Shown: piece by piece, positions 1 through 64,000 of the stretch
Numbering within the stretch: position 1 is the stretch's first letter
Layout: each line of letters begins with the position of its first letter
Assembly (NCBI GenBank): GCA_963816185.1
Contig: CAWFJJ010000024.1
Location: 256,001 to 320,000 of the forward strand
Reading direction: 5' to 3'
DNA length: 64,000 nt
Source of the DNA: Thermoanaerobaculia bacterium
Lineage (GTDB): Bacteria; Acidobacteriota; Thermoanaerobaculia; UBA5066
Notes under the pieces: generated by a model
The model's input: the letters and a program-made list of their open reading frames with translations, nothing else
Database searches by the model: none
What the model was told of the DNA's origin: nothing
Program-made: the position numbers and the translations under genes

Positions 1-322
1 CCCGTCCGAAGAGGGCGAGGCGGGGCGGCCCTCCCGGCGCGCGAACGATCGCGAGCTCCCGAAAGAAGACGCCGTACATTCCGGTGCCGAGCGCCTTCAT
101 GGCCGCTTCCTTCGCGGCGAACAGGCCGGCGACGTGCTCCGCGTAGGCGGGGGATTCCGGCGACCGGCGCACTTCACCGGGCCGGAACAGTTTCTCGACG
201 AAACGCGCGCCATGGCGGTCGATGGCACGCGCCACGCGCGGGACCTCGCACAAGTCCACGCCGACTCCGACGACGACGGAGCCGGCCGGCAGGCCGTCCT
301 CGGCCGTGACGCGTGGGCTCAC
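1..322 (-). CDS. acpS: Holo-[acyl-carrier-protein] synthase (3' end outside window)
   Basis: Manual translation from GTG 322: VVGVGVDLCEVPRV...EHVAGLFAAKEAAMKALGTG, containing the AcpS GVD and FAAKEA motifs; GTGA overlap with the upstream ORF stop. Confidence 0.9.
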   Translation of the reverse strand, partial: MSPRVTAEDGLPAGSVVVGVGVDLCEVPRVARAIDRHGARFVEKLFRPGEVRRSPESPAYAEHVAGLFAAKEAAMKALGTGMYGVFFRELAIVRAPGGPPRLALFGR

Positions 323-606
323 GCGGTTTCCCGCGGGGTTGCGGGGGGCGCGTCGTCCCGCGGTTCCCGCCTCCACGCCTCGATCTCCGATGCCGCGGCC
401 CACAGGTGCAGCAGCCCGAGGCCGAGCAGGAAGCTCCGGAAATAGGGCGACGCGAGGAAAGGACGCGTGATCTCCGGAGACCGCTCCACGACACGGACGG
501 TCCAATACCGGCCCCACGGCGCGAGCGTGAGGAACGCTCCAGCCTCGAGGGCGTAGATGACGAAGAGAGCCCTCAGGAATCGATTGCCTCGGCGAAGATA
601 CGCCAC
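319..606 (-). CDS. Small hypothetical membrane protein
   Basis: 95 aa with two hydrophobic segments; coupled to acpS; TACAAT 7 nt upstream of the GTG. Confidence 0.7.
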   Translation of the reverse strand: MAYLRRGNRFLRALFVIYALEAGAFLTLAPWGRYWTVRVVERSPEITRPFLASPYFRSFLLGLGLLHLWAAASEIEAWRREPRDDAPPATPRETA

Positions 607-640
607 GCCTTTGATTGTAGAGGGAGCGCTCGGGCGGCGT

Positions 641-2512
641 TTAGTGCCGCGCTGGCGGCGGGGCGGGCGCCTGCTGGGGTGCGGCCGCGGGAGGCGATTG
701 GGGCGCGACCGAAGGGGGCGGTTGAGGTGCGGGCGCTGGGACGAAGTCGGGCGCGGACCTCGGGGACTCGTGAACCGGCGCCACCCGAGACGGCGGTGAG
801 TCGTGCGTGCGTTCCCGCTCGATCACGCGGGGCTGTGGCGCGCGCCATCCCGAGTCGCCCTGGCGCCCGGGCCGGTCGGGGCGCCGCTGGATGGGCGCGG
901 GAGGCGGCGAGGAGGGAGAGCGCCAGCCCTCGTCACCGCGGCGGTACGAAGCGCCTCGCCCCGGGCTTACGGAGGCGGACGTGGTCCGCGAAGGAATCCG
1001 CTCGACGCCCCGCCAGGAGTCCGCGGGTGCGCCTTTGTCGGCGCTGCGGAGAGGCGCCTGACGGTAGGCGGGATCCTGGCCGGCGCGCACGACCGAGCGG
1101 CGAAGCTCGTCCAGGGCGGCGGGCGTTAGCGTGCGGTCGCGGCGCAGGACGGCGGTGAGGCCTTCGTTCACCGCCGTCGGCGCGGTGCCGCTCCCTGTGA
1201 CCGGGATGCGGCGAATTGCTTCCTGGATCGACGCTGCGGGACTGCTGCCGCGCTCGAAACGCAGAGGAGCCGTCGCAATCACGCCGATCTCGCCCGGCCG
1301 GAACGGCACGCGGTCCCCGCGGACGATGTCGCGTGCCGGATCGAGCCGGACTCCGAGCCGCCTGGCCGCCACGTAGTGCCATCCCTTCGGGTCGATCTGC
1401 CCGATCGCGACATGTCCGCGAAGGTGGGGGTAGATGAGGGGGCTCGGGCCGCCGACGACCGTATGCGCGTGGCGACGGGCGTACGTGGCGTAATACCCGA
1501 TCGGACACCAGCCCACCCAGTCGGGCGTGTAGCTCCAGTACACCCAGGCCGGGGAGTACTCCGCGCCGGGCACCCACAGCCATCCCAGGAAAGCGTCATA
1601 GACCCACGTTCCATAGTGATACGGAAGCCAGCCCCACGGCTCGTCCGACACCCACGTCATGCCCGCGGGCGTCCATCGCCAGGACCCGAGCGCGTACGGC
1701 GTCCAGCCAAGGGGCACTCGCGGTCTCCAGCAATACGTGCCGTACTTTGCGACGTAGATCCAGCTGCCGTAATCGTCGAAGGCTGCCGTGTCGTAGTCGT
1801 ATGCAAAGTCCGACGAGACGTAACGGGTCGTCTCGCGGCGGTCGGTCCGGTCGCGGCGCTCTTCGACGAATCGCGTGAACGGGTCGCGAGGCGGCGTAGA
1901 CACGTCGACCTCGATTTCGCTGTCTCCGCTCACGAAAGCGTATTCGCCCGCGTGCACGACGGCGCGGCCGCCGCGCCCCTGGACCAGCACCTTGCCCGAG
2001 AGGACGTAGACCTCGGTTCCGCGCCGCCCGGCGTCCACGCGAAAGAGGCCGCGGGACGCGGCGACGATCGTGGCGTCGTCCGTGTCCAGCCTGGGCGCGC
2101 GATCGCGCGCTGCGGTGACCTGAAGGTCAAGGTGCTCGAGAACACGCACCTCGATCGCCGCCGTCCCGTGCTCGAGGAAGAGGAGATCGCGGTCGTCCTC
2201 GGCCTCGTAGGTGTGGGCCATCCGCTCGAAGCGCAGCTCGGTGTAGCCGTCCACGCGGACGACGTTGCCGTCAGCGAGCACGGCTTCCGCGCGCGCCCCG
2301 ACTCCGGTGGAGAGGCTGTCACCGGAGAGAATCGGCGTGTTGACCTGGGCCGCGACGTCGTCCTCCGAGCTCGAGACGAGGAGAACGTCGGGTTGCGCGT
2401 ACGACACATACGTGTACCCCTCCCGCTGGGCGTTCGCACGATTCGGCGCACCCGCCGCAGCGAGGAGAAGAGCGGCGGCGAAAGCGGACGTGGGCAGCCT
2501 GCCGGGGTTCAT
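641..2512 (-). CDS. Exported FecR-domain / DUF6600-like protein with Pro-rich tail
   Basis: Signal peptide, FecR-like N-terminus, WGWLPYHYGTW and W-x-P-G motifs, GGAGGA SD. Confidence 0.8.
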   Translation of the reverse strand: MNPGRLPTSAFAAALLLAAAGAPNRANAQREGYTYVSYAQPDVLLVSSSEDDVAAQVNTPILSGDSLSTGVGARAEAVLADGNVVRVDGYTELRFERMAHTYEAEDDRDLLFLEHGTAAIEVRVLEHLDLQVTAARDRAPRLDTDDATIVAASRGLFRVDAGRRGTEVYVLSGKVLVQGRGGRAVVHAGEYAFVSGDSEIEVDVSTPPRDPFTRFVEERRDRTDRRETTRYVSSDFAYDYDTAAFDDYGSWIYVAKYGTYCWRPRVPLGWTPYALGSWRWTPAGMTWVSDEPWGWLPYHYGTWVYDAFLGWLWVPGAEYSPAWVYWSYTPDWVGWCPIGYYATYARRHAHTVVGGPSPLIYPHLRGHVAIGQIDPKGWHYVAARRLGVRLDPARDIVRGDRVPFRPGEIGVIATAPLRFERGSSPAASIQEAIRRIPVTGSGTAPTAVNEGLTAVLRRDRTLTPAALDELRRSVVRAGQDPAYRQAPLRSADKGAPADSWRGVERIPSRTTSASVSPGRGASYRRGDEGWRSPSSPPPAPIQRRPDRPGRQGDSGWRAPQPRVIERERTHDSPPSRVAPVHESPRSAPDFVPAPAPQPPPSVAPQSPPAAAPQQAPAPPPARH

Positions 2513-2674
2513 TTCGGTCCTCCGTCAATCCTATGCGACCTCCGTACCACGAGCCGCGGCGGCTCTCGTCCCCCCACGGGGACGCTTGACCAGGCCCGGC
2601 AAGCCCTGCAATCTCCGCGCGCCGCCGTGCCCTCCTGAAAAGTGGAGCGCGTCGACCTGTTCGCCGGAGCTCGA

Positions 2675-3190
2675 GTGGCCATACGCGAAATCGTCAAGTA
2701 CGGGGATCCGCGGCTCGTCGCGAAGAACGAAACCATCGGGGTTTTCGACGATCCGAGTCTCGCCGCTCTGCTCCAGGACATGAAGGAGACCTGCTGGGCG
2801 GCTCCGGGTGTCGGGCTCGCGGCGCCGCAGATCGGCGTCAACCTGCGCGTCGCGATCGTGGACCTGTCCGTCGGCAAGGACCCGTCGCAGCTGATCGTTC
2901 TCGTCAACCCGGTCGTCGTGGACACGCAGGGGAGGGTCCGCGACGAGGAGGGCTGCCTCTCCCTGCCCGACCTCGTCGAAACGGTCGACCGGCCCGAGAG
3001 GGTGACCGTGGAGGCATTCGACGAGCACGGAAGGAAGAGAACGCTCGACGGGCTCGATCTTCTCGCCCGGGCTTTCTGCCACGAGATCGACCACCTCGAC
3101 CGGAGGCTCTACGTCGACCGGCTCTCGCCGCTGAAGAAGAGTCTTCTCCTGCGCCAAGTCGTCAAGCGCCAGAAGAAGGGGACTTGGTGA
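2675..3190 (+). CDS. def: Peptide deformylase
   Basis: GVGLAAPQIG, EGCLS and HEIDHL motifs; start placed at GTG 2675 (MAIREIVKYGDP). Confidence 0.95.
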   Translation: MAIREIVKYGDPRLVAKNETIGVFDDPSLAALLQDMKETCWAAPGVGLAAPQIGVNLRVAIVDLSVGKDPSQLIVLVNPVVVDTQGRVRDEEGCLSLPDLVETVDRPERVTVEAFDEHGRKRTLDGLDLLARAFCHEIDHLDRRLYVDRLSPLKKSLLLRQVVKRQKKGTW

Positions 3191-3218
3191 GACGGGGAGC
3201 GCGCGCCGCTCGCGGAGA

Positions 3219-4130
3219 CTAGGCTCCCGCTTTCGCGCGGAGCTCGTCGACGAGCTGGAGGCGATGGAGAGTGCGGCCGAGGTGGGCCGCGAAGGCGATG
3301 AGGTGCTCGAGCTCGGGCGATTCGCCCGGCGGGGAGAGCGGCCCGCGACGATAAAGGCGGAGCGTACCGAGGAGGTCGCGGCCCGAAAAAACGGGAGCGG
3401 CCGTGATCGTCCATTCCGTGGCGCCGTCGCGCGACTCGCCGGGGAGACGCGGGGCGCGACCCGTGCGCGGATCCTCCTCGAGGCCGAGAGTCGCGACGAA
3501 CTCCGGGGGCGTCCCGCCCGGCCAGGTGGTCGACGCCGCCGCGTTCAGCTCGACGAGCCCCGTCCGGCGCACGTGAAGAGTCGCACCGTCGGCGCCGAAG
3601 ACGGACGAGATCCGGTCGAGGACGGGGACGAGGAGCCGCGTCCGGAAGTCGTCGGTCGTCACGTCGTCCTCTTCGGTCTTCGCCGAGATGTCCTGCTGCA
3701 GCTCGAGGATCTGCGTGCGTGCCGTGAGCGTGTCGAGGAGCTCCTTGATGCGCAGCGCGTTCTTCACGCGCGCTTTCAGCTCGCGGGCCGAGAAGGGTTT
3801 CGTGACGTAGTCGTTCGCAAGGGCCTCGAAGCCCTGGAGCAGGTCTTCCTCCTCGGTGCGTGCCGTCACGAAGATCACCTGCGTGCCCGCGGTCGCGCCC
3901 ACGGTCTTGATACGCCGGCACACCTCGTAACCGGACAGGTCGGGCATCCGCACGTCGAGAAGGACGACGTCCGGCCGCCGCGCGTCCACCTTCTCGAGAG
4001 CCTCGGTGCCCGAGAGCGCACTCTCGAAATCGCAGCCCAGCTCGTAGGCGATGTACGACGCGACCTCGGCCTGGTACGGGTCGTCGTCCACGAGGAGGAG
4101 CAAGGGGGGCGCGGCCGGCGATCGAAACAT
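3219..4130 (-). CDS. Response regulator receiver domain plus GAF-like C-terminal domain
   Basis: LLVDDD, LLDVRMP, DYVTKPF motifs, then a coiled coil and a GAF-like segment with no evident output domain. Confidence 0.8.
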   Translation of the reverse strand: MFRSPAAPPLLLLVDDDPYQAEVASYIAYELGCDFESALSGTEALEKVDARRPDVVLLDVRMPDLSGYEVCRRIKTVGATAGTQVIFVTARTEEEDLLQGFEALANDYVTKPFSARELKARVKNALRIKELLDTLTARTQILELQQDISAKTEEDDVTTDDFRTRLLVPVLDRISSVFGADGATLHVRRTGLVELNAAASTTWPGGTPPEFVATLGLEEDPRTGRAPRLPGESRDGATEWTITAAPVFSGRDLLGTLRLYRRGPLSPPGESPELEHLIAFAAHLGRTLHRLQLVDELRAKAGA

Positions 4131-4224
4131 GGCGTGCGAGGATATCGCACACGCGTCGACGGTCCGTGTGGGGCTCCGGCGGTCCGCTGGCGAAATAACG
4201 AGCAGTCGTCGAGAATCGCTCCCC

Positions 4225-5807
<1,583 letters not shown>

Positions 5808-5811
<4 letters not shown>

Positions 5812-5839
5812 CACAGCTGCGATGTTTCAGGTCTACTCT
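5808..5839 (+). promoter_or_regulatory. Putative sigma70 promoter of the leader and superoperon
   Basis: TTGACA 5808-5813; TACTCT 5834-5839 lies 7 nt before the leader ATG (leaderless geometry); the -35/-10 spacing of 20 is longer than canonical. Confidence 0.55.
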
Positions 5840-5846
5840 CCCGGTC

Positions 5847-5888
5847 ATGAGCTCGACCTCGCGCCACTGGCACGTGCATCACAGCTAA
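5847..5888 (+). CDS. His/Trp-rich attenuator leader peptide MSSTSRHWHVHHS
   Basis: ATG AGC TCG ACC TCG CGC CAC TGG CAC GTG CAT CAC AGC TAA; 4 His and 1 Trp in the last 7 sense codons, directly upstream of the his+trp genes. Confidence 0.85.
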   Translation: MSSTSRHWHVHHS

Positions 5889-5943
5889 GCCGGCCGCGCT
5901 TCGCGCCGCCGGCCCATCGTGGTCCGGAGGCGCGCGGGTTTTT
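5889..5943 (+). terminator. Attenuator: overlapping antiterminator (5889-5913) and terminator (5902-5934, T5 at 5939-5943)
   Basis: GCCGGC-CGCG/CGCG-cc-GCCGGC is mutually exclusive with CGCGCC-g-CCGG-c-CCA/TGG-t-CCGG-a-GGCGCG, which is followed by cgggTTTTT. Confidence 0.7.
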
Positions 5944-5958
5944 CAGTAGCACTCACCC

Positions 5959-5991
5959 AACCCCCTCCGGACAGGAGGGGGTTCTCGTTTT
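5959..5991 (+). promoter_or_regulatory. Perfect 10-bp hairpin sequestering the aroDE Shine-Dalgarno (possible second terminator)
   Basis: AACCCCCTCC-GGACA-GGAGGGGGTT then CTCGTTTT, overlapping the TTG start at 5990. Confidence 0.65.
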
Positions 5992-7537
5992 GGCCCTGAC
6001 CGCTCAGAACACGCTTCTCGTCGCCTCGGTGGCGCCGGCGTCGAACGCCGATGCCGTCCTCTCGCGCGAGGCCCTCGCCGATCTGCCTCCTTCGGCGGCG
6101 GTGGAATTACGCCTCGACGCGATGACCGAGGAGCCCGCATTCGGCGCGCTGCGCGCGCGCTTCGAAGGAAGAACACTCATCGCGACTGTCCGTTCCAAAG
6201 CCGAGGGCGGCGTGCTGCCGCGGACTGAAGAGGAAGAGAGGAGATTCTTAGAAGGTGCCCTCGCTGCGGGATTCGATCTCGCCGATGTCGAATTTCGCCG
6301 CGACGTGGGGGACCGCCTCGCCCGCATTCCTTCTTCTAAGAAAATCTCTTCCCTTCATGACCTTGAAGGCATCCCGGCCGACTTGAACACGGTCGTCACC
6401 CGGATGCTCTCGACCGGCGCGCGATACGTGAAGGTCGTCGCGACGGCGAACGATTCCGGCGACGCCCGCCGCCTCCTCGAGCTCCAGGCCGCGCACAGGG
6501 ACGGGCGCCTCACGGTGTTCGGAATGGGAGAGGCCGGCATCGCCACGCGGGCGCTCGCACCGTATCTCGGCGCGCCGCTCGCGTATGGCGCGCTTCTTCT
6601 CGGGCGGGCAACGGCGCCGGGCCAGCTCCTCGCCCGCGACCTCGTGGAGATCTACGGCGTGGCCCGGGCGCGAAAGGTGTCGAGTCTCTTCGGACTCCTT
6701 GGAGGCATGGTTTCGCACTCTCTCTCTCCGGTCATCCACAACGCCAACTTCGAGGCGCTCGGCCTCGACGCGATCTACGTACCATTTGCAATGCTCGTGC
6801 TTGGGAGAGAGCTCGAACCCCTCGTCAACTCGCTCGACACCCTCGGCGTTCGCCTCGCGGGCGCCTCCGTGACGATCCCCTTCAAGGAGGAGGCCGCGGC
6901 GCTTTCGGACGCGGGAGACGACGGCGAGAAAGCGGTCAACACGTTGCTGAGGTCGAGCGCTCCGGGCCAGCCGCTCAGGCTGCGAGCGGAAAACACCGAT
7001 CGCGCGGCGTTCGCGGCCGTGATCGAAGGGACGGGGGTCGCGCTCGTTCTCGGGGCGGGCGGCACCGCAAGGGTCGCCGTCGAAGTTCTGAGAAAGAGGA
7101 AATACGAGGTCTTTCTCATGAACCGAGGCGACGAGCGCGGCGAAGCGCTCGCGAAAGCCACGGGCGCCCATTACGTTTCTCAGAAATCCTCGATGGCCTT
7201 TCCCAGGCCGGACGTCCTCGTCAATGCCACGCCGCTCGGCCTGAAAGACGGCGATCCTCTTCCCTGCGAGCTGGGTCTTCTGCGCCGCGGGATGCTCGTC
7301 GTCGACGCGCCGTACCGCGCGACCGGCACGGAGCTCGTCAGGGCGGCACGCGCCGCGGGCGCGCGCGTCGTGGACGGCCAGACGCTGCTCCTTCTCCAGG
7401 CCGCGGGCCAGGCGACGCTTTTCACGGGCAAGAAGACGGCTCCGCGAGATCTTCTCGAGCGCCTGCCGTCGCATGCACGGCTGGCCTTCTCCTTTTTCGA
7501 AGAGCACCGCCCTGCGCTTCCGGGGATTTCGACATGA
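5990..7537 (+). CDS. aroDE: Bifunctional type I 3-dehydroquinate dehydratase / shikimate dehydrogenase
   Basis: ELRLD, IATVR, SLHD, YVKV and APGQ (AroD) followed by HSLSPVIHN, SVTIPFKE, AVNT, NTD, GAGG and NATPLG (AroE); TTG start after GGAGG. Confidence 0.92.
   Translation: MALTAQNTLLVASVAPASNADAVLSREALADLPPSAAVELRLDAMTEEPAFGALRARFEGRTLIATVRSKAEGGVLPRTEEEERRFLEGALAAGFDLADVEFRRDVGDRLARIPSSKKISSLHDLEGIPADLNTVVTRMLSTGARYVKVVATANDSGDARRLLELQAAHRDGRLTVFGMGEAGIATRALAPYLGAPLAYGALLLGRATAPGQLLARDLVEIYGVARARKVSSLFGLLGGMVSHSLSPVIHNANFEALGLDAIYVPFAMLVLGRELEPLVNSLDTLGVRLAGASVTIPFKEEAAALSDAGDDGEKAVNTLLRSSAPGQPLRLRAENTDRAAFAAVIEGTGVALVLGAGGTARVAVEVLRKRKYEVFLMNRGDERGEALAKATGAHYVSQKSSMAFPRPDVLVNATPLGLKDGDPLPCELGLLRRGMLVVDAPYRATGTELVRAARAAGARVVDGQTLLLLQAAGQATLFTGKKTAPRDLLERLPSHARLAFSFFEEHRPALPGIST
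6245..6342. repeat. Convergent motif pair in the AroD domain (6245 / 6334)
   Basis: GAAGAGAGGAGATTCTTAGAAGG ... CCTTCTTCTAAGAAAATCTCTTCC; cores 89 bp apart. Confidence 0.85.
7086..7185. repeat. Convergent motif pair in the AroE domain (7086 / 7177)
   Basis: GAAGTTCTGAGAAAGAGG ... GTTTCTCAGAAATCC; 91 bp apart. Confidence 0.6.
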
Positions 7538-9174
7538 ACACAGACCGACCCGACCCAAACCTGCCGCGCGGAGTTCAGGCGTTTCTTTTCGATGCGGCCG
7601 AGCGCCGCCGCAAGGCCGAGGACTCGGTCGTCCGGAGGCTCCATGAGGCCGGCCTGCGCGAGGTCATCCTTCCCGTTCTCGATTTCGCGGACCCGTATGC
7701 GGGCGTGACGGCCGAGGGCGACGAGCGCATCTATCGTTTTCTCGATCGGCAGGGAAACACGCTCTCGCTCAGGGCGGACTTCACGCCGATGGCCGCGCGC
7801 GTCGTCGCGCCGCGCCTCGGCACGATCTCGGGTCCTGTGTCCCTGTTCTATCGGGGCGATGTCGTGCGCGACGAAGAAATCGGAGTGGGGCGCCGCCGTG
7901 AGTTCGCTCAGGTGGGAGCCGAGCGTTACGGGGACGGGCGGCCGGAAGCGGACGGTGAGATGCTCGCCCTCGCCCTCTCGTGCCTCGGCGACGTCCCGGC
8001 CCCGCGCCTGAGGCTGACGCTGGGCTGGGCGGGCCTGCTCGAACGGCTGCTCGCCGCGGTCGCGCCGGCGCTCGCGCGCAGGGAGGGCTCCGGTTTGGCC
8101 GACGCGGCTTCGGCCGCCCGCTCGCGACACGTAACGCAGCTCGAGGCGCTGCTCCGGCGCTCGGGCGCAGTCGAAGCGGCCGCGACCGAGGTTGCGAGAG
8201 CGCTCCTCGTAGGCTTCGATCCCGGCTCGATTCTCTTCCGGCCGCCTCTCCTCGCGGGCGCCGCCGCCGAGCTCGCGCGGGCCGTGGCCGTGGCGCAAGC
8301 CGCACGGCCGGGCCTGTCGGTCGTCGTCGACCTGGCAGACGCGCCCGAGGCCCCCTACTACACGGGGCTCACGTTCAGCGTGGACGCGGCGGGCGGCGGC
8401 GGCACGATCGCCGGAGGCGGCCGGTACGACGGGCTCCTCGCGCGCTTCGGCACAGCCGCTCCGGCCCTCGGGTTCTGCATCGGACTCGAGGCGTTCGGCG
8501 CCGCCACGGATGCCGGCGAAGAGGACGAAACCCCGCGGCCGCTCCGGATCGCGGTCGGTAAGGGCCGGCTCCTCCCGCAGGCTCTCGCGGCGCTGCGCGC
8601 GGGAGGGGCCACATTCGACGAGCCGGACGGAAGGCGTCTCCTCGTGGCCGCGACGGACGGCGCGTTCGAGCTGCTCTTGCTTAAGGACGACGACGTGCCG
8701 ACGTACGTGGCGCACGGAGGAGCCGATCTCGGCATCGTGGGCAGCGACCGCGTCGCCGAGAGCGGAGAGGATGTCACGTCGCCCGTCGAGCTGCCTTTCG
8801 GCACTTGCCGGCTGTCGCTCATCGGGAGGGCCGGCGAAGCCTTCCGACCGAACGGGCAGCCCGTGCGCGTCGGCACGAAGTATCGTCGCCTCGCAGCGCG
8901 GTACTTCGACGAGAGGAAGATCGCCCACGAGATCGTCCCGCTGGCGGGCTCCGTGGAGCTCGCCGCGGCCCTGAAGCTCACGGACGTCGTCGTGGACCTG
9001 ATCGAGTCGGGGTCCACGATCGCCGCGAACGGCCTCGCCGAGATCGAGACGATTCTTCCAAGCTGCGCCACCCTCATCCTCGGCCGCGCGTCGCTCGTGG
9101 CGCGCCGGGCCGAGATCGCGGAGTTCGTCGAGCGGCTGCGCGCGAGCGTGCGCGCGGGAACCGGAAAACCATGA
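7534..9174 (+). CDS. hisZG: Fused ATP phosphoribosyltransferase regulatory subunit HisZ + short-form HisG
   Basis: LRADFT, REFAQVGAE, YYTG and GGGRYD (HisZ) in one frame with LRIAVGKGRL, DVPTYV, GSVELA and DLIESGST (HisG). Confidence 0.92.
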   Translation: MNTDRPDPNLPRGVQAFLFDAAERRRKAEDSVVRRLHEAGLREVILPVLDFADPYAGVTAEGDERIYRFLDRQGNTLSLRADFTPMAARVVAPRLGTISGPVSLFYRGDVVRDEEIGVGRRREFAQVGAERYGDGRPEADGEMLALALSCLGDVPAPRLRLTLGWAGLLERLLAAVAPALARREGSGLADAASAARSRHVTQLEALLRRSGAVEAAATEVARALLVGFDPGSILFRPPLLAGAAAELARAVAVAQAARPGLSVVVDLADAPEAPYYTGLTFSVDAAGGGGTIAGGGRYDGLLARFGTAAPALGFCIGLEAFGAATDAGEEDETPRPLRIAVGKGRLLPQALAALRAGGATFDEPDGRRLLVAATDGAFELLLLKDDDVPTYVAHGGADLGIVGSDRVAESGEDVTSPVELPFGTCRLSLIGRAGEAFRPNGQPVRVGTKYRRLAARYFDERKIAHEIVPLAGSVELAAALKLTDVVVDLIESGSTIAANGLAEIETILPSCATLILGRASLVARRAEIAEFVERLRASVRAGTGKP

Positions 9175-10594
9175 TGAAGATCGTCGATGCGCGCACGCGC
9201 GAGGGGCGACGCGAGCTGGAAGCTTTGCTGAAGAGCCGGCGGGGAGCGTCTCCCGACTTCGCCACGTTGAAGCTGGTGCTGCCGGTGGTGGAGGACGTTC
9301 TGCGAAGAGGGGAGCCCGCGCTGAGCAAATATGTAGAACGCTTCGACGGGCCGGGTGCACGCGGGCAAGGTTCGAAGAGAGCCGTTTCTTCGAATGGTAA
9401 AGAGGGGAAACGGCCCGGCGGAACGACGGCAGCGGCGCCCGTTGGCGATCAGCCCTATTACCGTTCTAAGAAAATCCTTATTGATCCCCGTCGCGAAAAG
9501 TTACCTCGTGTGGATCGTTCGTTCGCTGCCGCGTTCCGCCTCGCGCGGCAGCGCATCGAGGCCTATCACCGCAAACAGCTCTCGTACGAATCCGTGGGCT
9601 TCTCTTTCAAAGACTCTCTCGGCGTGTCGTTCGTCGAGAAACCCGTGCCGCTCGACTCCGTCGGCGTCTACGTGCCGGGAGGCCGGGCGTTCTATCCGTC
9701 GTCTGCTCCTGATGGGCGTCGTGCCGGCGCGGGTCGCCGGGGTGCCGCGCGTCGTCGTCGCGACGCCGCCCAACGCGTGGGCGTCGAGCCCGGAGCTGCG
9801 CTGGGCGGCGCGCGAGCTCAGCGTCGACGAAGTGCTCCTCGCGGGCGGGGCTCACGGCATCGCGGGGCTCGTCTCCGTCGCGGGAGTCGCGAAGATCGTG
9901 GGCCCGGGCAACCGCTTCGTCGCGGCGGCGAAACACATCGTGTCGGGCCTCGTGGCCGTGGACATGCCGGCCGGGCCTTCGGAAGTTCTCATCGTCGCGT
10001 CTCGCGACGCGGACCCGTCGCTCGTCGCCGCGGATCTCCTCGCGCAGGCCGAGCACGACCCGGACGCAAGCTGCCTGCTGTTCACGGATTCGAGAGAGCC
10101 TCGCTGCCGACGTGCGGGTCGAAGCGTGTCGCTGCAAATTGGGAGCCTCGAATTCGGACCTTTCTTCGAAAGTGAATGCAGCCACGGCGCGCGCCGCGCT
10201 GCTTCGGCGATGGCCGAATCTTCATTTTCAAAGAAATCTCTCGCGCCCTCGCTTTCGGCCGGCTCAAAGGTCGCCGCCGAGCACGTGCAGTTGATGGGCC
10301 GGAGTCCGCGGAGGGTCTCGCCCTGCGCTGCTCCCGACCGCCGGCGCGCTTTTCATCGGCTCGTCGACGCCGACCGCTCTCGGCGACTACCTCGCCGGCC
10401 CGAACCATGTGCTCCCGACGGGGGGCGCGGCGCGCAGCTTCTCGGGCCTCTCCGTGCGCGACTTCCTGCGCTGGGGCCGCTCCATGAAAGTGCCCGCGAG
10501 CGCAGCGCGCCGGCTCGCGCCTCCGGCCGCAGTTCTCGCGCGGTTCGAAGGCCTCGCGGCGCACGCGCGCTCTCTCGATCGGAGGGCGTCATGA
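9171..10594 (+). CDS. hisD: Histidinol dehydrogenase, broken by several frameshifts (probable assembly errors)
   Basis: GVYVPGG-YPSS, KIVGPGN, DMPAGPSE, QAEHDP, AAEH and GDYLAGPNHVLPT motifs spread over three frames; ATGA coupling at both ends. Confidence 0.88.
9298..9472. repeat. Motif cluster in hisD 5' region (forward 9298, 9386; reverse 9464)
   Basis: GTTTCTTCGAATGGTAAAGAGGGG ... CCCTATTACCGTTCTAAGAAAATCC; 78 bp apart, bracketing an in-frame insertion. Confidence 0.8.
10162..10235. repeat. Convergent motif pair in hisD 3' region (10162 / 10227)
   Basis: CTTTCTTCGAAAGTG ... CATTTTCAAAGAAATCTCTC; 65 bp apart in an indel-affected region. Confidence 0.65.
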
Positions 10595-11658
10595 CGGGCC
10601 GGACGGTGCCGGTCCGTGAGGAGATCCGGGCGCTCGGCGCGTATCGGCTCGTTCCCGAGGACGCGCCGCCTCTCCGCGCAAAGCTGGATTTCAACGAGTC
10701 GCCTTTCGAGGTCCCGGAGGAGATCCGCGCCGAGGTTCTCACGCGCCTTTCCGAGAAGAGGTGGGGCCGCTATCCGGAGTTCGGAGCGCCGCGCCTGAAA
10801 AGAGCGGTCGCGGACGCGATCGGCCGCCGGCCCGAGGAGATCGTCGTCGGAAACGGCTCGGGAGAGGTGATCCTGGCCGCCGTCTCCGTGTTCGCGGGCG
10901 GAGGGTCGCTCGTGCTTCCGACGCCCACGTTCTCGCTCTACGGGCAGATCGCCGCGATCGCGGCCGCGCGCGTCACGGACATCCCGCGAACGGGCCCGGA
11001 TTTCGCGCTGGCCGAAGGTGCGTTCCTCACGGCTTCGGAGCAGCCGGGAGCCGTTCCGCTCGTGTGCTCGCCGAACAATCCGACCGGCGGCGTCGTCGGG
11101 AGGGATTTCCTCGAGCTCTTGCTCGACGCCGCTCCCGTCGTCCTCGTCGATCAGGCGTACGTGGATTTCGCCGAGGCCGGGGACGATGCGCTGCCGCTCG
11201 TCGGCCCGCGTGCGAATCTCGTCGTCTTCCGCACGTTGTCGAAGGCCTACGCGGCGGCGGGGTTTCGAATCGGATACGCGGTCGCGGTGCCCGATCTCGT
11301 CCTCGAGATCGAGAAGGCGATCCTGCCCTTCAGCGTCGACCTCGCGGCCGAGGAGCTGGCCATCGCCGTTCTCTCCCATCCCGAGATCTCGCGCGAGCAC
11401 GTGAGGCGGATCGTGGCCGAACGCGAGCGAGTCGCCGAGGCGCTTCGCGCCGCGGGTGCCGTCGTCGCGCCCTCGCGCTCGAACTTCCTGTTCGTGCGCC
11501 CCCCGGGAGACGATGCCGCGCTCGTGCGCCGCGGCTTGCTCGATCGGGGCATCCTGGTACGCGACATGACCTCGGCCGCGCCGGGGCGGCTGAGGGTGTC
11601 GATCGGGTCGCGGGCGGAGAACGACGTCTTCCTCGAGGCGTTCCAGGAGGTGATATGA
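10591..11658 (+). CDS. hisC: Histidinol-phosphate aminotransferase
   Basis: LDFNESP, GNGSGE, SPNNPTG, DQAY and RTLSKAYAAAGFRIGY motifs. Confidence 0.95.
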   Translation: MTGRTVPVREEIRALGAYRLVPEDAPPLRAKLDFNESPFEVPEEIRAEVLTRLSEKRWGRYPEFGAPRLKRAVADAIGRRPEEIVVGNGSGEVILAAVSVFAGGGSLVLPTPTFSLYGQIAAIAAARVTDIPRTGPDFALAEGAFLTASEQPGAVPLVCSPNNPTGGVVGRDFLELLLDAAPVVLVDQAYVDFAEAGDDALPLVGPRANLVVFRTLSKAYAAAGFRIGYAVAVPDLVLEIEKAILPFSVDLAAEELAIAVLSHPEISREHVRRIVAERERVAEALRAAGAVVAPSRSNFLFVRPPGDDAALVRRGLLDRGILVRDMTSAAPGRLRVSIGSRAENDVFLEAFQEVI

Positions 11659-12251
11659 GCCGGAGCGGGTCCGTCGAGCGGACGACGAAGGAGACCTCCA
11701 TTTCGCTCGCCATGGCTCTCGACGGCACGGGGCGGGCGGACGTCCAGACGCCCGTGGGATTTCTCTCGCACATGCTCGAGACGATCGCGAAGCACGCGCG
11801 CGTCGACCTCACCGTGCGGGCCGCCGGGGACGTGCACATCGACGCGCATCACACCGTCGAGGACGTCGGTCTCGCGTTCGGCGAGGCGCTGGATCAGGCC
11901 CTCGGATCGCGGGCTGGGATCGAACGGTTCGGCACGAGTCTCGTCCCTCTCGACGAAGCGCTCGCGCGTTCCGTCGTGGACCTTTCGGGCCGGCCTTACA
12001 TCGTCTTCGAGTCGCCTGTCGACAAGGAGCTGCTCCTCGTCACGAAGGACTTTCCGTTCGCCCTCGTCGAGGAGTTCTGGAAGTCCGCGGCGTTTCGCGG
12101 CAAGTTCAACCTCCACGTGGACGTCGTCCGGGCGAAGAACGGCCACCACGCGGCCGAGGCGGTCTTCAAGTCGGCGGCGCGCGCGCTGCGCCAGGCCATG
12201 GCGGTCACGGGGACGGAAATCCCCTCGACGAAGGGAACGCTGACGGCATGA
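11655..12251 (+). CDS. hisB: Imidazoleglycerol-phosphate dehydratase
   Basis: RTTKET, HIDAHHTVED, NGHHAAEAVFK and PSTKG motifs. Confidence 0.97.
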   Translation: MSRSGSVERTTKETSISLAMALDGTGRADVQTPVGFLSHMLETIAKHARVDLTVRAAGDVHIDAHHTVEDVGLAFGEALDQALGSRAGIERFGTSLVPLDEALARSVVDLSGRPYIVFESPVDKELLLVTKDFPFALVEEFWKSAAFRGKFNLHVDVVRAKNGHHAAEAVFKSAARALRQAMAVTGTEIPSTKGTLTA

Positions 12252-12877
12252 GCACCCCGCCCCGCGCGCCCGTCACGCTCGTCGACTACGGGGTCGGCAA
12301 CACGACCTCGGTGATCCGGGCATTCCGGCGCCTCGGCGCCGAGGTGGAATTCACGGCCGACCTCGACCGCGTGGCGTCCGCCCGGCGGCTGGTTCTCCCC
12401 GGAGTCGCCGCCTTTCAACCGGCCATGAGCCGCCTCCTCGAGACGGGCCTCGAGGCCGGCGTGCGCGCCGCGGTCAAGCGCGGAGGGCGCCTTCTCGGTC
12501 TGTGCCTCGGCTTCCAGCTCCTCTTCGAGGAAAGCGAGGAGCATGGCGTGCACAAGGGCCTGGGACTCGTGCCGGGCCGCGTGTGCCCGTTTCCCGCCCG
12601 CGTGCGCACACCCCACGTGGGATGGAATCAGCTCCTGACGCGCCGCCCGGACGGATTCGTCCAGGGGCTGCCGGACGAGAGCTGGGTCTACTTCGTCCAT
12701 TCCTTCAGGCCGGAAGGCGTCGACGCCGCGGACATCGCGGCCGCCTGCGACCACGGTGGGGAGTTCGCGGCCATCGTTCAGCGCGGGAACGTCTGGGGGT
12801 GCCAGTTCCATCCGGAGAAGTCGTCGGAGAACGGCCGCCTTCTCCTGACGAATTTTCTGAAGGAGGACGCGGCGTGA
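12248..12877 (+). CDS. hisH: Imidazole glycerol phosphate synthase, glutaminase subunit
   Basis: DYGVGN, GLCLGFQ, PHVGWN, YFVHSF and QFHPEKS motifs. Confidence 0.97.
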
Positions 12878-13665
12878 GCGGCGAACGCCTGGCCCTGTGG
12901 CCCGCGATCGACCTCATGGGCGGGCACGTCGTGCGGCTGCTGAAGGGCAAACGCGAGGACGTGACGTTCTACGACGAGCCTCCCGCTCGGGCCGCGAGGA
13001 GGTTCGCCGACGAGGGCGCCGACGGCGTCCACGTCGTGGACCTCGATGCGGCGTTCGGGACCGGCAGCAACAAGAAAGAGATCGAAGAGATTCTCTCTGT
13101 TTCGGAGGCTGCGGGAGTCGCGGTGCAGGTCGGGGGAGGGATGCGCACACCCGCCGCTGTCGAGGATTTCTTAGAAAGGGTGAGTGGGGCCCGCGTAGTC
13201 GTAGGCAGCTTGCCGTTCCTCGACCGTCCCGCCTTCACGCACCTTCTAAGAAAATCTTCCTCTTCGTCTTCCTCTTCGACTTTATCTTGCCGCATCGTCG
13301 TCGCGCTCGACTGCAAGGACGGCCGGCCGACGGTGCGCGGGTGGACCGAGGACTCCGGGATGGGAGACGCCGTTTCCGTGGCCCGGTCGCTCGCGGACAT
13401 CGGCGTGTCCGCCCTTCTCGTGACGGACATCGCCCGCGACGGGGCGATGACGGGTCCCAATGTCGAGCTTCTGGCCGACGTGCGTGCCGTGTTTCCGGGC
13501 GAGATCCTCGCGTCGGGCGGCATGCGAGGCGAAGAGGACCTCGCTCCTGTCGGAGGCGCGCTCGCGGGCGGTGCCCGCGGTGCCATCTTCGGCCGATCTC
13601 TTCACGCCGGCGTCACGACCGTACCCCGGCTCCGGGCGGCGCGCGACCTCGGGAGGCCGTCATGA
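12874..13665 (+). CDS. hisA: ProFAR isomerase
   Basis: [30 protein letters not shown] and ASGG motifs; poly-Ser insertion. Confidence 0.95.
13168..13252. repeat. Convergent motif pair in hisA (13168 / 13244)
   Basis: GAGGATTTCTTAGAAAGGGTGAG ... CACCTTCTAAGAAAATCTTCCTCTTC; 76 bp apart. Confidence 0.85.
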
Positions 13666-15095
13666 CGGTCGCGGTGCGTGTGATCCCCTGCCTCGACGTG
13701 GCGGGCGGCCGCGTCGTCAAGGGCGTCTCTTTCGAAAGCCTCCGCGACGCGGGCGATCCGGTCGAGGCCGCCGTGCGGTACGAGGCCGAAGGCGCCGACG
13801 AGCTGGCGTTCCTCGACATCGCGGCCGCGCACGAGAAGCGCGGGACGCTCGTGGACCTCGTGGCACACGTGGCCGAAGTGCTTTCGATTCCGTTCACGGT
13901 CGGAGGAGGCGTGCGGTCGGTGGAGGACGCGGACGCGCTCCTCCGCGCGGGAGCCGACCGCGTGACCGTGAACACCGCCGCGGTCGAGGACCCTTCCTTG
14001 ATCACGAGGCTGGCCGAACAGTTCGGGGCGCAATGCGTCGTCGTCGCGATCGATGGCAAGCGCATCCGCGACGCGAGCGTCCCCGCCGTGATGCGCGTGA
14101 TGACGCACGGCGGACGCAATCCGACCGACCGGACGGTGACCGGGTGGGCCGCCGCGGCCGCTGCGGCGGGCGCGGGCGAGATCCTCCTGACGTCCGTCGA
14201 CGCCGACGGCACGCAGGCCGGCTTTGATCTCGAGATGCTTCGCGCCGTGCGGGCCGCCGTGGACGTTCCGATCGTGGCCTCGGGCGGCGCGGGCCACCTC
14301 GAGGATTTCGCGAAGGCCGTCGTGATCGGCGGCGCTGACGCCGTGCTCGCGGCCTCCGTCTTCCACGACCGCATCTACACGATCGGCGCGGTCAAGGCGG
14401 CGATGCGGCGGGCCGGACTCGCGGTTCGCCCCGCGCCCGCGCGCGTGCGCACGCTTCTGCCTCGCTTCGATGCGGCCGGCCTGGTCCCTGTGATCATGCG
14501 CGACGTGGTGACGGGTAACGTCCTCACCCTCGCCTGGGCGAATGCGGAGGCGCTTGCGAAGACGCGCGAGACCGGCCTCGCGCACTTCTACAGCCGCTCG
14601 CGGAAGGAGCTCTGGAAGAAGGGCGAGACGTCCGGAAACGTCCAGCATGTCGTCGGGATCTCCCTCGATTGTGACGACGACGCCGTCCTGTACGACGTGC
14701 GCCCGTCGGGTCCGGCCTGTCACACCGGCGCGGACTCGTGCTTCTCGCGCGTCGAGACGCTTGGAACGCCCGGCTCCGAGGTCGTGCCCGCGGACGAGCT
14801 CGACCTCACGGCTCTCTTCGCGATCGTCAAGGCACGGAAGGAGTCACCGGTTCCCGGGTCGTACACGAACGAGCTCCTCGAGGGCGGCGTCCCGCGCATC
14901 GCCCAGAAGGTGGGCGAGGAAGCCGTCGAGACGGCCATTGCGTCGGTCACCGGCGACGCGGGTGCGCTCGCCGGCGAAGCCGCGGACCTTCTCTACCATC
15001 TCGCAGTCCTGCTGACGGCTCGCGGTGTCGGGCCGGGCGACGTCGCCGCCAAGCTCGCCGAGCGCCGCGGCGCGCCGCGACGAGAGAAGCCGTGA
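13662..15095 (+). CDS. hisFIE: Triple fusion HisF cyclase + HisI cyclohydrolase + HisE pyrophosphatase
   Basis: [22 protein letters not shown] (HisF); YSRSR-LW-KGETSG, DCDDD, CHTG (HisI); [19 protein letters not shown] (HisE), all in one frame. Confidence 0.9.
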
Positions 15096-16474
15096 AAGCG
15101 CCCGATCGCCTCGTCGTCGTCGAGCAGCCGGCCGATCTCACGACTCCGGTGGCGCTGATGCGGGGCCTTCTCGCGGCGGGCGGGCCTGCCTTCCTCCTCG
15201 AATCGGTGGAGGGCGGGGATCGCGTGGCGCGGTGGTCGTTTCTCGGCGCGTCGCCGTCGGGCGAGATCTCCGGCCGGGAGACGGACCCATTTGACGCCCT
15301 CCGGGCGCTCCCTCGCGACGACGCGGTGCCGGACGGCGACGACCTGCCGCCCTTCACGGGCGGGGCCGTCGGCTATGTGGGCTACGACGCCGTGCGGCGA
15401 CTCGAGCGGCTGCCCGACTCGAACCCCGATCCGATCGGACTGCCGGACGCCTGGTTCGGGATCTTCGACGCGGTCATCGCCTTCGATCACGCGCGGCATC
15501 GGCTCCTCTTCGTGACGCACGCGGGAGAGGGGACCGAAGAGGAGAGAAGAGCCTTCGAAAGGCTGCGGGAGCTCGAAGCGCGTGCCAAGGCCGCGCCCGC
15601 ATCGGCTGCTTCGGCGTCGCCCGCCTGTCCCTCTTTCGAAGAATCTCTTCCTCTTCCGTCCTTCCTGTCCGCGGTCGAGCGCGCGAAAGAGCACATACGC
15701 GCGGGCGACGTCTTCCAGGTCGTCCTGTCGCGGCGGTGGTCCGCGCCGTTCTCGGGCGATCCCTTCGCCGTGTATCGCGCCCTGCGCTCGCTCAGCCCGT
15801 CGCCGTACCAGTACTACCTGCGGACGCCTCACGGCGCGATTTTCGGTGCGTCACCCGAGCGCCTCGTCCACGTCGCCGCGGGCCACGAAGAGGCGACTGC
15901 CGAGACGATCCCGCTCGCCGGGACGCGACCGCGGGGCGCGACGCGCGAGGAAGACCTCGCCTTCGAGAGGGAGCTGCTCGCCGACCCGAAGGAGCGCGCC
16001 GAGCACGTCATGCTCGTGGACCTCGGGAGGAACGACCTCGGCCGGGTCGCGAAACCGGGCAGCGTCCGCGTGAAGGATTTCTTCCATGTCGAGCGCTATT
16101 CGCACGTCATGCACATCGCCTCGCGCGTGACGGGAGCCCTCGCGCCCGGCAAGGACGCCGTCGACGCGCTCGTGGCGACGTTTCCCGCGGGCACGCTGAC
16201 CGGGGCGCCGAAAATACGCGCGATGGAGATCATCGAGGATCTCGAGCCCGTGAGACGAGGCGCATACGGCGGCGCCGTAGGCTACCTCGATTTCGCCGGC
16301 AACCTCGACGTCGCAATTGCGATCCGCACGGCCATCGTAGCAAACGGCACGTTGCACGTGCAGGCCGGAGCTGGCATCGTGGCGGATTCGGATCCCGAGT
16401 CCGAGGCCACCGAGTGCGAGAACAAGGCGCGTGCCCTCATGCGCGCCGTGGAGAGAGCGGGGACGTACCGATGA
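15092..16474 (+). CDS. trpE: Anthranilate synthase component I
   Basis: [36 protein letters not shown] and GTLTGAPK motifs. Confidence 0.95.
15551..15643. repeat. Convergent motif pair in trpE (degenerate 15551 / 15635)
   Basis: GAGAGAAGAGCCTTCGAAAGG ... CCCTCTTTCGAAGAATCTCTTCCTCTTCC; 84 bp apart. Confidence 0.7.
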
Positions 16475-17040
16475 TCCTCGTGATCGACAACTACGACTCG
16501 TTCACGTACAACCTCGTCCAGATCCTCTCGACGCTCGACGAGGACGTGCGCGTCGTCCGAAACGACGCACTTTCCGTGGACGAGGTTCTCGCCGCGAAGC
16601 CCGACCGGCTCGTCGTATCCCCCGGTCCAGGCCGGCCGGAGGACGCGGGGATCTCGTGCGAGCTGTTCCGCCGGAACGAAACGATCCCGCTGCTGGGCGT
16701 CTGCCTCGGTCATCAGGCTCTCGGCGCCGTCTTCGGCGGAACGATCTCCCGGGCGCCCGTGCTGATGCACGGCAAGACCTCGGAGATCGCGCACGACGGG
16801 AAAGGACTCTTCGAGGGTCTCGAGAACCCGTTCACGGCAACGCGCTACCACTCGCTCGTGGTCGAGAAGGATTCGGTTCCGGCCGCGCTGCGCATCACGG
16901 CGACCAGCCCCGACGGGCTCGTGATGGGCCTCGCGCACCGGACACGGCCTCTCGTGGGCGTTCAGTTCCACCCCGAGTCGATCTTGACGTTGCAGGGGGA
17001 GCGCCTCTTGAAGAATTTCGTCGCCGGGCGGCTCGCGTGA
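16471..17040 (+). CDS. trpG: Anthranilate synthase component II
   Basis: IDNYDSFTYNL, SPGPG, GVCLGHQ, RYHSL and QFHPES motifs. Confidence 0.96.
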   Translation: MILVIDNYDSFTYNLVQILSTLDEDVRVVRNDALSVDEVLAAKPDRLVVSPGPGRPEDAGISCELFRRNETIPLLGVCLGHQALGAVFGGTISRAPVLMHGKTSEIAHDGKGLFEGLENPFTATRYHSLVVEKDSVPAALRITATSPDGLVMGLAHRTRPLVGVQFHPESILTLQGERLLKNFVAGRLA

Positions 17041-18071
17041 CGACGGCGGCGCACCGCGCGCTGCGCGCCGTGGCGCGCGGGGGACGCCTGACGCGAGAGG
17101 ACGCGCGTGGCGCGGTATCGGCCCTCCTCGATGAGAACGTTCCGGCTGCGATCGCGGGGGGGCTTCTTTCGGCGCTGGCTGCCATGGGCGAGACGGTCGA
17201 GGCCGTGGCCGGCGCCGTGGATGCTCTCCGGGCGCGCGCGACGCGGCCTCCGGTCGACCCCGCGCTCGCCGCCCGCGCGATCGACGTGTGCGGGACCGGA
17301 GGCGACGGGCTCGGCACGTTCAACGTCTCGACCGCGGCCGCTTTCGTCGCGGCGGGCGCGGGCGCGCCGGTCGCGAAGCACGGGAACCGCGCGGTTTCGT
17401 CCGCGTGCGGTTCGGCGGACGTACTTGCGGCGCTCGGGGTCGACATCGAGATGTCTCCCGCGCTTGCCGCCGAGGCGCTCGCCCGCGCGAACGTCACGTT
17501 CTTCTTCGCGCCGCTCTATCACCCGGTCATGAAGAAGGTCGGCCCGCTCCGGCGCGAGCTCGGCCTGCGCACGGTCTTCAATCTCGCCGGGCCGCTCTCG
17601 AATCCAGCCGGCGTCACCCGGCAGATCGTCGGCGTCGATCACCCCGAGCGCGTCCCCGTGATCGCGGGCGCCCTCGCGGCACTCGGTGCCGAGCACGCCC
17701 TCGTGTTTTCGCACGAGACGGGGGGTGACGAGATCCTGCCGTTCGGGCGAACGTTCGCCGCGGAGGTGCGCCACGGGGAGGTCGAGCTCCTCCAGCTCGG
17801 CGCCGTCGACTTCGGCTTCGCCGAAGGGAGATCCGATGCGCTCCGGGGCGGAGATGCCGAGACGAACGCCGAGATCCTGCGCGCCCTTTTCGGAGGATTC
17901 CGGCGCGACGCACGGAGCGTGATTCTCATGAACGCCTCCGCCGCGCTCGTCGTCGCGGGCATCGCGGCTGACTTTCGCGAGGGCGTGGCCCGCGCCGAGG
18001 CTGCGCTCGACGAGGGAAAGGCGGCGGCGGCCCTCGAGGCGCTCGTCCGGATCTCACGGGGAGACCGATGA
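17037..18071 (+). CDS. trpD: Anthranilate phosphoribosyltransferase
   Basis: DVCGTGGDG, FNVST, KHGNRAVSS-GSAD and RTVFNLAGPLSNP motifs. Confidence 0.96.
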   Translation: MTTAAHRALRAVARGGRLTREDARGAVSALLDENVPAAIAGGLLSALAAMGETVEAVAGAVDALRARATRPPVDPALAARAIDVCGTGGDGLGTFNVSTAAAFVAAGAGAPVAKHGNRAVSSACGSADVLAALGVDIEMSPALAAEALARANVTFFFAPLYHPVMKKVGPLRRELGLRTVFNLAGPLSNPAGVTRQIVGVDHPERVPVIAGALAALGAEHALVFSHETGGDEILPFGRTFAAEVRHGEVELLQLGAVDFGFAEGRSDALRGGDAETNAEILRALFGGFRRDARSVILMNASAALVVAGIAADFREGVARAEAALDEGKAAAALEALVRISRGDR

Positions 18072-18139
18072 GGATTTCTTCGAAAGGGAAAAGGGAACGA
18101 GAGAGAAGATTGAAGATTTCTTAGAAGGGGTAAGAGGGG
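18068..18139. repeat. Purine-rich trpD-trpC spacer made of two tandem motif copies (18076, 18118)
   Basis: GAGGATTTCTTCGAAAGGG and GAAGATTTCTTAGAAGGGGTAAGAGGGG, 42 bp apart; degenerate reverse copy at 18310 inside trpC. Confidence 0.85.
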
Positions 18140-19732
18140 ATGGGCGGTTCGGTTCTGGGCGAGATTCTCGCGGCAAGGAGGCGCCGTATCGCGGCGGGGG
18201 AGTTCACGGCGCACACGGCCGCCGCCGCGCGCGCTGCCGCGGGATTTTCGCCAGCGCCCGACGCGATGCCCGACGGAGCGCGCTTCACCGCCGCTCTTTC
18301 TTCTTCCTCTTCTAAGCGAAATCTTCCTCTTTCTCTTTCTTTCTTTCTTGCGGAAATCAAGCACCGCTCGCCGAGCGCGGGTCTGATCCTGCCCGACGTC
18401 CCGGCGCGCATCGAGGAGGTGGCGCGCGCTTATCGGCGCGGCGGGGCCTCGGCTCTGTCCGTCGTCATCGAGCAGGACTACTTCGGGGGCGATCCGTCCT
18501 GGCTGCCGCGCGCCAGGGCGGCGTCGGGGCTCCCGGTCCTGATGAAGGACTTCGTGGTGGACGAGACCCAGCTCGATTTCGCCGCCGCTCTGGGCGCCGA
18601 CGCCGTGCTCCTGATCGCCGCGGCTCTCGACGGCGCGGCCCTCGCGCGGCTCTACGCGGCGGCCCTCGAACGCGGTCTCGCGGCTCTCGTGGAGGCGCAC
18701 GACGAGGCCGAGGTTGAACGGGCGCTCGACGCGGGCGCGGAGATGATCGGCGTGAACTCACGCGACCTGAGAACGTTCGAGGTCGACCTGCCGGGCATGG
18801 CGCGCCTCGGCGCGCTCCTGCCGGCGTCCGTAGTGCGCGTGGCCGAAAGCGGCATCAAATCGCGGGGCGACGTCGAGGCGCTCGCCGCCGCCGGCTACGG
18901 CGCCTTCCTGGTGGGAGAGGCGCTTCTCAAGGCGCCCGACCCCGCAGCGATGCTGCGAGGGCTCCGCGGCGAGAACCCCACGGAGGTCAAGATCTGCGGG
19001 ATCACGCGGGAGGAGGACGTCGACATCTGCCTGGAACTGGGCGTCGACTGGATCGGCCTCGTCTTCGCGCCGAGGTCTCCTCGCTGCCTGACGCCGGAAG
19101 AGGGGAGACTTCTACGAATGAAAGCGAAAGGCGAAGGGCACCGGGGATTTCTTCGAATGAAGGACGAACGGAACGGAGCCGGGGTCCGCAAACACGGCGC
19201 AGCGGCGGCGGGAGGCGTCGGCGCCGGCGCGGTGAAGGGTGTCGTCGCGGTGTTCGACGGGAACAACGAGGAGGAGATTCGACGAGTGATCGAACTCGTG
19301 CGCCCCGACGTCGTTCAAATGCCCCTCTCGCCTCGTTCACTTTCCCAGGAGTCCTTTTCTTCGGCCCCCTCCTTTCTTCCCCCTTCTAAGAAATCCTTCT
19401 CTTCGGACATCACGGTGTGGAACACGATCCGCGTCGGCCGCGACGACCTCTCCTCCGCGAGGGAAGCCGAAGGCGACGCGCTCCACTTCGATACGTCCGT
19501 CGCAGGAGCGAGCGGCGGCACCGGCAGAGTCTTCAACTGGAGCCTGCTGGAAGGAATCGATCGCTCCCGCCCCGTGGTGCTCGCGGGCGGGCTGAAGCCC
19601 GAGAACGTCGCGGAAGCAGTGAGAAGGGTGAGGCCCGACGTCGTAGACGTGGCCTCGGGAGTGGAGAAGGCGCCGGGAATCAAGGACCCGGCGAAAATCG
19701 CCGCGTTCGTGAGGGAGGTGCGACGTGCCTGA
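18140..19732 (+). CDS. trpCF: Bifunctional indole-3-glycerol phosphate synthase / PRA isomerase with insertions
   Basis: [27 protein letters not shown] (TrpC); VKICGIT, GGTG-F-W, LAGGL, DVASGVE (TrpF). Confidence 0.93.
19110..19392. repeat. Motif cluster in the TrpF domain (forward 19110, 19149; reverse degenerate 19342, 19384)
   Basis: GGAGACTTCTACGAATG, GGGATTTCTTCGAATG and CCCCCTTCTAAGAAATCCTTCTCTTC; tandem spacings 39 and 42 bp. Confidence 0.8.
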
Positions 19733-20945
19733 GGCAACTGGAGCCGATTTCCGTCCGCCCGAGGCCGACGCGCAGGGCCGCTTCGGCGCGTTCGGCGGGC
19801 GGTTCGTGCCGGAGACGCTCATGGCGCCGCTCGAGGAGCTCTCCCGCGCGTACAGGGACGCCCGGCGCGATCCCGCGTTCCGGCGCGAGCTGGACGGCCT
19901 CCTGAGGACGTATGCCGGCCGGCCGACGCCCCTCACGTATGCGAAACGGCTCTCGGAGGACCTCGGCGGCGCGCGCATCTTCCTCAAACGCGAGGATCTC
20001 CTCCACACGGGCGCTCACAAGATCAACAACGCCCTCGGCCAGGCCCTCCTCACGGTCCGGATGGGGAAGTCGCGGGTCATCGCGGAAACCGGCGCCGGCC
20101 AGCACGGCGTCGCGACGGCGACCGCGTGCGCGCTCCTCGGGCTCTCGTGCGTCGTTTACATGGGGGCGGTCGACGTCGAGCGCCAGGCCCTGAACGTGTA
20201 CCGGATGAAGCTCCTCGGCGCGACGGTCGTGCCCGTCATGGGCGGCACGCGGACGCTGAAGGACGCGATCAACGAGGCCATGCGCGACTGGGTCGCCTCG
20301 ACGGCGTCGACGCACTACATTCTCGGATCGGTCCTCGGGCCGCATCCGTTTCCGACGATGGTCCGCGACTTTCACGCGGTCATCGGGCGCGAGGCCCTCG
20401 CCCAGAGCCGCAAGGCACTCGGAAAGCTGCCGGACGTCCTCGTCGCGTGCGTGGGCGGCGGCTCGAACGCGATCGGCCTCTTCCGGGAATTCCTTACGTT
20501 TCGCGAGGTCGAGATGGTGGGGGTCGAAGCCGGAGGCCGGAGCCTTGCGCCCGGCGAGCACGCCACGCGCTTCGGCCCGGGCTCGATCGGCGTCCTCCAT
20601 GGCACGCGTACGCTCATCCTTCAAGACGCGGACGGGCAGGTTCTCCCCACGCATTCCGTTTCCGCCGGCCTCGACTATCCGGCCGTCGGACCCGAGCACG
20701 CGCGCCTCGCCGAGCTCGGGCGGACGCGGTACGTCTCCGTCGGTGACGAGGCCGCCCTCGCGGCCTTTCACCGGCTCGCCGAGACCGAAGGCATCATCCC
20801 GGCCCTCGAGACCGCGCATGCTGTCGCCTGGGCGATCGCGGAGGCTCCTCGCCGGCCGAAGAGTGCCGCTCTCCTCGTGAATCTCTCCGGCCGCGGTGAC
20901 AAGGACGTCGTCTCGGTGGCGCGGCGCGAGGGGGTGACGCTGTGA
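19725..20945 (+). CDS. trpB: Tryptophan synthase beta chain
   Basis: [30 protein letters not shown] and SAGLDYP motifs. Confidence 0.98.
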
Positions 20946-21751
20946 CTCGCATCGGGCGGGCCTTCGCGAAAGCGAAGGCGTCGGGGCGCGCGGCGCTCGT
21001 CATCTTCGTGGAGGCCGGTGATCCGAACCTCGCGACGACCCGGCGGCTCCTGCCAGCGCTCGCCGCGTCCGGGGCCGACGTGCTCGAGCTCGGAATTCCT
21101 TTCAGCGATCCTCTCGCCGACGGTCCCGTCATCCAGCGCGCGAGCGAGCGCGCTCTCGCGTCTGGGACGACTCTTCAGGCGGCCCTCGCCCTGCTCGCCG
21201 AGCTGCGCGCGGCGCGCTTCAGCGCGCCGGTCGTGGTCTTCAGCTACGCGAACCCGATCCTCGCGATGGGCGAGGCGGAGTTCGCCCACCGCGCGGCCGA
21301 GGCCGGCGCGGACGGCGTGCTCGTCACGGACCTCCCGCCGGAGGAAGGGCGAGGGTTCGCGTCGATCCTGAAGAGCGCGAAGCTCGATCCCGTCTACCTC
21401 GTCGCGCCCACGTCGCCCGACGAGCGCATCCGCCGGGCGGGTTCGCTGTCACGTGGATTCCTGTATGTCGTGTCGCGCGCGGGCATCACGGGGACCCGCA
21501 CGGAGCTTCCCGAAGGGCTCGCGGCGCTCGTCGGACGCGTTCGAAAGCACGCGCCGCGCCTTCCGGTCGCCGTCGGCTTCGGCCTCTCGACGCCCGGGCA
21601 GGTGCGGACGGTCGCGGCACTCGCGGATGGAGTCGTCGTGGGAAGCGCGATCGTGACCGCGATGGAGGAGGCGATCCAGGAGGGCCGGGATCCCGTCGAA
21701 GCGGGCGCCGGGCTCGTACGAGTTCTCTCGGCCGCGACGAAGAAAGGTTGA
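20942..21751 (+). CDS. trpA: Tryptophan synthase alpha chain
   Basis: [26 protein letters not shown] and ADGVVVGSA motifs. Confidence 0.98.
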
Positions 21752-21752
21752 C

Positions 21753-22517
21753 GTGTCCGGGGGCGGAACGGACCTGCCCGCCCGGATCTCGAAGGCGGAC
21801 CGCTCGACGCTCGTGTCGCTCATCGCCGACAACCTCTCCCGTCTGACGGAGCGCGATGCGCTGCAGGCCCTCCGGCATCCGCACGCCTCGGAGGCGATGA
21901 TCGAGGAGATCGTCTCCTCGAAGACGCTCCTCGCGTTCCGAGGCGTCAGGCGCCTCGTCGCCGCTCATCCCCTGACGCCGCGGCACGCGGCGCTTCGATG
22001 CCTCGAGGATCTGCTTTGGCGCGATCTTCTCGACATCGGCCGCGAGCCGCGCACGCCGCCGCCCGTGCGCGTTGCGGCGAACCGGAAGCTCGAGGATGCG
22101 CTCCGGTTTCTCGCGGTGGGTGAGAGGGTGGCCGTGGCGCGGTTCGCGACTTCCGTGCTCTTTCCGGCGCTCCTCGACGATACGGACCAGCGCGTGCTCG
22201 AGGCGGTTCTCGCGAACTCGCGGCTCACGCCCGAGGATCTGCTCCGCTGGCTCGCGACCGGGCATCCCCGGCCCGAAGACCTGGCGTTCCTCGCGCGCGA
22301 CGCGCGTTGGACGAGCCGACCCTCTGTCCGGATCGCCCTTCTGACGCATCGCCTGACGCCCCGCGCCGCGTCGCTTTCGCTTCTGACGTCGGCATCGCGG
22401 GGGGAATGGAAGAGGCTCGCCGAGGATCCCTCGGCGGACGCGCTCCTGGCGGCCTGTGCTCGCGAGCTGCTCGAAAAAGGCCCGAATTCCGTTGACAGGG
22501 GCGGTAAGTCACCATAG
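21753..22517 (+). CDS. Hypothetical alpha-helical repeat protein
   Basis: 254 aa ORF starting just after trpA; recurring L-x-H/N-P helical motifs. Confidence 0.7.
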   Translation: MSGGGTDLPARISKADRSTLVSLIADNLSRLTERDALQALRHPHASEAMIEEIVSSKTLLAFRGVRRLVAAHPLTPRHAALRCLEDLLWRDLLDIGREPRTPPPVRVAANRKLEDALRFLAVGERVAVARFATSVLFPALLDDTDQRVLEAVLANSRLTPEDLLRWLATGHPRPEDLAFLARDARWTSRPSVRIALLTHRLTPRAASLSLLTSASRGEWKRLAEDPSADALLAACARELLEKGPNSVDRGGKSP

Positions 22518-22540
22518 CCTAAAGCGTTACGGGGAACCGG

Positions 22541-23359
22541 GTGACTGCCGAGACGGCCCAGGAGTTCGGCGAAGAGCTTCGCCGGGAACGCGAATTACGC
22601 GACGTGAGCCGGGAACAGCTCGCGTCGGCGACAAAGGTCTCGATGCGGCACATCGCCGCGCTCGAAGCGGGCCGCTATGAGCAGCTTCCCGCCGGCGTTT
22701 TCTCGAAGGGCTTCGTCCGCGTGATCGCTCTGCATCTCGGCCTCGATGCGGAGCGCTCGGTCACGGCGTTCCGGCACGTTCACGCGAGCTGGGAGGCTGA
22801 ATGTGCGCGGCGTCAGCACCAGGCGACGACGAGCACGGCCGGACTTCGCCTCTCTCAGCCGCGTCGTTCGGTATCGTCCTCGACGACCTTGAGGGGCATC
22901 GCGATCGCGCTCGCGCTCGCGGTCGTGACCGGCGCCGCGGCCTTCCTGCGGTCCCGCGGAACCGATCGCCGGACGTCGGAGACGTCGACGGCCCCGGCGG
23001 CCCGCGCGGAGAGCGGTCCCGCGTCCCTCGCGCTTCCCCCCGCGGTCGCGGCCGCCACGGTGGCCCTGCCGGCCGGCGCCACGCTGCCGGGCGCCGTTTC
23101 TCCTGCGGCCGCCTCGAGAGGTCGGACGCTCACGCTCAGCTTCCGCGACGACTGCTGGGCCGAAGTTCTCGTCGACGGGAGGCTCGTCGTGCGCGGGCTC
23201 TTCCCAAAAGGGTCGCGGCGTGAGTTCTCGAATGGCGGGACGTTCACGCTCACGCTCGGAAACGCGGGGGCCGTCGACGTCGTCGTGGACGGGAGGCCCC
23301 TCGGCACGCTGGGCGCCGAGCACGAAATCGTGAAGAATTACGTGATCGACGCGACCTGA
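22541..23359 (+). CDS. RodZ-like protein (XRE HTH, TM, DUF4115-like)
   Basis: GEELRRERE...ALEAG...LP..VFSKGFV HTH, one TM segment, C-terminal CWAEV...LGNAGAV. Confidence 0.85.
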   Translation: MTAETAQEFGEELRRERELRDVSREQLASATKVSMRHIAALEAGRYEQLPAGVFSKGFVRVIALHLGLDAERSVTAFRHVHASWEAECARRQHQATTSTAGLRLSQPRRSVSSSTTLRGIAIALALAVVTGAAAFLRSRGTDRRTSETSTAPAARAESGPASLALPPAVAAATVALPAGATLPGAVSPAAASRGRTLTLSFRDDCWAEVLVDGRLVVRGLFPKGSRREFSNGGTFTLTLGNAGAVDVVVDGRPLGTLGAEHEIVKNYVIDAT

Positions 23360-23406
23360 AGCTCTGAACCGGGAAAGTCCGCTGGCGCTCGGTTAAGCTC
23401 GGGCTC

Positions 23407-24429
23407 GTGGCCGACGTCGCGCCGGAAGGCGATCTCCTCACCCAGATCGAGCGAGGCGATGCCTCGCGCCAGATCCTCGAATTCGCCGCCCGGGGAATGG
23501 TCCCTCTGCCGCCCGACGAGCTCGTCCGGGCCGTTGCGAGCATCCTGGCGTCCGGGGATAAGGTCCTCGCGCCGATCGCCGAGGAGTCCTTCAAGGCGTT
23601 CGACACAGGTTCCCTGAAGGAGGCCGTGCTGAGCGCGGGGGTGAGGCCCGAGCAGCTCGCCGTCGTGGCGAGACGGACGCACGAAGCGTTGGTGCTCGAG
23701 CCCCTCATCCGGCACAAGGCGGTCCCGGACGAGACCCTCGCGTGGCTCGCCGAGCGCGTCGAAGCACCGCTCCAGGACATCCTCGTCACCAACCAGACGC
23801 GGCTCATTGCGGCCCCGGTCATCGTCGAGCGTCTCTTCGAGAACCCGAAACTCTCGCCCGAGATCCGGCGCCGGGCGGACGAATTCCTCGAGGAGTTCTT
23901 CCTCAAGAAAGAGCGCGAGAGGGACGAAGGCAAGGATCTCGAAGAGGCGATCGAGGAGGCGCCCTCCGCCGTGGCTCCGGACGTGGCCGTGGATGAGGCG
24001 GGGCTCAGCGAGGACCAGAAAAGGAGCCTCTTCGCCCGGGTCTCGACGATGTCCGTGGTCGACAGAATCCGCCTCGCTTACCGCGGCAACAAGGAGGAGC
24101 GGATGTTCCTCGTGCAGGACCGCAACCGTCTCGTCTCCTCCGCGGTGCTGAAGTCGCCGAAAACGCGGGATGCGGATGCCGAGACGATCGCCAACATGAA
24201 GAGCGTCTCGGAGGACGTCCTTCGGACGATCACGTTCCGGCGGGACTGGATGCGCCACTACGGAATCATGAGGGCCATCGTGAGGAATCCACGCTCGCCG
24301 ATCGACATCACCCTTTCGCTCGTCATGCGCCTCAGCGCCAAGGATCAGAAGACCCTCGCCGGCGACCGGAACGTGCCCGATGCGGTCCGGTCCACCGCGC
24401 GGCGAGAGGTTGCCCGCAAGGAGTCGTGA
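23407..24429 (+). CDS. Conserved hypothetical helical-repeat protein
   Basis: 340 aa with codon usage like flanking genes; repeated NP motifs (ENPKL, KSPK, RNPRSP). Confidence 0.75.
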   Translation: MADVAPEGDLLTQIERGDASRQILEFAARGMVPLPPDELVRAVASILASGDKVLAPIAEESFKAFDTGSLKEAVLSAGVRPEQLAVVARRTHEALVLEPLIRHKAVPDETLAWLAERVEAPLQDILVTNQTRLIAAPVIVERLFENPKLSPEIRRRADEFLEEFFLKKERERDEGKDLEEAIEEAPSAVAPDVAVDEAGLSEDQKRSLFARVSTMSVVDRIRLAYRGNKEERMFLVQDRNRLVSSAVLKSPKTRDADAETIANMKSVSEDVLRTITFRRDWMRHYGIMRAIVRNPRSPIDITLSLVMRLSAKDQKTLAGDRNVPDAVRSTARREVARKES

Positions 24430-24528
24430 GCCCGCGCACGGTCGGTTGGAATTTCGGCCCCCCGGTGTGAGAATCTGACCCGTGCCGACAACCCGGGTCG
24501 TGCGGGCAGGGCGCCCTGCGAGGTCCTT

Positions 24529-25185
24529 TTGACGAATTATTACGACGTGCTCGGAGTTCATCGCGACGCTTCCGAATCGGAAGTCCGCGAGAAGTTCCGC
24601 CTCCTCGCCCGCGAGTACCATCCCGACCGGTTTCGCGACGCCGGCGAGAAGAAGTCGGCGGAAGAGCGCTTCCAGGTCCTGACAGAGGCGATGAACGTTC
24701 TCACGAACCCAATGCGGCGTAAGGCCCACGACCTCGAGCTCGAGAAGAACCGGCCCATCTCCCAGGACCCTGCTGCGCAGGCGCGCGTCTACCTTGCCAA
24801 GGGCGTCAAGGCATACCGGGAGGGAAACTTCCCCGAGGCCATCACTCAGTTCGACCTGTCCGTGAAGCACTACGACAAGGACGCCAAGGCTCAGCATTAC
24901 CTCGCGCTCGCTTGCATGAAGGTGATCGGCCAGGTGCGCAGGGGCGTGGACGCCATCGAGGCCGCGATCCGGCTCGACGCCAACAATGCCCTGTTCCACC
25001 GCGATGCCGGAAAACTGTACATGCAGGCTGGCCTGAACTCGAAAGCCGAGCGCCACCTCGAGGAGGCTCTCGCGTGGATTCCCGAGGACGCCGAGACCCT
25101 GAAGCTGCTTCAGGAGGTGCGCCCGAAGAAGGGGCTCAGCGGAGAACGCAAGACCCCGAGCGGTATCTTCGGGCGGAAGGGATAA
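24529..25185 (+). CDS. J-domain (DnaJ) protein with TPR repeats
   Basis: NYYDVLGV and YHPD motifs followed by TPR-like helices. Confidence 0.9.
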   Translation: MTNYYDVLGVHRDASESEVREKFRLLAREYHPDRFRDAGEKKSAEERFQVLTEAMNVLTNPMRRKAHDLELEKNRPISQDPAAQARVYLAKGVKAYREGNFPEAITQFDLSVKHYDKDAKAQHYLALACMKVIGQVRRGVDAIEAAIRLDANNALFHRDAGKLYMQAGLNSKAERHLEEALAWIPEDAETLKLLQEVRPKKGLSGERKTPSGIFGRKG

Positions 25186-25192
25186 TCGCGGC

Positions 25193-26092
25193 GTGAGCGT
25201 CTCAGCATACGGACTCACCGATGTCGGACGGAAGAGACGTCACAACGAGGATGCCTACCTCCTCGACGCCGAACGCGGCCTTTTCGTGGTCGCGGACGGC
25301 ATGGGCGGACACGCCGCGGGTGAAGTTGCCTCGCGGATCACCGTCGAATCGATTCAGGAGTACATCGCCGCCACCGAGGAGGAGCACGAGAGCTCGTGGC
25401 CCTTCGGCTTCAACAGCCGGGTCTCGCTCGAAGGAAACCGTCTCACGACGGCCGTCGAGAAGGCGAACGAGAAGGTCATGCGGGCGGTGCAGAACAGGCC
25501 CGAGCTGAAAGGCATGGGCACGACCGTCGTCGCGGCTCTCTTCGACGCCGACCGCGCGACGCTCGTGCACGTGGGCGACAGCCGCGCCTACCTCTTTCGC
25601 GATGGAGAGCTTCGGCGTCTCACGGACGACCACTCGTGGGTTCAGGAACAGGTCAACGCCGGCATCCTCAGCGAGGACGAAGCCAAGAGCCACCCCCTCA
25701 AGAACGTCGTGACGCGCGCGCTCGGCGGCGCGACGCACGTTTCCGTCGACCTCATCGAGGTTCCGGTGCGTTCGGGCGACCGCTTCCTCCTGTGCTCCGA
25801 CGGCCTGACAGGCATGGTCCCCGACGAGGATCTCTTCGCCCGCTTCAAGTCCGAAGACGGACTCGAAAAGACCGTACGACAGCTCATCGACGTTGCGAAT
25901 GACCGCGGCGGCGTGGACAACATAACGGCAATCCTCGTCGAGGTCGCGGGAGATCCGGCGGCCAAGGACGGAGGCCGCGCCGGCAGCGAGGCGATCCGGC
26001 GACAGATCGTGACCTCGGGCGAGAGCACGGCGGTCAACGCCGAGGCTCCGGGAACCCCCTCACCCGACTCCGACTCCAAACCCCAGAGCTGA
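25193..26092 (+). CDS. PP2C-type Ser/Thr phosphatase (Stp1/PrpC family)
   Basis: TDVGRKR-NED, VADGMGGH, MGTT, HVGDSR, LCSDGL and GGVDNIT motifs. Confidence 0.95.
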   Translation: MSVSAYGLTDVGRKRRHNEDAYLLDAERGLFVVADGMGGHAAGEVASRITVESIQEYIAATEEEHESSWPFGFNSRVSLEGNRLTTAVEKANEKVMRAVQNRPELKGMGTTVVAALFDADRATLVHVGDSRAYLFRDGELRRLTDDHSWVQEQVNAGILSEDEAKSHPLKNVVTRALGGATHVSVDLIEVPVRSGDRFLLCSDGLTGMVPDEDLFARFKSEDGLEKTVRQLIDVANDRGGVDNITAILVEVAGDPAAKDGGRAGSEAIRRQIVTSGESTAVNAEAPGTPSPDSDSKPQS

Positions 26093-27546
26093 TGCGGGGA
26101 GCGGCACGTCTCGGTGCGGTCCTTTTCCTGTCTTCTGTCACGCTGCTTCCCTGCGTTCCGGCGACCTCGAGCGTCCTGGAGGAGGCGTCGGACGCCGCGG
26201 CTGCGCGGCGGCGCACGGAGATCCTCCGCTCGCCTTACACCCGCCCCGTCGAGCGCCGCGTGCTGCGGGGCGGAGAGCTGCTCGTGAGCTTCGACGCAGG
26301 GGTCCCTGCTGTGCTTCGCGACGAGCTGTCCCTCGATCTCAACGCGTTCGTCTCGACTCTCGTGGATCGGGACGGCTGGCCGCGCCCGCTCTCCGCCCGA
26401 TCGCCCCTGCTCGTCCTGTTCACGGCGGGACCGGGCGTCACGGCCGCGGGCTGGGACGGCCGGGATCGCAACGGTACGCTGCGCTCGCCGGTCATCCTCG
26501 TCGCCTCCGCGACACGCGCGAATGGCGCCGCGCTCGCCGACGCGGCCGCCCAGGTTGCCCTCCTGTCGCTGCGGCAGGCGGCTCCCGTCGAGCCGTCATG
26601 GGCCGTGGAGGGCGTCGCCGCCTGGCTTTGGCGCCGCGACCTCGGGCCCGACCTTTCTCGTGTCCCGACTTCCGATCCGCTCCTCGAGGAAGCCGGCGAC
26701 TTGACGACGCCGGACGTCCTCGCGGCCTTCCTCGTGGCTCTCGAGAGCCGCCTCCCGAAGGGTTCCCAGGACGTGCGTGAGGCCTGGGAGCAGGCGGGGG
26801 AGCGCGGAGACGACGCGGACGCTTTTCTTCGCGACCTGGCCAAGAGGAGCGGCTCCGCGAGCCTCGGCGCTCGCGTGGCCGAGATCGTCGCCTCGCATCT
26901 CGGTGCGTCCAGCAGGCGTCGAAGCGATTCGCCGGCGGTCGCCCGGAGAATCTGGCTCTCCGGAGACGTCGTTCCGGCGGCGCCCGCGCCGCTCGGCTGG
27001 AGGCGGGTCTCCCTGCGTACCGAGGACGAGCGGGCCGGGCTGGAAATCGCGCTCCCCGATGCGGGAATGCACGCAGCGAGGCTTCTTCTCTTCTACCGCG
27101 GGGACGCCGGCTTCGACTCCCTGCCGGTCCTTCCGGGTACCGCGCGCGTCGTCCCGGCCGCGGGGACCTCGAGCGTCGAGGTCGTGCTCGCCGACGGTGA
27201 CGGAGCTCCCGAGGCGCGCTTCCACGTGAGTCGCGTGCCGGACTATCCGGCGGCGCTTGCGAGCTCGCGGGCCGGCTGGACGAGCGGCGGCGTCGAGATC
27301 GCCTGGGAGACGTCCCGGCACGAGGATCTTCTCGGCTGGGTCGTGGAACGTCGCGACGAAACGGACGGCGACGCGGCCCTCGAACGCAGCACCCTTCCCG
27401 CAACGAAGTCCTCCGAGGGCGCGACGGGCTACGTCTGGCTCGACCGAGACGCGGCTCCGGGCCGTCGCTACCGCTACCGCGTCCTCGCGCTCACCGAAGA
27501 CGGCCTCCTCGGCGAGGCGTTCGAATCGTCGGTGGAGACGAGATAG
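26092..27546 (+). CDS. Hypothetical exported protein with C-terminal FN3/Ig-like segment
   Basis: Signal-like N-terminus; C-terminal W-x-T...Y-x-W-x-D...YRYRV pattern. Confidence 0.65.
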   Translation: MRGAARLGAVLFLSSVTLLPCVPATSSVLEEASDAAAARRRTEILRSPYTRPVERRVLRGGELLVSFDAGVPAVLRDELSLDLNAFVSTLVDRDGWPRPLSARSPLLVLFTAGPGVTAAGWDGRDRNGTLRSPVILVASATRANGAALADAAAQVALLSLRQAAPVEPSWAVEGVAAWLWRRDLGPDLSRVPTSDPLLEEAGDLTTPDVLAAFLVALESRLPKGSQDVREAWEQAGERGDDADAFLRDLAKRSGSASLGARVAEIVASHLGASSRRRSDSPAVARRIWLSGDVVPAAPAPLGWRRVSLRTEDERAGLEIALPDAGMHAARLLLFYRGDAGFDSLPVLPGTARVVPAAGTSSVEVVLADGDGAPEARFHVSRVPDYPAALASSRAGWTSGGVEIAWETSRHEDLLGWVVERRDETDGDAALERSTLPATKSSEGATGYVWLDRDAAPGRRYRYRVLALTEDGLLGEAFESSVETR

Positions 27547-30013
27547 CGTCTTCTCGACTGCCGGAAACGGGCAGCTCTCCCCCTCTTACCCTTTCGAAGA
27601 AATCCTTGGTTCTTCCTCCCACGTCCAGACACGCGAGCTCGCCGGGCTCGTCGAGGTACCAGTCGGAGGGCAGGTAGCGGCTGTACGGGGCCTGCAGGAA
27701 GCGCCGGCAGGCGAGGACGACGACGCCCGTGTCGGTGCCCGAGCGAATGAGGCGCCCCGCGCTCTGCACGACGCGCGTCATGCCGGGGATGACGTACGCG
27801 TACTCGAAACCGCGCTCGAACCGCTCCTCGAAGTAGCGGCGCATGCGCTCCTGCTCGAAGCGGACCATGGGCAGACCGGGCGAGACGACGACGACGGCCT
27901 GAAGCATCTCGCCCGGGTAGTCGACGCCCTCGGCGAACGCGCCTCCCGATACGGCGAAGACGACGACGGGCGCTCCGCCGTCCTTCATCGCCGCGAGGAC
28001 GGAGTTCCGCTCCAGCTCGGTCGATCGATCGGACGGCCTGAGAACGCGGCGCCCGGCCAGCGCGGGCAGGTGGGCGCGCACCTCGTCGAGAAAGCGGTAC
28101 GACGGGAAGAGCGCCAGCATGTTGCCCGGGCACGCGCGCGCCACGTCCGCGACGAGGGCCGCGAGGCGCGGGGCGCCGCGCCCGCGCGCCGCGTACGTGG
28201 TATCCACGTCCGGCGCGACGAGGACGGAGCGGTTCTCGCGCGGAAAGGGCGAGGGAAGGCGGAGGACCGACGTGCGGTCGGGGTCGAGGCCGAGGAGATC
28301 GCGGTAGAACTCGGGCGGAGAGAGCGTGGCGGACATCGAGACCGTGGCGGCCGCCGCGTTCAGGGTCTCGCCGAGGAGCTTCGAGGGATCCTTGCAGAGG
28401 ATCGCGAGCCGCGCGCCGCCCCTGCCGCGCGCCGCGAGGACGTCGAAGGGCCCCTCGGACATGGCACGGCCTGGCGGGGGCACGAATTTTGACACGTCGT
28501 GAAACCGCGCAAACGAGAAGTAGAGGTCGAGAACGGGATCGTCGGGCACACGCTCGCCGCCGGCGCGCAGGTCCGCGAGGTGGCGCACGAGAAGGGACTC
28601 GAAGTCGAGGCGCAAGTCGTCGAGACGCGCATCGTCCAGGGCCACGAGATCGACGGGCTCGCTCTCGTCCTGGGGAAGGACGGCGGCCGCGTCCGCGACG
28701 AGCTTGCGCAGACGCCGCGCGGCCTCGCCCGCGTCCCAGGCCGTCTTCGCGTTCGAGACGCCGATGCGCTCCTCGAGCGATGCCAGGGAAGAGTCGGAGA
28801 GCTCGGGCGAGTAGTAGCCGCGTCCGCGGTCCACGAGGTTGTGAGCCTCGTCGACGAGGAGGATCGATTCGGAGAGCACGGAGGGGTCGCGCGCGCCTGC
28901 AAGCGCGACCACCGGGTCGAAGACGTAGTTGTAGTCGCCGAGAACGACGTCGGCCTGCTCGGCGAGCTCGAGGGAAACTTCGAAGGGGCAGACGGTCTCG
29001 TTGCGGGCGGCCTCGAAGACGGTGTCCGGGTCGAGGTGGCGGTGTCTCTCGAGGAGCCGGTCGAGGAGGCCCGAAGCCTCCATCTTGGCGCCGTAGTCCT
29101 TCGCGTACGGGCAGTGGTTCTCGTGGCACAGCACGACGTCGTTTGCGCACATGCGCTCTTTCGCGCGGAGCCTGACGGACCGAAAGGACTCGCCGTCGAT
29201 CGCGGCCAGGGTCTTTTCGTAGATCTCCTGCTGCGTCGTCTTCGCCGTGAGGACGAAGAGGCGGCGGTGCGACTCGAGAGCGCCGACGAGAAGGGGATGG
29301 AGTGCGGCGGCCGTCTTCCCGATGCCGGTCGGGGCCTCGACCAGGAGATGCTCGCCGTGTGCGACCGCACGCGCGACGGCGGAAGCCATCTCTCGCTGGC
29401 CGGTCCGGAAGCGCGCGTGCGGGAAGGCGAGCGTCGCGGCCTCGGCGGCTTTCGCCTCGGCAAGGGCCCGTTCCTCGAGGAACGCGTCCAGAAGCATCCG
29501 CGTACGGTCCACGAGGTCCTCGAGGGTCTTCTCAGGCTCATGCGACACGTCGAGGACCTTCGTCGCGCCCGTCTCGATGTCCGCGAGAATGAGGCGCCCG
29601 TGAACGGCGCGCCCTTCGGCAGCGGCGACGGCCTGCATGTACCAGCGAAGCTGGAGCCGAAAGCGCTCGAGGCGCGGGGATCCGGGAAGCTTCGCGAGAT
29701 CCTCGGCGAAATGGAGCGACTTGACCTCGTCCACGACGACCCGACCGCCCTCCTCGAAGCGGCCGTCGAGCCGCCCTTCGAGCACTGCGGTGAAGTCGTC
29801 CACCGCGTAGGAGAGCCGAATCGCTTTCTCGACCTCGTAGCCGGGCACGCTCGCGAGGCTCTCACCGAGCACGCGCCGGTGCACCGCCTGGCCGATCCAG
29901 AGTCGCTCGAAGCCCTCGCCCCGGTCGAAGCCGGCCCGTCGCGCGACGCCGCCGAGAAGGGTCCCGGGGGAAACCGCGATCGTCTTCGCCGCGAGGTCGA
30001 CCGTGAGCGCCAC
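27491..30013 (-). CDS. Rad3/XPD/DinG-family Fe-S helicase with N-terminal PD-(D/E)XK nuclease-like domain
   Basis: EAPTGIGKT, Cys cluster (C-ANDVVL-C-HENH-C...CPF), VDEAHN, SAT, QSAGRLIR; N-terminal EGRLDG-DEVKS-QL-Y. Confidence 0.9.
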   Translation of the reverse strand: MALTVDLAAKTIAVSPGTLLGGVARRAGFDRGEGFERLWIGQAVHRRVLGESLASVPGYEVEKAIRLSYAVDDFTAVLEGRLDGRFEEGGRVVVDEVKSLHFAEDLAKLPGSPRLERFRLQLRWYMQAVAAAEGRAVHGRLILADIETGATKVLDVSHEPEKTLEDLVDRTRMLLDAFLEERALAEAKAAEAATLAFPHARFRTGQREMASAVARAVAHGEHLLVEAPTGIGKTAAALHPLLVGALESHRRLFVLTAKTTQQEIYEKTLAAIDGESFRSVRLRAKERMCANDVVLCHENHCPYAKDYGAKMEASGLLDRLLERHRHLDPDTVFEAARNETVCPFEVSLELAEQADVVLGDYNYVFDPVVALAGARDPSVLSESILLVDEAHNLVDRGRGYYSPELSDSSLASLEERIGVSNAKTAWDAGEAARRLRKLVADAAAVLPQDESEPVDLVALDDARLDDLRLDFESLLVRHLADLRAGGERVPDDPVLDLYFSFARFHDVSKFVPPPGRAMSEGPFDVLAARGRGGARLAILCKDPSKLLGETLNAAAATVSMSATLSPPEFYRDLLGLDPDRTSVLRLPSPFPRENRSVLVAPDVDTTYAARGRGAPRLAALVADVARACPGNMLALFPSYRFLDEVRAHLPALAGRRVLRPSDRSTELERNSVLAAMKDGGAPVVVFAVSGGAFAEGVDYPGEMLQAVVVVSPGLPMVRFEQERMRRYFEERFERGFEYAYVIPGMTRVVQSAGRLIRSGTDTGVVVLACRRFLQAPYSRYLPSDWYLDEPGELACLDVGGRTKDFFERVRGGELPVSGSREDAISSPPTIRTPRRGGRLR
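27593..27601. repeat. Single motif copy near the helicase 3' end
   Basis: Minus strand reads AAGGATTTCTTCGAAAGGGTAAGAGGGGGAG, nearly identical to the 18118 copy. Confidence 0.75.
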
Positions 30014-30074
30014 GGCCGATTGTAGGGCGGCTTCCCACTATCCCGGCGGGCGTTGTTCAGGTAAAATGTATTCG

Positions 30075-31559
30075 ATGTCTCGGGCTTCTCGGTATCTTGG
30101 CGGCGCGGTCGTCGCCGTTCTTCTCGCATGGGCTCCGGGCGCGCAGGCGGCGAAGAGGCCTGCGAAACCGGCGACGCTCGAGCAGCGCCTGAACGCGCTG
30201 CTCCGGAGGGGCCCGGCACGGCGCAGCGAGATCGGTGTCGTCGTCACGCGGCTCGGCGATCCGGCGCCCCTCGTCTCTCTCAACCCCGAGAAGCCGTTCG
30301 TCCTCGCATCCACGACGAAGCTCTTCACGACGGCCGCGGCGCTCGACCGCTTGGGTTCCGACTACAAGTTCCGGACGCGGCTGTACCGCGATGCCCAGGT
30401 CGGCGCGGACGGCGTCCTCCCGGGGCACCTCGTCGTGGTGGGCGGAGGCGACCCGGGGCTCTCCGGCCGCTGGTACGACGACGATCCGCTCGCGGTCTTC
30501 CGGCCCTGGGCGGCGTCGCTCGTGAACAAGGGGATCCGCTCCGTAAGGGACGGCCTTCTTCTCGACGTATCGTTCTTCGACGACGTGCAGTCGCATCCCG
30601 ACTGGCCGAGCGAGCAGGAGCAGCGGTGGTATCAGGCGCCGGTGTCGGCCCTCTCGTACAACGACAACGTCGTCTTCGTGCGGGCCTCGGGGGGCCTTCG
30701 GCCCGGCAGCCCGGCGCTGATGGGCTTCGACCCGCTGGGACCGCCGCTCCTGAACCTCATCTCGAGGGTCGTCACCGCCGCGCGCCGCACGTGGGTCGGG
30801 GTAAGCCGCGAAGCCGGCAGCCACACGGTCAGGGCTGCGGGGGCCGTCGGGAGGAACCGGACGTGGCTCGGCGACGTCACCGTGCCCGACCCGCCGCTCT
30901 ATTTTTCAGCTGCACTCTCGCAGGTCCTCCGCGAGAGCGGGATCCGCGTCGACGCTCCGCCCACCGTGCAGACCGAGCCCTCCGCCGTGCCGCCTCCCCT
31001 CGCGGGCCGCGTCCTCCTCCACACGCACGAGACGCCCCTCGTGTCCGCCATCGCCGTCTGCAACAAGCGCTCGCAGTCGTTCTTTGCCGAGCAGATCCTG
31101 AAGACGCTCGGTGCCGAGAAGCGCGGCCGCGGCACGTGGGAGACCGGAGAGGCCGAGGTGACCGCGTTCCTCGGGTCTCTCGGGCTCGACGCCTCGCGCT
31201 ATCGGCTCGTGGACGGATCAGGGCGTGCGCGCTCGAACCGCGCCTCCGCGGCGGCTTACGTCGACTTCCTTACGGCTCTCGCGACGCGCTGGCAGCACTT
31301 CGAGACCTGGAAGCCCACGCTCGCCGTCGCCGGTGATCCGGACGGTACGCTTCGCCATCGTCTGCTGGGCCCGGCCACGGCCGGGAAAGTGTGGGCGAAG
31401 ACGGGCTACGTCGACGGCGTCGTGACCCTGTGCGGGTACGTGCAGGCCCGGAGCGGTCAGACCTACGTCTTCAGCATCCTTCTGAACGGGGGGTGCGGCG
31501 ATGCGCGCGGGCACGCGTATCAGGATCGCTTCCTGAACGAGCTCGCGACGTTTGGTTAG
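30075..31559 (+). CDS. dacB: D-alanyl-D-alanine carboxypeptidase/endopeptidase (PBP4, peptidase S13)
   Basis: ASTTK (SxxK), GGGDP, DGSG and AKTG motifs; signal peptide; the SxN motif appears as SQS. Confidence 0.9.
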   Translation: MSRASRYLGGAVVAVLLAWAPGAQAAKRPAKPATLEQRLNALLRRGPARRSEIGVVVTRLGDPAPLVSLNPEKPFVLASTTKLFTTAAALDRLGSDYKFRTRLYRDAQVGADGVLPGHLVVVGGGDPGLSGRWYDDDPLAVFRPWAASLVNKGIRSVRDGLLLDVSFFDDVQSHPDWPSEQEQRWYQAPVSALSYNDNVVFVRASGGLRPGSPALMGFDPLGPPLLNLISRVVTAARRTWVGVSREAGSHTVRAAGAVGRNRTWLGDVTVPDPPLYFSAALSQVLRESGIRVDAPPTVQTEPSAVPPPLAGRVLLHTHETPLVSAIAVCNKRSQSFFAEQILKTLGAEKRGRGTWETGEAEVTAFLGSLGLDASRYRLVDGSGRARSNRASAAAYVDFLTALATRWQHFETWKPTLAVAGDPDGTLRHRLLGPATAGKVWAKTGYVDGVVTLCGYVQARSGQTYVFSILLNGGCGDARGHAYQDRFLNELATFG

Positions 31560-32825
31560 GTGGACTATCGCCTGCTCCTGAAGAACGTCGAGAGGACGCT
31601 CGAGGCCATTGAAGGCGGCGAGGACGTCCTCGCGACGATCGTCCAGGTAGGCGAGGCGATCGTCCGGAATTTCCGGGACGAGCTGGGCATCCTGGGCGGA
31701 CGCCTCTACGTGCGCCACGAGAACCAGTACGTCCTCGAGCGGGGATTCGGCCGTTCGCGGCGCGTTCCCACCGGCATCACAGTTTCCGCCGACTACGGGC
31801 CGATCCGCCGGGCGGAGGAGGACGGCCTGGCGCTTGCCGACCTCGACGACCCGTCGGTGGACCGCGAGCTCGAAGCGCGCCTCGGCGTGTCGCGCTTCGC
31901 GGCGGTCTCCTTCGGCGGGGAGCGCTACCTCCTCTCGTTCGACGTCCATCCGAGGGCGCGCGCGGAGGATCTCCTCCTCGCCCTCGGGATCATCCGGACC
32001 GTCGTCGACTCGAAGGTGCGCACGGAGCGGCTCGAGGGCCTCATGCAGGACGCACGCCGCATCCAGCAGTCGATCCTTCCGCGCGCCGTGCCGCGGGTGG
32101 GAGACTTCGATCTCTACGGGCTCTCCCTTCCCGCCGACGCGGTCGGCGGCGATTTTTACGATTTTCTCCCGCTCGGCGACCTGAGCTTCGGCGCGGCGAT
32201 CGCGGACGCCTCCGGCCACGGCCTCCTCGCGGCGCTTCTCGTTCGAGACATCTACGTCGGCCTGCGCATGGGCATCGGAAGCGACTTCAAGATCGCCCGC
32301 ACGATCGAGCGGCTGAACCGCATCCTGAACAAGAGCCGCCTCACGACGAAGTTCGTCTCGCTCTTCTACGGCGAGTTCGAGACGAACGGCGACGTCGTCT
32401 ACGTGAACGCCGGCCATCCGCCGCCTCTGCATCTGCACGCCGCGAGCGGCTCGTTCAGCGAGCTCGGGTCGACCGGGATGGTCCTGGGGCCCGCGCCCGA
32501 TGCGGTTTACAGCCGCCGCGCGATTCACATGGAGAAAGGCGACGTGGTTCTCCTCCACACGGACGGCGTCCTCGAGGCGCACGACCCGAAAGGGCGCGAG
32601 TTCGGCGCCGCGCGGCTGAAGCGCCTCCTGGCGCAGGCGCGGAGAGAGAGCGCTCGCGAGGTCGTCCAGCGGGTGGTCAACGCGGCGCGCTCGTGGTCGC
32701 ACGGCGCGCCCGCCGAGGACGACATGACGGCGGTGGCAATCCGGCGGGATCCGGGGCGCTCCGGCGAGAGTGCGCGCGTCAGGCTGGAAGCGCCGGCTGG
32801 CGGAACCACGCCGCCGTCCGGCTGA
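31560..32825 (+). CDS. SpoIIE/RsbU-family PP2C phosphatase with GAF-like N-terminus
   Basis: VGGDFYD, IADASGHG, NAGHPPP, HTDGVLE and EDDMT motifs. Confidence 0.9.
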   Translation: MDYRLLLKNVERTLEAIEGGEDVLATIVQVGEAIVRNFRDELGILGGRLYVRHENQYVLERGFGRSRRVPTGITVSADYGPIRRAEEDGLALADLDDPSVDRELEARLGVSRFAAVSFGGERYLLSFDVHPRARAEDLLLALGIIRTVVDSKVRTERLEGLMQDARRIQQSILPRAVPRVGDFDLYGLSLPADAVGGDFYDFLPLGDLSFGAAIADASGHGLLAALLVRDIYVGLRMGIGSDFKIARTIERLNRILNKSRLTTKFVSLFYGEFETNGDVVYVNAGHPPPLHLHAASGSFSELGSTGMVLGPAPDAVYSRRAIHMEKGDVVLLHTDGVLEAHDPKGREFGAARLKRLLAQARRESAREVVQRVVNAARSWSHGAPAEDDMTAVAIRRDPGRSGESARVRLEAPAGGTTPPSG

Positions 32826-33723
32826 GCCCGTCCGGAAGAGGTACGAGGGTCGTCAGGCCGAGAGCCGTGCGGCTTTTCGCCACGTCGAGAACGCTGCGCA
32901 ACTGTTCGCCGCCCTTCGCCGGCCCGTGCCGCGCGGGACGCGACGTCCCGCACGCGGCGGCGACGAGATCGTAGAGACGGTTCACCGAAGTCTCGACGCC
33001 CGTCCCGACGTTGATCACGCCTGCGATCCTTCGCGCGGCAGCCGCGAGGTTGGCCTTGACGACGTCTCCTACGAAGACGAAGTCGCGCGACTGGTCGCCG
33101 CCGCCGTTGATGAGGCACTCCCCGCCTTCGAGGAGCTTCTTCATCCAGATGCCGATGACGCCGGCTTCGCCACGGCCGTCCTGGCGCGGCCCGTACACGT
33201 TCGCAAATCGCAGGGCGGTCACGACGAGAGGCGTTCCGTGCGCGAGACCGAAGAGGTACTTCTCGCCGGCCAGTTTCGCGACGCCGTAGGGGGAGACGGG
33301 ATTCGTGGGGTGATTCTCGTCCGCCGCGAAGCCTCGCGGGTCGCCGTAGATCGCGCCTCCGCTGGACGCGAAGACGATCTGAGCGGTGCCCGCTGCGAGC
33401 GCCGCCTGCGTGAGGCGGATCGTGCCGAGGACGTTGACCTCCGCGTCGAACACGGGATCCTCGACGGACTTCCTCACGTCGATTTGCGCGGCGTAATGGA
33501 GAATCGTATCCACGTGCGCGTCGCGAAGGAGTCCTTCGAGGTCGAAGCGTCGGATGTCACCTTCGACGAACCGGGCTCCTTTCGGGAGGCGGGAACGCTG
33601 GCCCGTCGAGAGATCGTCGAGGATGACGACGTTCTTGCCTTCGGCGAGGAAGGCATCTGCGAGATGGGAGCCGATGAAACCGGCTCCGCCGGTCACGAGG
33701 ACGGAACGAGTCTCGGGCATCAT
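32779..33723 (-). CDS. NAD-dependent epimerase/dehydratase (UDP-glucose 4-epimerase-like)
   Basis: VTGGAGFIGSH, SSGGAIYG, YGVAK and NVYGPRQ motifs. Confidence 0.92.
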   Translation of the reverse strand: MMPETRSVLVTGGAGFIGSHLADAFLAEGKNVVILDDLSTGQRSRLPKGARFVEGDIRRFDLEGLLRDAHVDTILHYAAQIDVRKSVEDPVFDAEVNVLGTIRLTQAALAAGTAQIVFASSGGAIYGDPRGFAADENHPTNPVSPYGVAKLAGEKYLFGLAHGTPLVVTALRFANVYGPRQDGRGEAGVIGIWMKKLLEGGECLINGGGDQSRDFVFVGDVVKANLAAAARRIAGVINVGTGVETSVNRLYDLVAAACGTSRPARHGPAKGGEQLRSVLDVAKSRTALGLTTLVPLPDGLSRTAAWFRQPALPA

Positions 33724-33738
33724 GCGGCGGAGGATAGC

Positions 33739-34515
33739 GTGCCGCACCTCCATCCGCTCCCCGCGTCCTTCTATCGCCGTGACACGGCCCTCGTCGCCCG
33801 GGATCTTCTCGGCTGCCGCCTCGTCCGGCGATTCCCGGGCGGGAAAAGCCGAGCGGTCGTGATCGTCGAAACCGAGGCCTATCTCGGGGAGAAGGACCGC
33901 GCCGCGCACACCTGGAACGGCCGCCGGACGCCCCGCGTCGCCCCCATGTGGGGGCCGGGCGGGCACGCGTACGTCTACTTCGTCTACGGCATGCACTTCT
34001 GCATGAACGTCGTGACGCAAGAGGAAGGGACGCCGGAAGCAGTTCTGCTCAGAGCAGGGATTCCGGAAGAACTCCATTCTTCTGATATGCGGCGGCTGCT
34101 GATGCAGCCGCCGACGGGGCAGAAATCTGCGTCTCGAACGTCCGGAGTCAAGGGCGCGCTACCCGCGCCGCGAAGCGGTCTTCGACCCTTGACACCGGAC
34201 GTTCGAGGAATACGTTCCCCTGCTCGTCGGCCGCAGAGCGGCCGACGAATAGCAGAAATCTCTTCTCTTCTCCTCGCCTCCGGTCCCGCAAAGCTCTGCG
34301 CGTACCTTCAAATCACGGCCGCATTGTCCGGAGCTTCTCTCTCCGGTCCCGAGCTGATGATTTCCCGCGGCCCGCGCGCGCGCTTCGACGTGCTCGTGGG
34401 GCCGCGCGTCGGCGTGGACTACGCGGGAGAGGCCGCCGCGTGGCCGCTGCGCTTCGCGGTCGCGGGCTGCCCGGCCGTGACGCGGCGCGCTCTCCTCGGC
34501 CCCTTCGTGACCTGA
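33739..34515 (+). CDS. mpg: DNA-3-methyladenine glycosylase (AAG/MPG family) with a ~60 aa insertion
   Basis: IVETEAY, YVYFVYGMH, AVLLRA, SGPAKLC and PRVGV motifs. Confidence 0.92.
   Translation: MPHLHPLPASFYRRDTALVARDLLGCRLVRRFPGGKSRAVVIVETEAYLGEKDRAAHTWNGRRTPRVAPMWGPGGHAYVYFVYGMHFCMNVVTQEEGTPEAVLLRAGIPEELHSSDMRRLLMQPPTGQKSASRTSGVKGALPAPRSGLRPLTPDVRGIRSPARRPQSGRRIAEISSLLLASGPAKLCAYLQITAALSGASLSGPELMISRGPRARFDVLVGPRVGVDYAGEAAAWPLRFAVAGCPAVTRRALLGPFVT
34080..34257. repeat. Palindromic REP/MITE-like element inserted in frame in mpg
   Basis: Imperfect terminal inverted repeats (16/20); 10- and 11-bp terminal hairpins; central 21-bp inverted repeat at 34134-34154 / 34186-34206 with 1 mismatch. 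Confidence 0.75.
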
Positions 34516-34516
34516 T

Positions 34517-36226
34517 CTAGAGCGTCTTGAGGTCGGCGAGGGAGGAAGCCGTCACGAGGCAGTTCTTGCCGCTGCGTTTCGCCTGGTAGAGGGCCTGGTC
34601 CGCGCGCTCGATGAGCGAGCGCTTGGTGCCGGCGTCCTCCGGGTAGCAGGAGAGACCGAGCGAGATCGTCATGGCGAGCGCGTGATCGAGCTGAGGGGCG
34701 ACGAAGAGACGTCCGGCCACGCGGTTTCGCAGCCGGTCTGCCACGACCCAGGCCTTCGCGGGCGTCGTTTCCGGAAAAATGAGCGCGAACTCCTCGCCGC
34801 CGTAACGTGCCACCGTGTCCATCTCCCGGACGCCCTTCGTCAGCTCGTCCACGAGCCCGCGGAGCACGAGATCGCCCACCGGGTGCCCCCAGCGGTCGTT
34901 GATCTTCTTGAAGTCGTCGATGTCGAGCATGATGAGCGCGAGCGGCTGCCCGCTGCGTTCGTGGCGGGCGAGCTCACGGGAAAGCGTCTCCTGGAAATAC
35001 CGGTGATTAAACGCTTCGGTGAGCGAATCGCGTACCGACATCTGCCGCGTCGCCTCGTACGCTTTTGCCGATTGGATGGCCGTAACGGCCTGGTTCGCGA
35101 AAATCTCGAGGGCCTGGACGTCCTCGAGGCGCGGGACGAGCCCGCCCCTCGGCTGGTCGACCTGCAGGGTTCCGACGACCTGATCGCCGGCCGTAAGCGG
35201 GACGAAAAGCAGGTCGTCCGGATGCCACGCGCCCGGTGCCGTGCTGCGCCGGCGGCGGTCGATCCGGCCGGAATTGTCGACGGACACGTCGCGGTCGAGG
35301 TGGCTCACGAAGTAGGACTTCGAGATCCGGAAATGCTCGCCGAACCATCGCGCGATCTCCTCACGCGGCACTTTTCGCGGCGGGGCACCCGGCGACGTTT
35401 CGTCGAATCCGACCTGTGCGCGGCGCTCGAAGACGTTCTCGACAGGATCGAACAGGGAAAGCACGACCACGCGATAGCCGAGGCTGCGGTGGACCGCCTG
35501 GACGATGCTCTGTACGAGGAGCTCGAGAGTCAGATGTGCCTTCAGCTCGTTGGAGACGTCGAGAATGCGCTGCAGCATCTCGGCCCGTCCCTGCAGACGT
35601 TCGTTTACGGTCTGCATCTGCCGTCTGAGGTTGCGGTCCTGAAGGGCCAGGGCCACGTGGTCGGACACGACCGAGAGCTCCTGGAGCGTCTGAGGCGTGA
35701 CGAGGGACGGGTCATCCGATTCGGCGATGAGAATGCCGGCAATGAGCGCGGGAGTCTGGAGAGGCAGGAAGACCTGATACGGAAAGCGGGGATTCAGGAC
35801 GAGGTCGCGGTCGGGTCCGCTTGCCACGCGGGGCATGGGTGAGGCCGGCAGGAAAGGCGATTCGAGGTCCTTTTGGGAGGCGAGCCAGTCGAGAAACGGC
35901 TGCCGTTCGAGCGTCACGTCGCCGCCGAAGGAGACGAGCGCCTGCCCGTCAAGATCCTCCTCGTACGAGACCACCGCCAAGGCTCGGATTGGCAGCGCCT
36001 GGCGAAGGGTGTCGAAGAGCCGCGCGAGGATCTCCTCTCCCGGAGCGACGCTGGATACGATCGCGGTGAGCTCGCGGAGCGTCGCGAGCTCGCGGTTCTT
36101 GCGCGACAGCTCGGCGGCGCCGGACCGAGCCCGCGCGAGCTTTCTCGTGACGACGATGACGGCCACGAGAAGACCCACGGCGATCACCGTGAACAGGACC
36201 GGGCGGAAGTCGAGAAGCGACGTCAC
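34517..36226 (-). CDS. Membrane-anchored GAF-GAF diguanylate cyclase
   Basis: N-terminal TM, two GAF-like domains, DIDDFKKIND-GH-GD and RYGGEEF with RxxD I-site (REMD); GTGA coupling. Confidence 0.92.
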   Translation of the reverse strand: MTSLLDFRPVLFTVIAVGLLVAVIVVTRKLARARSGAAELSRKNRELATLRELTAIVSSVAPGEEILARLFDTLRQALPIRALAVVSYEEDLDGQALVSFGGDVTLERQPFLDWLASQKDLESPFLPASPMPRVASGPDRDLVLNPRFPYQVFLPLQTPALIAGILIAESDDPSLVTPQTLQELSVVSDHVALALQDRNLRRQMQTVNERLQGRAEMLQRILDVSNELKAHLTLELLVQSIVQAVHRSLGYRVVVLSLFDPVENVFERRAQVGFDETSPGAPPRKVPREEIARWFGEHFRISKSYFVSHLDRDVSVDNSGRIDRRRRSTAPGAWHPDDLLFVPLTAGDQVVGTLQVDQPRGGLVPRLEDVQALEIFANQAVTAIQSAKAYEATRQMSVRDSLTEAFNHRYFQETLSRELARHERSGQPLALIMLDIDDFKKINDRWGHPVGDLVLRGLVDELTKGVREMDTVARYGGEEFALIFPETTPAKAWVVADRLRNRVAGRLFVAPQLDHALAMTISLGLSCYPEDAGTKRSLIERADQALYQAKRSGKNCLVTASSLADLKTL

Positions 36227-37590
36227 TTGAAGGAAACGACGCCGCTCTTCGTGAGCTTGTGAAATACGCGCATCACTTCGTGCTCGGGAAACGGCGAGAT
36301 GCGGGCGATCGAGCGGACGTCCCACATGCCGTTGATGCGCGAGACGATGAACGCCTCGGACGGCGTGAACGGGAAGGACATGAGCTCCTCCATCGGTCTC
36401 GTGAGGATGGGGACCGCCCCGGCGGGGACCTTCGGAAGAACTTCGGAGCCGGCCGAAGAGTCGGTGGGAGCCGGAACGGGCCTGGCAGCGGGAGCGGACC
36501 CGGCGGAGGTTGCGCCGGGCGGGACAGGCGACGATGGCCGCGTCGCCGAGCCGGACGAGACGCCTGCGGCTGCTGGCCCCGGGGTCCTGACCGCCGGCGT
36601 CGCGGGCAGGGTGGCGGTCCTCACGCGGGGTGCGGTGGCGTCGGAACTGTCGCCGGACGCGCGCCGCGCGGCCGTTTCGCCGGATTCGGGCCGGCGCTTG
36701 AGGAACTGGTTGTACGTGGTCGGCACGGGCGTCCGCAGAGCGGGCGGAGCCAGCACGCCCTCGTCGAGTATCGGCGCCGGCGGCACCCCGTCGGGAATCG
36801 TATGCAGATCGCCGGACATCAGCGGATCGAACGAAGAAGAGTCCTCCTCCACGAGCTCGGCATCCTCGAACACGGGCTCCGACGTCGTCTCCTCCCGTTC
36901 CCCGATGAGCCTCACGTGGCCCGTGAGCATCAAGTCGTACATCAGCTTGGCGACGTGGAAATCGGGGTTGTGCGTCTCGAGTGCGATCTGGTCGATCGCG
37001 CGGTGGCCGTTCGCCGCGCTGAGGATCATTTTGTCGCGCTCTCCGAGATCTTCCTCGACGGGCATGACCACCGACGGAATGACGCGCATGGTGGGGACGC
37101 GCGTCCTGATGCGCTGCCACTCATCGTAGCGGCGCAGGCCCTCCATGACGATGCCCGTGACGTCCGAGGAGATCGGAACCATCGGAAGGGCCGGAATCTC
37201 CCCGTCGATGAACGCGAACGAGCCTTCGGTCCACAGGAAAATGTCGTAGATCGTCTCGGCGGCCTTCAGCCTCACGAGGTCCGCCAGCTCCTCTTCCTTG
37301 ATCGCCCCGATCATGACGAGAATCTTGCCGAGGAGAATCCGGGACTCCTGCTGGACCTCCAGCGCCCGGATGAGCTCCTCCTCGGTGATGAAGCCGAAAC
37401 CGACGAGAAAGCGCCCCAGATGCTCGCGCTCGAGCGTGGATGAAGAGGATGTGACGCGGCCTTTGTTGAAGTAGATCCGTTTCTCGCCAGGCGCCCCCCG
37501 GACGACGAGCGTCCCCGTCTTCAAGCCGGTCGAGAGCCACTGAAGCAGCTCCGACAACTGCATCGTGCGCAGATTTCCTGCGATGGCCAT
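36223..37590 (-). CDS. DUF4388 (PatA-N-like) domain protein
   Basis: GNL-M-L-ELLQWL...KTGTL...G-V and W-EG-F-F pattern; long Pro/Ala/Ser linker. Confidence 0.8.
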   Translation of the reverse strand: MAIAGNLRTMQLSELLQWLSTGLKTGTLVVRGAPGEKRIYFNKGRVTSSSSTLEREHLGRFLVGFGFITEEELIRALEVQQESRILLGKILVMIGAIKEEELADLVRLKAAETIYDIFLWTEGSFAFIDGEIPALPMVPISSDVTGIVMEGLRRYDEWQRIRTRVPTMRVIPSVVMPVEEDLGERDKMILSAANGHRAIDQIALETHNPDFHVAKLMYDLMLTGHVRLIGEREETTSEPVFEDAELVEEDSSSFDPLMSGDLHTIPDGVPPAPILDEGVLAPPALRTPVPTTYNQFLKRRPESGETAARRASGDSSDATAPRVRTATLPATPAVRTPGPAAAGVSSGSATRPSSPVPPGATSAGSAPAARPVPAPTDSSAGSEVLPKVPAGAVPILTRPMEELMSFPFTPSEAFIVSRINGMWDVRSIARISPFPEHEVMRVFHKLTKSGVVSFK

Positions 37591-37631
37591 CCTACGCAAT
37601 TGTAGCGCGTAAGAGCCTGACCCGAGCGGCT

Positions 37632-38819
37632 TTACTCCATCGGAGGGTTATACGACGGAATCCCTGTGACGGCCTGCCCGAGAACGAGCGTGTGGATGTC
37701 GTGCGTGCCCTCGTACGTGAAAACCGACTCGATGTTCGCGAGATGCCGGAAGACCGGATACTCGCCGACGATTCCGTTCGCTCCGAGAATCTCTCGCGCA
37801 AGCTTCGCGCACTCGCGCGCGACCCAGACGTTGTTGCGTTTGACCATCGAGACGTGCTCGGGCTTCATCGTGCCGGCGTCTTTCATCCGGCCCAGCCTGA
37901 GGGCGAGCAGCTGCCCCTTCGTGATCTCCGTGATCATGAACGCGAACTTCGCCTGGACCATCTGATGCGAGGCGATCGGCCGGTCTTTGAACTGCTTGCG
38001 GCTCTTCGCGTAGTCGAGGGCGCATGTGTACGTGGCCATTGCGGAGCCGAGGCCGCCCCAAGCGATACCGTATCGAGCCTGCGTGAGGCAGGAAAGCGGT
38101 CCCTTGAGCCCTTCGACGCCCGGGAGGACGCTCGTTTCGGGCACGCGGACGTCCTCGAAGACGAGCTGCGACGTGACGGAGGCGCGGAGGGACATCTTCA
38201 TGCGGTGCTCGGGTGCCGTGAAGCCCTTCATTCCGCGTTCCACGAGAAATCCGCGCACGGGGCCGTTCACATCGCCGACCTTCGCCCACACGACGGCCAC
38301 GTCGGCGATCGAGCCATTCGTGATCCAGGACTTGGCGCCGTTCAGGACCCAGTCGTTCCCGTCTTTCCTGGCGACCGTGAGCATGCCTGACGGGTTCGAG
38401 CCGAAGTCGGGCTCGGTCAGGCCGAAGCACCCGATGCTCTCGCCCTTCGCGAGACTCGGGATCCAACGATCCTTCTGCTCCTTCGAGCCGTACGTGAAAA
38501 TCGGATACATGACAAGCGAAGACTGGACGGAGACGAACGAGCGGAGCCCGGAGTCGCCTCGCTCGAGCTCCTGCGCCATGAGGCCATAGGCGACGTTGTT
38601 CAGCCCCGGCAGCCCGTACTCGGCCATCGTGGATCCGAAGAGGTTCATCGCCGCCATCTTCGGGACGAGCTCCTTCGGGAAACGGCCCTCGTACGCGCAC
38701 TCCTCGATGATCGGGAGGACGTCTTCGTCCACGAACCCTCGCACGAGATCGCGCACGGCCCGCTCGTCCTCCGAGAACATGTCTTCCAGCCCTAGAAAAT
38801 CGACTCCGGAAAAGCTCAC
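37632..38819 (-). CDS. Acyl-CoA dehydrogenase, glutaryl-CoA dehydrogenase-like
   Basis: ELERGDSGLRSFVSVQSSL, GCFGLTEPDFGS, ILGANG and TYEGTHDIH motifs. Confidence 0.92.
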   Translation of the reverse strand: MSFSGVDFLGLEDMFSEDERAVRDLVRGFVDEDVLPIIEECAYEGRFPKELVPKMAAMNLFGSTMAEYGLPGLNNVAYGLMAQELERGDSGLRSFVSVQSSLVMYPIFTYGSKEQKDRWIPSLAKGESIGCFGLTEPDFGSNPSGMLTVARKDGNDWVLNGAKSWITNGSIADVAVVWAKVGDVNGPVRGFLVERGMKGFTAPEHRMKMSLRASVTSQLVFEDVRVPETSVLPGVEGLKGPLSCLTQARYGIAWGGLGSAMATYTCALDYAKSRKQFKDRPIASHQMVQAKFAFMITEITKGQLLALRLGRMKDAGTMKPEHVSMVKRNNVWVARECAKLAREILGANGIVGEYPVFRHLANIESVFTYEGTHDIHTLVLGQAVTGIPSYNPPME

Positions 38820-38852
38820 AGGTCCTCCAGCGATGGAAGAGTACCGAAGAAT

Positions 38853-38936
38853 TTCTTAGAAGGGTGAACGAGCGCGGTGTACTGGGCGCCGCCTCAACAC
38901 AACACGCGCGACGCTGCTTTCTTAACCTTCTAAGAA
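38853..38936. repeat. Intergenic convergent motif pair in a divergent promoter region
   Basis: GAAGAATTTCTTAGAAGGGTGA ... TTAACCTTCTAAGAAAAGG; 75 bp apart. Confidence 0.85.
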
Positions 38937-38968
38937 AAGGTGCTCTTCGAACAAGTCATAATCGCGAT

Positions 38969-39226
38969 ATGGCGACACCCGCGTGGAAGGTGGCGGCGGA
39001 CCTCTCCGAGGGCTACGTGACCCTCAACCCCGTCACGCTCAAGAAATACGAGAGGCACGAGGTCGAGTCTCTCGCGAAGGAGCTCGAGAAGCTCACACGC
39101 GATCTCCGCTCCCAGATCGTTCCGCAGGACGACGCCGAGGCGAGCCAGACTAAGAACCGCAAGCTCCTCCGCCTTTCGCAGGCGACCGTCGTCCTGAACA
39201 GCTGGCGGATCCGGATGCCGAAATAA
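38969..39226 (+). CDS. Small hypothetical protein
   Basis: 85 aa with normal codon usage; CATAAT 6 nt before the ATG; 3 nt upstream of asnS. Confidence 0.7.
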   Translation: MATPAWKVAADLSEGYVTLNPVTLKKYERHEVESLAKELEKLTRDLRSQIVPQDDAEASQTKNRKLLRLSQATVVLNSWRIRMPK

Positions 39227-39229
39227 AGA

Positions 39230-40531
39230 GTGGACAGCTCACTTTCAATTTCTGATCTCGCGTCTCACGTCGGCGAGACCGTCACCCTCAAGGGCTGGCT
39301 CTACCATTGGAGGAAGGGCGGGAAGATCTGGTTCCTGGTCCTGCGCGACGGGAGCGGCTACCTCCAATGCGTCGTCTCGAAGGCCGACGTGCCCGAGGCG
39401 GTGTGGGCCGCCGCGACCGGTGCGACGCAGGAGTCCACGCTCGAGGTGACCGGCCTCGTGAAGGCCGACCCGCGCTCGCCGGGCGGCGTCGAGCTGGGCG
39501 TGATGGACGTGAAGGTGCTCGACCTCTGCCACGACTGGCCGATCACGCCGAAGGAGCACGGCGTCGACTTCCTCATGTCGCAGCGGCACCTCTGGTTGCG
39601 CTCCGCCAAGCAGGTGGCCGTCCTCAAAGTGCGAAGCGAGGTCGAGAGCGCGATCCACGACTTCTTCTACACGCGCGGCTACACGCGCGTCGATTCGCCG
39701 ATCCTGACCCCCGCGGCCTGCGAGGGCACGTCGAGTCTCTTCGAGACGCAGTACACGGAAGACGAGAAGGCCTACCTGTCGCAGTCCGGCCAGCTCTATC
39801 TCGAGCCGGCGGCGGCGGCGCTCGGAAAGGTCTACTGTTTCGGGCCCACGTTCCGCGCCGAGAAGTCCAAGACGCGGCGGCACCTGCGCGAGTTCTGGAT
39901 GGTCGAGCCGGAGGTCGCGTTTCTCGAGATCGACGGCCTCATGGACCTGGCCGAGGAGTTCGTCAAGGACCTCACGGCCCGCGTCCTCGATCGGCGGAAG
40001 GAAGACCTCAAGCGCCTCGAGCGCGATGTCGCGAAGCTCGAGCCCGTCATCTCGAAGAGGTTCCCGCGGATCTCCTACCGGGATGCCGTCGAGATCCTGC
40101 AGAAAAAGAATATGCCGGTGAAGTTCGGAGACGACCTGGGCGGCGACGAGGAGACGGCGCTCACCGAGGGCTTCGACACGCCCGCCATGGTCACGAGGTA
40201 CCCGACCTCGATCAAGGCGTTCTACATGCAGCCCGACCCGGCAGACCCGGACGTCGCCCTCTGCCTCGACATGCTCGCGCCCGAAGGCTATGGCGAGATC
40301 ATCGGCGGGTCGCAGCGCATCCACGACCACGACCTCCTGCTTTCGCGCATCCGCCAGCACGACCTGCCGCTCGAGGCGTTCCAGTGGTACCTCGATGTGA
40401 GGAAGTACGGCACGTTCCCGCATTCGGGCTTCGGCATGGGCCTCGAGCGCTTCGTCGCGTGGATGTGCGGCGTCCCGCACCTGCGCGAGTGCATCCCCTA
40501 CCCGCGGATGCTGTACCGGATCTATCCCTGA
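39230..40531 (+). CDS. asnS: Asparagine--tRNA ligase
   Basis: LRDGSG, LSQSGQLY, FRAEKSKTRRHL-EFWM-EPE, GEIIGGSQR and PHSGFG-GLER motifs. Confidence 0.96.
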   Translation: MDSSLSISDLASHVGETVTLKGWLYHWRKGGKIWFLVLRDGSGYLQCVVSKADVPEAVWAAATGATQESTLEVTGLVKADPRSPGGVELGVMDVKVLDLCHDWPITPKEHGVDFLMSQRHLWLRSAKQVAVLKVRSEVESAIHDFFYTRGYTRVDSPILTPAACEGTSSLFETQYTEDEKAYLSQSGQLYLEPAAAALGKVYCFGPTFRAEKSKTRRHLREFWMVEPEVAFLEIDGLMDLAEEFVKDLTARVLDRRKEDLKRLERDVAKLEPVISKRFPRISYRDAVEILQKKNMPVKFGDDLGGDEETALTEGFDTPAMVTRYPTSIKAFYMQPDPADPDVALCLDMLAPEGYGEIIGGSQRIHDHDLLLSRIRQHDLPLEAFQWYLDVRKYGTFPHSGFGMGLERFVAWMCGVPHLRECIPYPRMLYRIYP

Positions 40532-40532
40532 G

Positions 40533-42704
40533 TCAGCGCGGAAGATCCATGAGCCAGATGTTCCCCGTCGTCTCGGCGTTTTCGTAGACGATCTGGTTGC
40601 CGCGGGGAGACCACGCCGGATAGCGAACGAAGGAGTTGCGGCTCGAGTAGTCGGTCAAGCGATGCTCGGGCCCGCCGTGCCGCGAGACCCAGTAGATGTT
40701 CCAGATGCCGTCTCGCTGACCCGCGAACGCGATGCGTTCGCCATCCGGCGACCAGCCATAGGGCCAGTCCAGCCCTTTCTCGTGCGTGAGGATGGTGGGC
40801 TCGCCGCCCGCCGCGGGGACGAGCGCGATATGCATGTCCGGCCCGCGGAGCAGCTCGACCGCAAGGAACTTGCCGTCACGTGACCAGCACGCCCAGCCGG
40901 CGCCCTCGCGGTCGAACGTCACCTGTCGCGGCGCTCCCCCGTCCAGCGGGACCACCCACGCATTGAGAACACCGGCCGCTGTCCGCGACGTGAACGTGAG
41001 GAGCCGTCCGTCGGGTGAGAGGCGGGCATCCGACAATTCGCCGTCGAGTGGAAGGAGCTGCTTCTCGCTCCGGTCGGCCAGTGTCATGGACAACAAAGCC
41101 GTCGAGCCATCCCGGATCCTCAGGAAGGCGATCCGCTCTCCGTCCGGGAACCAGTCAGCGCGGAAGCTCCCCGCCGGATCGTCGGTGAGTTGGCGGGTGT
41201 TCTGCCCGTCCACATCCATCACAAAGACGTCCGTCCTGGTGCCGGCGCGACACGACGTGAAGGCGATATGCGATCCGTCAGGTGAAAACGCCGGGTCGGT
41301 ATTGCGGTAGCCGGCGGCCCGCGTGAGGAGGACCGGCGCGCCGACCGGGGCCGCCGTCCGAGGGTCGACCGGCAACGACCAGATGTTGCTCACGCCCGAC
41401 AGGCCGGAGTAGGCGAGCGAAAAGCCGTCACGGGAAATCGCGATCTGCCGCAGCGAGGTCGTGCCCGCCGAGACGACGCGCTGCGGCTCGCTCCAGGGTT
41501 CACCCGCCGTCGACGGGACGCGAGCGCGCCAGAGCGTTGCGTTCAGCCAGGAGCCCGAGGTCGCCGTGAAATAGATCCAGTCGCCCCGAGGAGAGAACGC
41601 CGTCTCGTAGTAAACGGCCGCCGGTGCATTCCGTTCGCTCGAAATCCGCTGGAGGGACCCGTCGAGCGGCGAAACGCTCCAGAGTGCCGAGTTCTGAAAG
41701 GACCAGGTCGAGAAGACGACCGTCTTTCCGTCCGGCGAGAATGCCGGCGCGCCGTGGCCGCCCTCGGGCGAGCCCGGGCGAGTCAGCGGCACGGGCGTTC
41801 CGCCCGTCGCCGGTACGAGGAAGAGCGACGAAGGGGGAGCCGCCGCCGGACCCGCGGCCGAGACGTCCATCGGGGCGGCGGACTGGAAGGCGAGGGTCGC
41901 GCCGTCCGGCGACCACGCAGGTCGCGACCCGAACTCGGTCAGCCGGCGCGGCATGCCTCCGAGCGCCGGCACGAGCCAGATGCCCGGCCGGCTCCGAGAG
42001 GCGTATGCGATCTGGCGACCGTCGGGTGACCACGCGGGCTCGAGGTTGTCCCGGCCGTCCGCCGTGATCTGGATTTCGCGGCCGCCGGTGGCGAGCTGCC
42101 TCACGAAGATCTCGAAGCCGACGCCCCTGTCCGAGCAGTAGGCGATCTCGGCGCCATCCGGGGAAAAGCTCGGGAACTGATCGAGGCCGAGGGAATCCGT
42201 GATCTGGCGCGCTCCCGCCGGCGCCGCCGCCGGAACGGCGGCTGGAACCGCAGGGTGCCGCGCCGCTCGGAATCCGACGAAAAGCACAACGAGACCCACG
42301 GCTCCTGCAGCGAACCATATGAGTCGGGGCGGCAACCGGCCGGGCGCTGAAACGGACTCGCGGTCCGGCGGCGCTGGAGAGACCGCGGCATCCTGCGGGA
42401 CCTTGCGGACTTCGGCGATGAAGCGGTAGCCCTTCGTCGGAACGGTCTCGATGTATCGGGCTTCGCGAGCGGCGTCGCCCAAGGCGCGCCTGAGGTCGGC
42501 GATCACGCGCGTCATCGCACTCTCGGTGACGACGGTGTCCCGCCAGACGTGCTCGAGCAGCTCTCTCTTTTCGATCAAGCGGCCGGGGTTCTCCAGAAGG
42601 AAGAGGAGGACCTCGAAGGCCTTCGGCTCGAGCGCGAGAGGACGCCCGGCCTTGAGCACGCGGAAGGCCCGGGGATCCGCGCGGATGTCGTCGAACTCGT
42701 AGAT
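40533..42704 (-). CDS. CadC-like winged-helix regulator, TM, TolB/PD40 beta-propeller repeats
   Basis: LRRALGD-YIETVPTKGYRF, TM segment, repeated P-x-[FW]SPDG; homologous N-terminus extends to ATC 42704 (first GTG at 42659). Confidence 0.88.
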   Translation of the reverse strand: MYEFDDIRADPRAFRVLKAGRPLALEPKAFEVLLFLLENPGRLIEKRELLEHVWRDTVVTESAMTRVIADLRRALGDAAREARYIETVPTKGYRFIAEVRKVPQDAAVSPAPPDRESVSAPGRLPPRLIWFAAGAVGLVVLFVGFRAARHPAVPAAVPAAAPAGARQITDSLGLDQFPSFSPDGAEIAYCSDRGVGFEIFVRQLATGGREIQITADGRDNLEPAWSPDGRQIAYASRSRPGIWLVPALGGMPRRLTEFGSRPAWSPDGATLAFQSAAPMDVSAAGPAAAPPSSLFLVPATGGTPVPLTRPGSPEGGHGAPAFSPDGKTVVFSTWSFQNSALWSVSPLDGSLQRISSERNAPAAVYYETAFSPRGDWIYFTATSGSWLNATLWRARVPSTAGEPWSEPQRVVSAGTTSLRQIAISRDGFSLAYSGLSGVSNIWSLPVDPRTAAPVGAPVLLTRAAGYRNTDPAFSPDGSHIAFTSCRAGTRTDVFVMDVDGQNTRQLTDDPAGSFRADWFPDGERIAFLRIRDGSTALLSMTLADRSEKQLLPLDGELSDARLSPDGRLLTFTSRTAAGVLNAWVVPLDGGAPRQVTFDREGAGWACWSRDGKFLAVELLRGPDMHIALVPAAGGEPTILTHEKGLDWPYGWSPDGERIAFAGQRDGIWNIYWVSRHGGPEHRLTDYSSRNSFVRYPAWSPRGNQIVYENAETTGNIWLMDLPR

Positions 42705-42838
42705 GAAGGAGATTTTACAGGCGGCGGGAGTTCCCTCAGGAGTTCATTCGAGAAAGACGCGAGATCAGGAGAGCGCCCTCAAGACCCGGCGCGTCCGGCC
42801 GCCGACCTTGCCTTCGGGCCACGAGCCCGGAGGTGACC

Positions 42839-43345
42839 ATGAACGGAAAGGCGGCTTCTGTCCTCGTTGCGGCTCTGGCTCTCGCGTCGCGGGCCTCTGC
42901 TGAGTCCCCGGTTCGGACGGCGTGGGCTCGACGCTCCTCCTTCGGGGTGGTCTTTGACAGGGCGCTGAGCCGTGCAGAGGAGAAGCTCGAATCGTCCGCG
43001 TGCCTGCTCGTTCTGACCGACTTTCGGGATGCGTCGGGCAGGGCGCTCGCCGAGAGGCTTTCCGAGACGGGACTCTCGGCTCCCGAGTTCCTCGCGCGGC
43101 TCGAATTTCGGGACGGCCGCAACGAGAGCCTCTGCCACCGTCTCCACGTCGACGCCTTCACGTCGGTCGGAGGCTCGACTGTCTGGACGTGCCCGGGAGG
43201 CAGTCTCAGCCTAACCGGCGACAACCTCCGGGCCGGCCCGAACACCCTCATCCATGAGATGCTCCACGCGCTCGGCCTCTCGGAAAATCCGCCGACGTCG
43301 CTGGAAATCACGCATCGCGTCGTCGAGCGCTGCGGACTCTGGTAA
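42839..43345 (+). CDS. Small exported protein with HExxH motif (possible zincin)
   Basis: Signal peptide, LIHEMLHALG, four Cys; GGAGG SD. Confidence 0.7.
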   Translation: MNGKAASVLVAALALASRASAESPVRTAWARRSSFGVVFDRALSRAEEKLESSACLLVLTDFRDASGRALAERLSETGLSAPEFLARLEFRDGRNESLCHRLHVDAFTSVGGSTVWTCPGGSLSLTGDNLRAGPNTLIHEMLHALGLSENPPTSLEITHRVVERCGLW

Positions 43346-43386
43346 GGGGGCGTCGCGGCGCGACGTTGTCGTCTGACGTTCCGACC

Positions 43387-44805
43387 TCAGGCGGCCGGCG
43401 GGCGCCTCCGGTGCCAGTCCGTCTCCTTCTGATACGCCTTCGCGGCGGCAAGGCAGAGCGATTCGTTCCCGGCGGCCGCCATGAACGTGACACCGAGCGG
43501 GAGTCCCGCGTTGTCGAAGCCGCACGGGACGGCCGCGGCCGGCAGGCCGCAGAGATTTCCCGGGGCGCCGAGCGGATCCGCCGGGAGCGCGTACCACGTT
43601 TCGAGGTTCGCCTCGATCGGGCTCGCGGAGCTCGGGAAGCTCGGCCCGGCGAGGACGTCCACCTTCGTGAAGAGCTCCGCCATCGCGCGAATCGCAAGCG
43701 TGCGGCGCCGGAGCGCGTTGGCGTACTCGGCCCCGGAAATCGTCGTGCCGGGAAGGAGGCCGATCTTCGACAGAGGATCCACGAGGTCGAGGTGGCGCCC
43801 GCTCGCGATGAGGGGCTCGAATGTCGCAGCCGCTTCCGAGGCGAGGATCGTGAGGAGAACGGCATCGAACGGAAAGTCGGGCAACGCCACGGGCACGAGC
43901 CGGTGTCCCTTTGCTTCGAGCGCCTTCAGGGCGGCCGATGCGAGCGTCACTGCTTCCTTCTGGTATCCGTCCCAGGTCTTGTCCGGGAGGACGCCGATCC
44001 GGAGATGCTCGGGGGGGCGAGATCTCGTCCAGTTGCCGCGCAGAGTGGACGGATCGGCCGGATCTTCACCCGCGATCGCGTCGAGCACGGTCTCGAGGTC
44101 TTCGGCCGTTCGCGCGAGGGGGCCGATCTTGTCGAGCGTGAAGCAAAGAGGCATCGCGCCGTGCCGGCTGACGCGCCCGTACGTGGGCCTGAGGCCCGAG
44201 ATGCCGCAGTAGGTGGAGGGACAGACGATCGAGCCCCACGTCTCCGAGCCGAGCGCGAAGGGCACGAGGCCTGCCGCAACGGCGGCACCCGAGCCGCTCG
44301 AGGAGCCGCCCGTCCAGTGCTTCGGGTTCCAGGGGTTCTTCCCGGGCCCCTGCGCCGAGGCGGACGCAAATCGGTACCCCGCGCCGCCCGCGAGCTCGAC
44401 CATCGCGAGCTTCGCGACGAGGACGGCGCCGGCCTCCGCGAGTCGGGCGACCGCGGTCGCGTCGGCCTTGGGAACGCGATCCTTGAAAAGGGGAGAGCCC
44501 CACGTCGTTGCCACGCCTTTCGTGTCGAGCAGATCCTTCGCGGCATACGGGATGCCGTGCAACGGCTGGCGCGGGATGCCGGACTTCCGCTCCGCGTCGG
44601 CGCGCCGCGCGGCGGCAAGGGCGCTTTCTTCCATCAGGGTCGCAACGGCGTTGAGAGAGGGACCGATTCCGCGAAGGCGGGAGACGAAGAGGGACGTCAG
44701 CTCGACAGATGACGTCTTTCCCGCCGCCAAGGCTCCGGAAAGCTCGGCGACCGACGCAAACGCGAGATCGATTTCTTTCCCTTTCGAAGAATCTTTCGTG
44801 CCCAT
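43387..44805 (-). CDS. Amidase signature family enzyme
   Basis: GIPYAAKD, GGSSSGS, GSETWGSI and GLRPTYGRVSR motifs; motif copy at 44783 encodes the N-terminal DSSKGK. Confidence 0.93.
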   Translation of the reverse strand: MGTKDSSKGKEIDLAFASVAELSGALAAGKTSSVELTSLFVSRLRGIGPSLNAVATLMEESALAAARRADAERKSGIPRQPLHGIPYAAKDLLDTKGVATTWGSPLFKDRVPKADATAVARLAEAGAVLVAKLAMVELAGGAGYRFASASAQGPGKNPWNPKHWTGGSSSGSGAAVAAGLVPFALGSETWGSIVCPSTYCGISGLRPTYGRVSRHGAMPLCFTLDKIGPLARTAEDLETVLDAIAGEDPADPSTLRGNWTRSRPPEHLRIGVLPDKTWDGYQKEAVTLASAALKALEAKGHRLVPVALPDFPFDAVLLTILASEAAATFEPLIASGRHLDLVDPLSKIGLLPGTTISGAEYANALRRRTLAIRAMAELFTKVDVLAGPSFPSSASPIEANLETWYALPADPLGAPGNLCGLPAAAVPCGFDNAGLPLGVTFMAAAGNESLCLAAAKAYQKETDWHRRRPPAA

Positions 44806-44806
44806 C

Positions 44807-45130
44807 TTATCGGCGCCCTTCGGGCAGGAAAACCGTCGCCGGGTCGGTCTCGTACGGCAGGGCGACGCGGCGCGCGTCCGCGAGCGTCTTCTGCAGATCG
44901 CGCACGCCCCGCCTCACGTCGAGGCGCTGCTCCGCCGAGAGGGTCGCCGGCGTCGCGGACAACGCCGCTTCGACGAGCGCTTCGGTCCGCGCTTCGGATG
45001 TCTGCTGAGGAGACGAGGCCCCGTCTCCGGCCGCAGGCGCGGGCAGAATCGCGGCCGCCGCGGCGCCACCGATCGCCCTGGCCAGAGAACGCCGCGTGAG
45101 GCCTTCCTGACGCGTTATTGAATCGCTCAT
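44807..45130 (-). CDS. Small protein with twin-arginine-like signal, amidase partner
   Basis: LTRRSL plus a hydrophobic stretch; ends 1 nt before the amidase start. Confidence 0.65.
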   Translation of the reverse strand: MSDSITRQEGLTRRSLARAIGGAAAAAILPAPAAGDGASSPQQTSEARTEALVEAALSATPATLSAEQRLDVRRGVRDLQKTLADARRVALPYETDPATVFLPEGRR

Positions 45131-45188
45131 AGCCGTATCCTATTCGAGCGGGGAATCCGACGGCCTCGGCGTTCGCGTCTCGCCAAAG

Positions 45189-45215
45189 AAAAAGGGGAGG
45201 CCCGAAGGCCTCCCC
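45189..45215 (-). terminator. Intrinsic terminator of the TonB receptor gene
   Basis: Minus strand GGGGAGGCC-TTCG-GGCCTCCCC-TTTTT (9-bp stem, UUCG loop). Confidence 0.9.
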
Positions 45216-45242
45216 ATCCCGTTGATGGAAAGCTGAAGGAAA

Positions 45243-48200
45243 CTAGAAGCTGAGTCGGGCCCCGAGCTTGAGGAGCCGCGGGCTGCTCCTCCAGGACACC
45301 AGGCCATAGTTCGGGTTCGCGCTCGTCGGGTTCGACACGACCGAGCAGTTCGATGCCGCGCTCACGCTGGGAGGGGGTGCGACCGTGCAGTCCTGGTTAT
45401 AACCGAGGATGTCCTGACGGTTCAGGAGGTTGTTCCCCTGGGCGATCAAGGTCACGGTCACCGCGCCGAACTTGATCGCGTAGGTAGCCGAGAGATTGAA
45501 GTCGTAGTCCCACGGGGTCCGGCCCGCGCTGCCGGCCGGGACGACCTGGTAGCCCTCGGCGCCGTAGCCGCTGTTGAAGTAGCCGAACTCGGACAGCGGC
45601 GATCCGGAACGCAGGTGGGCGCTGAGAGCGGCCGTCAGGCCGAAGGGCATCGTGTAGGTCCCGTCCAGCCGGAACTGATGCCGCCGGTCCAGGGCGAGGT
45701 TTCCGTAGGCGTTGTTCAGGAACAGCGGGTAGTCATAGTCGGCGTTGATGCCGGGGTCCGTCTGGCCGCCGCCGGGGTACGCGAACTCGGCGATCGAGGC
45801 CTCTCCGTTGTAGTTGCCGTACAGATGCGAGTAGAGGTAGCTGAACTGGGCCCACGCAACGTTCGAGATGCGGCTCTTGACCACGAACTCGACGCCGTGG
45901 AACTTCCGCTCGGCGGCCGGAATGGCCACGTTCGTCGTCTGGGGGCCGGTGCACTGCGACTGCGCCGAGTTTCCGCTGGCGTCGATGTAGTCGCGCCCGT
46001 CGCACGTGTGGACGCCCTGCCCCGTCGCGAAGGGGCTGCTGGAGCCGGGGTTGATGATGACGCACGTGTTGCCGTTGGCCTCGGGATAGCCCCCGTCGAA
46101 GTCGCACCGGTCCTCGATCGTCCGGCCGAGGTCCCGATACGTGTAGCGCACGGCCACCGAGAGCGACGTGTTGAGAGCCTTCTCGAAACCGAGCGCGTAC
46201 TCGTCCTGGTAGATCCCCTTCAGATTGTCCTGGAACGGCTCGGGGAAGAAGCCGCCCTGCGTGAAGGCCTGCTTGCCGATCGTCGGATCCTGCGCCAGCG
46301 CCGTCTGGCTGGTTCCGGGGTTGTAGTTGTAGGTGATGGCGTCGATCTTGCCGCCGTACGAGCGGACCGTGAGATCGGTCGGCAGGGCGTAGTAGAACCG
46401 GCCGTACGAGGCCGAGACCTTCGTCGAACCGTCCTTCGCCGGATCCCACGCGATGCCGATGCGGGGCTGCCACTCGTTCTTCAGGAAGAACTGCTGACCT
46501 CCCGTCTGGATGACCTTGCCGCTCGCGTCGACCGCCTGGTTGTTGTAGATCTTGGTTCCGTCGAACTGGCGGACGTCCTCCTGGTCGTACCGCAGGCCGA
46601 CGTGGACGGAGAGGTTCGGGAACACCTTCCACGCGTCCTGGAGGAAGGCGCCGGTCCTGTATACGCGGGGGCTCACCGTATTGCCGCCGGCCAGGAACGC
46701 GCTCTGGAGCGCCGTCTTGTCCGTCGTCAGCGTGTAGAACTCGTGCCCGTAGTAGAGCGGGGCACCCGCATTCGCGCCGGTGCAGACCTGCGCGTTGCAC
46801 GCGTAGATCCGGAGCCGCGAACCGCCGCTGTAGATGTCCGTGGACTCGGTCAGGTTGTTCTCGAAGTCCAGGCCCCCCTTGATCTCATGCGTTCCCAGGA
46901 AGAAGGTCGCGGCCCCCTTCACGGCGTCCCGCTTGGACTGGTTGAAGTCGCGGAACCCGCGGATGGAGCCGAAGCCGCCGGAGGCGGTGGGGTTGTCCAG
47001 GTTCTGGGTGTAATCGAGAACGGCCGGGGTGCTCGCCCCTTCGCCTGTAAGCGTGTAGCGGTCCTTGTGGCGGGAGTAGCGGACGTCGAAGAGGCCCGAC
47101 GTGCCGAAGAGCTGCGTGACCCCGACCGCGAAGTCGGTCGCGCCGATCTTGCGGGTGCCGTTCTGCGAGAGAGGGTTATCGGAGGTGAAGTTCCGTTGTG
47201 GGCCCGTGCGCACCTCCGGGTCGCCGAAGATCGTCCCGACGATCGTCGTGGAGTCGGTGGGCCGAGCCGTCAGCTTGCCGGAGAAGAGGTCCGCGTGGTA
47301 GGTGATCGGGAAGTTCTTGCCCGCGTTCGGCAGCCCGGTTCCGGCCAGCGTGAGCTGGTCGACGTCCTGGTTGACCCGGTTGTACGCGCCGAAGAACCAG
47401 AGGCGGTCCTTGATCGCATAGCCTCCGAGGTCGACGCCGAGATCCTGGACGTTCGCCTGCGAGGTGTCGACGCCGGCTGGAGGGCCGGTGTAGTTCTGGT
47501 CGGTCTCGGCGGTCCCTTTGCGGGCGGCCGTGAGGCTCTTCTCGTTGAAGTAGCCGAAGGCGTCGCCGTGGAACTCGTTGCCGCCCGACTTCGTGACGAC
47601 GTTGACGATGCCGCCCATGGCGCGGCCGTACTCGGCCTCGTAGCCGCCGGCCTTGATCTGGACCTCCTCGACGAACTCGGAGCTTATGGCCTTGCCCTGG
47701 AAGCCCCGGATGACGTTCGTCGTGTTGACGCCGTCCACGAGGTACTGGTTCTCGATGGACGTGGCCCCGTAGATCGAGAAGGCCATGGCGCGACCCTGTG
47801 TGTCGCCCGAGTCCATTCCCACGCCGGGGTTGATCTCCACAGCCTGGGCGTAATTCCGCCCGAGCGGGAGCTTCTGGACGACGTCCTGCCGGATGTTGAG
47901 GCCGTTCGCGGCGTCGTTCGTGTCGACGACGGGCGCCTCACCCGAGACGACGATCTCCTGCGTGACCGAGATCTCCATCCGGATCATCACGGAGGCCGTG
48001 GCGTCGAGGTTGACCTTTATGCCGTTCTTCTCGACCTTCTTGAAGCCCGAAAGAGAGGACGTCACGGTGTACGTGCCGGGAGGAATGACCGGGAAGCGGA
48101 AGCGGCCGGCGGAGTTCGTGACCGCCGACCGGGGGCCCTGGAGGCTGGGTGACTTGAGATCGACGGTCGCGCCGGGCAGCGGCGCGTCGTTTGCGTCGGT

Positions 48201-48308
48201 GACGGTGCCCTCGATGCCTCCGGTGGTCTGCGAATACGCGACGTTCGCCGTCAGACCGAGCACGGCGAGCGCAAGCACCATGAAAGTGCTCAGCCAACGT
48301 GATTTCAT
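45243..48308 (-). CDS. TonB-dependent receptor, Oar-like, with carboxypeptidase-regulatory N-domain
   Basis: Signal peptide, G-V-D...LPGATV, plug motif AEYGRAMGGIVNVVTKSGGN, C-terminal ARLSF; GGAGGT SD. Confidence 0.93.
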   Translation of the reverse strand: MKSRWLSTFMVLALAVLGLTANVAYSQTTGGIEGTVTDANDAPLPGATVDLKSPSLQGPRSAVTNSAGRFRFPVIPPGTYTVTSSLSGFKKVEKNGIKVNLDATASVMIRMEISVTQEIVVSGEAPVVDTNDAANGLNIRQDVVQKLPLGRNYAQAVEINPGVGMDSGDTQGRAMAFSIYGATSIENQYLVDGVNTTNVIRGFQGKAISSEFVEEVQIKAGGYEAEYGRAMGGIVNVVTKSGGNEFHGDAFGYFNEKSLTAARKGTAETDQNYTGPPAGVDTSQANVQDLGVDLGGYAIKDRLWFFGAYNRVNQDVDQLTLAGTGLPNAGKNFPITYHADLFSGKLTARPTDSTTIVGTIFGDPEVRTGPQRNFTSDNPLSQNGTRKIGATDFAVGVTQLFGTSGLFDVRYSRHKDRYTLTGEGASTPAVLDYTQNLDNPTASGGFGSIRGFRDFNQSKRDAVKGAATFFLGTHEIKGGLDFENNLTESTDIYSGGSRLRIYACNAQVCTGANAGAPLYYGHEFYTLTTDKTALQSAFLAGGNTVSPRVYRTGAFLQDAWKVFPNLSVHVGLRYDQEDVRQFDGTKIYNNQAVDASGKVIQTGGQQFFLKNEWQPRIGIAWDPAKDGSTKVSASYGRFYYALPTDLTVRSYGGKIDAITYNYNPGTSQTALAQDPTIGKQAFTQGGFFPEPFQDNLKGIYQDEYALGFEKALNTSLSVAVRYTYRDLGRTIEDRCDFDGGYPEANGNTCVIINPGSSSPFATGQGVHTCDGRDYIDASGNSAQSQCTGPQTTNVAIPAAERKFHGVEFVVKSRISNVAWAQFSYLYSHLYGNYNGEASIAEFAYPGGGQTDPGINADYDYPLFLNNAYGNLALDRRHQFRLDGTYTMPFGLTAALSAHLRSGSPLSEFGYFNSGYGAEGYQVVPAGSAGRTPWDYDFNLSATYAIKFGAVTVTLIAQGNNLLNRQDILGYNQDCTVAPPPSVSAASNCSVVSNPTSANPNYGLVSWRSSPRLLKLGARLSF

Positions 48309-48522
48309 TTTCAATCTACCTCCTGAATCGAAAAGAAATTGATCCCGACGTAAGAGTTCAAGGACGACGGAAGATCCCGGCTCCCTCCTTTCACGTTTTG
48401 GTTTGCTCTCCTGAAGCTCGATTCATGGTTCCTGTGTCCTCGCCCAGCGGAGGTTTTCTTGTGTCCGAAGCTCGCGTCACACATGCGCCTTCTTACGATG
48501 TGACGAAAGCCACAAAACCGGG

Positions 48523-48538
48523 TGCAATTCGGGTGCCT
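48523..48538 (-). promoter_or_regulatory. Putative sigma54 (-24/-12) promoter for the TonB receptor
   Basis: Minus strand AGGCAC-CCGAA-TTGCA matches the GG-N10-GC consensus TGGCAC-N5-TTGC. Confidence 0.65.
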
Positions 48539-48616
48539 TCTGGGCCGGAAGCCTACAAGACGTAAGACGCTGTAGTCAAAGGGAGAATCCGGGACCGGGC
48601 CTGTCGTGAAGGGGGT

Positions 48617-48638
48617 TCAATCCAAAATATTAGATTGA
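48617..48638. promoter_or_regulatory. AT-rich palindromic operator or enhancer candidate
   Basis: TCAATCCAAAATATTAGATTGA, about 80 bp upstream of the sigma54-like site. Confidence 0.45.
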
Positions 48639-48743
48639 GATCCATTTGCAAGATGGGCTCCGGCACGGGACCCGCGTTCTCCTGCGAAGAATGGACATTG
48701 GCGGCCGGGAAACCCACGGAAGCCGATCGGCGTACAACGGACC

Positions 48744-49514
48744 ATGCGAAACAGAATCCGCGGCGTTGCCCCCCTGCTCTGTTTGCTGGCCGCTTCTCGA
48801 ATCGCCTTCGCCGTGACCGCCGAGGAGATCGTCGCGAGAAACGTCGAGGCGCGCGGCGGGGCGGCCGCGCTCGCCTCCCTGAAGAGCCTTCGACGGACCG
48901 GCCGGTACGTCCTGCCCGGCCGGAACCTCCTGATCACCCTCACCGAGGTGCGCGAGCGACCGGGCCGGATCCGCCAGGAGACCACGTACCAGGGCCTCAC
49001 GCAGATCCAGGCCTTCGACGGCGAGAAGGGCTGGCAGGTCCAGCCGTTCGAGGGCCGCAGGGACCCGGTCCTGATGTCCGAGGACGACACCAAGCCGTTC
49101 CGCCTCGCGGCGGACCTCGACGGGGCCTTCGTGAACGCGAAGGCGAAAGGCCACACGCTCGAATACATGGGCACCGAGGACGTGGACGGCACGCTCGCGC
49201 ACAAGCTGCGCGTCGGGCTGAAATGGGGAGGCGACGTGACGGTCTGGATCGACCCCGACACCTGGATGGTGATCCGCGACCTGCAGACGACGACGGTCCG
49301 GGGAGCCGAGCAGGAAACCGAGACCGATTACGGCGACTACGAGAAGGTGGGGAGCGTCTACGTCCCGATGAGCGAGGAGAGCGGGCCGCGGAACTCGCCG
49401 AGCGCCTCGCGGGCGAAGGCGATCTACGACAAGGCCGAGGCCAATGTCGCCGTCGCCCCAGACGCGTTCACGTTCCCGGCGAAGGCCGCCGCGCCGGCAG
49501 GAGCGGGCCGATGA
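48744..49514 (+). CDS. Exported hypothetical protein (LolA-like fold suspected)
   Basis: Signal peptide; ARGG...L-SL and DYEKVG motifs; ATGA-coupled to the next gene. Confidence 0.7.
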   Translation: MRNRIRGVAPLLCLLAASRIAFAVTAEEIVARNVEARGGAAALASLKSLRRTGRYVLPGRNLLITLTEVRERPGRIRQETTYQGLTQIQAFDGEKGWQVQPFEGRRDPVLMSEDDTKPFRLAADLDGAFVNAKAKGHTLEYMGTEDVDGTLAHKLRVGLKWGGDVTVWIDPDTWMVIRDLQTTTVRGAEQETETDYGDYEKVGSVYVPMSEESGPRNSPSASRAKAIYDKAEANVAVAPDAFTFPAKAAAPAGAGR

Positions 49515-52500
49515 GAGCCTCCGCCGCGCTCGTTCTCGCGTCGTCCCCTCGCCGCGACTGCCGCGCCGCCCGCCGTGGACTCCGGTGCGATCTCGGGCCT
49601 CGGCGCCCGCAACATCGGCTCGGCCGCGATGAGCGGCCGCATCGCCGCGGTGACGGGCCGCGTCGAAAACGACGGCAAGGTCACGCTCTTCGTCGGCTCC
49701 GCCTCGGGCGGCGTCTGGAAGTCGCTGGACGGCGGGACGACGTTCAAGCCGGTCTTCGACAAGCAGCCCGTTCAGTCCATCGGCGCGATCGCGCTCGATC
49801 CCTCCGACCCGAAGGTCGTCTGGGTCGGGACCGGCGAGACCTGGACGCGCAACTCCGTCTCGGTCGGAGACGGGATCTGGCGCTCCGGCGACGGCGGCGA
49901 GACCTGGACGCACATGGGTCTCCCGGAGTCCGAGCGCATCAACCGGATCCTCGTGAACCCGAGGAAGAGCGACGTCGTTTACGCGTGCGTGCCCGGTAAG
50001 CTCTGGTCGGACTCGCCGGACCGGGGCCTCTACAAGACGACGGACGGCGGGAAGAGCTGGGCGCTCGTCCTCAAGGGCGGCGAACCTCTCGACGGGCTGC
50101 TCCGGTCTCGCGATGGACCCGCGCAACCCGGATCGCCTCTTCGCGGGACTCTGGGACTTCCGAAGGAAGGGCTGGACGTTCCGGTCCGGGAGCGACGGGC
50201 CGACGGGACCCTCCGGGTCGGGCCTCTTCCTGACGGAAGACGGCGGCTCGACGTGGAAGAAGCTGGACGCGAAGTCGGCGCCCGGCCTGCCCGAAGGGCC
50301 GTGGGGTCGGCTCGACGTCGCGATCGCACCGTCTTCGCCCGACCGGGTCTACGCCGTGATCGAGAGCGTGAAGTCGGCGCTCTACCGCTCCGACGACGGG
50401 GGGAAGACGTGGGCGCGGAAAGACGACAGCCAGCGGATGGTCTGGAGGCCGTTCTACTTCTCGCGCCTCGTCGTCGACCCGACGAACCCCGATCGCATCT
50501 ACAAGCCGAACCTGACGCTCATCGCGTCCGAGGACGGCGGCGCGAGCTTCGGCGACGTGGGCGGCGGCACTCACGGGGACCACCACGACGTCTGGGTCAA
50601 CCCGAAGAACCCGAAGAACGTCGTGACGGGCGACGACGGCGGTCTGTGGATCTCGTACGACGGCGGAAACCGGTGGTGGAAGTGCAACAACCTGCCGGTC
50701 TCGCAGTTCTACCACGTGTCCGTCGACGACAAGGACCCGTACCAGGTGTACGGCGGCCTGCAGGACAACAGCTCGTGGGCCGGCGACTCGGCGTACCCGG
50801 GCGGCATCACGAACAGCCGCTGGGAGAACCTCTACAACAGCGACGGCTTCTGGGTCTTCGTGGACCCTCTCGACCCGAACTTCGTGTACGCGGAAGGCCA
50901 GGGCGGCTACATCGGCCGGATCGACCGGCGAACGCTCGCCGCGCGCGACATCCAGCCGAAGGCGGGTTTCCAGGAGAAGCTGCGCTGGAACTGGAACACG
51001 CCGATTCACGTCTCGCGCCTCGAGAAGGGCAAGCTCTACATCGGCTCGCAGTTCCTCTTCGTGACGAAGGACGGCGGGCAGTCATGGCAGCGGATCTCGC
51101 CCGACCTCACGACGAACGACCCCGAGAAGCAGAAACAGGAGCAGTCGGGAGGCATCACGGTCGACAACTCGGCCGCCGAGATGAACACGACGATCTACTC
51201 GATCTGCGAGAGCCCGCGCGACGGCAAGACGATCTGGGTCGGCACCGACGACGGCAACCTCCAGCTCACGCGCGACGGCGGAAAGGCATGGACGAACCTC
51301 GTGAAGAACGTCCCGGGCCTCCCGCCGGCGAGCTGGGTCTCCTGGGTCGAGGCCGGCCCGCACGCGGACGGCGACGCATACGCCGCGTTCGACCGCCACA
51401 CGTTCGGCGACATGACGCCGTGGGTCTACGCGACGCACGACTTCGGCAGGACCTGGGAGCGGATCGTCGGCCCGGCGTCGGGCGTCCGCGGCTGGGCATG
51501 GGTGATCAAGGAAGACCCCGTCCGGCCGGGCCTCCTCTACCTCGGGACGGAGTTCGGGCTCTTCATCTCGCTCGACGCCGGGAAGACGTGGGCGGAGTTC
51601 AAGGGCGGCAACTTCCCGTCCGTCGCCGTGCGGGACCTCGCCTTCGCCGCGCACGACAAGGACCTCGTCGTCGCGACGCACGGGCGCGGGATCTGGATCC
51701 TCGACGACCTCACGCCGCTGCGTGCGCTCACGCCGGAGATCGTCGGCAAGGACGTCGCGTTCCTGCCGTCGCGGCCCGTGATCCAGAAGCCGCGCGGCTC
51801 GGGCGGCTGGCCCGAGGGAGACGCCTCGTACGCGGGCCCGAACCCGCCGTCGGGCGCCGTCATTACGTATTACCAGAAGACGCGCCACACGTTCGGGCGC
51901 ATGAAGCTCGAGATCCTCGACGCCTCGGGCCGCGTCGTCGACACGCCGCCGGCGGGGAAGCGCAAGGGCATCAACCGCGTCGTGTGGTCGATGCAGGAGA
52001 AGCCGCCCCGCGTCCCGACGGCCGCGGCGGCCGCCGGCGCGTCGACCGGGCCGCGCGTCCTGCCCGGCACGTACACCGTGCGCCTCACGAAGGGCAAGGA
52101 CGTCGTCGAGACGCCGCTCGTCGTCGCGCTCGACCCGCGCGCGCCGTTCACGCTCGCGGACCGCAAGGCCCAGTACGACGAGGCGATGAAGGCGCACGCG
52201 CTCTTCGGGCGCATGAGCGACGTCGTGGACCGCCTGAACGGCTACCGGGCGCTCGCTGTCCGCGCGCGCGAAGGGGCTGCCGGCGGGCGACGCCGTCCGG
52301 AAGGACCTCGACGCGTTCGCGGCGAAGGCGGAGGCGATCCGCAAGGACGTCGTCGCCACGTCCGAGGGCGGCGCGATCACGGGCGAGGAGCGGCTGCGCG
52401 AGCACCTCGCCTACGTCTACGACGCGATCCTCTCGTACGAGGGCCGGCCCGGCGACTACCAGGTCGAGCGCGTGGCAGTCCTCGAGCGCGAGCTGAAGGA

Positions 52501-52703
52501 CGTCGAGGCGCGCGCGGCGGCGCTCGGCGAAGGCGGATCTCCCGGCGCTCAACGAGAAGCTGCGGGCGCGGAAGCTCGCGCCGATCGCCGAGGCGGCGGC
52601 GCGAAGCGAGGGCGAGCGGATCGCGGCGGCGCGGACGATCGAGGAGGCGTGGGCCGGCGCGCGCGAAGGCGCGGCCGCGACGCGAAGGGCCGAACGCGAC
52701 TGA
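49511..52703 (+). CDS. VPS10/BNR (Asp-box) repeat glycosyl hydrolase-like protein, frameshifted
   Basis: Many S-x-D-G-G-x-T-W boxes, MSGRI, YGGLQDN, RWNWNTP and ATHGRG motifs split across ORFs 49575 and 50113; 3' end approximate. Confidence 0.8.
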
Positions 52704-52716
52704 CCGGCACGGGACT

Positions 52717-53311
52717 CTAGCGCTTGCCCACGGCGAGCCAAGGCATGCCGCGGTAGGAATCCGCCACCACCCAAGCGCCGGCCGTCAGCGCCCAAGAGAC
52801 GACGAACTCCGTCCATTGGGAGGCGTCGGGGCCTGCCGCCACGATGGGGATCCACACAAGCAGCGTGAACAGTCCCAGCTCCAGCGCCGAGAGCGTAGCG
52901 GCCAGCCGTGGATACACACCGATGAGCACGCCTACGCCCGCCGCGATGAAAGCGAAGCCGGTGAAGTACGCCCAGGCCAGATGCCCTGGCAGCCAGCCAG
53001 GCACCATCCCAACGGTCCTTTCGAGATAGGTGAAGTGGGCTACGCCGAAGGGGGTAGATGAGCAGAAGGCGGGAAGCGACGACGGCTGTGCGCTGCCAGA
53101 GTAGGCCTGTGCCGGATACCAGAGAGACGAAGACGCAGAGATAGGCTAGTGCCTCGCGAGCGGGAAAACCCTTGGGCACCCCCGTCCATATCGGGGTGAA
53201 ATCGCCTTTGATCAGGCCCGAGATTCCGAGTGCGATCATGGTCGCTGCAAAGACCGCATGGCCCAAGCTTGCGATGCCGATCGCCCTTGCTCCGGCGCTA
53301 TTCCTGCTCAT
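52717..53311 (-). pseudogene. DoxX-like membrane protein gene with frameshift and apparent internal deletion
   Basis: Hydrophobic N-half (to LLLIY) and C-half (PFGVAHF...VPGWLP...WAYFTG) in different frames, joined near 53055; lower GC than flanks. Confidence 0.6.
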
Positions 53312-53455
53312 TCGATTCTCTTGGCCGGATCTTCGCGCAGGTTCCTATCTGCAGCCAGGGGCGGGTGGGCAGATCTGGGCGCGATCGCTTCCGAGGTAGA
53401 CTTGGCGTGCTCGGCGGCTCGCACGCGCGGGGGCCGGTCCCTCTAACGCTACTCA

Positions 53456-54820
53456 ATGAAAAGCTCTTCTTCTCCCTTGCTCCCGTCCGTGGGCATCGTT
53501 TCGCTCGGCTGCCCGAAGAACCTCGTCGACACCGAGGTCATGCTGGGCCATCTCCAGCGCGAAGGCTTGACGCTGACGGATCCGGAGAAGGCGCGTGTCG
53601 TCATCGTGAACACGTGCGGCTTCATCGACTCGGCCAAGGAGGAGTCCGTCGGGGCGATCCTCCGCGAGGTGCGCCGGAAGGAGGCGGGGGAGATCGACCG
53701 GGTCGTCGTGGCGGGCTGCATGGTGCAGAAGTACGGGAAAGAGCTCGCCGCGGAAATTCCCGAAGTGGACCACTTCATCGGTCTCGACGAGCTGGAGAAA
53801 GCGCCCGCTGCCGCGCTGGGCCTGCCGTCGCTGCCGCGCTTCGCCGACAAGCCGCTCGCCACGCGTCTCTACGACGAGCTCTCGCCGCGCGTCCTGACCC
53901 ACCGCAGGGGCTACGCATACCTGAAAGTGGCCGAGGGCTGCAACAACCCCTGCACGTTCTGCACGATTCCCCAGATGCGCGGCTTCATGCGCTCGCGGAC
54001 CGTCGCGTCGCTCGTGAAGGAGGCTCAGGGACTCGAGGCGCAGGGTGTCAAGGAGCTGGTACTCATCTCACAGGACACGACGCGCTACGGCGAGGACCTC
54101 GGCCTCGGCCGAATGGGCCTCGCGCAGCTCGTCAAGGCGCTCCTCGCCGAGACGGGCTTCCCCTGGGTGCGGTTTCTGTATGCGTACCCGAAGACGCTGC
54201 ACGACAGCGTCGTGGACGTCATGGCCGAGAACCCTCGATTCCTGCCCTACGTCGACATGCCGCTCCAGCACGTGTCGCGGAGGATCCTCGCAGCCATGAA
54301 ACGCGGAGGCGATGCCGCGAGCTATCTCCGACGATTCGAAGAAATCCGAAGAATCGTGCCCGAGATCGCCCTGCGCTCGACGTTCATCGTCGGCTTTCCC
54401 GGGGAGGAAGAGAGGGATTTCTTAGAAGTGGAAGAGTTTCTCGAGGCCGTGCGCTTCGACAACGTGGGCGTCTTCACGTACTCCCCGGAGCCCGGCTCGG
54501 GTGCGGGGCCTCTCGGGGACCCCATTCCATTCGAAGAAAAATCTTCGCGACGCGATCGTCTGATGGAAGTCCAGCAGAAGATCTCCCTTTCCAAGAACCG
54601 CGCGAAGCGCGGCAAGTCTTTCGATGCCCTGCTCGAAGGCCCCAGCGAGGAGACCGAAATGCTTCTCGAAGCCCGGATCCCCGGGCAGGCCCCCGAAATC
54701 GACGGCCGAGTCCTCGTCAACGAGGTGCCCGAGGGATGGGCTCCGCGCATCGGGGAGATCGTGCGGGTGACGATCACCGAAGCACACCCCTACGACCTCG
54801 TGGGCAGGATCGTCGCTTAA
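53456..54820 (+). CDS. rimO: Ribosomal protein S12 methylthiotransferase
   Basis: SLGCPKNLVD, NTCGFI, CNNPCTFC (radical SAM) and APEIDG motifs; TRAM domain. Confidence 0.96.
   Translation: MKSSSSPLLPSVGIVSLGCPKNLVDTEVMLGHLQREGLTLTDPEKARVVIVNTCGFIDSAKEESVGAILREVRRKEAGEIDRVVVAGCMVQKYGKELAAEIPEVDHFIGLDELEKAPAAALGLPSLPRFADKPLATRLYDELSPRVLTHRRGYAYLKVAEGCNNPCTFCTIPQMRGFMRSRTVASLVKEAQGLEAQGVKELVLISQDTTRYGEDLGLGRMGLAQLVKALLAETGFPWVRFLYAYPKTLHDSVVDVMAENPRFLPYVDMPLQHVSRRILAAMKRGGDAASYLRRFEEIRRIVPEIALRSTFIVGFPGEEERDFLEVEEFLEAVRFDNVGVFTYSPEPGSGAGPLGDPIPFEEKSSRRDRLMEVQQKISLSKNRAKRGKSFDALLEGPSEETEMLLEARIPGQAPEIDGRVLVNEVPEGWAPRIGEIVRVTITEAHPYDLVGRIVA
54335..54597. repeat. Motif cluster in rimO (reverse 54335, forward 54419, reverse 54530, weak 54589)
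   Basis: GATTCGAAGAAATCC; GAAGAGAGGGATTTCTTAGAAGTGG; CCATTCGAAGAAAAATCTTC. Confidence 0.8.
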
Positions 54821-54832
54821 GATCTCCCGCCG

Positions 54833-55777
54833 TTGCAGGTCATCAAGGATCCTTTCCGTCCCGTCGACCTCCCTCGCGGAGGCGTCGTGACCGTCGGAAA
54901 CTTCGACGGTGTGCATCTCGGCCACCAGTTGATGCTCCGGGAGGTCGCAAGACGCGCGGGCGACCTCGGCGCGCCCGCCGTGGTCGTGACGTTCGAGCCG
55001 CACCCGATCAAGGTCCTCCACCCCGAGCGCGCGCCCCGGATGATCCAGACCCTGAGGCAGCGCGAGGAGGCGATCGAGGCCTGCGGGATCGACGCGCTCA
55101 TCCTCGTGCCGTTCACCCGGGACTTCTCGCTCACGCCGGCGGAGGATTTCATCCGGGAGCTTCTCGTGAAACGCCTCGCCGCGCGCGAGGTCCTCGTCGG
55201 GGAGCACTTCATGTTCGGGCGGGAGCGGGGCGGAAACATGGGGGTCCTCCGGCGAATCGGCGACGCCTCGGGCTTCAAGGTGACGCCCGTCGCCGACGTC
55301 AAGGACGATGCGGCAACGATCTCGTCCTCCCGCATCCGAAACGCGCTCGCCGCGGGAGACGTCGCCTCGGCGAGCGCGCTGCTCGGGCGCGCGTACGCGA
55401 TGGACGGCCTGATCGCCAAGGGCGATCGCATGGGTCGCAAGATCGGGTTTCCGACGATGAACCTGAAGAGTGACAACGAGCTGTACCCGAAGGACGGGGT
55501 TTATTTCACGTCCGTGAGGATCGCGTCGTTCGAAAGGACCTTCCCGTGCGTGACGAACATCGGACGCCGGCCCACCGTCTACGAGGACTACGCGACCACG
55601 ATCGAGTCGTACATCCTCGACTTCTCGTCGGACGTCTACGGCGAGCGCGTGCGCCTGTCCTTCTTCGACCGCGTCCGTGACGAGCGGACGTTTCCGTCCA
55701 TGCTGGACCTGACGGCGCAGATCAAACGGGACGTGGAGGCGACGCGCCTCTACTTCCTGAAGCACCCCCTGCCGTGA
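54833..55777 (+). CDS. ribF: Bifunctional riboflavin kinase / FAD synthetase
   Basis: GNFDGVHLGH, TFEPHP, ISSSRIR, GRKIGFPT-N and NIGRRPT motifs. Confidence 0.96.
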   Translation: MQVIKDPFRPVDLPRGGVVTVGNFDGVHLGHQLMLREVARRAGDLGAPAVVVTFEPHPIKVLHPERAPRMIQTLRQREEAIEACGIDALILVPFTRDFSLTPAEDFIRELLVKRLAAREVLVGEHFMFGRERGGNMGVLRRIGDASGFKVTPVADVKDDAATISSSRIRNALAAGDVASASALLGRAYAMDGLIAKGDRMGRKIGFPTMNLKSDNELYPKDGVYFTSVRIASFERTFPCVTNIGRRPTVYEDYATTIESYILDFSSDVYGERVRLSFFDRVRDERTFPSMLDLTAQIKRDVEATRLYFLKHPLP

Positions 55778-56676
55778 GCGCCGAGACCGCGGTCAGGGCC
55801 GTCGCCGCCGTTCTCGCCCTCCTTCTCTCGGGCCGGGTTTCGAATCGAGCCGCGGCGCTCGCCCTGGGCGTCCTCGCAGCATTCGCGGTCTTCGGAGCGA
55901 GGATCGCGGTCCTGCCCGGCTCCGCGTGGGCCGCGCTGGTGACCGCGTGTCTCGTCGCGCTCCTCGCGCTCGGGGCCGCCCGCTCGTGGTCGGCGATAAC
56001 CGGGGACGGCCTCACGGCCGGCGCGCTGATCGCGGGAGGCGCCGCCTGCGCCGCCGTGTTCGCGGGGCGGCACCTGCCGGGTTGGCAGGCGGCCGCGCTC
56101 GTGTCCATCGTCGTGGCCGCCGTGTCGGCGTTCGCGGCGGAGGCCACGCGCGCGAGCGCGGAGGCCGGCTGGAGGGAAGGCGTCGCCTGGGCGAGCGCCG
56201 GTCTCGCGCCTCCGGTACTCGCCGCGGCGTTCGCGGGGCTCTTCGCCGGGATTCCGCGCCGCCTCGAGCCCCTCGTCGTGGCCGCGGCGCTCGCCACGGG
56301 CGTCCTCGTCTGGATCCCGGCGCTCCTCGCCGAGCGCGCGCGCGTCTCGCGTGAGCTCGCCGAGGAGGTGACGCTCGGCCTGCTTTCCGTGGAGGATGCG
56401 GTCGCGTTACGGCTCCCGTGGACGCGCGGGTTCGAGAAGCGCTTCGGTCGCCCGGACGAGCGTCGCGAATACGTCAGGAGCGCGCTCCTTCTCGCCGTCG
56501 CACGCCACCAGCAGAGGCACCGCTCGGGTGAGGCCGAGCGCCTGAGACAGCTCGAGGTGCTCACGTTCCGAACGCGGCTCCGAAGGACCCAGGACGCGCG
56601 GGCCGCGCGATTTCGCGTGCGCGAATCCGGCGAGTTCGGGGAGGCGCGGTCTCCCGATCCTCCGGGCGGCCCTTAG
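55774..56676 (+). CDS. Hypothetical multi-pass membrane protein
   Basis: Several Ala/Leu-rich TM segments and a charged C-terminus; GTGA-coupled to ribF. Confidence 0.65.
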   Translation: MSAETAVRAVAAVLALLLSGRVSNRAAALALGVLAAFAVFGARIAVLPGSAWAALVTACLVALLALGAARSWSAITGDGLTAGALIAGGAACAAVFAGRHLPGWQAAALVSIVVAAVSAFAAEATRASAEAGWREGVAWASAGLAPPVLAAAFAGLFAGIPRRLEPLVVAAALATGVLVWIPALLAERARVSRELAEEVTLGLLSVEDAVALRLPWTRGFEKRFGRPDERREYVRSALLLAVARHQQRHRSGEAERLRQLEVLTFRTRLRRTQDARAARFRVRESGEFGEARSPDPPGGP

Positions 56677-56715
56677 TCGACGAAAGCGCCCGAGGAACGG
56701 ATACTTTGCGCTTCG

Positions 56716-58746
56716 TCAAGGGGCTCCGGGCACGTCCGCCTGGAGGAATGCGCCATCCCCGGTCCGCTGCCCGGGCGCGCCGCCGTCGTTCACCACCGCG
56801 TAGCAGAGGAACGGGCTCGAACCCGATGTCCTCGTGACCAGGGCGTACGCGTTCTGGAGGTCGTAGCCCGTGAGGACGGCGTTGAGCTGGACGAAGCCCC
56901 CCGGCGGTACGGTCAGCGTGTTCGGCGGGGCGATCGTCAGCCCCGTCGTCCCGTCGAAGAAATCGATCCGGAACGTGTCGGTGCCGCCGACGAGGCCCGT
57001 GTTCACGACCGCCAGATTCGTCCGGTTGTCGGGGTTCTGCTGCAGGCCGTAGATCCACGCCCGCTCGGTCGCTCGGGAGGCCGAAGGGATACCTTCCGAA
57101 AAGAGGCCGAAGCGGCCGCCGCCGCCCGCGATCGACGTCCGGGCGCCCATGGTGACGCCCCGAAGATCCCCCGTCGTGTCGACGGCGACGAGCGGCCCCG
57201 CGAAGACCGGGCCTGGCGCGTCCGTGACCGCGCCCCGATCCCGGAGGACCTGCACGAAGCCCGGCAGGATCTGCTGTTCGCCGCTCTCCAGCTTGATCAG
57301 CAGGCTCGCGGAACCGCCCCTGAGAGCGGAGGAGAAGTACGTGAGCTGCACGCCATGCTGGGAGGCCGAGAAGTTCGTGAGGACGAGCTCCGTGGAGAAA
57401 GAGCCCGTCTCGACGAGAGCGGGGAGGGTGAGGCTGGCGACCGGCGCTTCCGGTGCGACGGGAACCGGAGCGATGAAAGAGCCGTCCGAGGTCGCCTGGT
57501 CGTTGATGACCCCGTACGCATAGAAAGGCGCCGTTCCGGCGATCCGCTCCACCATCACATAGCCGTTCGTGAGATCGAGCTGGTCCGTCGCGAGGACTCC
57601 GGAGATCTGGCTGAAACCGCCCGGAGGGAGGGCGATCGCCGGCAGAACCCGGGACACGCTGCTTCCCTTCTCTCCCGAGAAGACCGTCAGGCGTAGCGTG
57701 ATGGTGCCGTCGGAGGGGCCCCCGGCGTTCAGGACGGCCACGTTCGAGCGGTCCGTGTCCGTTTGCCTCAAGCCGGCGATCATGACGGGAGACGAGAGAA
57801 GACGGCTCGATAGGAGTCCGGGGTAGGAGAGGCCGGCGCGGCCGCCGGCGACGGCGCTCGTCGTCCGCACGGTCGCCGTTCCGGCGTCCGGGGACGAGAG
57901 GCCGGTGAACGTGATCCTCAGCGTCCCGCCGCGGTTGCCGGAGGCGCCGACCGGAATCCCGAGGCCCTTCAGAAACTCGATGACGTCCGGCACGATCTTC
58001 TGTCGCCCCGCCTGGAGCGAGTCCGGGGCCGTTCCGCTCGAGCCGCCGAACGCGGCGGTGTAGGCGTACGTGATGGAGGCGTCCGTCGCGCCCCGGTTCG
58101 TGAGCGTCAGCTCGGACGTGAAGAACGAACCGTTGAGTCCTGAGGACGAGAGGACGATCGGCACCGTGACGCCGGGCGAAGGATTGCCCACGGTGAGATC
58201 CAGGCGGGAGAGGGACACGTCGACACGCCCGTCGAACGTGCAGCCGCTGCAGCCGGGTCCCACCGAGATGACGAGGTTCCGGTACGTGTAGCTCTCGAGG
58301 GAAGCACCGGAAGGCGTACTCGAAAGAACTGTCTGGCCGGTGCCCGTCGCCGGGACCCCGAGAGCGATCGCCTGGTGCAAGATCTGTGACGCGTCGTTGA
58401 CGTCCGTGACAAGAGATCCCGATTTCGCCACGAGAGCGCCGAACCCCGCTTCGGAATGCGCGGCGACGTTGAAGAGATTCGGCAGGCTCGTGTTCGGACC
58501 GCCCGAGTCGCGCAGCGCGACGAGAAGCGGCGCGATCGAGGAGTGAGCCGCGGCCAGGTCGTTGAGAACCTCGGTTGGCAGAATCGCGCTTGCGGCTACG
58601 TACGAAGCCGCGGCCGGGCTCGAGCCGGAGGGCAGCGTCATCGTGCCGTACGTGACCGTGACGCCGACGGGCACCGTGACGGCCCAGGCGGCCGAGGGGA
58701 TCGCGATCGCGAGTGTGAATACTGGAGCGGCAAGACGAAGTGACAT
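56716..58746 (-). CDS. Exported beta-rich hypothetical protein with two internal repeat units
   Basis: Signal peptide; repeated F-x-[ST]-EL-x-LTN, R-[ST]-N-x-AV-x-N and Y-x-V-x-ND...[ST]-x-DG-x-F units; AGGAG SD. Confidence 0.75.
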   Translation of the reverse strand: MSLRLAAPVFTLAIAIPSAAWAVTVPVGVTVTYGTMTLPSGSSPAAASYVAASAILPTEVLNDLAAAHSSIAPLLVALRDSGGPNTSLPNLFNVAAHSEAGFGALVAKSGSLVTDVNDASQILHQAIALGVPATGTGQTVLSSTPSGASLESYTYRNLVISVGPGCSGCTFDGRVDVSLSRLDLTVGNPSPGVTVPIVLSSSGLNGSFFTSELTLTNRGATDASITYAYTAAFGGSSGTAPDSLQAGRQKIVPDVIEFLKGLGIPVGASGNRGGTLRITFTGLSSPDAGTATVRTTSAVAGGRAGLSYPGLLSSRLLSSPVMIAGLRQTDTDRSNVAVLNAGGPSDGTITLRLTVFSGEKGSSVSRVLPAIALPPGGFSQISGVLATDQLDLTNGYVMVERIAGTAPFYAYGVINDQATSDGSFIAPVPVAPEAPVASLTLPALVETGSFSTELVLTNFSASQHGVQLTYFSSALRGGSASLLIKLESGEQQILPGFVQVLRDRGAVTDAPGPVFAGPLVAVDTTGDLRGVTMGARTSIAGGGGRFGLFSEGIPSASRATERAWIYGLQQNPDNRTNLAVVNTGLVGGTDTFRIDFFDGTTGLTIAPPNTLTVPPGGFVQLNAVLTGYDLQNAYALVTRTSGSSPFLCYAVVNDGGAPGQRTGDGAFLQADVPGAP

Positions 58747-58806
58747 GGGGTGACTCCTACCGTTGCGGAGTGCCTCGGGGCCTCCGATTCCCACGCCTTT
58801 CCTTCC

Positions 58807-60171
58807 TCATGCGCGAGGGCCGTCGGCGTCCCAGAGCGTCGTGTCGGCGAACGATTCGAGGACGGGCCGAATGAGCTTCGCGTCCCCGACCGCGGCGAGA
58901 ATGCCGGTCGAGGGATCGAAGAAGTCCGCCGCGACCTGGCAGGCCTCCTGGCGCGTCACGTCTCGCACGCGGTCCCGCCACGTGATCCATTCGTCGTCGG
59001 GCAGAGAGTGAAGAAGGCGCGCGATCTCGTCCTGCACGACGCCGCCGGGCGTTTCGCGCGGAATCGGGAAGCTGCCGAGAAGGTATTTCCGCGCGCGCTC
59101 GTGCTCCTCCTCGTCGGGCCCCTCGTCGGCGAAAGCGCGAATCAGGTCGAAGAGGCCCGTGAACGCCTCGCGCGTCACCTCGGTCCGGCAGTCGATCGAA
59201 GCGCCGAACTGTCCCCCCGCGACGCGCGCGGCCAGCGACGAGTACGCGCCGTACGTCAGGCTGCGCTCTTCGCGCAGGACGTGGAAGAGACGCGAGGAGG
59301 CGCCGCCCCCGAGCGCCTGGTTCGCGACGAGGGCCGCCGGAAAGCGCGGGCTCCGGCGTTGGAGCGCGGCCCGCGCGTAGAGGAGGTTCGTCTGCACGGA
59401 GCCCGGCCGGTGCACGAGATGGATCGAGAAGCCGTCGACGTGCGGCGGCGGCGGAACGGAGGGGGCCGGAACACCGGTTCCGGCGGGAAGACCCTCGAAG
59501 GCACGGGCACCCGCCCGGAGCAGGGCGTCGGGATCCGCCGCGCCCGCGAGGATGAGCGTGGCCCCCTCGAGCGAAAAGCGGCTCGCCGCGAAGTCGGCGA
59601 CGCTGTCTCGGGTGAGCGCCTCGAGACCTTTTTCCGTCGAGGTGAGGCGCCCGTACGGGTGACCGGGGTAGAGCCGGTCGAGGAGGCGCTCGCGCGCGAG
59701 GAAGTCGGGCTCGGAGCGCTGCTCGGCGAGCACGTCGATCTGGCGTCTGCGGTTCTTCTCGAACTCGTCCTCGGGGAACGCCGACTCCGTCAGGATCTCG
59801 GCGAGAAGGGCGAGGCCCGCGTCGAGATCCTTCTCGAGAATGGAGAGGCGCGCGACCGACGAATCGCTGCCCGCGGAGACCTCGACGTTCGCCGCGAGGT
59901 CGTCGATCGCCTCGGCGAGGGCGCGCGCGTCGCGCCTGCGCGTCCCGCCGAGAAACGTCTCGCCGGCGATCTCGGCCATGCCTTCGCGTCCCTCAGGATC
60001 GGCGGCGCTGCCCGCGCCCGGGAAGAGCACCGACACCGCCACCGTGGGGCGTCGGCCCCAGCGCGCGGCGCGCAGCGCGAGAGAGTTCGCGAGACGCGCG
60101 CCCGTGAAGGAAGGCAGGAGGAAGGGCAGCGGAGGCAAGGGCGGCGGGGGCAGGCGTCGCGAGGCCGTCAC
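58807..60171 (-). CDS. M16 family peptidase, non-catalytic subunit
   Basis: M16 fold motifs (GHPYGR, LGGGASSRLF-LREE-LTYG); HxxEH is replaced. Confidence 0.88.
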   Translation of the reverse strand: MTASRRLPPPPLPPLPFLLPSFTGARLANSLALRAARWGRRPTVAVSVLFPGAGSAADPEGREGMAEIAGETFLGGTRRRDARALAEAIDDLAANVEVSAGSDSSVARLSILEKDLDAGLALLAEILTESAFPEDEFEKNRRRQIDVLAEQRSEPDFLARERLLDRLYPGHPYGRLTSTEKGLEALTRDSVADFAASRFSLEGATLILAGAADPDALLRAGARAFEGLPAGTGVPAPSVPPPPHVDGFSIHLVHRPGSVQTNLLYARAALQRRSPRFPAALVANQALGGGASSRLFHVLREERSLTYGAYSSLAARVAGGQFGASIDCRTEVTREAFTGLFDLIRAFADEGPDEEEHERARKYLLGSFPIPRETPGGVVQDEIARLLHSLPDDEWITWRDRVRDVTRQEACQVAADFFDPSTGILAAVGDAKLIRPVLESFADTTLWDADGPRA

Positions 60172-61460
60172 GCGGCGTCCCTCGACTCACCGGGCTCGCT
60201 CGGCACGACCGTCACCACGGAGCGGCGTGACGCGACGAGGAGCCGAGCCGCCGCGTCGCGGACCGTGGCCGCGTCCAGCGCGAGGACCGCCTCGACATCC
60301 TGGGGGAAGAGACCCGGATCGCCGTCGTAAAGGCCGTACTCGGAAAGCAGAAAGGCGATCGACTGCGTCGTCTGCGTCGCGCGCACGGCGGTCGACAGAA
60401 GAAGCCGGCGCGCCCGTTCCATCTCGCGCGGCGTGGGCCCGTCCGCAGCGAAGCGCTCGAGATCGCCGAGGATCTCCGCCTCGAGGCGCTCGAGCGTCAC
60501 GCCGGGGCGCGCGAGAGAGAAGATGCGGAAGAGCGAAGGGCCGCGGCGCTCGTCGAGTGACATCGAGAGCGAGAGCGCCAGCGATTCGTCTTTCACGAGC
60601 CGGCGCCAGAGCCGTCCCGTCTCACCGGCTGCGAGGATGCGTTCCACGACGGAGAGCGCGAAGAGATCGGGATGCCGCCTCTCCGGTACCTTGAAGTTGA
60701 CGTGCAGCGCCGGCATCGCCGCGTGTCCGTCGTCGACTCTCTGCCGCCTTTCGCCGGAAGGTGCTGGCTCCGTGAACGCGAAGCGCGCCGGCGTCTCGCG
60801 CGGGGAAACCTCCTGGAAGGCCTTCTTCACGCGGCGGAAGGCGTCGGCGGGCTCGACGTCCCCCACGACCGCGAGAAGCGCGTTGGCGGGAGCGTAGTAG
60901 CGGCGGTAGAAGTCCCGTGCGTCGTCGAGCGATGCCGCCTGAAGGTCCTCCATCGATCCGATCACGGGGTGCTTGTAGGGGAATTCGTCGTAGGCGAGCG
61001 CGTCGGCGGTCTCGAACGACGAGGCGTACGGCTGGTTGTCCACGCGCAGGCGCTTTTCTTCCTTCACCGCCTCGCGCTGGTTGTCGAGCTTCTCCTGCGT
61101 GAGGACGAGGGCACGCATCCGGTCGGCTTCGAGGAAGAGCGCGAGGTCGAGGGATTCGGCCGGCAGGGTCTCGAAATAGTTCGTCCGGTCCTCGGACGTC
61201 GTCCCGTTCATCGAGCCGCCGGCCTCGGCGACGAGACGAAAGTGGTCTCCCTTGCCGACGTTCTCCGAGCCCTCGAACATGAGGTGCTCGAAGAGGTGCG
61301 CGAAGCCGGTCTTGCCGGGCGGCTCGACCCGGCTTCCGACGTCGTACGTCACGTCGACCGTCACGAGCGGAATTCCGCGCTGAGGCGACACGACGACCGT
61401 GAGGCCGTTCGCGAGGCGCTCGACGTGAAACGGAACTTCGAGATCGAGGGAAGAAGAGAT
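60168..61460 (-). CDS. M16 family zinc peptidase, catalytic subunit
   Basis: GFAHLFEHLMF, NGTT-DRTNY and HPVIG motifs; likely ATC start after AGGAGG. Confidence 0.9.
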   Translation of the reverse strand: MSSSLDLEVPFHVERLANGLTVVVSPQRGIPLVTVDVTYDVGSRVEPPGKTGFAHLFEHLMFEGSENVGKGDHFRLVAEAGGSMNGTTSEDRTNYFETLPAESLDLALFLEADRMRALVLTQEKLDNQREAVKEEKRLRVDNQPYASSFETADALAYDEFPYKHPVIGSMEDLQAASLDDARDFYRRYYAPANALLAVVGDVEPADAFRRVKKAFQEVSPRETPARFAFTEPAPSGERRQRVDDGHAAMPALHVNFKVPERRHPDLFALSVVERILAAGETGRLWRRLVKDESLALSLSMSLDERRGPSLFRIFSLARPGVTLERLEAEILGDLERFAADGPTPREMERARRLLLSTAVRATQTTQSIAFLLSEYGLYDGDPGLFPQDVEAVLALDAATVRDAAARLLVASRRSVVTVVPSEPGESRDAA

Positions 61461-61511
61461 GGCGTCCTCCTGGGGGAACCCCTCACCAGACGGGCTCGTA
61501 ATATAACGATT

Positions 61512-62552
61512 GTGTTGAGGCGACGTGCTCTTGCGTTTGCGATCCTCGCCGCCGGCGTCGCTTCCGCCGTGCGCGGAGAGGATGTTCCCGCACAAACGGG
61601 AGCCGGCGCGCCGAAATTCCGTTTCGAAGCGGTCCTTCACGACTACGAGCCGGTCTCGGACCGGCACGAACGGCTCGCGGAGTTCTTCTACGGCGCCCTC
61701 ACGGCTGATTGGACGCGCGGGGATTTCGCGGCGAAAGCCGAAGTGCGCGGACGAGACGGGCGCTTCCGCCCCTATTACGACGGCTCGGTCTGGCTCGAAG
61801 AGGGGTGGGCGTCCGTCGCGACCCCGATCGGCTCGATCAGCGCCGGAAAGATTCCGCGCGACTTCGGCGTCGCGGACGAGTCGTTCATCGGGACGCTTTT
61901 TTCGGTGAACGGCGTCACGCGGAATCCGGACTGGGGGGCGGGCCTCGCGGGCGAAAAGCGGTGGGGCTACGACACGTTCGGCTGGAGCGCGCGCTATTAC
62001 GGCCAGAACGACCACGTGAGCTGGGAAGAGGACGGACGCAACGTGGAGTCGGACGCGACACGCGTCCTGCGCGACGGCCTGGAGGCGCGTGTCTCCTACC
62101 TTCTGAACCGGGGCCTCTGGACGCTCAAGCCGGGGCTCTCCGCCGCGTCTTCCCGGCTCGACGAGCGCGACGGGCCCGCCTCGTTCCGCCGGACCGACGC
62201 CGCGCTCGATCTGACCGCGACGCTCGGGCCGCTGGCGCTCCTTTTCGAGGGTTTCACGCGGTCGGGTGAGCGTTGCGCAGGGGGAGCGGCGTGCCGGCTC
62301 GGCTACGACGACGCGACGGCGGCCCTCGTGGGGTTTCGCGCGGAATTTCCAACCGTCACGTATCGCTATCTCTATTCGGTGTGGCGGTACCGCGGGGCCG
62401 ATGCCACCGAACAGCTTCATCAACCCGGGATCGTCTGGATGCCGCGAAAGGGTCTTCTCGCGACGATCGAGTACAGTGCGCGGCTCATGACGACGGTCTC
62501 GGGCACCGAGGTCGTCAAGGCCTTCCAGCTCGGGCTCTCGGTGGCATTTTGA
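61512..62552 (+). CDS. Putative outer-membrane beta-barrel protein
   Basis: Signal peptide, alternating aromatic strands, C-terminal LSVAF; TAATAT 7 nt before the GTG. Confidence 0.7.
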   Translation: MLRRRALAFAILAAGVASAVRGEDVPAQTGAGAPKFRFEAVLHDYEPVSDRHERLAEFFYGALTADWTRGDFAAKAEVRGRDGRFRPYYDGSVWLEEGWASVATPIGSISAGKIPRDFGVADESFIGTLFSVNGVTRNPDWGAGLAGEKRWGYDTFGWSARYYGQNDHVSWEEDGRNVESDATRVLRDGLEARVSYLLNRGLWTLKPGLSAASSRLDERDGPASFRRTDAALDLTATLGPLALLFEGFTRSGERCAGGAACRLGYDDATAALVGFRAEFPTVTYRYLYSVWRYRGADATEQLHQPGIVWMPRKGLLATIEYSARLMTTVSGTEVVKAFQLGLSVAF

Positions 62553-62610
62553 AATCCGCCGCCTTCGACTCTCTCCCGCAATTCCCATTTCACCGGCTCT
62601 CGAGGAGCTC

Positions 62611-63933
62611 ATGAAAAGACGAGTCCTGATCATCGGAATCGCCGTCGTCCTCGTCGCGCTCGCGGCGGTCCTGCTGCTCTCGCGCCGCGGGTCGGCCGAG
62701 GCGAAATTCCGGAAGGCGAAGATCGACAAAGGAGAAGTCGTCGCCACGGTGACGGCCACGGGAACGCTCTCCGCGGTGACGACCGTGCAAGTGGGCAGTC
62801 AGGTGTCCGGCATCATCGCGAAGCTCCACGTCGACTTCAATTCCCAGGTGAGGAAAGGGCAGCTCCTGGCGGAGCTCGACCCGACGCCGTTCCAACAGAC
62901 CGTGGATCAGCGCCGCGCGGATCTCGAGAAGGCGAAGGTGGAGCTCCGGAACGCGGAGATCTCGCTCACGCGCTCGAAGAGTCTGAACGCGCAACAGCTT
63001 CTTGCGCAGTCTGACCTCGATGCCGCGCAGACGGCGCGGGATTCGGCCGCGGCCTCGGTCTCTCAGGCGCAGGCGGCGTTGAAGCAGGCAGAGACGAACC
63101 TGTCGTACACGAAGATCACGTCGCCCATCGACGGCGTCGTCGTGAGCCGGCAGTACGACGTCGGCCAGACGGTTGCCGCGTCGTTCCAGGCGCCGGTTCT
63201 CTTCACGATCGCGCAAGACCTCACGAAGATGCAGGTGCTCACGAACATCGACGAGGCGGACGTGGGCCGGATCCGGGAAGGCCAGGTCGCGAGCTTCTCG
63301 GTCGACGCCTTTCCGGACGTCAACTTCAAGGGGACGGTCGCGCAGATACGTCTGTCGCCTCAGACGGTGCAGAACGTCGTCACCTACCCCGTCATGCTGG
63401 ACGTGCCGAACGCCGACTTGAAACTCAAGCCGGGCATGACCGCGAACGTCCAGGTTCCCGTCGAGGTCCGCAAGGACGTCCTCCGCGTGCCGAACGCGGC
63501 TCTGCGCTTCCGCCCGGACAACGCCGATCTCGTTCCTGAAGCGAGAGGAGGCAAAGCGAAGGCCGCGGCTCCCGCGGGGTCGGCGTCGTCCGCGCAGTCT
63601 TCCGCGCCGGCCGCTCCGGAAACGGGGCAGCCCGGCGGCCGGCCCGGTGCGGGAGGTCGCGGGCCGGGGGGGGCCGGCGGCCGCGCGGGCGGAGGCGGAG
63701 GGACGGGCGTGCGGCCGGGTGGGTTCAGCACCGGCACGCTCTACGTCGAGGTTCCGAACACGAACGGGAAGCTGAGGCCCGTCACGGTGAAGACGCTGAT
63801 CACAGACGGCAATCTGACCGCGATTCAGTCGAACGACCTCAAGGAGGGCGACGAGATCATCGTGGGCCTCGCGACGGCCCGCGCGGGAGTGCCGGGGAAC
63901 GGCGCGCCGGGCGGCGGGCGCCGGCCCTTCTGA
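62611..63933 (+). CDS. Efflux membrane-fusion protein (MacA-like)
   Basis: VQVGSQVSG, SPIDGVV, GQTVAAS, DEADVG and LKPGMTA motifs. Confidence 0.92.
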   Translation: MKRRVLIIGIAVVLVALAAVLLLSRRGSAEAKFRKAKIDKGEVVATVTATGTLSAVTTVQVGSQVSGIIAKLHVDFNSQVRKGQLLAELDPTPFQQTVDQRRADLEKAKVELRNAEISLTRSKSLNAQQLLAQSDLDAAQTARDSAAASVSQAQAALKQAETNLSYTKITSPIDGVVVSRQYDVGQTVAASFQAPVLFTIAQDLTKMQVLTNIDEADVGRIREGQVASFSVDAFPDVNFKGTVAQIRLSPQTVQNVVTYPVMLDVPNADLKLKPGMTANVQVPVEVRKDVLRVPNAALRFRPDNADLVPEARGGKAKAAAPAGSASSAQSSAPAAPETGQPGGRPGAGGRGPGGAGGRAGGGGGTGVRPGGFSTGTLYVEVPNTNGKLRPVTVKTLITDGNLTAIQSNDLKEGDEIIVGLATARAGVPGNGAPGGGRRPF

Positions 63934-63946
63934 GGAAGTGCGGCTC

Positions 63947-64000
63947 ATGGCGCGTCCCGTCATCGAACTGGAGAACCTCACACGCATCTACCGGATGGGC
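63947..64000 (+). CDS. MacB-type ABC transporter ATP-binding protein (5' fragment)
   Basis: MARPVIELENLTRIYRMG directly after the MacA-like gene. Confidence 0.7.
   Translation, partial: MARPVIELENLTRIYRMG

Follow-up and report, generated by a model that had tools for sequence, protein, structure and literature searches.

The aro-his-trp operon and its leader region

The window, by which the whole 64-kb stretch of DNA analysed here is meant, contains a 14-gene operon on its forward strand, with Pfam support for every gene. The gene upstream of the leader region is cysS (Pfam tRNA-synt_1e). The operon opens at TTG 5990 with a fused aroD-aroE (DHquinase_I and Shikimate_dh_N), continues with hisZ-hisG, hisD, hisC, hisB, hisH, hisA and hisF-hisIE, and ends with a trp part in the order trpE, trpG, trpD, trpC-trpF, trpB and trpA. 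Eight genomes checked in 6 other genera of the family all have the 14 genes in identical order behind the leader element. The assembly that contains the window amounts to 5.09 Mb; its relatives are uncultured Acidobacteriota, mostly Thermoanaerobaculia, and all are metagenome-assembled genomes.

Four of the genes are fusions: aroD-aroE (5990-7537), hisZ-hisG (7534-9174), hisF-hisIE (13692-15095) and trpC-trpF (18140-19732). The hisZG fusion is family-wide, and the matches to hisZ and hisG lie apart in one genome (G083) of the sister family f2. The hisD frame (9171-10560) is broken near 9704 in the window assembly, with the N-terminal part in the frame of ORF 8805..10175 and the Pfam Histidinol_dh match (9640-10140) in that of 9355..11658. 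Alignment to the relative G017 reveals a 1-nt insertion near 9704 that goes uncompensated, together with numerous small indels around 10100-10330; the break may stem from the assembly, or hisD may be a pseudogene. In-frame stretches of low GC content (0.45-0.5 against about 0.7) occur in hisD (9348-9459), cysS (5200-5319), hisA (13240-13299) and trpCF (18280-18339). In hisD this stretch exceeds that of G017 by 102 nt, and a search for a repeated element behind this insert matched the insert itself only.

The region between cysS and aroDE contains a promoter and a short leader ORF, and the operon that this leader would regulate begins directly behind it:

5808-5813, + strand: leader promoter, -35 box TTGACA, with hardly any variation across the genus alignment
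5832-5837, + strand: probable -10 box TCTACT, 18 nt past the -35 box and 9 nt before the ATG
5847-5888, + strand: leader ORF of 13 codons, MSSTSRHWHVHHS, with ATG at 5847-5849 and stop codon TAA at 5886-5888
5865-5867, 5868-5870, 5871-5873, 5877-5879 and 5880-5882, + strand: regulatory codons of the leader ORF (His, Trp, His, His and His)
5990-21751, + strand: the 14-gene operon

The cysS stop codon TGA (5809-5811) sits within the -35 box, an arrangement that is kept across the genus. A first reading of this DNA, made from the sequence only, had regarded the leader as leaderless and had pointed to TACTCT as its upstream hexamer. TACTCT is present at 5834-5839, but the alignment and promoter geometry make TCTACT at 5832-5837 the likelier -10 box. 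The corresponding hexamer in relatives is TCCAAT or TTCAAT, with T1, A4 and T6 invariant in the genus alignment (A1), and other genera have a -10-like hexamer 17-18 nt after TTGAC that ends 7-10 nt upstream of the start codon. The comparison was extended to 69 leaders, comprising 61 from the family (f1) together with those from f2. The distance from TTGAC to the start codon is 36-40 nt in 68 of these 69 leaders and 39 nt in 58; one contig ends early. Because the -35 box stands at a fixed distance from the start codon, the transcript is probably leaderless, which fits the idea of the first reading, and transcription would start at the leader ATG or no more than about 3 nt from it. A GGAGG is absent before ATG 5847, in agreement with the earlier remark that the leader ORF has no SD. 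When a rule anchored on the promoter was applied to 53 loci collected later, it recovered the leader in 41, and the misses fall mostly in genus g8, where the upstream sequence is different.

The 13-codon ORF with His and Trp codons described in the first reading lies at 5847-5888 and is found again in relatives from the same genus. It contains four His codons and a single Trp codon. The first three regulatory codons are 16-24 nt upstream of the segment that forms the 5' arm of the first hairpin (segment B, below) and the last two His codons 7-12 nt, so close that a ribosome stalled at these two would already touch the first bases of B. When the region upstream of the fused hisZG was fetched from 24 genus relatives, a leader ORF with the W/H motif was found in 23, and the contig of the 24th stops short. 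The N-terminal codons of the genus peptide vary freely and R-H-W-H-x-H-H is kept. The remaining variation consists of synonymous CAT/CAC swaps, a variable x and last codon, and a stop codon that is either TAA or TGA; the leader of G010 has a 3-nt deletion that is in frame and removes one codon. At the level of sequence the leader ORF is conserved as a peptide, beyond the RNA alone.

Alternative helices and the terminator

The 161-nt leader folds better than its shuffled counterparts (z = -2.75, 200 shuffles). Behind the stop codon, segments B-C-D-E-F form a chain in which arms are shared by the mutually exclusive helices B:C, C:D, D:E and E:F:

5889-5899, + strand: segment B, 5' arm of the first hairpin, beginning at the base after the stop codon
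5902-5913, + strand: segment C, pairing with B (through 5903-5913) or with D (through 5902-5912)
5921-5937, + strand: segment D, pairing with C (through 5924-5934) or with E (5922-5930 with 5964-5972, 9 bp)
5939-5943, + strand: T5 after segment D, 4 nt past the end of the C:D stem
5959-5968, + strand: segment E
5974-5983, + strand: segment F
5959-5983, + strand: hairpin E:F, 10 bp with the loop GGACA, with the SD GGAGG (5974-5978) in its 3' arm
5982-5992, + strand: U-rich tract TTCTCGTTTTG, the last three bases of which are the aroDE start codon TTG (5990-5992)

Two structures had been proposed in the sequence-only reading. The first, a hairpin at 5889-5913, is recovered with 6 + 4 bp and an energy of -19 to -22 kcal/mol. 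The second, a stem followed by T5 at 5902-5943, is also present, its arms (5902-5912 and 5924-5934) reusing the 3' arm of the first hairpin, but it is not the conserved terminator. Within the genus, 11 of 28 sequences have a run of at least four T after the C:D stem; none of the 33 sequences from the other genera of the family does. The stem with T5 was rejected as the main terminator, being not conserved, absent from the consensus terminator scan and separated from its T run by 4 nt. The T5 would be a lineage-specific and possibly auxiliary signal for early termination.

The consensus scan lists only the hairpin at 5959-5983, with its U tract, as terminator-like. All 69 leaders have a GC hairpin and U tract at the E:F place, with energies from -9 to -28 kcal/mol and at least four U within the first 10 nt past the hairpin. 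Because the conserved terminator is the hairpin at 5959-5983, the switch would be a five-segment relay, in which B:C and D:E alternate with C:D and E:F, and not the plain 2:3 versus 3:4 geometry that had been assumed for it.

The same hairpin could also act on translation. If refolding of E:F served only to gate the SD and TTG of aroDE, termination would have no part in the control; the position of GGAGG in the 3' arm and of the start codon in the U tract is in keeping with this, and passages of a published account describe attenuators with an RBS-sequestering structure in place of a terminator (PMC9413887). Control of translation only is nevertheless unlikely, given the U-rich tract behind the hairpin in 69 of 69 leaders and its terminator-like call in the scan. 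In f2 and in family f3 the hairpin and U tract persist although GGAGG is missing from the 3' arm of the terminator, and masking the SD of the first gene would be a weak control over thirteen further genes. Transcriptional and translational outputs may well operate together.

The helices were compared across the 69 leaders. In every one of them helix B:C begins within -6 to +6 nt of the stop codon's end, the helix parser having taken C:D for the first hairpin in 3 f2 rows. Helix C:D beats dinucleotide shuffles (p<=0.05) in 49 of 69 rows, with a Fisher value of 5.6e-8 over 13 genus medians, and for D:E the corresponding count is 54 of 61 family rows, or 59 of 69 rows when f2 is added (Fisher over genus medians 3.5e-10); these tests use related sequences, and those within a genus are non-independent. 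Segment D resembles the terminator 3' arm F, and its sequence changes along with E and F between genera, such that D:E consists of 9 bp in the window and of a perfect 12 bp of different sequence in genus g18. Taken by itself, the D:E energy of the window does not differ significantly from that of 16-mers drawn at random from the window (p about 0.11); it becomes significant once the terminator loop is included and the linker shuffled (p 0.0025).

Covariation of the stems, which the first reading had named as a check, is present. Both sides change in 16 of 27 modelled pairs, as measured on an alignment that was fitted to the structure and leans towards it. Shuffles yield 9.7 such pairs, with none of 500 attaining 16, and slid controls yield 1-5. 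These changes affect 8 of 10 pairs in B:C and 5 of 8 in E:F.

Pairing of the coding region (A) with the segments behind it finds little favour in the comparison. The classical 1:2 type of pairing, A:B, through which an untranslated hisL or trpL leader is led to terminate, beats shuffles in 5 of 69 rows (Fisher 0.37). An A:D pairing is seen in the minimum-energy fold of the window and was rejected as a conserved part of the element, being unsupported across genera (Fisher 0.26). Moderate support comes only from genera g1, g13 and g18, the pairing in g18 being placed upstream of the W/H codons.

Distribution of the element and the match of its codons to the operon

Covariance models of the element were built on genus sequences (R1), on family-wide sequences (R2) and on nine true leaders (R3, alignment A5). 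Of the 63 family genomes, 61 have exactly one match to R1, with 10 of 10 genera represented, and the two misses are genomes that are 74-75% complete. R2 gives weak matches in two sister families; among 10 weak order-level matches that were inspected, 6 are true leaders and 4 (L129, L132, L134 and L135) were rejected as leaders, consisting of terminator-like hairpins only. With R3 the element is found in 72 of 81 genomes of f2, 6 of 7 of f3 and 0 of 62 of f1, the last being covered by R1 and R2. The unpublished genomes G025, G030 and G146 are counted in the tallies of the hisZG search, R2 and R3, and are used for these tallies only. One contig (L193), the HisZG of which is 67% identical to that of the window, is labelled Acidithiobacillales, which is probably a matter of binning or labelling.

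At least one Trp and at least two His codons are found within the last 12 codons in 61 of 61 family leaders. The His/Trp ORF is thus conserved family-wide in all leaders found, as the first reading had proposed to verify in relatives. Examples of the peptides in other genera of the family are ...VLWHWHHA, ...SWHWHWHHG, ...RPWHPHHT and ...LHWHGHHN. It is scarcely conceivable that the ORF arose by chance between the terminator region of cysS and aroDE and has no regulatory role. GC-rich DNA does fold easily, and the D:E energy of the window is unexceptional among random 16-mers. However, the intergenic stretch has a mean column identity of 83-85%, which exceeds that of the neighbouring protein (74% for HisZG between the two genus clades), and a single copy per genome across the order, covariation and codons that track the operon also speak against chance.

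The operons behind the element differ in content outside the family. For 53 loci, made up of 44 from f2 and f3 (with up to 17.6 kb fetched downstream) and 9 from f1, operons were classed by tblastn with the window proteins. The following classes were obtained, with the codon counts taken over the last 12 codons of the leader:

aroDE-his-trp operons, 11 loci in 8 genera: 1-3 Trp and 3-4 His codons
aroDE-trp operons without his genes, 39 loci in 10 genera: 1-4 Trp and 0-1 His codons
hisZG-first operons, 3 loci in 2 genera: 0 Trp and 4 His codons

Typical Trp-only leaders contain WWW, WW, WCW or WYWYW. Those of the hisZG-first operons contain HPHHH or HHGHH, and the three contigs concerned end inside the his genes. 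An ORF search blind to W and H, which required a stop codon 60-125 nt before the terminator and at least 8 codons and ranked candidates by the fold around the stop, arrived at the identical ORF in 50 of the 51 loci parsed. The change of codons can be followed within single genera. In g7 one genome (G033) has aro-trp genes only and the leader GNGWRNEVNR, in contrast to HHWHH or HRWHH before merged operons. Genus g8 has one hybrid leader as against WCW leaders plus a separate HHGHH leader, and g2 has separate WW and HPHHH leaders. In f2, Trp-only and hybrid leaders can be aligned over their full length, and their W/H codons then share columns.

His-only paralogues of the leader precede hisZG at three loci (L198, L199 and L222; f2, genera g2 and g8) and read ..ARHPHHHEVNG and ..AHHGHHQGNR; the genomes with such a copy also carry a separate Trp-only copy before aroDE-trp. 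The aroDE-trp leaders L201, L202, L205 and L206 of f3 alternate Trp and Tyr (..WYWYW.. and ..WYWY..), and in genome G028 a DAHP synthase gene follows trpA (L201:8076-9416). The f3 leader may be another two-amino-acid leader, for Trp and Tyr.

With four His codons against one Trp in the window, the leader could be thought to sense His alone, its Trp codon being a relic of a trp leader or kept for RNA pairing; the TGG lies within 5859-5870, which is able to pair with D in the minimum-energy fold. This explanation is improbable. All 61 family leaders contain TGG, and 23 of them have 2-3 Trp codons within the last 12; the pairing of the ORF with D is the one that is unsupported across genera and that in g18 lies upstream of the W/H codons. 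Furthermore, leaders of his-first operons are without any Trp and those of aro-trp operons are Trp-only. The core of the sequence-only reading, that one leader senses both His and Trp, is supported by conservation and above all by this tracking of operon content by the codons.

The codons match the content of the operon and therefore behave as a leader-peptide sensor predicts, unlike a ligand or protein sensor. It is accordingly very unlikely that the leader works through a ligand or factor (as a T-box, as a riboswitch or with a TRAP-like protein) and that its small ORF is incidental. T-boxes do serve his genes in other phyla, as stated in passages of PMC9413887. However, at gathering score no Rfam family is matched in the 64-kb window, and at permissive thresholds the region 5700-6100 gives four chance-level matches to unrelated families and no T-box. 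Such control could explain neither the codons following operon content nor the first hairpin abutting the stop codon in all 69 leaders.

Proposed mechanism and relation to known attenuators

It is proposed, with a probability of roughly 0.8, that the element is a ribosome-mediated transcription attenuator, the leader of which, with its His and Trp codons, governs the single 14-gene aroDE-his-trp operon. The parts, their conservation, the alternative pairings and the agreement of the codons with operon content are observed; the start of transcription, termination, stalling and the kinetic order of folding are inferred. The leader ORF would be translated as a leaderless message from a transcript starting at or near the ATG. 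When charged tRNA-His and tRNA-Trp are plentiful, the ribosome would reach the stop codon and cover B. With B covered, C would pair with D, leaving E for F, and E:F together with the U tract would terminate transcription at the start of aroDE, the SD being buried as well. A ribosome stalled at the His/Trp codons (5865-5882) would leave B free, so that B:C forms first. D would then pair with E, F could not make the terminator, and the polymerase would read on with the SD exposed. A shortage of either amino acid would thus switch the operon on.

The folds calculated for the full-length leader of the window give C:D and E:F at equilibrium, whichever part of the ORF is masked, and the ON state was never produced in these folds of the window. 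Because the equilibrium fold stays with C:D and E:F, the ON state must be a kinetic trap, as in classical attenuators. Before F is made, the E arm of the window is paired with a probability of 0.82 when B is free as against 0.38 when B is masked. The same calculation over 69 leaders gives a mean E pairing of 0.84 with B free and 0.62 with B masked; 45 of the 69 follow the expected order, and the two states are not separated in f2, g18 or g10.

The covariance models of the known leaders, His_leader RF00514 and trp leader RF00513, do not match the element, so its likeness to hisL is one of mechanism and not of family. The Salmonella his leader reportedly follows a six-segment model, said to go back to Johnston et al. 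in 1980, in which B:C and D:E allow read-through and C:D and E:F form the terminator. The element resembles enterobacterial hisL in its short ORF with His codons near the 3' end, in its chain of mutually exclusive helices and in the intrinsic terminator placed directly before the first gene. It differs in that Trp codons are interleaved with the His codons, that A:B pairing is unsupported, that its transcript is probably leaderless whereas hisL bears an SD, and that one arm of the terminator also serves the first gene as its SD. Its operon adds aro and trp genes, and its host phylum is Acidobacteriota.

The known multivalent attenuators, to our knowledge, join amino acids of one branched pathway. 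The E. coli thr leader (Thr and Ile) and the ilvGMEDA and ilvBN leaders (Leu, Val and Ile) have mixed codons, and a shortage of any of these amino acids relieves termination. The element is similar to them in carrying codons for more than one amino acid in one peptide. Unlike the thr and ilv systems, which each serve one branched pathway, it joins the separate His and Trp pathways, which have only PRPP in common and are brought together by operon fusion.

Genes for aromatic amino acids, tryptophan and histidine are also linked in the aro supraoperon of Bacillus subtilis, in which aro, trp and hisC genes form one transcription unit under the TRAP protein. The operon described here differs from that arrangement, with its single his gene and TRAP, in having all his and trp genes and leader-peptide control. 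In other phyla, trp genes are under TRAP and his genes under T-boxes.

In E. coli trpL and the actinobacterial trp leaders, Trp codons stand in a peptide of about 14 codons, and stalling picks the antiterminator or the terminator, according to passages on these leaders (PMC4007540, PMC1262725). The element shares with trpL the Trp codons in a short leader peptide and the selection between structures by stalling, as proposed above. The E. coli and actinobacterial leaders have four segments and respond to Trp alone, unlike the window form, which is a hybrid; its aro-trp relatives in the order are Trp-only. Leaderless leader peptides, whose transcripts start on the first base of the start codon or one base upstream of it, are described elsewhere too: 14 are predicted in Deinococcus deserti, including one for trpEGD with its start site at -1 (in passages of PMC4007540), and the polycysteine short ORFs of mycobacteria are of this kind (10.1101/834739). 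These leaders each respond to one amino acid, in contrast to the two of the present element, the start of which is placed by promoter geometry only.

A full-text literature search returned no His/Trp hybrid leader and no such operon in this lineage, in line with the statement of the first reading that none was known; the survey of Lopatovskaya et al. (2010), as cited in a passage of PMC4833913, might bear on priority.

A single leader appears to place a shikimate gene and the two PRPP-consuming pathways, to His and to Trp, under an OR-type starvation signal. The Trp-only, His-only and hybrid versions of a homologous element form a comparative series in which regulatory specificity follows operon fusion, and ribosome-mediated, probably leaderless attenuation is extended to a little-studied uncultured lineage, the operons of which can be annotated with models R1-R3. 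It is probable that an order of uncultured Acidobacteriota, labelled Thermoanaerobaculia in its records, possesses a modular leaderless attenuator chassis, the codons of which are reprogrammed to a Trp-only, His-only or W-H hybrid form as operons merge, and that, as part of the same reading, the hybrid form occurs wherever his genes sit between aroDE and trpE. If this is true, no earlier leader peptide would be known in which signals of starvation for two amino acids of unrelated biosynthesis are integrated as in the hybrid, and the series would be a natural demonstration of attenuator specificity evolving by codon swaps on a fixed RNA relay.

Follow-up and report, generated by a model that had tools for sequence, protein, structure and literature searches.

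Short interspersed repeats in bacterial genomes are usually explained either as mobile DNA (REP/REPIN, MITE and Rickettsia palindromic elements, RPE), or as uptake signals spread by drive. RPE are short palindromic sequences carried in frame within essential open reading frames, where they provide peptide segments at tolerated places; their copies are insertions, and the whole sequence is shared among them. The BIMEs of Escherichia coli are pairs of oppositely oriented REP sequences bound by gyrase or IHF, and are arranged in extragenic mosaics with defined linker types. The REPINs of Pseudomonas and Enterobacteria are extragenic, with 93% of the doublets inverted and spacings of 71 and 110 bp, and they display compensatory changes in the hairpin, a better conservation of doublets than of singlets, and an accompanying RAYT gene (PMC3116915). 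Uptake sequences of Neisseriaceae (DUS) and Pasteurellaceae (USS) make up as much as ~2% of the chromosome, according to a recent preprint (bioRxiv 10.1101/2025.10.24.684340).

In this work, we analysed a window of 64,000 nucleotides from a Thermoanaerobaculia bacterium (contig CAWFJJ010000024.1), as well as its whole genome and those of its relatives, in which a short motif recurs in units of two facing copies, with the GGTGAA side inward. REPINs (PMC3116915) resemble this motif in their inverted doublets, preferred spacing (71/110 bp, as compared with 76-77 bp here) and poorly conserved spacer, as well as in their hundreds of copies and vertical inheritance; unlike REPINs, 81 of the 217 units placed here are intragenic, partner-specific pairing and doublet advantage are lacking, and just 4 of the 29 genus genomes encode a Y1 transposase. 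The REPIN/REP-RAYT candidate is quite improbable, since inverted doublets were found without compensation, preferential doublet conservation, extragenic confinement or a cognate RAYT. DUS and USS, as described in the preprint (bioRxiv 10.1101/2025.10.24.684340), are likewise taxon-specific and over-represented on both strands, occur in open reading frames by substitution under frame constraints, are commoner between genes and sometimes form inverted pairs; they differ in that single sites suffice, in a far higher density, and in inverted pairs residing mostly in terminators. In the motif studied here, by contrast, the partner is obligatory (64.5% of sites with a convergent partner and 0.3% with a divergent one), the interior spans at least 36 bp, and just 9 of the 217 units lie between convergent genes. 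Identity with DUS/USS is therefore unlikely: the motif is taxon-specific, present on both strands and embedded in open reading frames, but it is not a single-site signal free of a partner. One unit, the first of hisD, recalls the RPE as an in-frame segment of 34 codons, but only the ends are shared between copies and several units involve substitutions and no insertion, so the RPE candidate was rejected. A MITE is also quite improbable, as the interiors are not shared and no autonomous element bearing the motif at its termini was detected among the six widely spaced pairs examined. No known repeat family accounts for the motif, which joins the geometry of mobile DNA to the mode of origin of an uptake signal, and does not pass the defining tests of either.

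The motif and its paired arrangement

A single copy is asymmetric and spans ~25-40 bp, consisting of a purine-rich tract, A-TTTCTT(A/C)GAA-GG(G/T)GAA, and more purines; it is AT-rich, in a host with a strong GC bias, and both strands carry it equally. The exact core TTTCTTNGAA occurs 19 times in the window and 430 times across the 5.09-Mb genome. With up to 1 mismatch, the window contains 34 matches against 4.30 +/- 2.18 expected, a number reached in 0 of 100 shuffles. A weight matrix identified 716 sites genome-wide against 56 in the control, that is, ~1 site per 7 kb, and the 10-kb bin with the most sites corresponded to the 15-kb aro-his-trp operon.

Pairing is shown to be the rule for this motif. 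Among matrix sites no more than 400 bp apart, 275 pairs were convergent, 71 tandem and 12 divergent, and +/- neighbours lay within this distance in 227/242 adjacent pairs; a convergent partner at 30-260 bp was present for 64.5% of 715 matrix sites, and a divergent one for 0.3%. For exact cores, the neighbour was located within 200 bp in 78/118 of the +/- (convergent) cases, 3/116 of the -/+, 10/86 of the +/+ and 6/91 of the -/- cases. Paired sites were no better conserved than solo ones (466 and 250 sites; 27.52 vs 27.16 bits, Mann-Whitney p = 0.30). The spatial grammar proposed in the initial annotation is thus confirmed by the excess in the window and by the genome-wide orientation bias.

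Spacings, measured here from leftmost to leftmost position, had their mode at 76-77 bp and a tail to ~260 bp. The spacings listed in the initial annotation were reproduced to within 1 bp, the offset arising from the definition of the core; its convergent range of ~75-91 bp is too narrow for a distribution with a sharp mode at 75-79 bp and 5th and 95th percentiles of 60 and 175 bp. The length of the interior is loosely constrained (~36-250 bp, most commonly ~57 bp between cores). In the periodicity test, p was 0.048 for 10.5 bp and 0.006 for 9.5 bp, both uncorrected and with the power inflated by the single peak at 76-77 bp; a helical ladder in the spacings is therefore not convincing, and the suggested ~10.5-bp period did not emerge cleanly. 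The interiors shared no enriched word, with the exception of one paralogous kinase family that is the source of a spike at 94 bp: at most 13 of the 233 units contained any given 8-mer, the most frequent words belonged to this family or to extra copies of the motif, and interiors were unrelated even within the modal size class. In an orthologous intergenic unit, both ends were kept while the interior was replaced or shortened. Apart from the kinase family, the earlier statement that the sequences between partners are unrelated was upheld.

From the 217 units placed, 122 were intergenic, 81 were inside genes and 12 overlapped gene ends; 93 of the 122 intergenic units lay between co-directional genes. 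Site density was five times higher outside gene calls than inside (236 vs 48 per Mb), with crude calls (80.5% coverage) on an assembly containing 1-bp indels. In the same crude gene set, in-frame TTA codons inside the motif numbered 33/319. The A:C ratio of the centre base was 92:79 for coding sites and 147:73 for non-coding ones (Fisher p = 0.009), the stop-avoiding base being enriched in genes, and solo sites in genes displayed no significant strand bias (66 sense and 48 antisense).

Individual sites and their conservation in the genus

Of the 151 class genomes searched, 11 carried the paired pattern, and these belonged to one genus of soil bacteria; none of the 6 genomes representing four further genera of that family had it, which shows the motif to be confined to a single genus. 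Within it, the motif was present in all 12 relatives examined by 14-mer search and in all 10 examined by paired-pattern search, amounting to 14 different genus genomes. Orthologous site positions were shared among 13 genomes (77-88% identical). Cross-species identity reached 0.75-0.92 in the core columns, against a region mean of 0.72 and 0.45-0.65 in the flanks; the core is shown to be retained across species while its surroundings drift.

Comparison with the sister genera revealed four units without net insertion. These alignments show several units to have been made in place within essential genes, partly through synonymous AT-ward (GC-to-AT) codon changes, and others to be short in-frame insertions. 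The convergent pair of aroD (6244-6253, forward, 1 mismatch; 6334-6343, reverse; spacing 90) lies on native AroD coding sequence, in a region with no net length change (160 bp, and 157-160 bp in four sister genera), and the degenerate cores of aroE (7086-7095 and 7177-7186; spacing 91) occupy a region that differs by just 3-6 bp. The pair in hisA (13167-13176 and 13244-13253; spacing 77) also sits on native codons and precedes a poly-Ser tract whose length varies: the residues D-F-L-E-R are encoded by GAT TTC CTG GAG AGG in the nearest sister genus and by GAT TTC TTA GAA AGG in the motif-bearing genus, so that the amino acids are the same, with common codons in the sister genera and TTA, GAA, CTA and AGA in this one. 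In trpE, a degenerate forward site (~15551) and a reverse one with 1 mismatch (15635-15644; spacing 84) lie in the linker between the two TrpE domains, in a region whose net length is 3-6 bp different from that of the sister genera.

The gene hisD harbors two units of distinct history. Unit 1 (9385-9394, forward; 9464-9473, reverse; spacing 79) is entirely an in-frame insertion: the region measures 155 bp here and 53 bp in all four sister genera compared, a gain of 102 bp or 34 codons, and its right half alone is found in 3 of 12 genus genomes. Unit 2 (10161-10170 and 10227-10236; spacing 66) has an interior of native HisD sequence and is present in 12 of 12 aligned genus genomes; by the sister-genus comparison, its left site falls within an extra segment of ~21-27 bp and its right site was made by substitution.

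Same-orientation doublets were reproduced at the separations previously given, namely 36 bp (cysS), 42 bp (trpD-trpC) and 39 bp (trpF), and are lineage-specific duplications. The forward doublet of cysS (5258-5267 and 5294-5303) is located between the CysS catalytic and DALR domains, within a purine-rich in-frame insertion of ~70 bp; the segment measures 90 bp against 14-21 bp in the sister genera, which lack it, and the doublet occurs only in the window and genome L017 (2 of 13 genus genomes). A reverse motif with 1 mismatch (5622..5631) is the convergent partner of the copy at 5294, at 328 bp, and precedes a Ser-rich pyrimidine tract, in an insertion of 70 bp compared with 1-24 bp in the sister genera. 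At the trpD-trpC junction, which is 115-140 bp longer than in the sister genera, the forward doublet (18075-18084 and 18117-18126) lies just upstream of the trpC start, with its upstream copy found only in the window and L015; a degenerate reverse motif in the trpC N-terminal region (18310..18319) is the convergent partner of the copy at 18117, at 193 bp. In trpF, a degenerate and an exact forward site (19109-19118 and 19148-19157) have their convergent partner at 19384..19393 on the reverse strand, and 4 of the 13 genus genomes carry the exact copy, namely the window, L020, L021 and, with 1 mismatch, L025.

Outside the operon, an intergenic convergent pair (38852-38861 and 38928-38937; spacing 76) separates divergent genes for an acyl-CoA dehydrogenase and a class-II tRNA synthetase. 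In the gene identified as rimO by the initial annotation, a reverse site (54335-54344) is followed by a convergent pair (54418-54427 and 54530-54539; spacing 112). A solo reverse motif (27593..27602) lies between two convergent genes, with no forward partner of up to 1 mismatch within 260 bp.

Explanations of the paired motif

Paired DNA-level recognition sites for a putative two-fold-symmetric factor constitute the reading we favour, with a probability of roughly 40%. A sequence-specific protein would recognise each copy in double-stranded form, and a two-fold-symmetric dimer or tetramer would take the two copies together, bridging or bending the intervening DNA; such a reader would account for the retention of the head-to-head arrangement alone and for the free interior. 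Candidates for the factor include architectural and topological proteins and domesticated recombinases or transposases. New sites would arise by point mutation at near-matches and then be fixed via selection or transmission bias, with tandem doublets as probable by-products of local duplication within slippery purine tracts. From the two alternatives originally offered, a multimeric protein on DNA or long-range mRNA stems, the former would fit the partner and strand comparisons given below and the latter is unsupported. Several observations were counted against a protein reader: none was found or shortlisted; the spacing is broad and free of a clean helical periodicity, unlike what a rigid complex would produce; the stem available by default would suit an RNA or single-stranded DNA role; the intergenic density and the co-directional placement are reminiscent of REP-type mRNA elements; and some units are true insertions of ~100 bp, which point mutation does not explain.

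The copies could instead act in RNA, as the base of a long stem-loop serving as a REP-like element for upstream mRNA protection, processing, or translation-sensitive termination in long operons. The layout is strand-symmetric, with every transcript presenting a purine arm, an interior and a pyrimidine arm, and all 38 units with a spacing of 74-80 bp fold with their arms paired; moreover, the 93 of 122 intergenic units between co-directional genes follow the distribution of REP-type mRNA elements, and the site-densest bin is a long operon. However, partner-specific complementarity was absent in every class tested: the duplex energy of true and shuffled partners was -17.33 vs -17.31 kcal/mol (permutation p = 0.47), and for the 38 units spaced 74-80 bp apart p was 0.79, 0.86 and 0.66. 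The variable centre bases of the partners were independent (match 0.56 vs 0.53 expected), with 44% of pairs mismatched at this position, and the ratio of T>C to A>G deviations was 22:6 in sense and 35:10 in antisense sites (Fisher p = 1.0), that is, devoid of a G-U-type asymmetry. Each arm is shown to be constrained by the consensus, independently of its partner, and since partners do not covary and deviations are independent of the transcribed strand, mRNA stems are not supported. Moreover, no Rfam family was matched, convergent genes flank just 9 of the 217 units, and loops of 36-250 nt are unlike those of terminators. Any two consensus copies form a stem of 10-18 bp by default, which is compatible with an RNA or single-stranded DNA role requiring only that; on balance, we regard a REP-like element as rather unlikely. 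To our knowledge, no uptake bias has been described for the group hosting the motif, and a signal for uptake or recombination spread by molecular drive, in which better-matching alleles are transmitted more often and accumulate by point mutation at near-matches as in DUS/USS, appears unlikely too. Such drive is consistent with a motif written in place by substitution at proto-sites, genus-specific, equal on both strands and conserved at orthologous positions, with the enrichment of the stop-avoiding centre base in genes (Fisher p = 0.009), and with the presence of ComEC, DprA and HHH_3 (ComEA-like) genes; the preprint also describes inverted repeats and frame-constrained sites in open reading frames for DUS/USS (bioRxiv 10.1101/2025.10.24.684340). 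Nevertheless, drive on single sites predicts no second site 50-200 bp away in one orientation, insertions of ~100 bp are unlike drive by point mutation, the density of ~1 site per 7 kb is far below that of DUS/USS, and competence genes are widespread and hence not diagnostic; a ComP_DUS search gave no match even in control genomes and is uninformative. Regarding the distinction initially drawn from randomly scattered uptake sequences, the pairing is indeed non-random, but the contrast is weaker than claimed, as this motif has likewise been written into genes by substitution.

Mobile DNA was considered as an old, decayed MITE or REPIN-like element whose terminal inverted repeats are still recognisable and whose interior has drifted. 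The convergent-only geometry and preferred length are typical of REP doublets and of the ends of transposons, sites are denser outside genes, presence and absence differ between genus members, and hisD unit 1 adds 102 bp that four sister genera lack; yet the 'empty' hisD alleles of genus members retain the right end. Several units sit on native codons with no net gain of sequence, units of the modal size have interiors as unrelated as the rest, and the conservation across species of ends and not of interiors is unexpected for a dead selfish element. Compensatory changes are absent, and paired sites are no better conserved than solo ones (27.52 vs 27.16 bits, p = 0.30). The search for a RAYT (Y1 transposase, PF01797) gave no match in the genome itself, which is 94.9% complete, and the matches in 4 of 29 genus genomes are not coextensive with the motif. 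Only 8 convergent pairs lay 400-4000 bp apart in this genome, six of which were examined and found to be mutually dissimilar, with translations reading as ordinary genes, and neither an element of insertion-sequence length nor a transposon with motif ends was found; the earlier argument against a simple transposon with a conserved interior holds, and a decayed element is quite improbable. Invertible segments, flipped by a recombinase between the inverted copies, would share the geometry of inverted repeats around a short segment, at times within genes, but the interiors in hisA, hisD, aroD and kinases are native essential coding sequence and ~57 bp is very short for synapsis, which makes inversion highly implausible.

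Returning to paired recognition sites, the BIMEs may represent the nearest precedent for the mechanism, as opposed repeat pairs serving as docking sites for host proteins that bend or wrap DNA; unlike BIMEs, the units described here are partly intragenic and have free interiors, and a role for gyrase or IHF would be by analogy only. A broader proposal, which we hold as doubtful, is that of a genus-wide chromosomal 'punctuation', in which a putative two-fold-symmetric DNA machine (a nucleoid or topology protein of a new kind, or else a recombinase that has been domesticated) would read head-to-head pairs written into several hundred loci, including essential reading frames, by AT-ward synonymous substitution against the GC bias of the host. 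If so, the motif would represent a type of cis-element that spreads in its own way and is distinct from both mobile DNA and uptake signals. A paired signal longer than 20 bp can be forced upon essential genes, even though this requires the rarest codons, and can persist as long as the genus itself, which implies a strong putative reader acting at the DNA level; such a reader, if found, would extend the set of factors known to organise chromosomes, recombine DNA or transfer genes in Acidobacteriota. The motif also offers a natural case of a non-coding signal and a protein code sharing the same bases. With respect to annotation, the AT-rich, low-complexity units coincide with spots where gene callers and long-read assemblies stumble.

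The motif and its taxonomic range

Counting k-mers across the window brought out AT-rich words, GATTTCTTCGAA and CCTTCTAAGAAA among them, against a background of 67-70% GC. The exact core TTTCTTNGAA occurs 19 times in the window and, with at most one mismatch allowed, 34 times against 4.30 +/- 2.18 expected, a count reached by 0 of 100 shuffles. In the source genome of the window (5,088,052 bp in 30 contigs) there are 430 exact cores, whose centre base is A in 239, C in 152, T in 28 and G in 11, against a chance expectation of about 4 per genome, estimated from base composition alone. Alignment of these 430 sites revealed an asymmetric motif, in which a purine-rich tract at about -20 to -2 is followed by A, the core, GG(G/T)GAA and further purines to about +20; a weight matrix recovered 716 sites in the genome versus 56 in the reversed-sequence control. 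In every large contig the two strands carry sites at equal frequency. The matrix of the 430 aligned sites shows no start-codon signal 3' of the core, which rules out a fixed distance to start codons; a promoter role was also rejected, the rRNA promoter region being motif-free and, by eye, of an ordinary -35/-10 type.

A 14-mer version of the motif is present in 12/12 other genomes of the genus, at 29-122 copies per genome (both strands summed), and its reversed control has 0 copies in the same genomes; since many of these are fragmented short-read-type assemblies, an assembly artefact or adapter was ruled out. In 8 genomes from two other families of the order the 14-mer occurs 0-1 times, one of the single matches being in genome G018. 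The unit, that is, two convergent copies of the motif with the DNA between them, is confined to one genus: among 151 genomes sampled across the class, the gapped paired pattern was found in 11, all from this genus (10/10 relatives and the source genome), with 0/6 in four other genera of the same family and 0/134 in other families. A dialect of the motif in sister genera was discarded, as the core with at most one mismatch appears 1 and 0 times in the operons of g8 and g10, which is chance level, and no AT-rich 9-mer exceeds 4 occurrences across four sister-genus operons together. Regarding a phage link, 34 IMG/VR contigs carry an 18-mer once each, all at 28-46% GC and none with a convergent partner, and this candidate was likewise rejected. 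Literature searches on the core words, on repeats and motifs of Thermoanaerobaculia and on DNA uptake sequences of Acidobacteria, with supplements outside their scope, found no description of the motif.

Pairing and spacing of the sites

The initial annotation had described a spacing grammar of convergent pairs and tandem doublets within the window; all of its spacings were reproduced to within 1 bp, and the observation now extends to the whole genome, where weight-matrix site pairs up to 400 bp apart comprise 275 convergent, 12 divergent and 71 tandem cases. Among adjacent exact cores, those at most 200 bp apart represent 78/118 convergent (+/-), 3/116 divergent, and 10/86 and 6/91 tandem neighbours. 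A strong convergent partner lies 30-260 bp inward of 64.5% of 715 sites and outward of 0.3% (80.1% and 2.8%, respectively, at a weak threshold), 227/242 adjacent +/- pairs fall within 400 bp, and the forward site next to a reverse site is nearly always distant. Spacings, measured from core start to core start, peak sharply at 75-79 bp (33 pairs) and again at 94 bp (a spike of 13 pairs), and trail off far towards larger values, with 5th-95th percentiles of 60-175 bp. The spike corresponds to one family: of the 17 pairs spaced 93-95 bp, 13 are in genes whose translations read as paralogous Ser/Thr kinases. These thirteen paralogues bear the motif pair at an identical place of the kinase domain, 94-95 bp apart, with a poly-Ser insert after the reverse copy; they are located on contigs C4, C5, C6, C8, C23, C24 (602898-620203, five of them inside 18 kb) and C28 of the source genome. 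With the 93-95 bp pairs dropped, periods of 10.5 and 9.5 bp had Fourier powers of 3.03 (p = 0.048) and 5.49 (p = 0.006), respectively, p values that are uncorrected for six periods and derive from a null that smooths away the single 76-77 peak; a helical ladder, for which a check at about 10.5 bp had been proposed, is not regarded as shown.

The sequences between partners had been described as unrelated to one another, and indeed the only words common among interiors come from the kinase family or from extra motif copies. The unit consists of two head-to-head sites, each tied to the consensus, around a free interior. Tandem copies have a different history: extra doublet copies are lineage-specific and all lie within length-variable purine tracts, so doublets are read as young local duplications and convergent pairs as old. 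In the 13-genome alignment, the cysS doublet and the upstream trpD-trpC copy each occur in the window and one relative, and the trpF copy in 4/13 genomes. Of the 71 same-orientation distances, the 60 smallest include 25 in the 24-60 bp range and 20 in the 72-90 bp range. In one relative, three forward copies are arrayed at a 69-bp period ahead of a single reverse copy.

Location, conservation and origin of the units

Gene calls were made with a crude codon-usage gene finder (80.5% coverage, real genes missed), by which 81 of 217 paired units are intragenic, 12 overlap a gene end, 93 lie between co-directional, 20 between divergent and 9 between convergent genes, and 2 at contig ends. On the same crude calls, exact-core density is 236.3 per Mb outside genes versus 47.6 per Mb inside. 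As centre base, C avoids stop codons in all frames, and it is relatively enriched in genes (A:C 92:79, versus 147:73 outside; Fisher p = 0.009), and solo sites, i.e., those with no convergent partner, are found in genes in 66 sense versus 48 antisense cases, a bias that is not significant. The aro-his-trp gene string of the window, identified by Pfam, is the densest 10-kb bin of the genome, with 11 sites. Its genes are tightly packed with overlapping ends, and at 7534-9174 a HisZ-like (tRNA-synt_His) domain and HisG share a single open frame.

Twelve relatives have the 16.5-kb cysS-aro-his-trp region in synteny (77-88% identity), and nearly all sites occupy orthologous positions in most genomes, differing by point changes and in few cases by indels. 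Core columns reach 0.75-0.92 pairwise identity (mean of 16 sites, with some ascertainment bias, these having been chosen in the window) versus a region mean of 0.72 and 0.45-0.65 in the surrounding 50 columns; the core thus stands out as conserved within those parts of the proteins that are under the least constraint. Two relatives retain both ends of an orthologous intergenic unit around a shorter, unalignable interior, and three genus members have only the right half of hisD unit 1.

The operon keeps its synteny, at 64-71% identity, in four sister genera of the family, which allowed the units to be compared in length. Those in aroD (160 vs 157-160 bp), aroE (155 vs 149-152 bp) and trpE (160 vs 154-157 bp) display zero or near-zero length change, and the hisA unit is longer (160 vs 130-136 bp), mainly through a gap in 3/4 sister genera before the reverse site and a pyrimidine (poly-Ser) tract after it. 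The left hisA site is free of insertion, its residues D-F-L-E-R being encoded by GAT TTC TTA GAA AGG here and by GAT TTC CTG GAG AGG in the nearest sister genus; at the right site CTG, AGG and AGA became CTA, AGA and AAA. These GC-to-AT changes are mostly synonymous, in a genome with about 85% GC at third codon positions where TTA amounts to 0.02% of codons and 33/319 in-frame TTA codons lie inside the motif (own crude gene set). Conversely, hisD unit 1 consists of 34 codons (102 bp) inserted in frame (155 bp vs 53 bp in all four outgroups), and the cysS, trpD-trpC and trpF units are likewise insertions relative to the sister genera, with the cysS inserts placed between domains when solved CysS structures are compared. 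There are thus two routes by which units arise, near-match substitution and short in-frame insertion; they are held by a DNA-level constraint and have partly been written into essential genes by silent changes. In g8, the nearest sister genus, a near-motif with 1 mismatch followed by AAGAAGGGG (L086:4837-4846) stands where this genus has the aroE forward site, and same-residue proto-sites are present in hisA as well; proto-sites thus predate the genus.

Compared with all relatives, the assembly carries single-base indels at window positions 9704, ~10097, ~10210 and ~10326 and elsewhere in 5.8-19.7 kb, which split hisD into at least four reading frames. The base at 9704 is also missing from contigs of two public sequencing runs (X2, 4/4 depth; X20, 20/20); these indels more probably reflect errors in long-read assembly than true pseudogenes.

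Proposed paired recognition and competing readings

We tentatively favour paired recognition by a putative two-fold-symmetric DNA-binding factor, with an assigned probability of about 0.4. Of the two alternatives in the initial annotation, it comes near the first, a multimeric protein on DNA; the other, long-range mRNA stems, was not supported, since partners show no covariation. Ungapped arm identity was the same for true and shuffled partners (outer arms, 8.69 vs 9.04 of 30, p = 0.88; inner arms, 9.05 vs 9.25 of 25, p = 0.79), as were duplex energies with gaps allowed (inner, -17.33 vs -17.31, p = 0.47; outer, -13.36 vs -12.94, p = 0.20), and the modal 74-80 bp class (n = 38) likewise lacked a partner effect (p = 0.79, 0.86 and 0.66); the sole low value (p = 0.017, outer flanks of other spacings) is put down to shared tract richness. 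Centre bases of partners match in 56% of pairs versus 53% expected (p = 0.23), so that 44% of the would-be stems would contain a central mismatch. RNA pairing would favour A>G and C>U on the transcribed strand, yet T>C versus A>G changes, in motif orientation, stand at 22:6 at 137 sense sites and 35:10 at 127 antisense sites (Fisher p = 1.0), with the same sense/antisense picture in the operon alignment. All units do fold on paper, as expected of two consensus copies around a GC-rich interior, and no Rfam family matched in the window; a REP-like RNA element is accordingly considered unlikely. An uptake-type drive, which we rank barely below it, agrees with the origin of sites by substitution, but accounts poorly for an obligatory second site in one orientation, for the low density and for 100-bp insertions. 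According to a preprint on DUS/USS (bioRxiv 10.1101/2025.10.24.684340), such sequences can make up as much as ~2% of a chromosome, with intergenic copies often forming inverted repeats in terminators and ORF copies being frame-constrained. ComEC, DprA and ComEA-like genes are present in the source genome and are not diagnostic.

A decayed MITE or REPIN appears improbable. According to the REPIN paper (PMC3116915), 93% of doublets there are inverted, with spacings of 71 and 110 bp, compensatory changes are common, doublets are better conserved than singlets, and the elements are extragenic and have linked RAYTs. The mostly inverted doublets and the preferred spacing are shared with our units, whereas the compensatory changes, the conservation advantage of doublets, the extragenic location and the linked RAYTs of that description are not. 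Paired sites are no nearer the consensus than solo sites, and the Y1 transposase family of RAYTs (PF01797) is absent from the source genome, 94.9% complete, and present in 4/29 genus genomes. Spacings of 400-4000 bp are limited to 8 adjacent convergent pairs, of which the six examined are mutually unrelated and hold ordinary genes, as read from their translations. Invertible segments are considered the least probable reading. Logan contigs of public runs (shares <=0.26), which cannot show rare forms, had no strand-changing joint listed at a unit.

One RNA-library contig (X20) joins 15522 to 15659, exactly skipping the trpE unit and both its tracts (15523-15658, 136 bp). Its source may be another organism or a relative in which the unit is missing, and it should not be taken as evidence of splicing; comparable skips were seen in trpG/trpD away from any unit. 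A resemblance was noted between the reverse motif plus its inner flank, TCACC TTCTAAGAAATC, and the stretch of the source genome that spans the 16S rRNA 3' end and the beginning of the spacer, TCACC TCCT TTCTAAGGGATC (contig C1, 445508-445650); the motif lacks the anti-Shine-Dalgarno core, no complementary motif was found in the 16S leader, and the likeness may be a coincidence. On the same contig, a ComEA-like gene (554689-555318) has a motif pair with a spacing of 139 between its two HHH_3 domains. Finally, a (TCCGAA)n hexamer microsatellite of species-dependent copy number forms the pyrimidine flank in some units (L066 and orthologues; C1, 135530-135560), and in others this flank is (TCTTCC)n-like and translated as poly-Ser.
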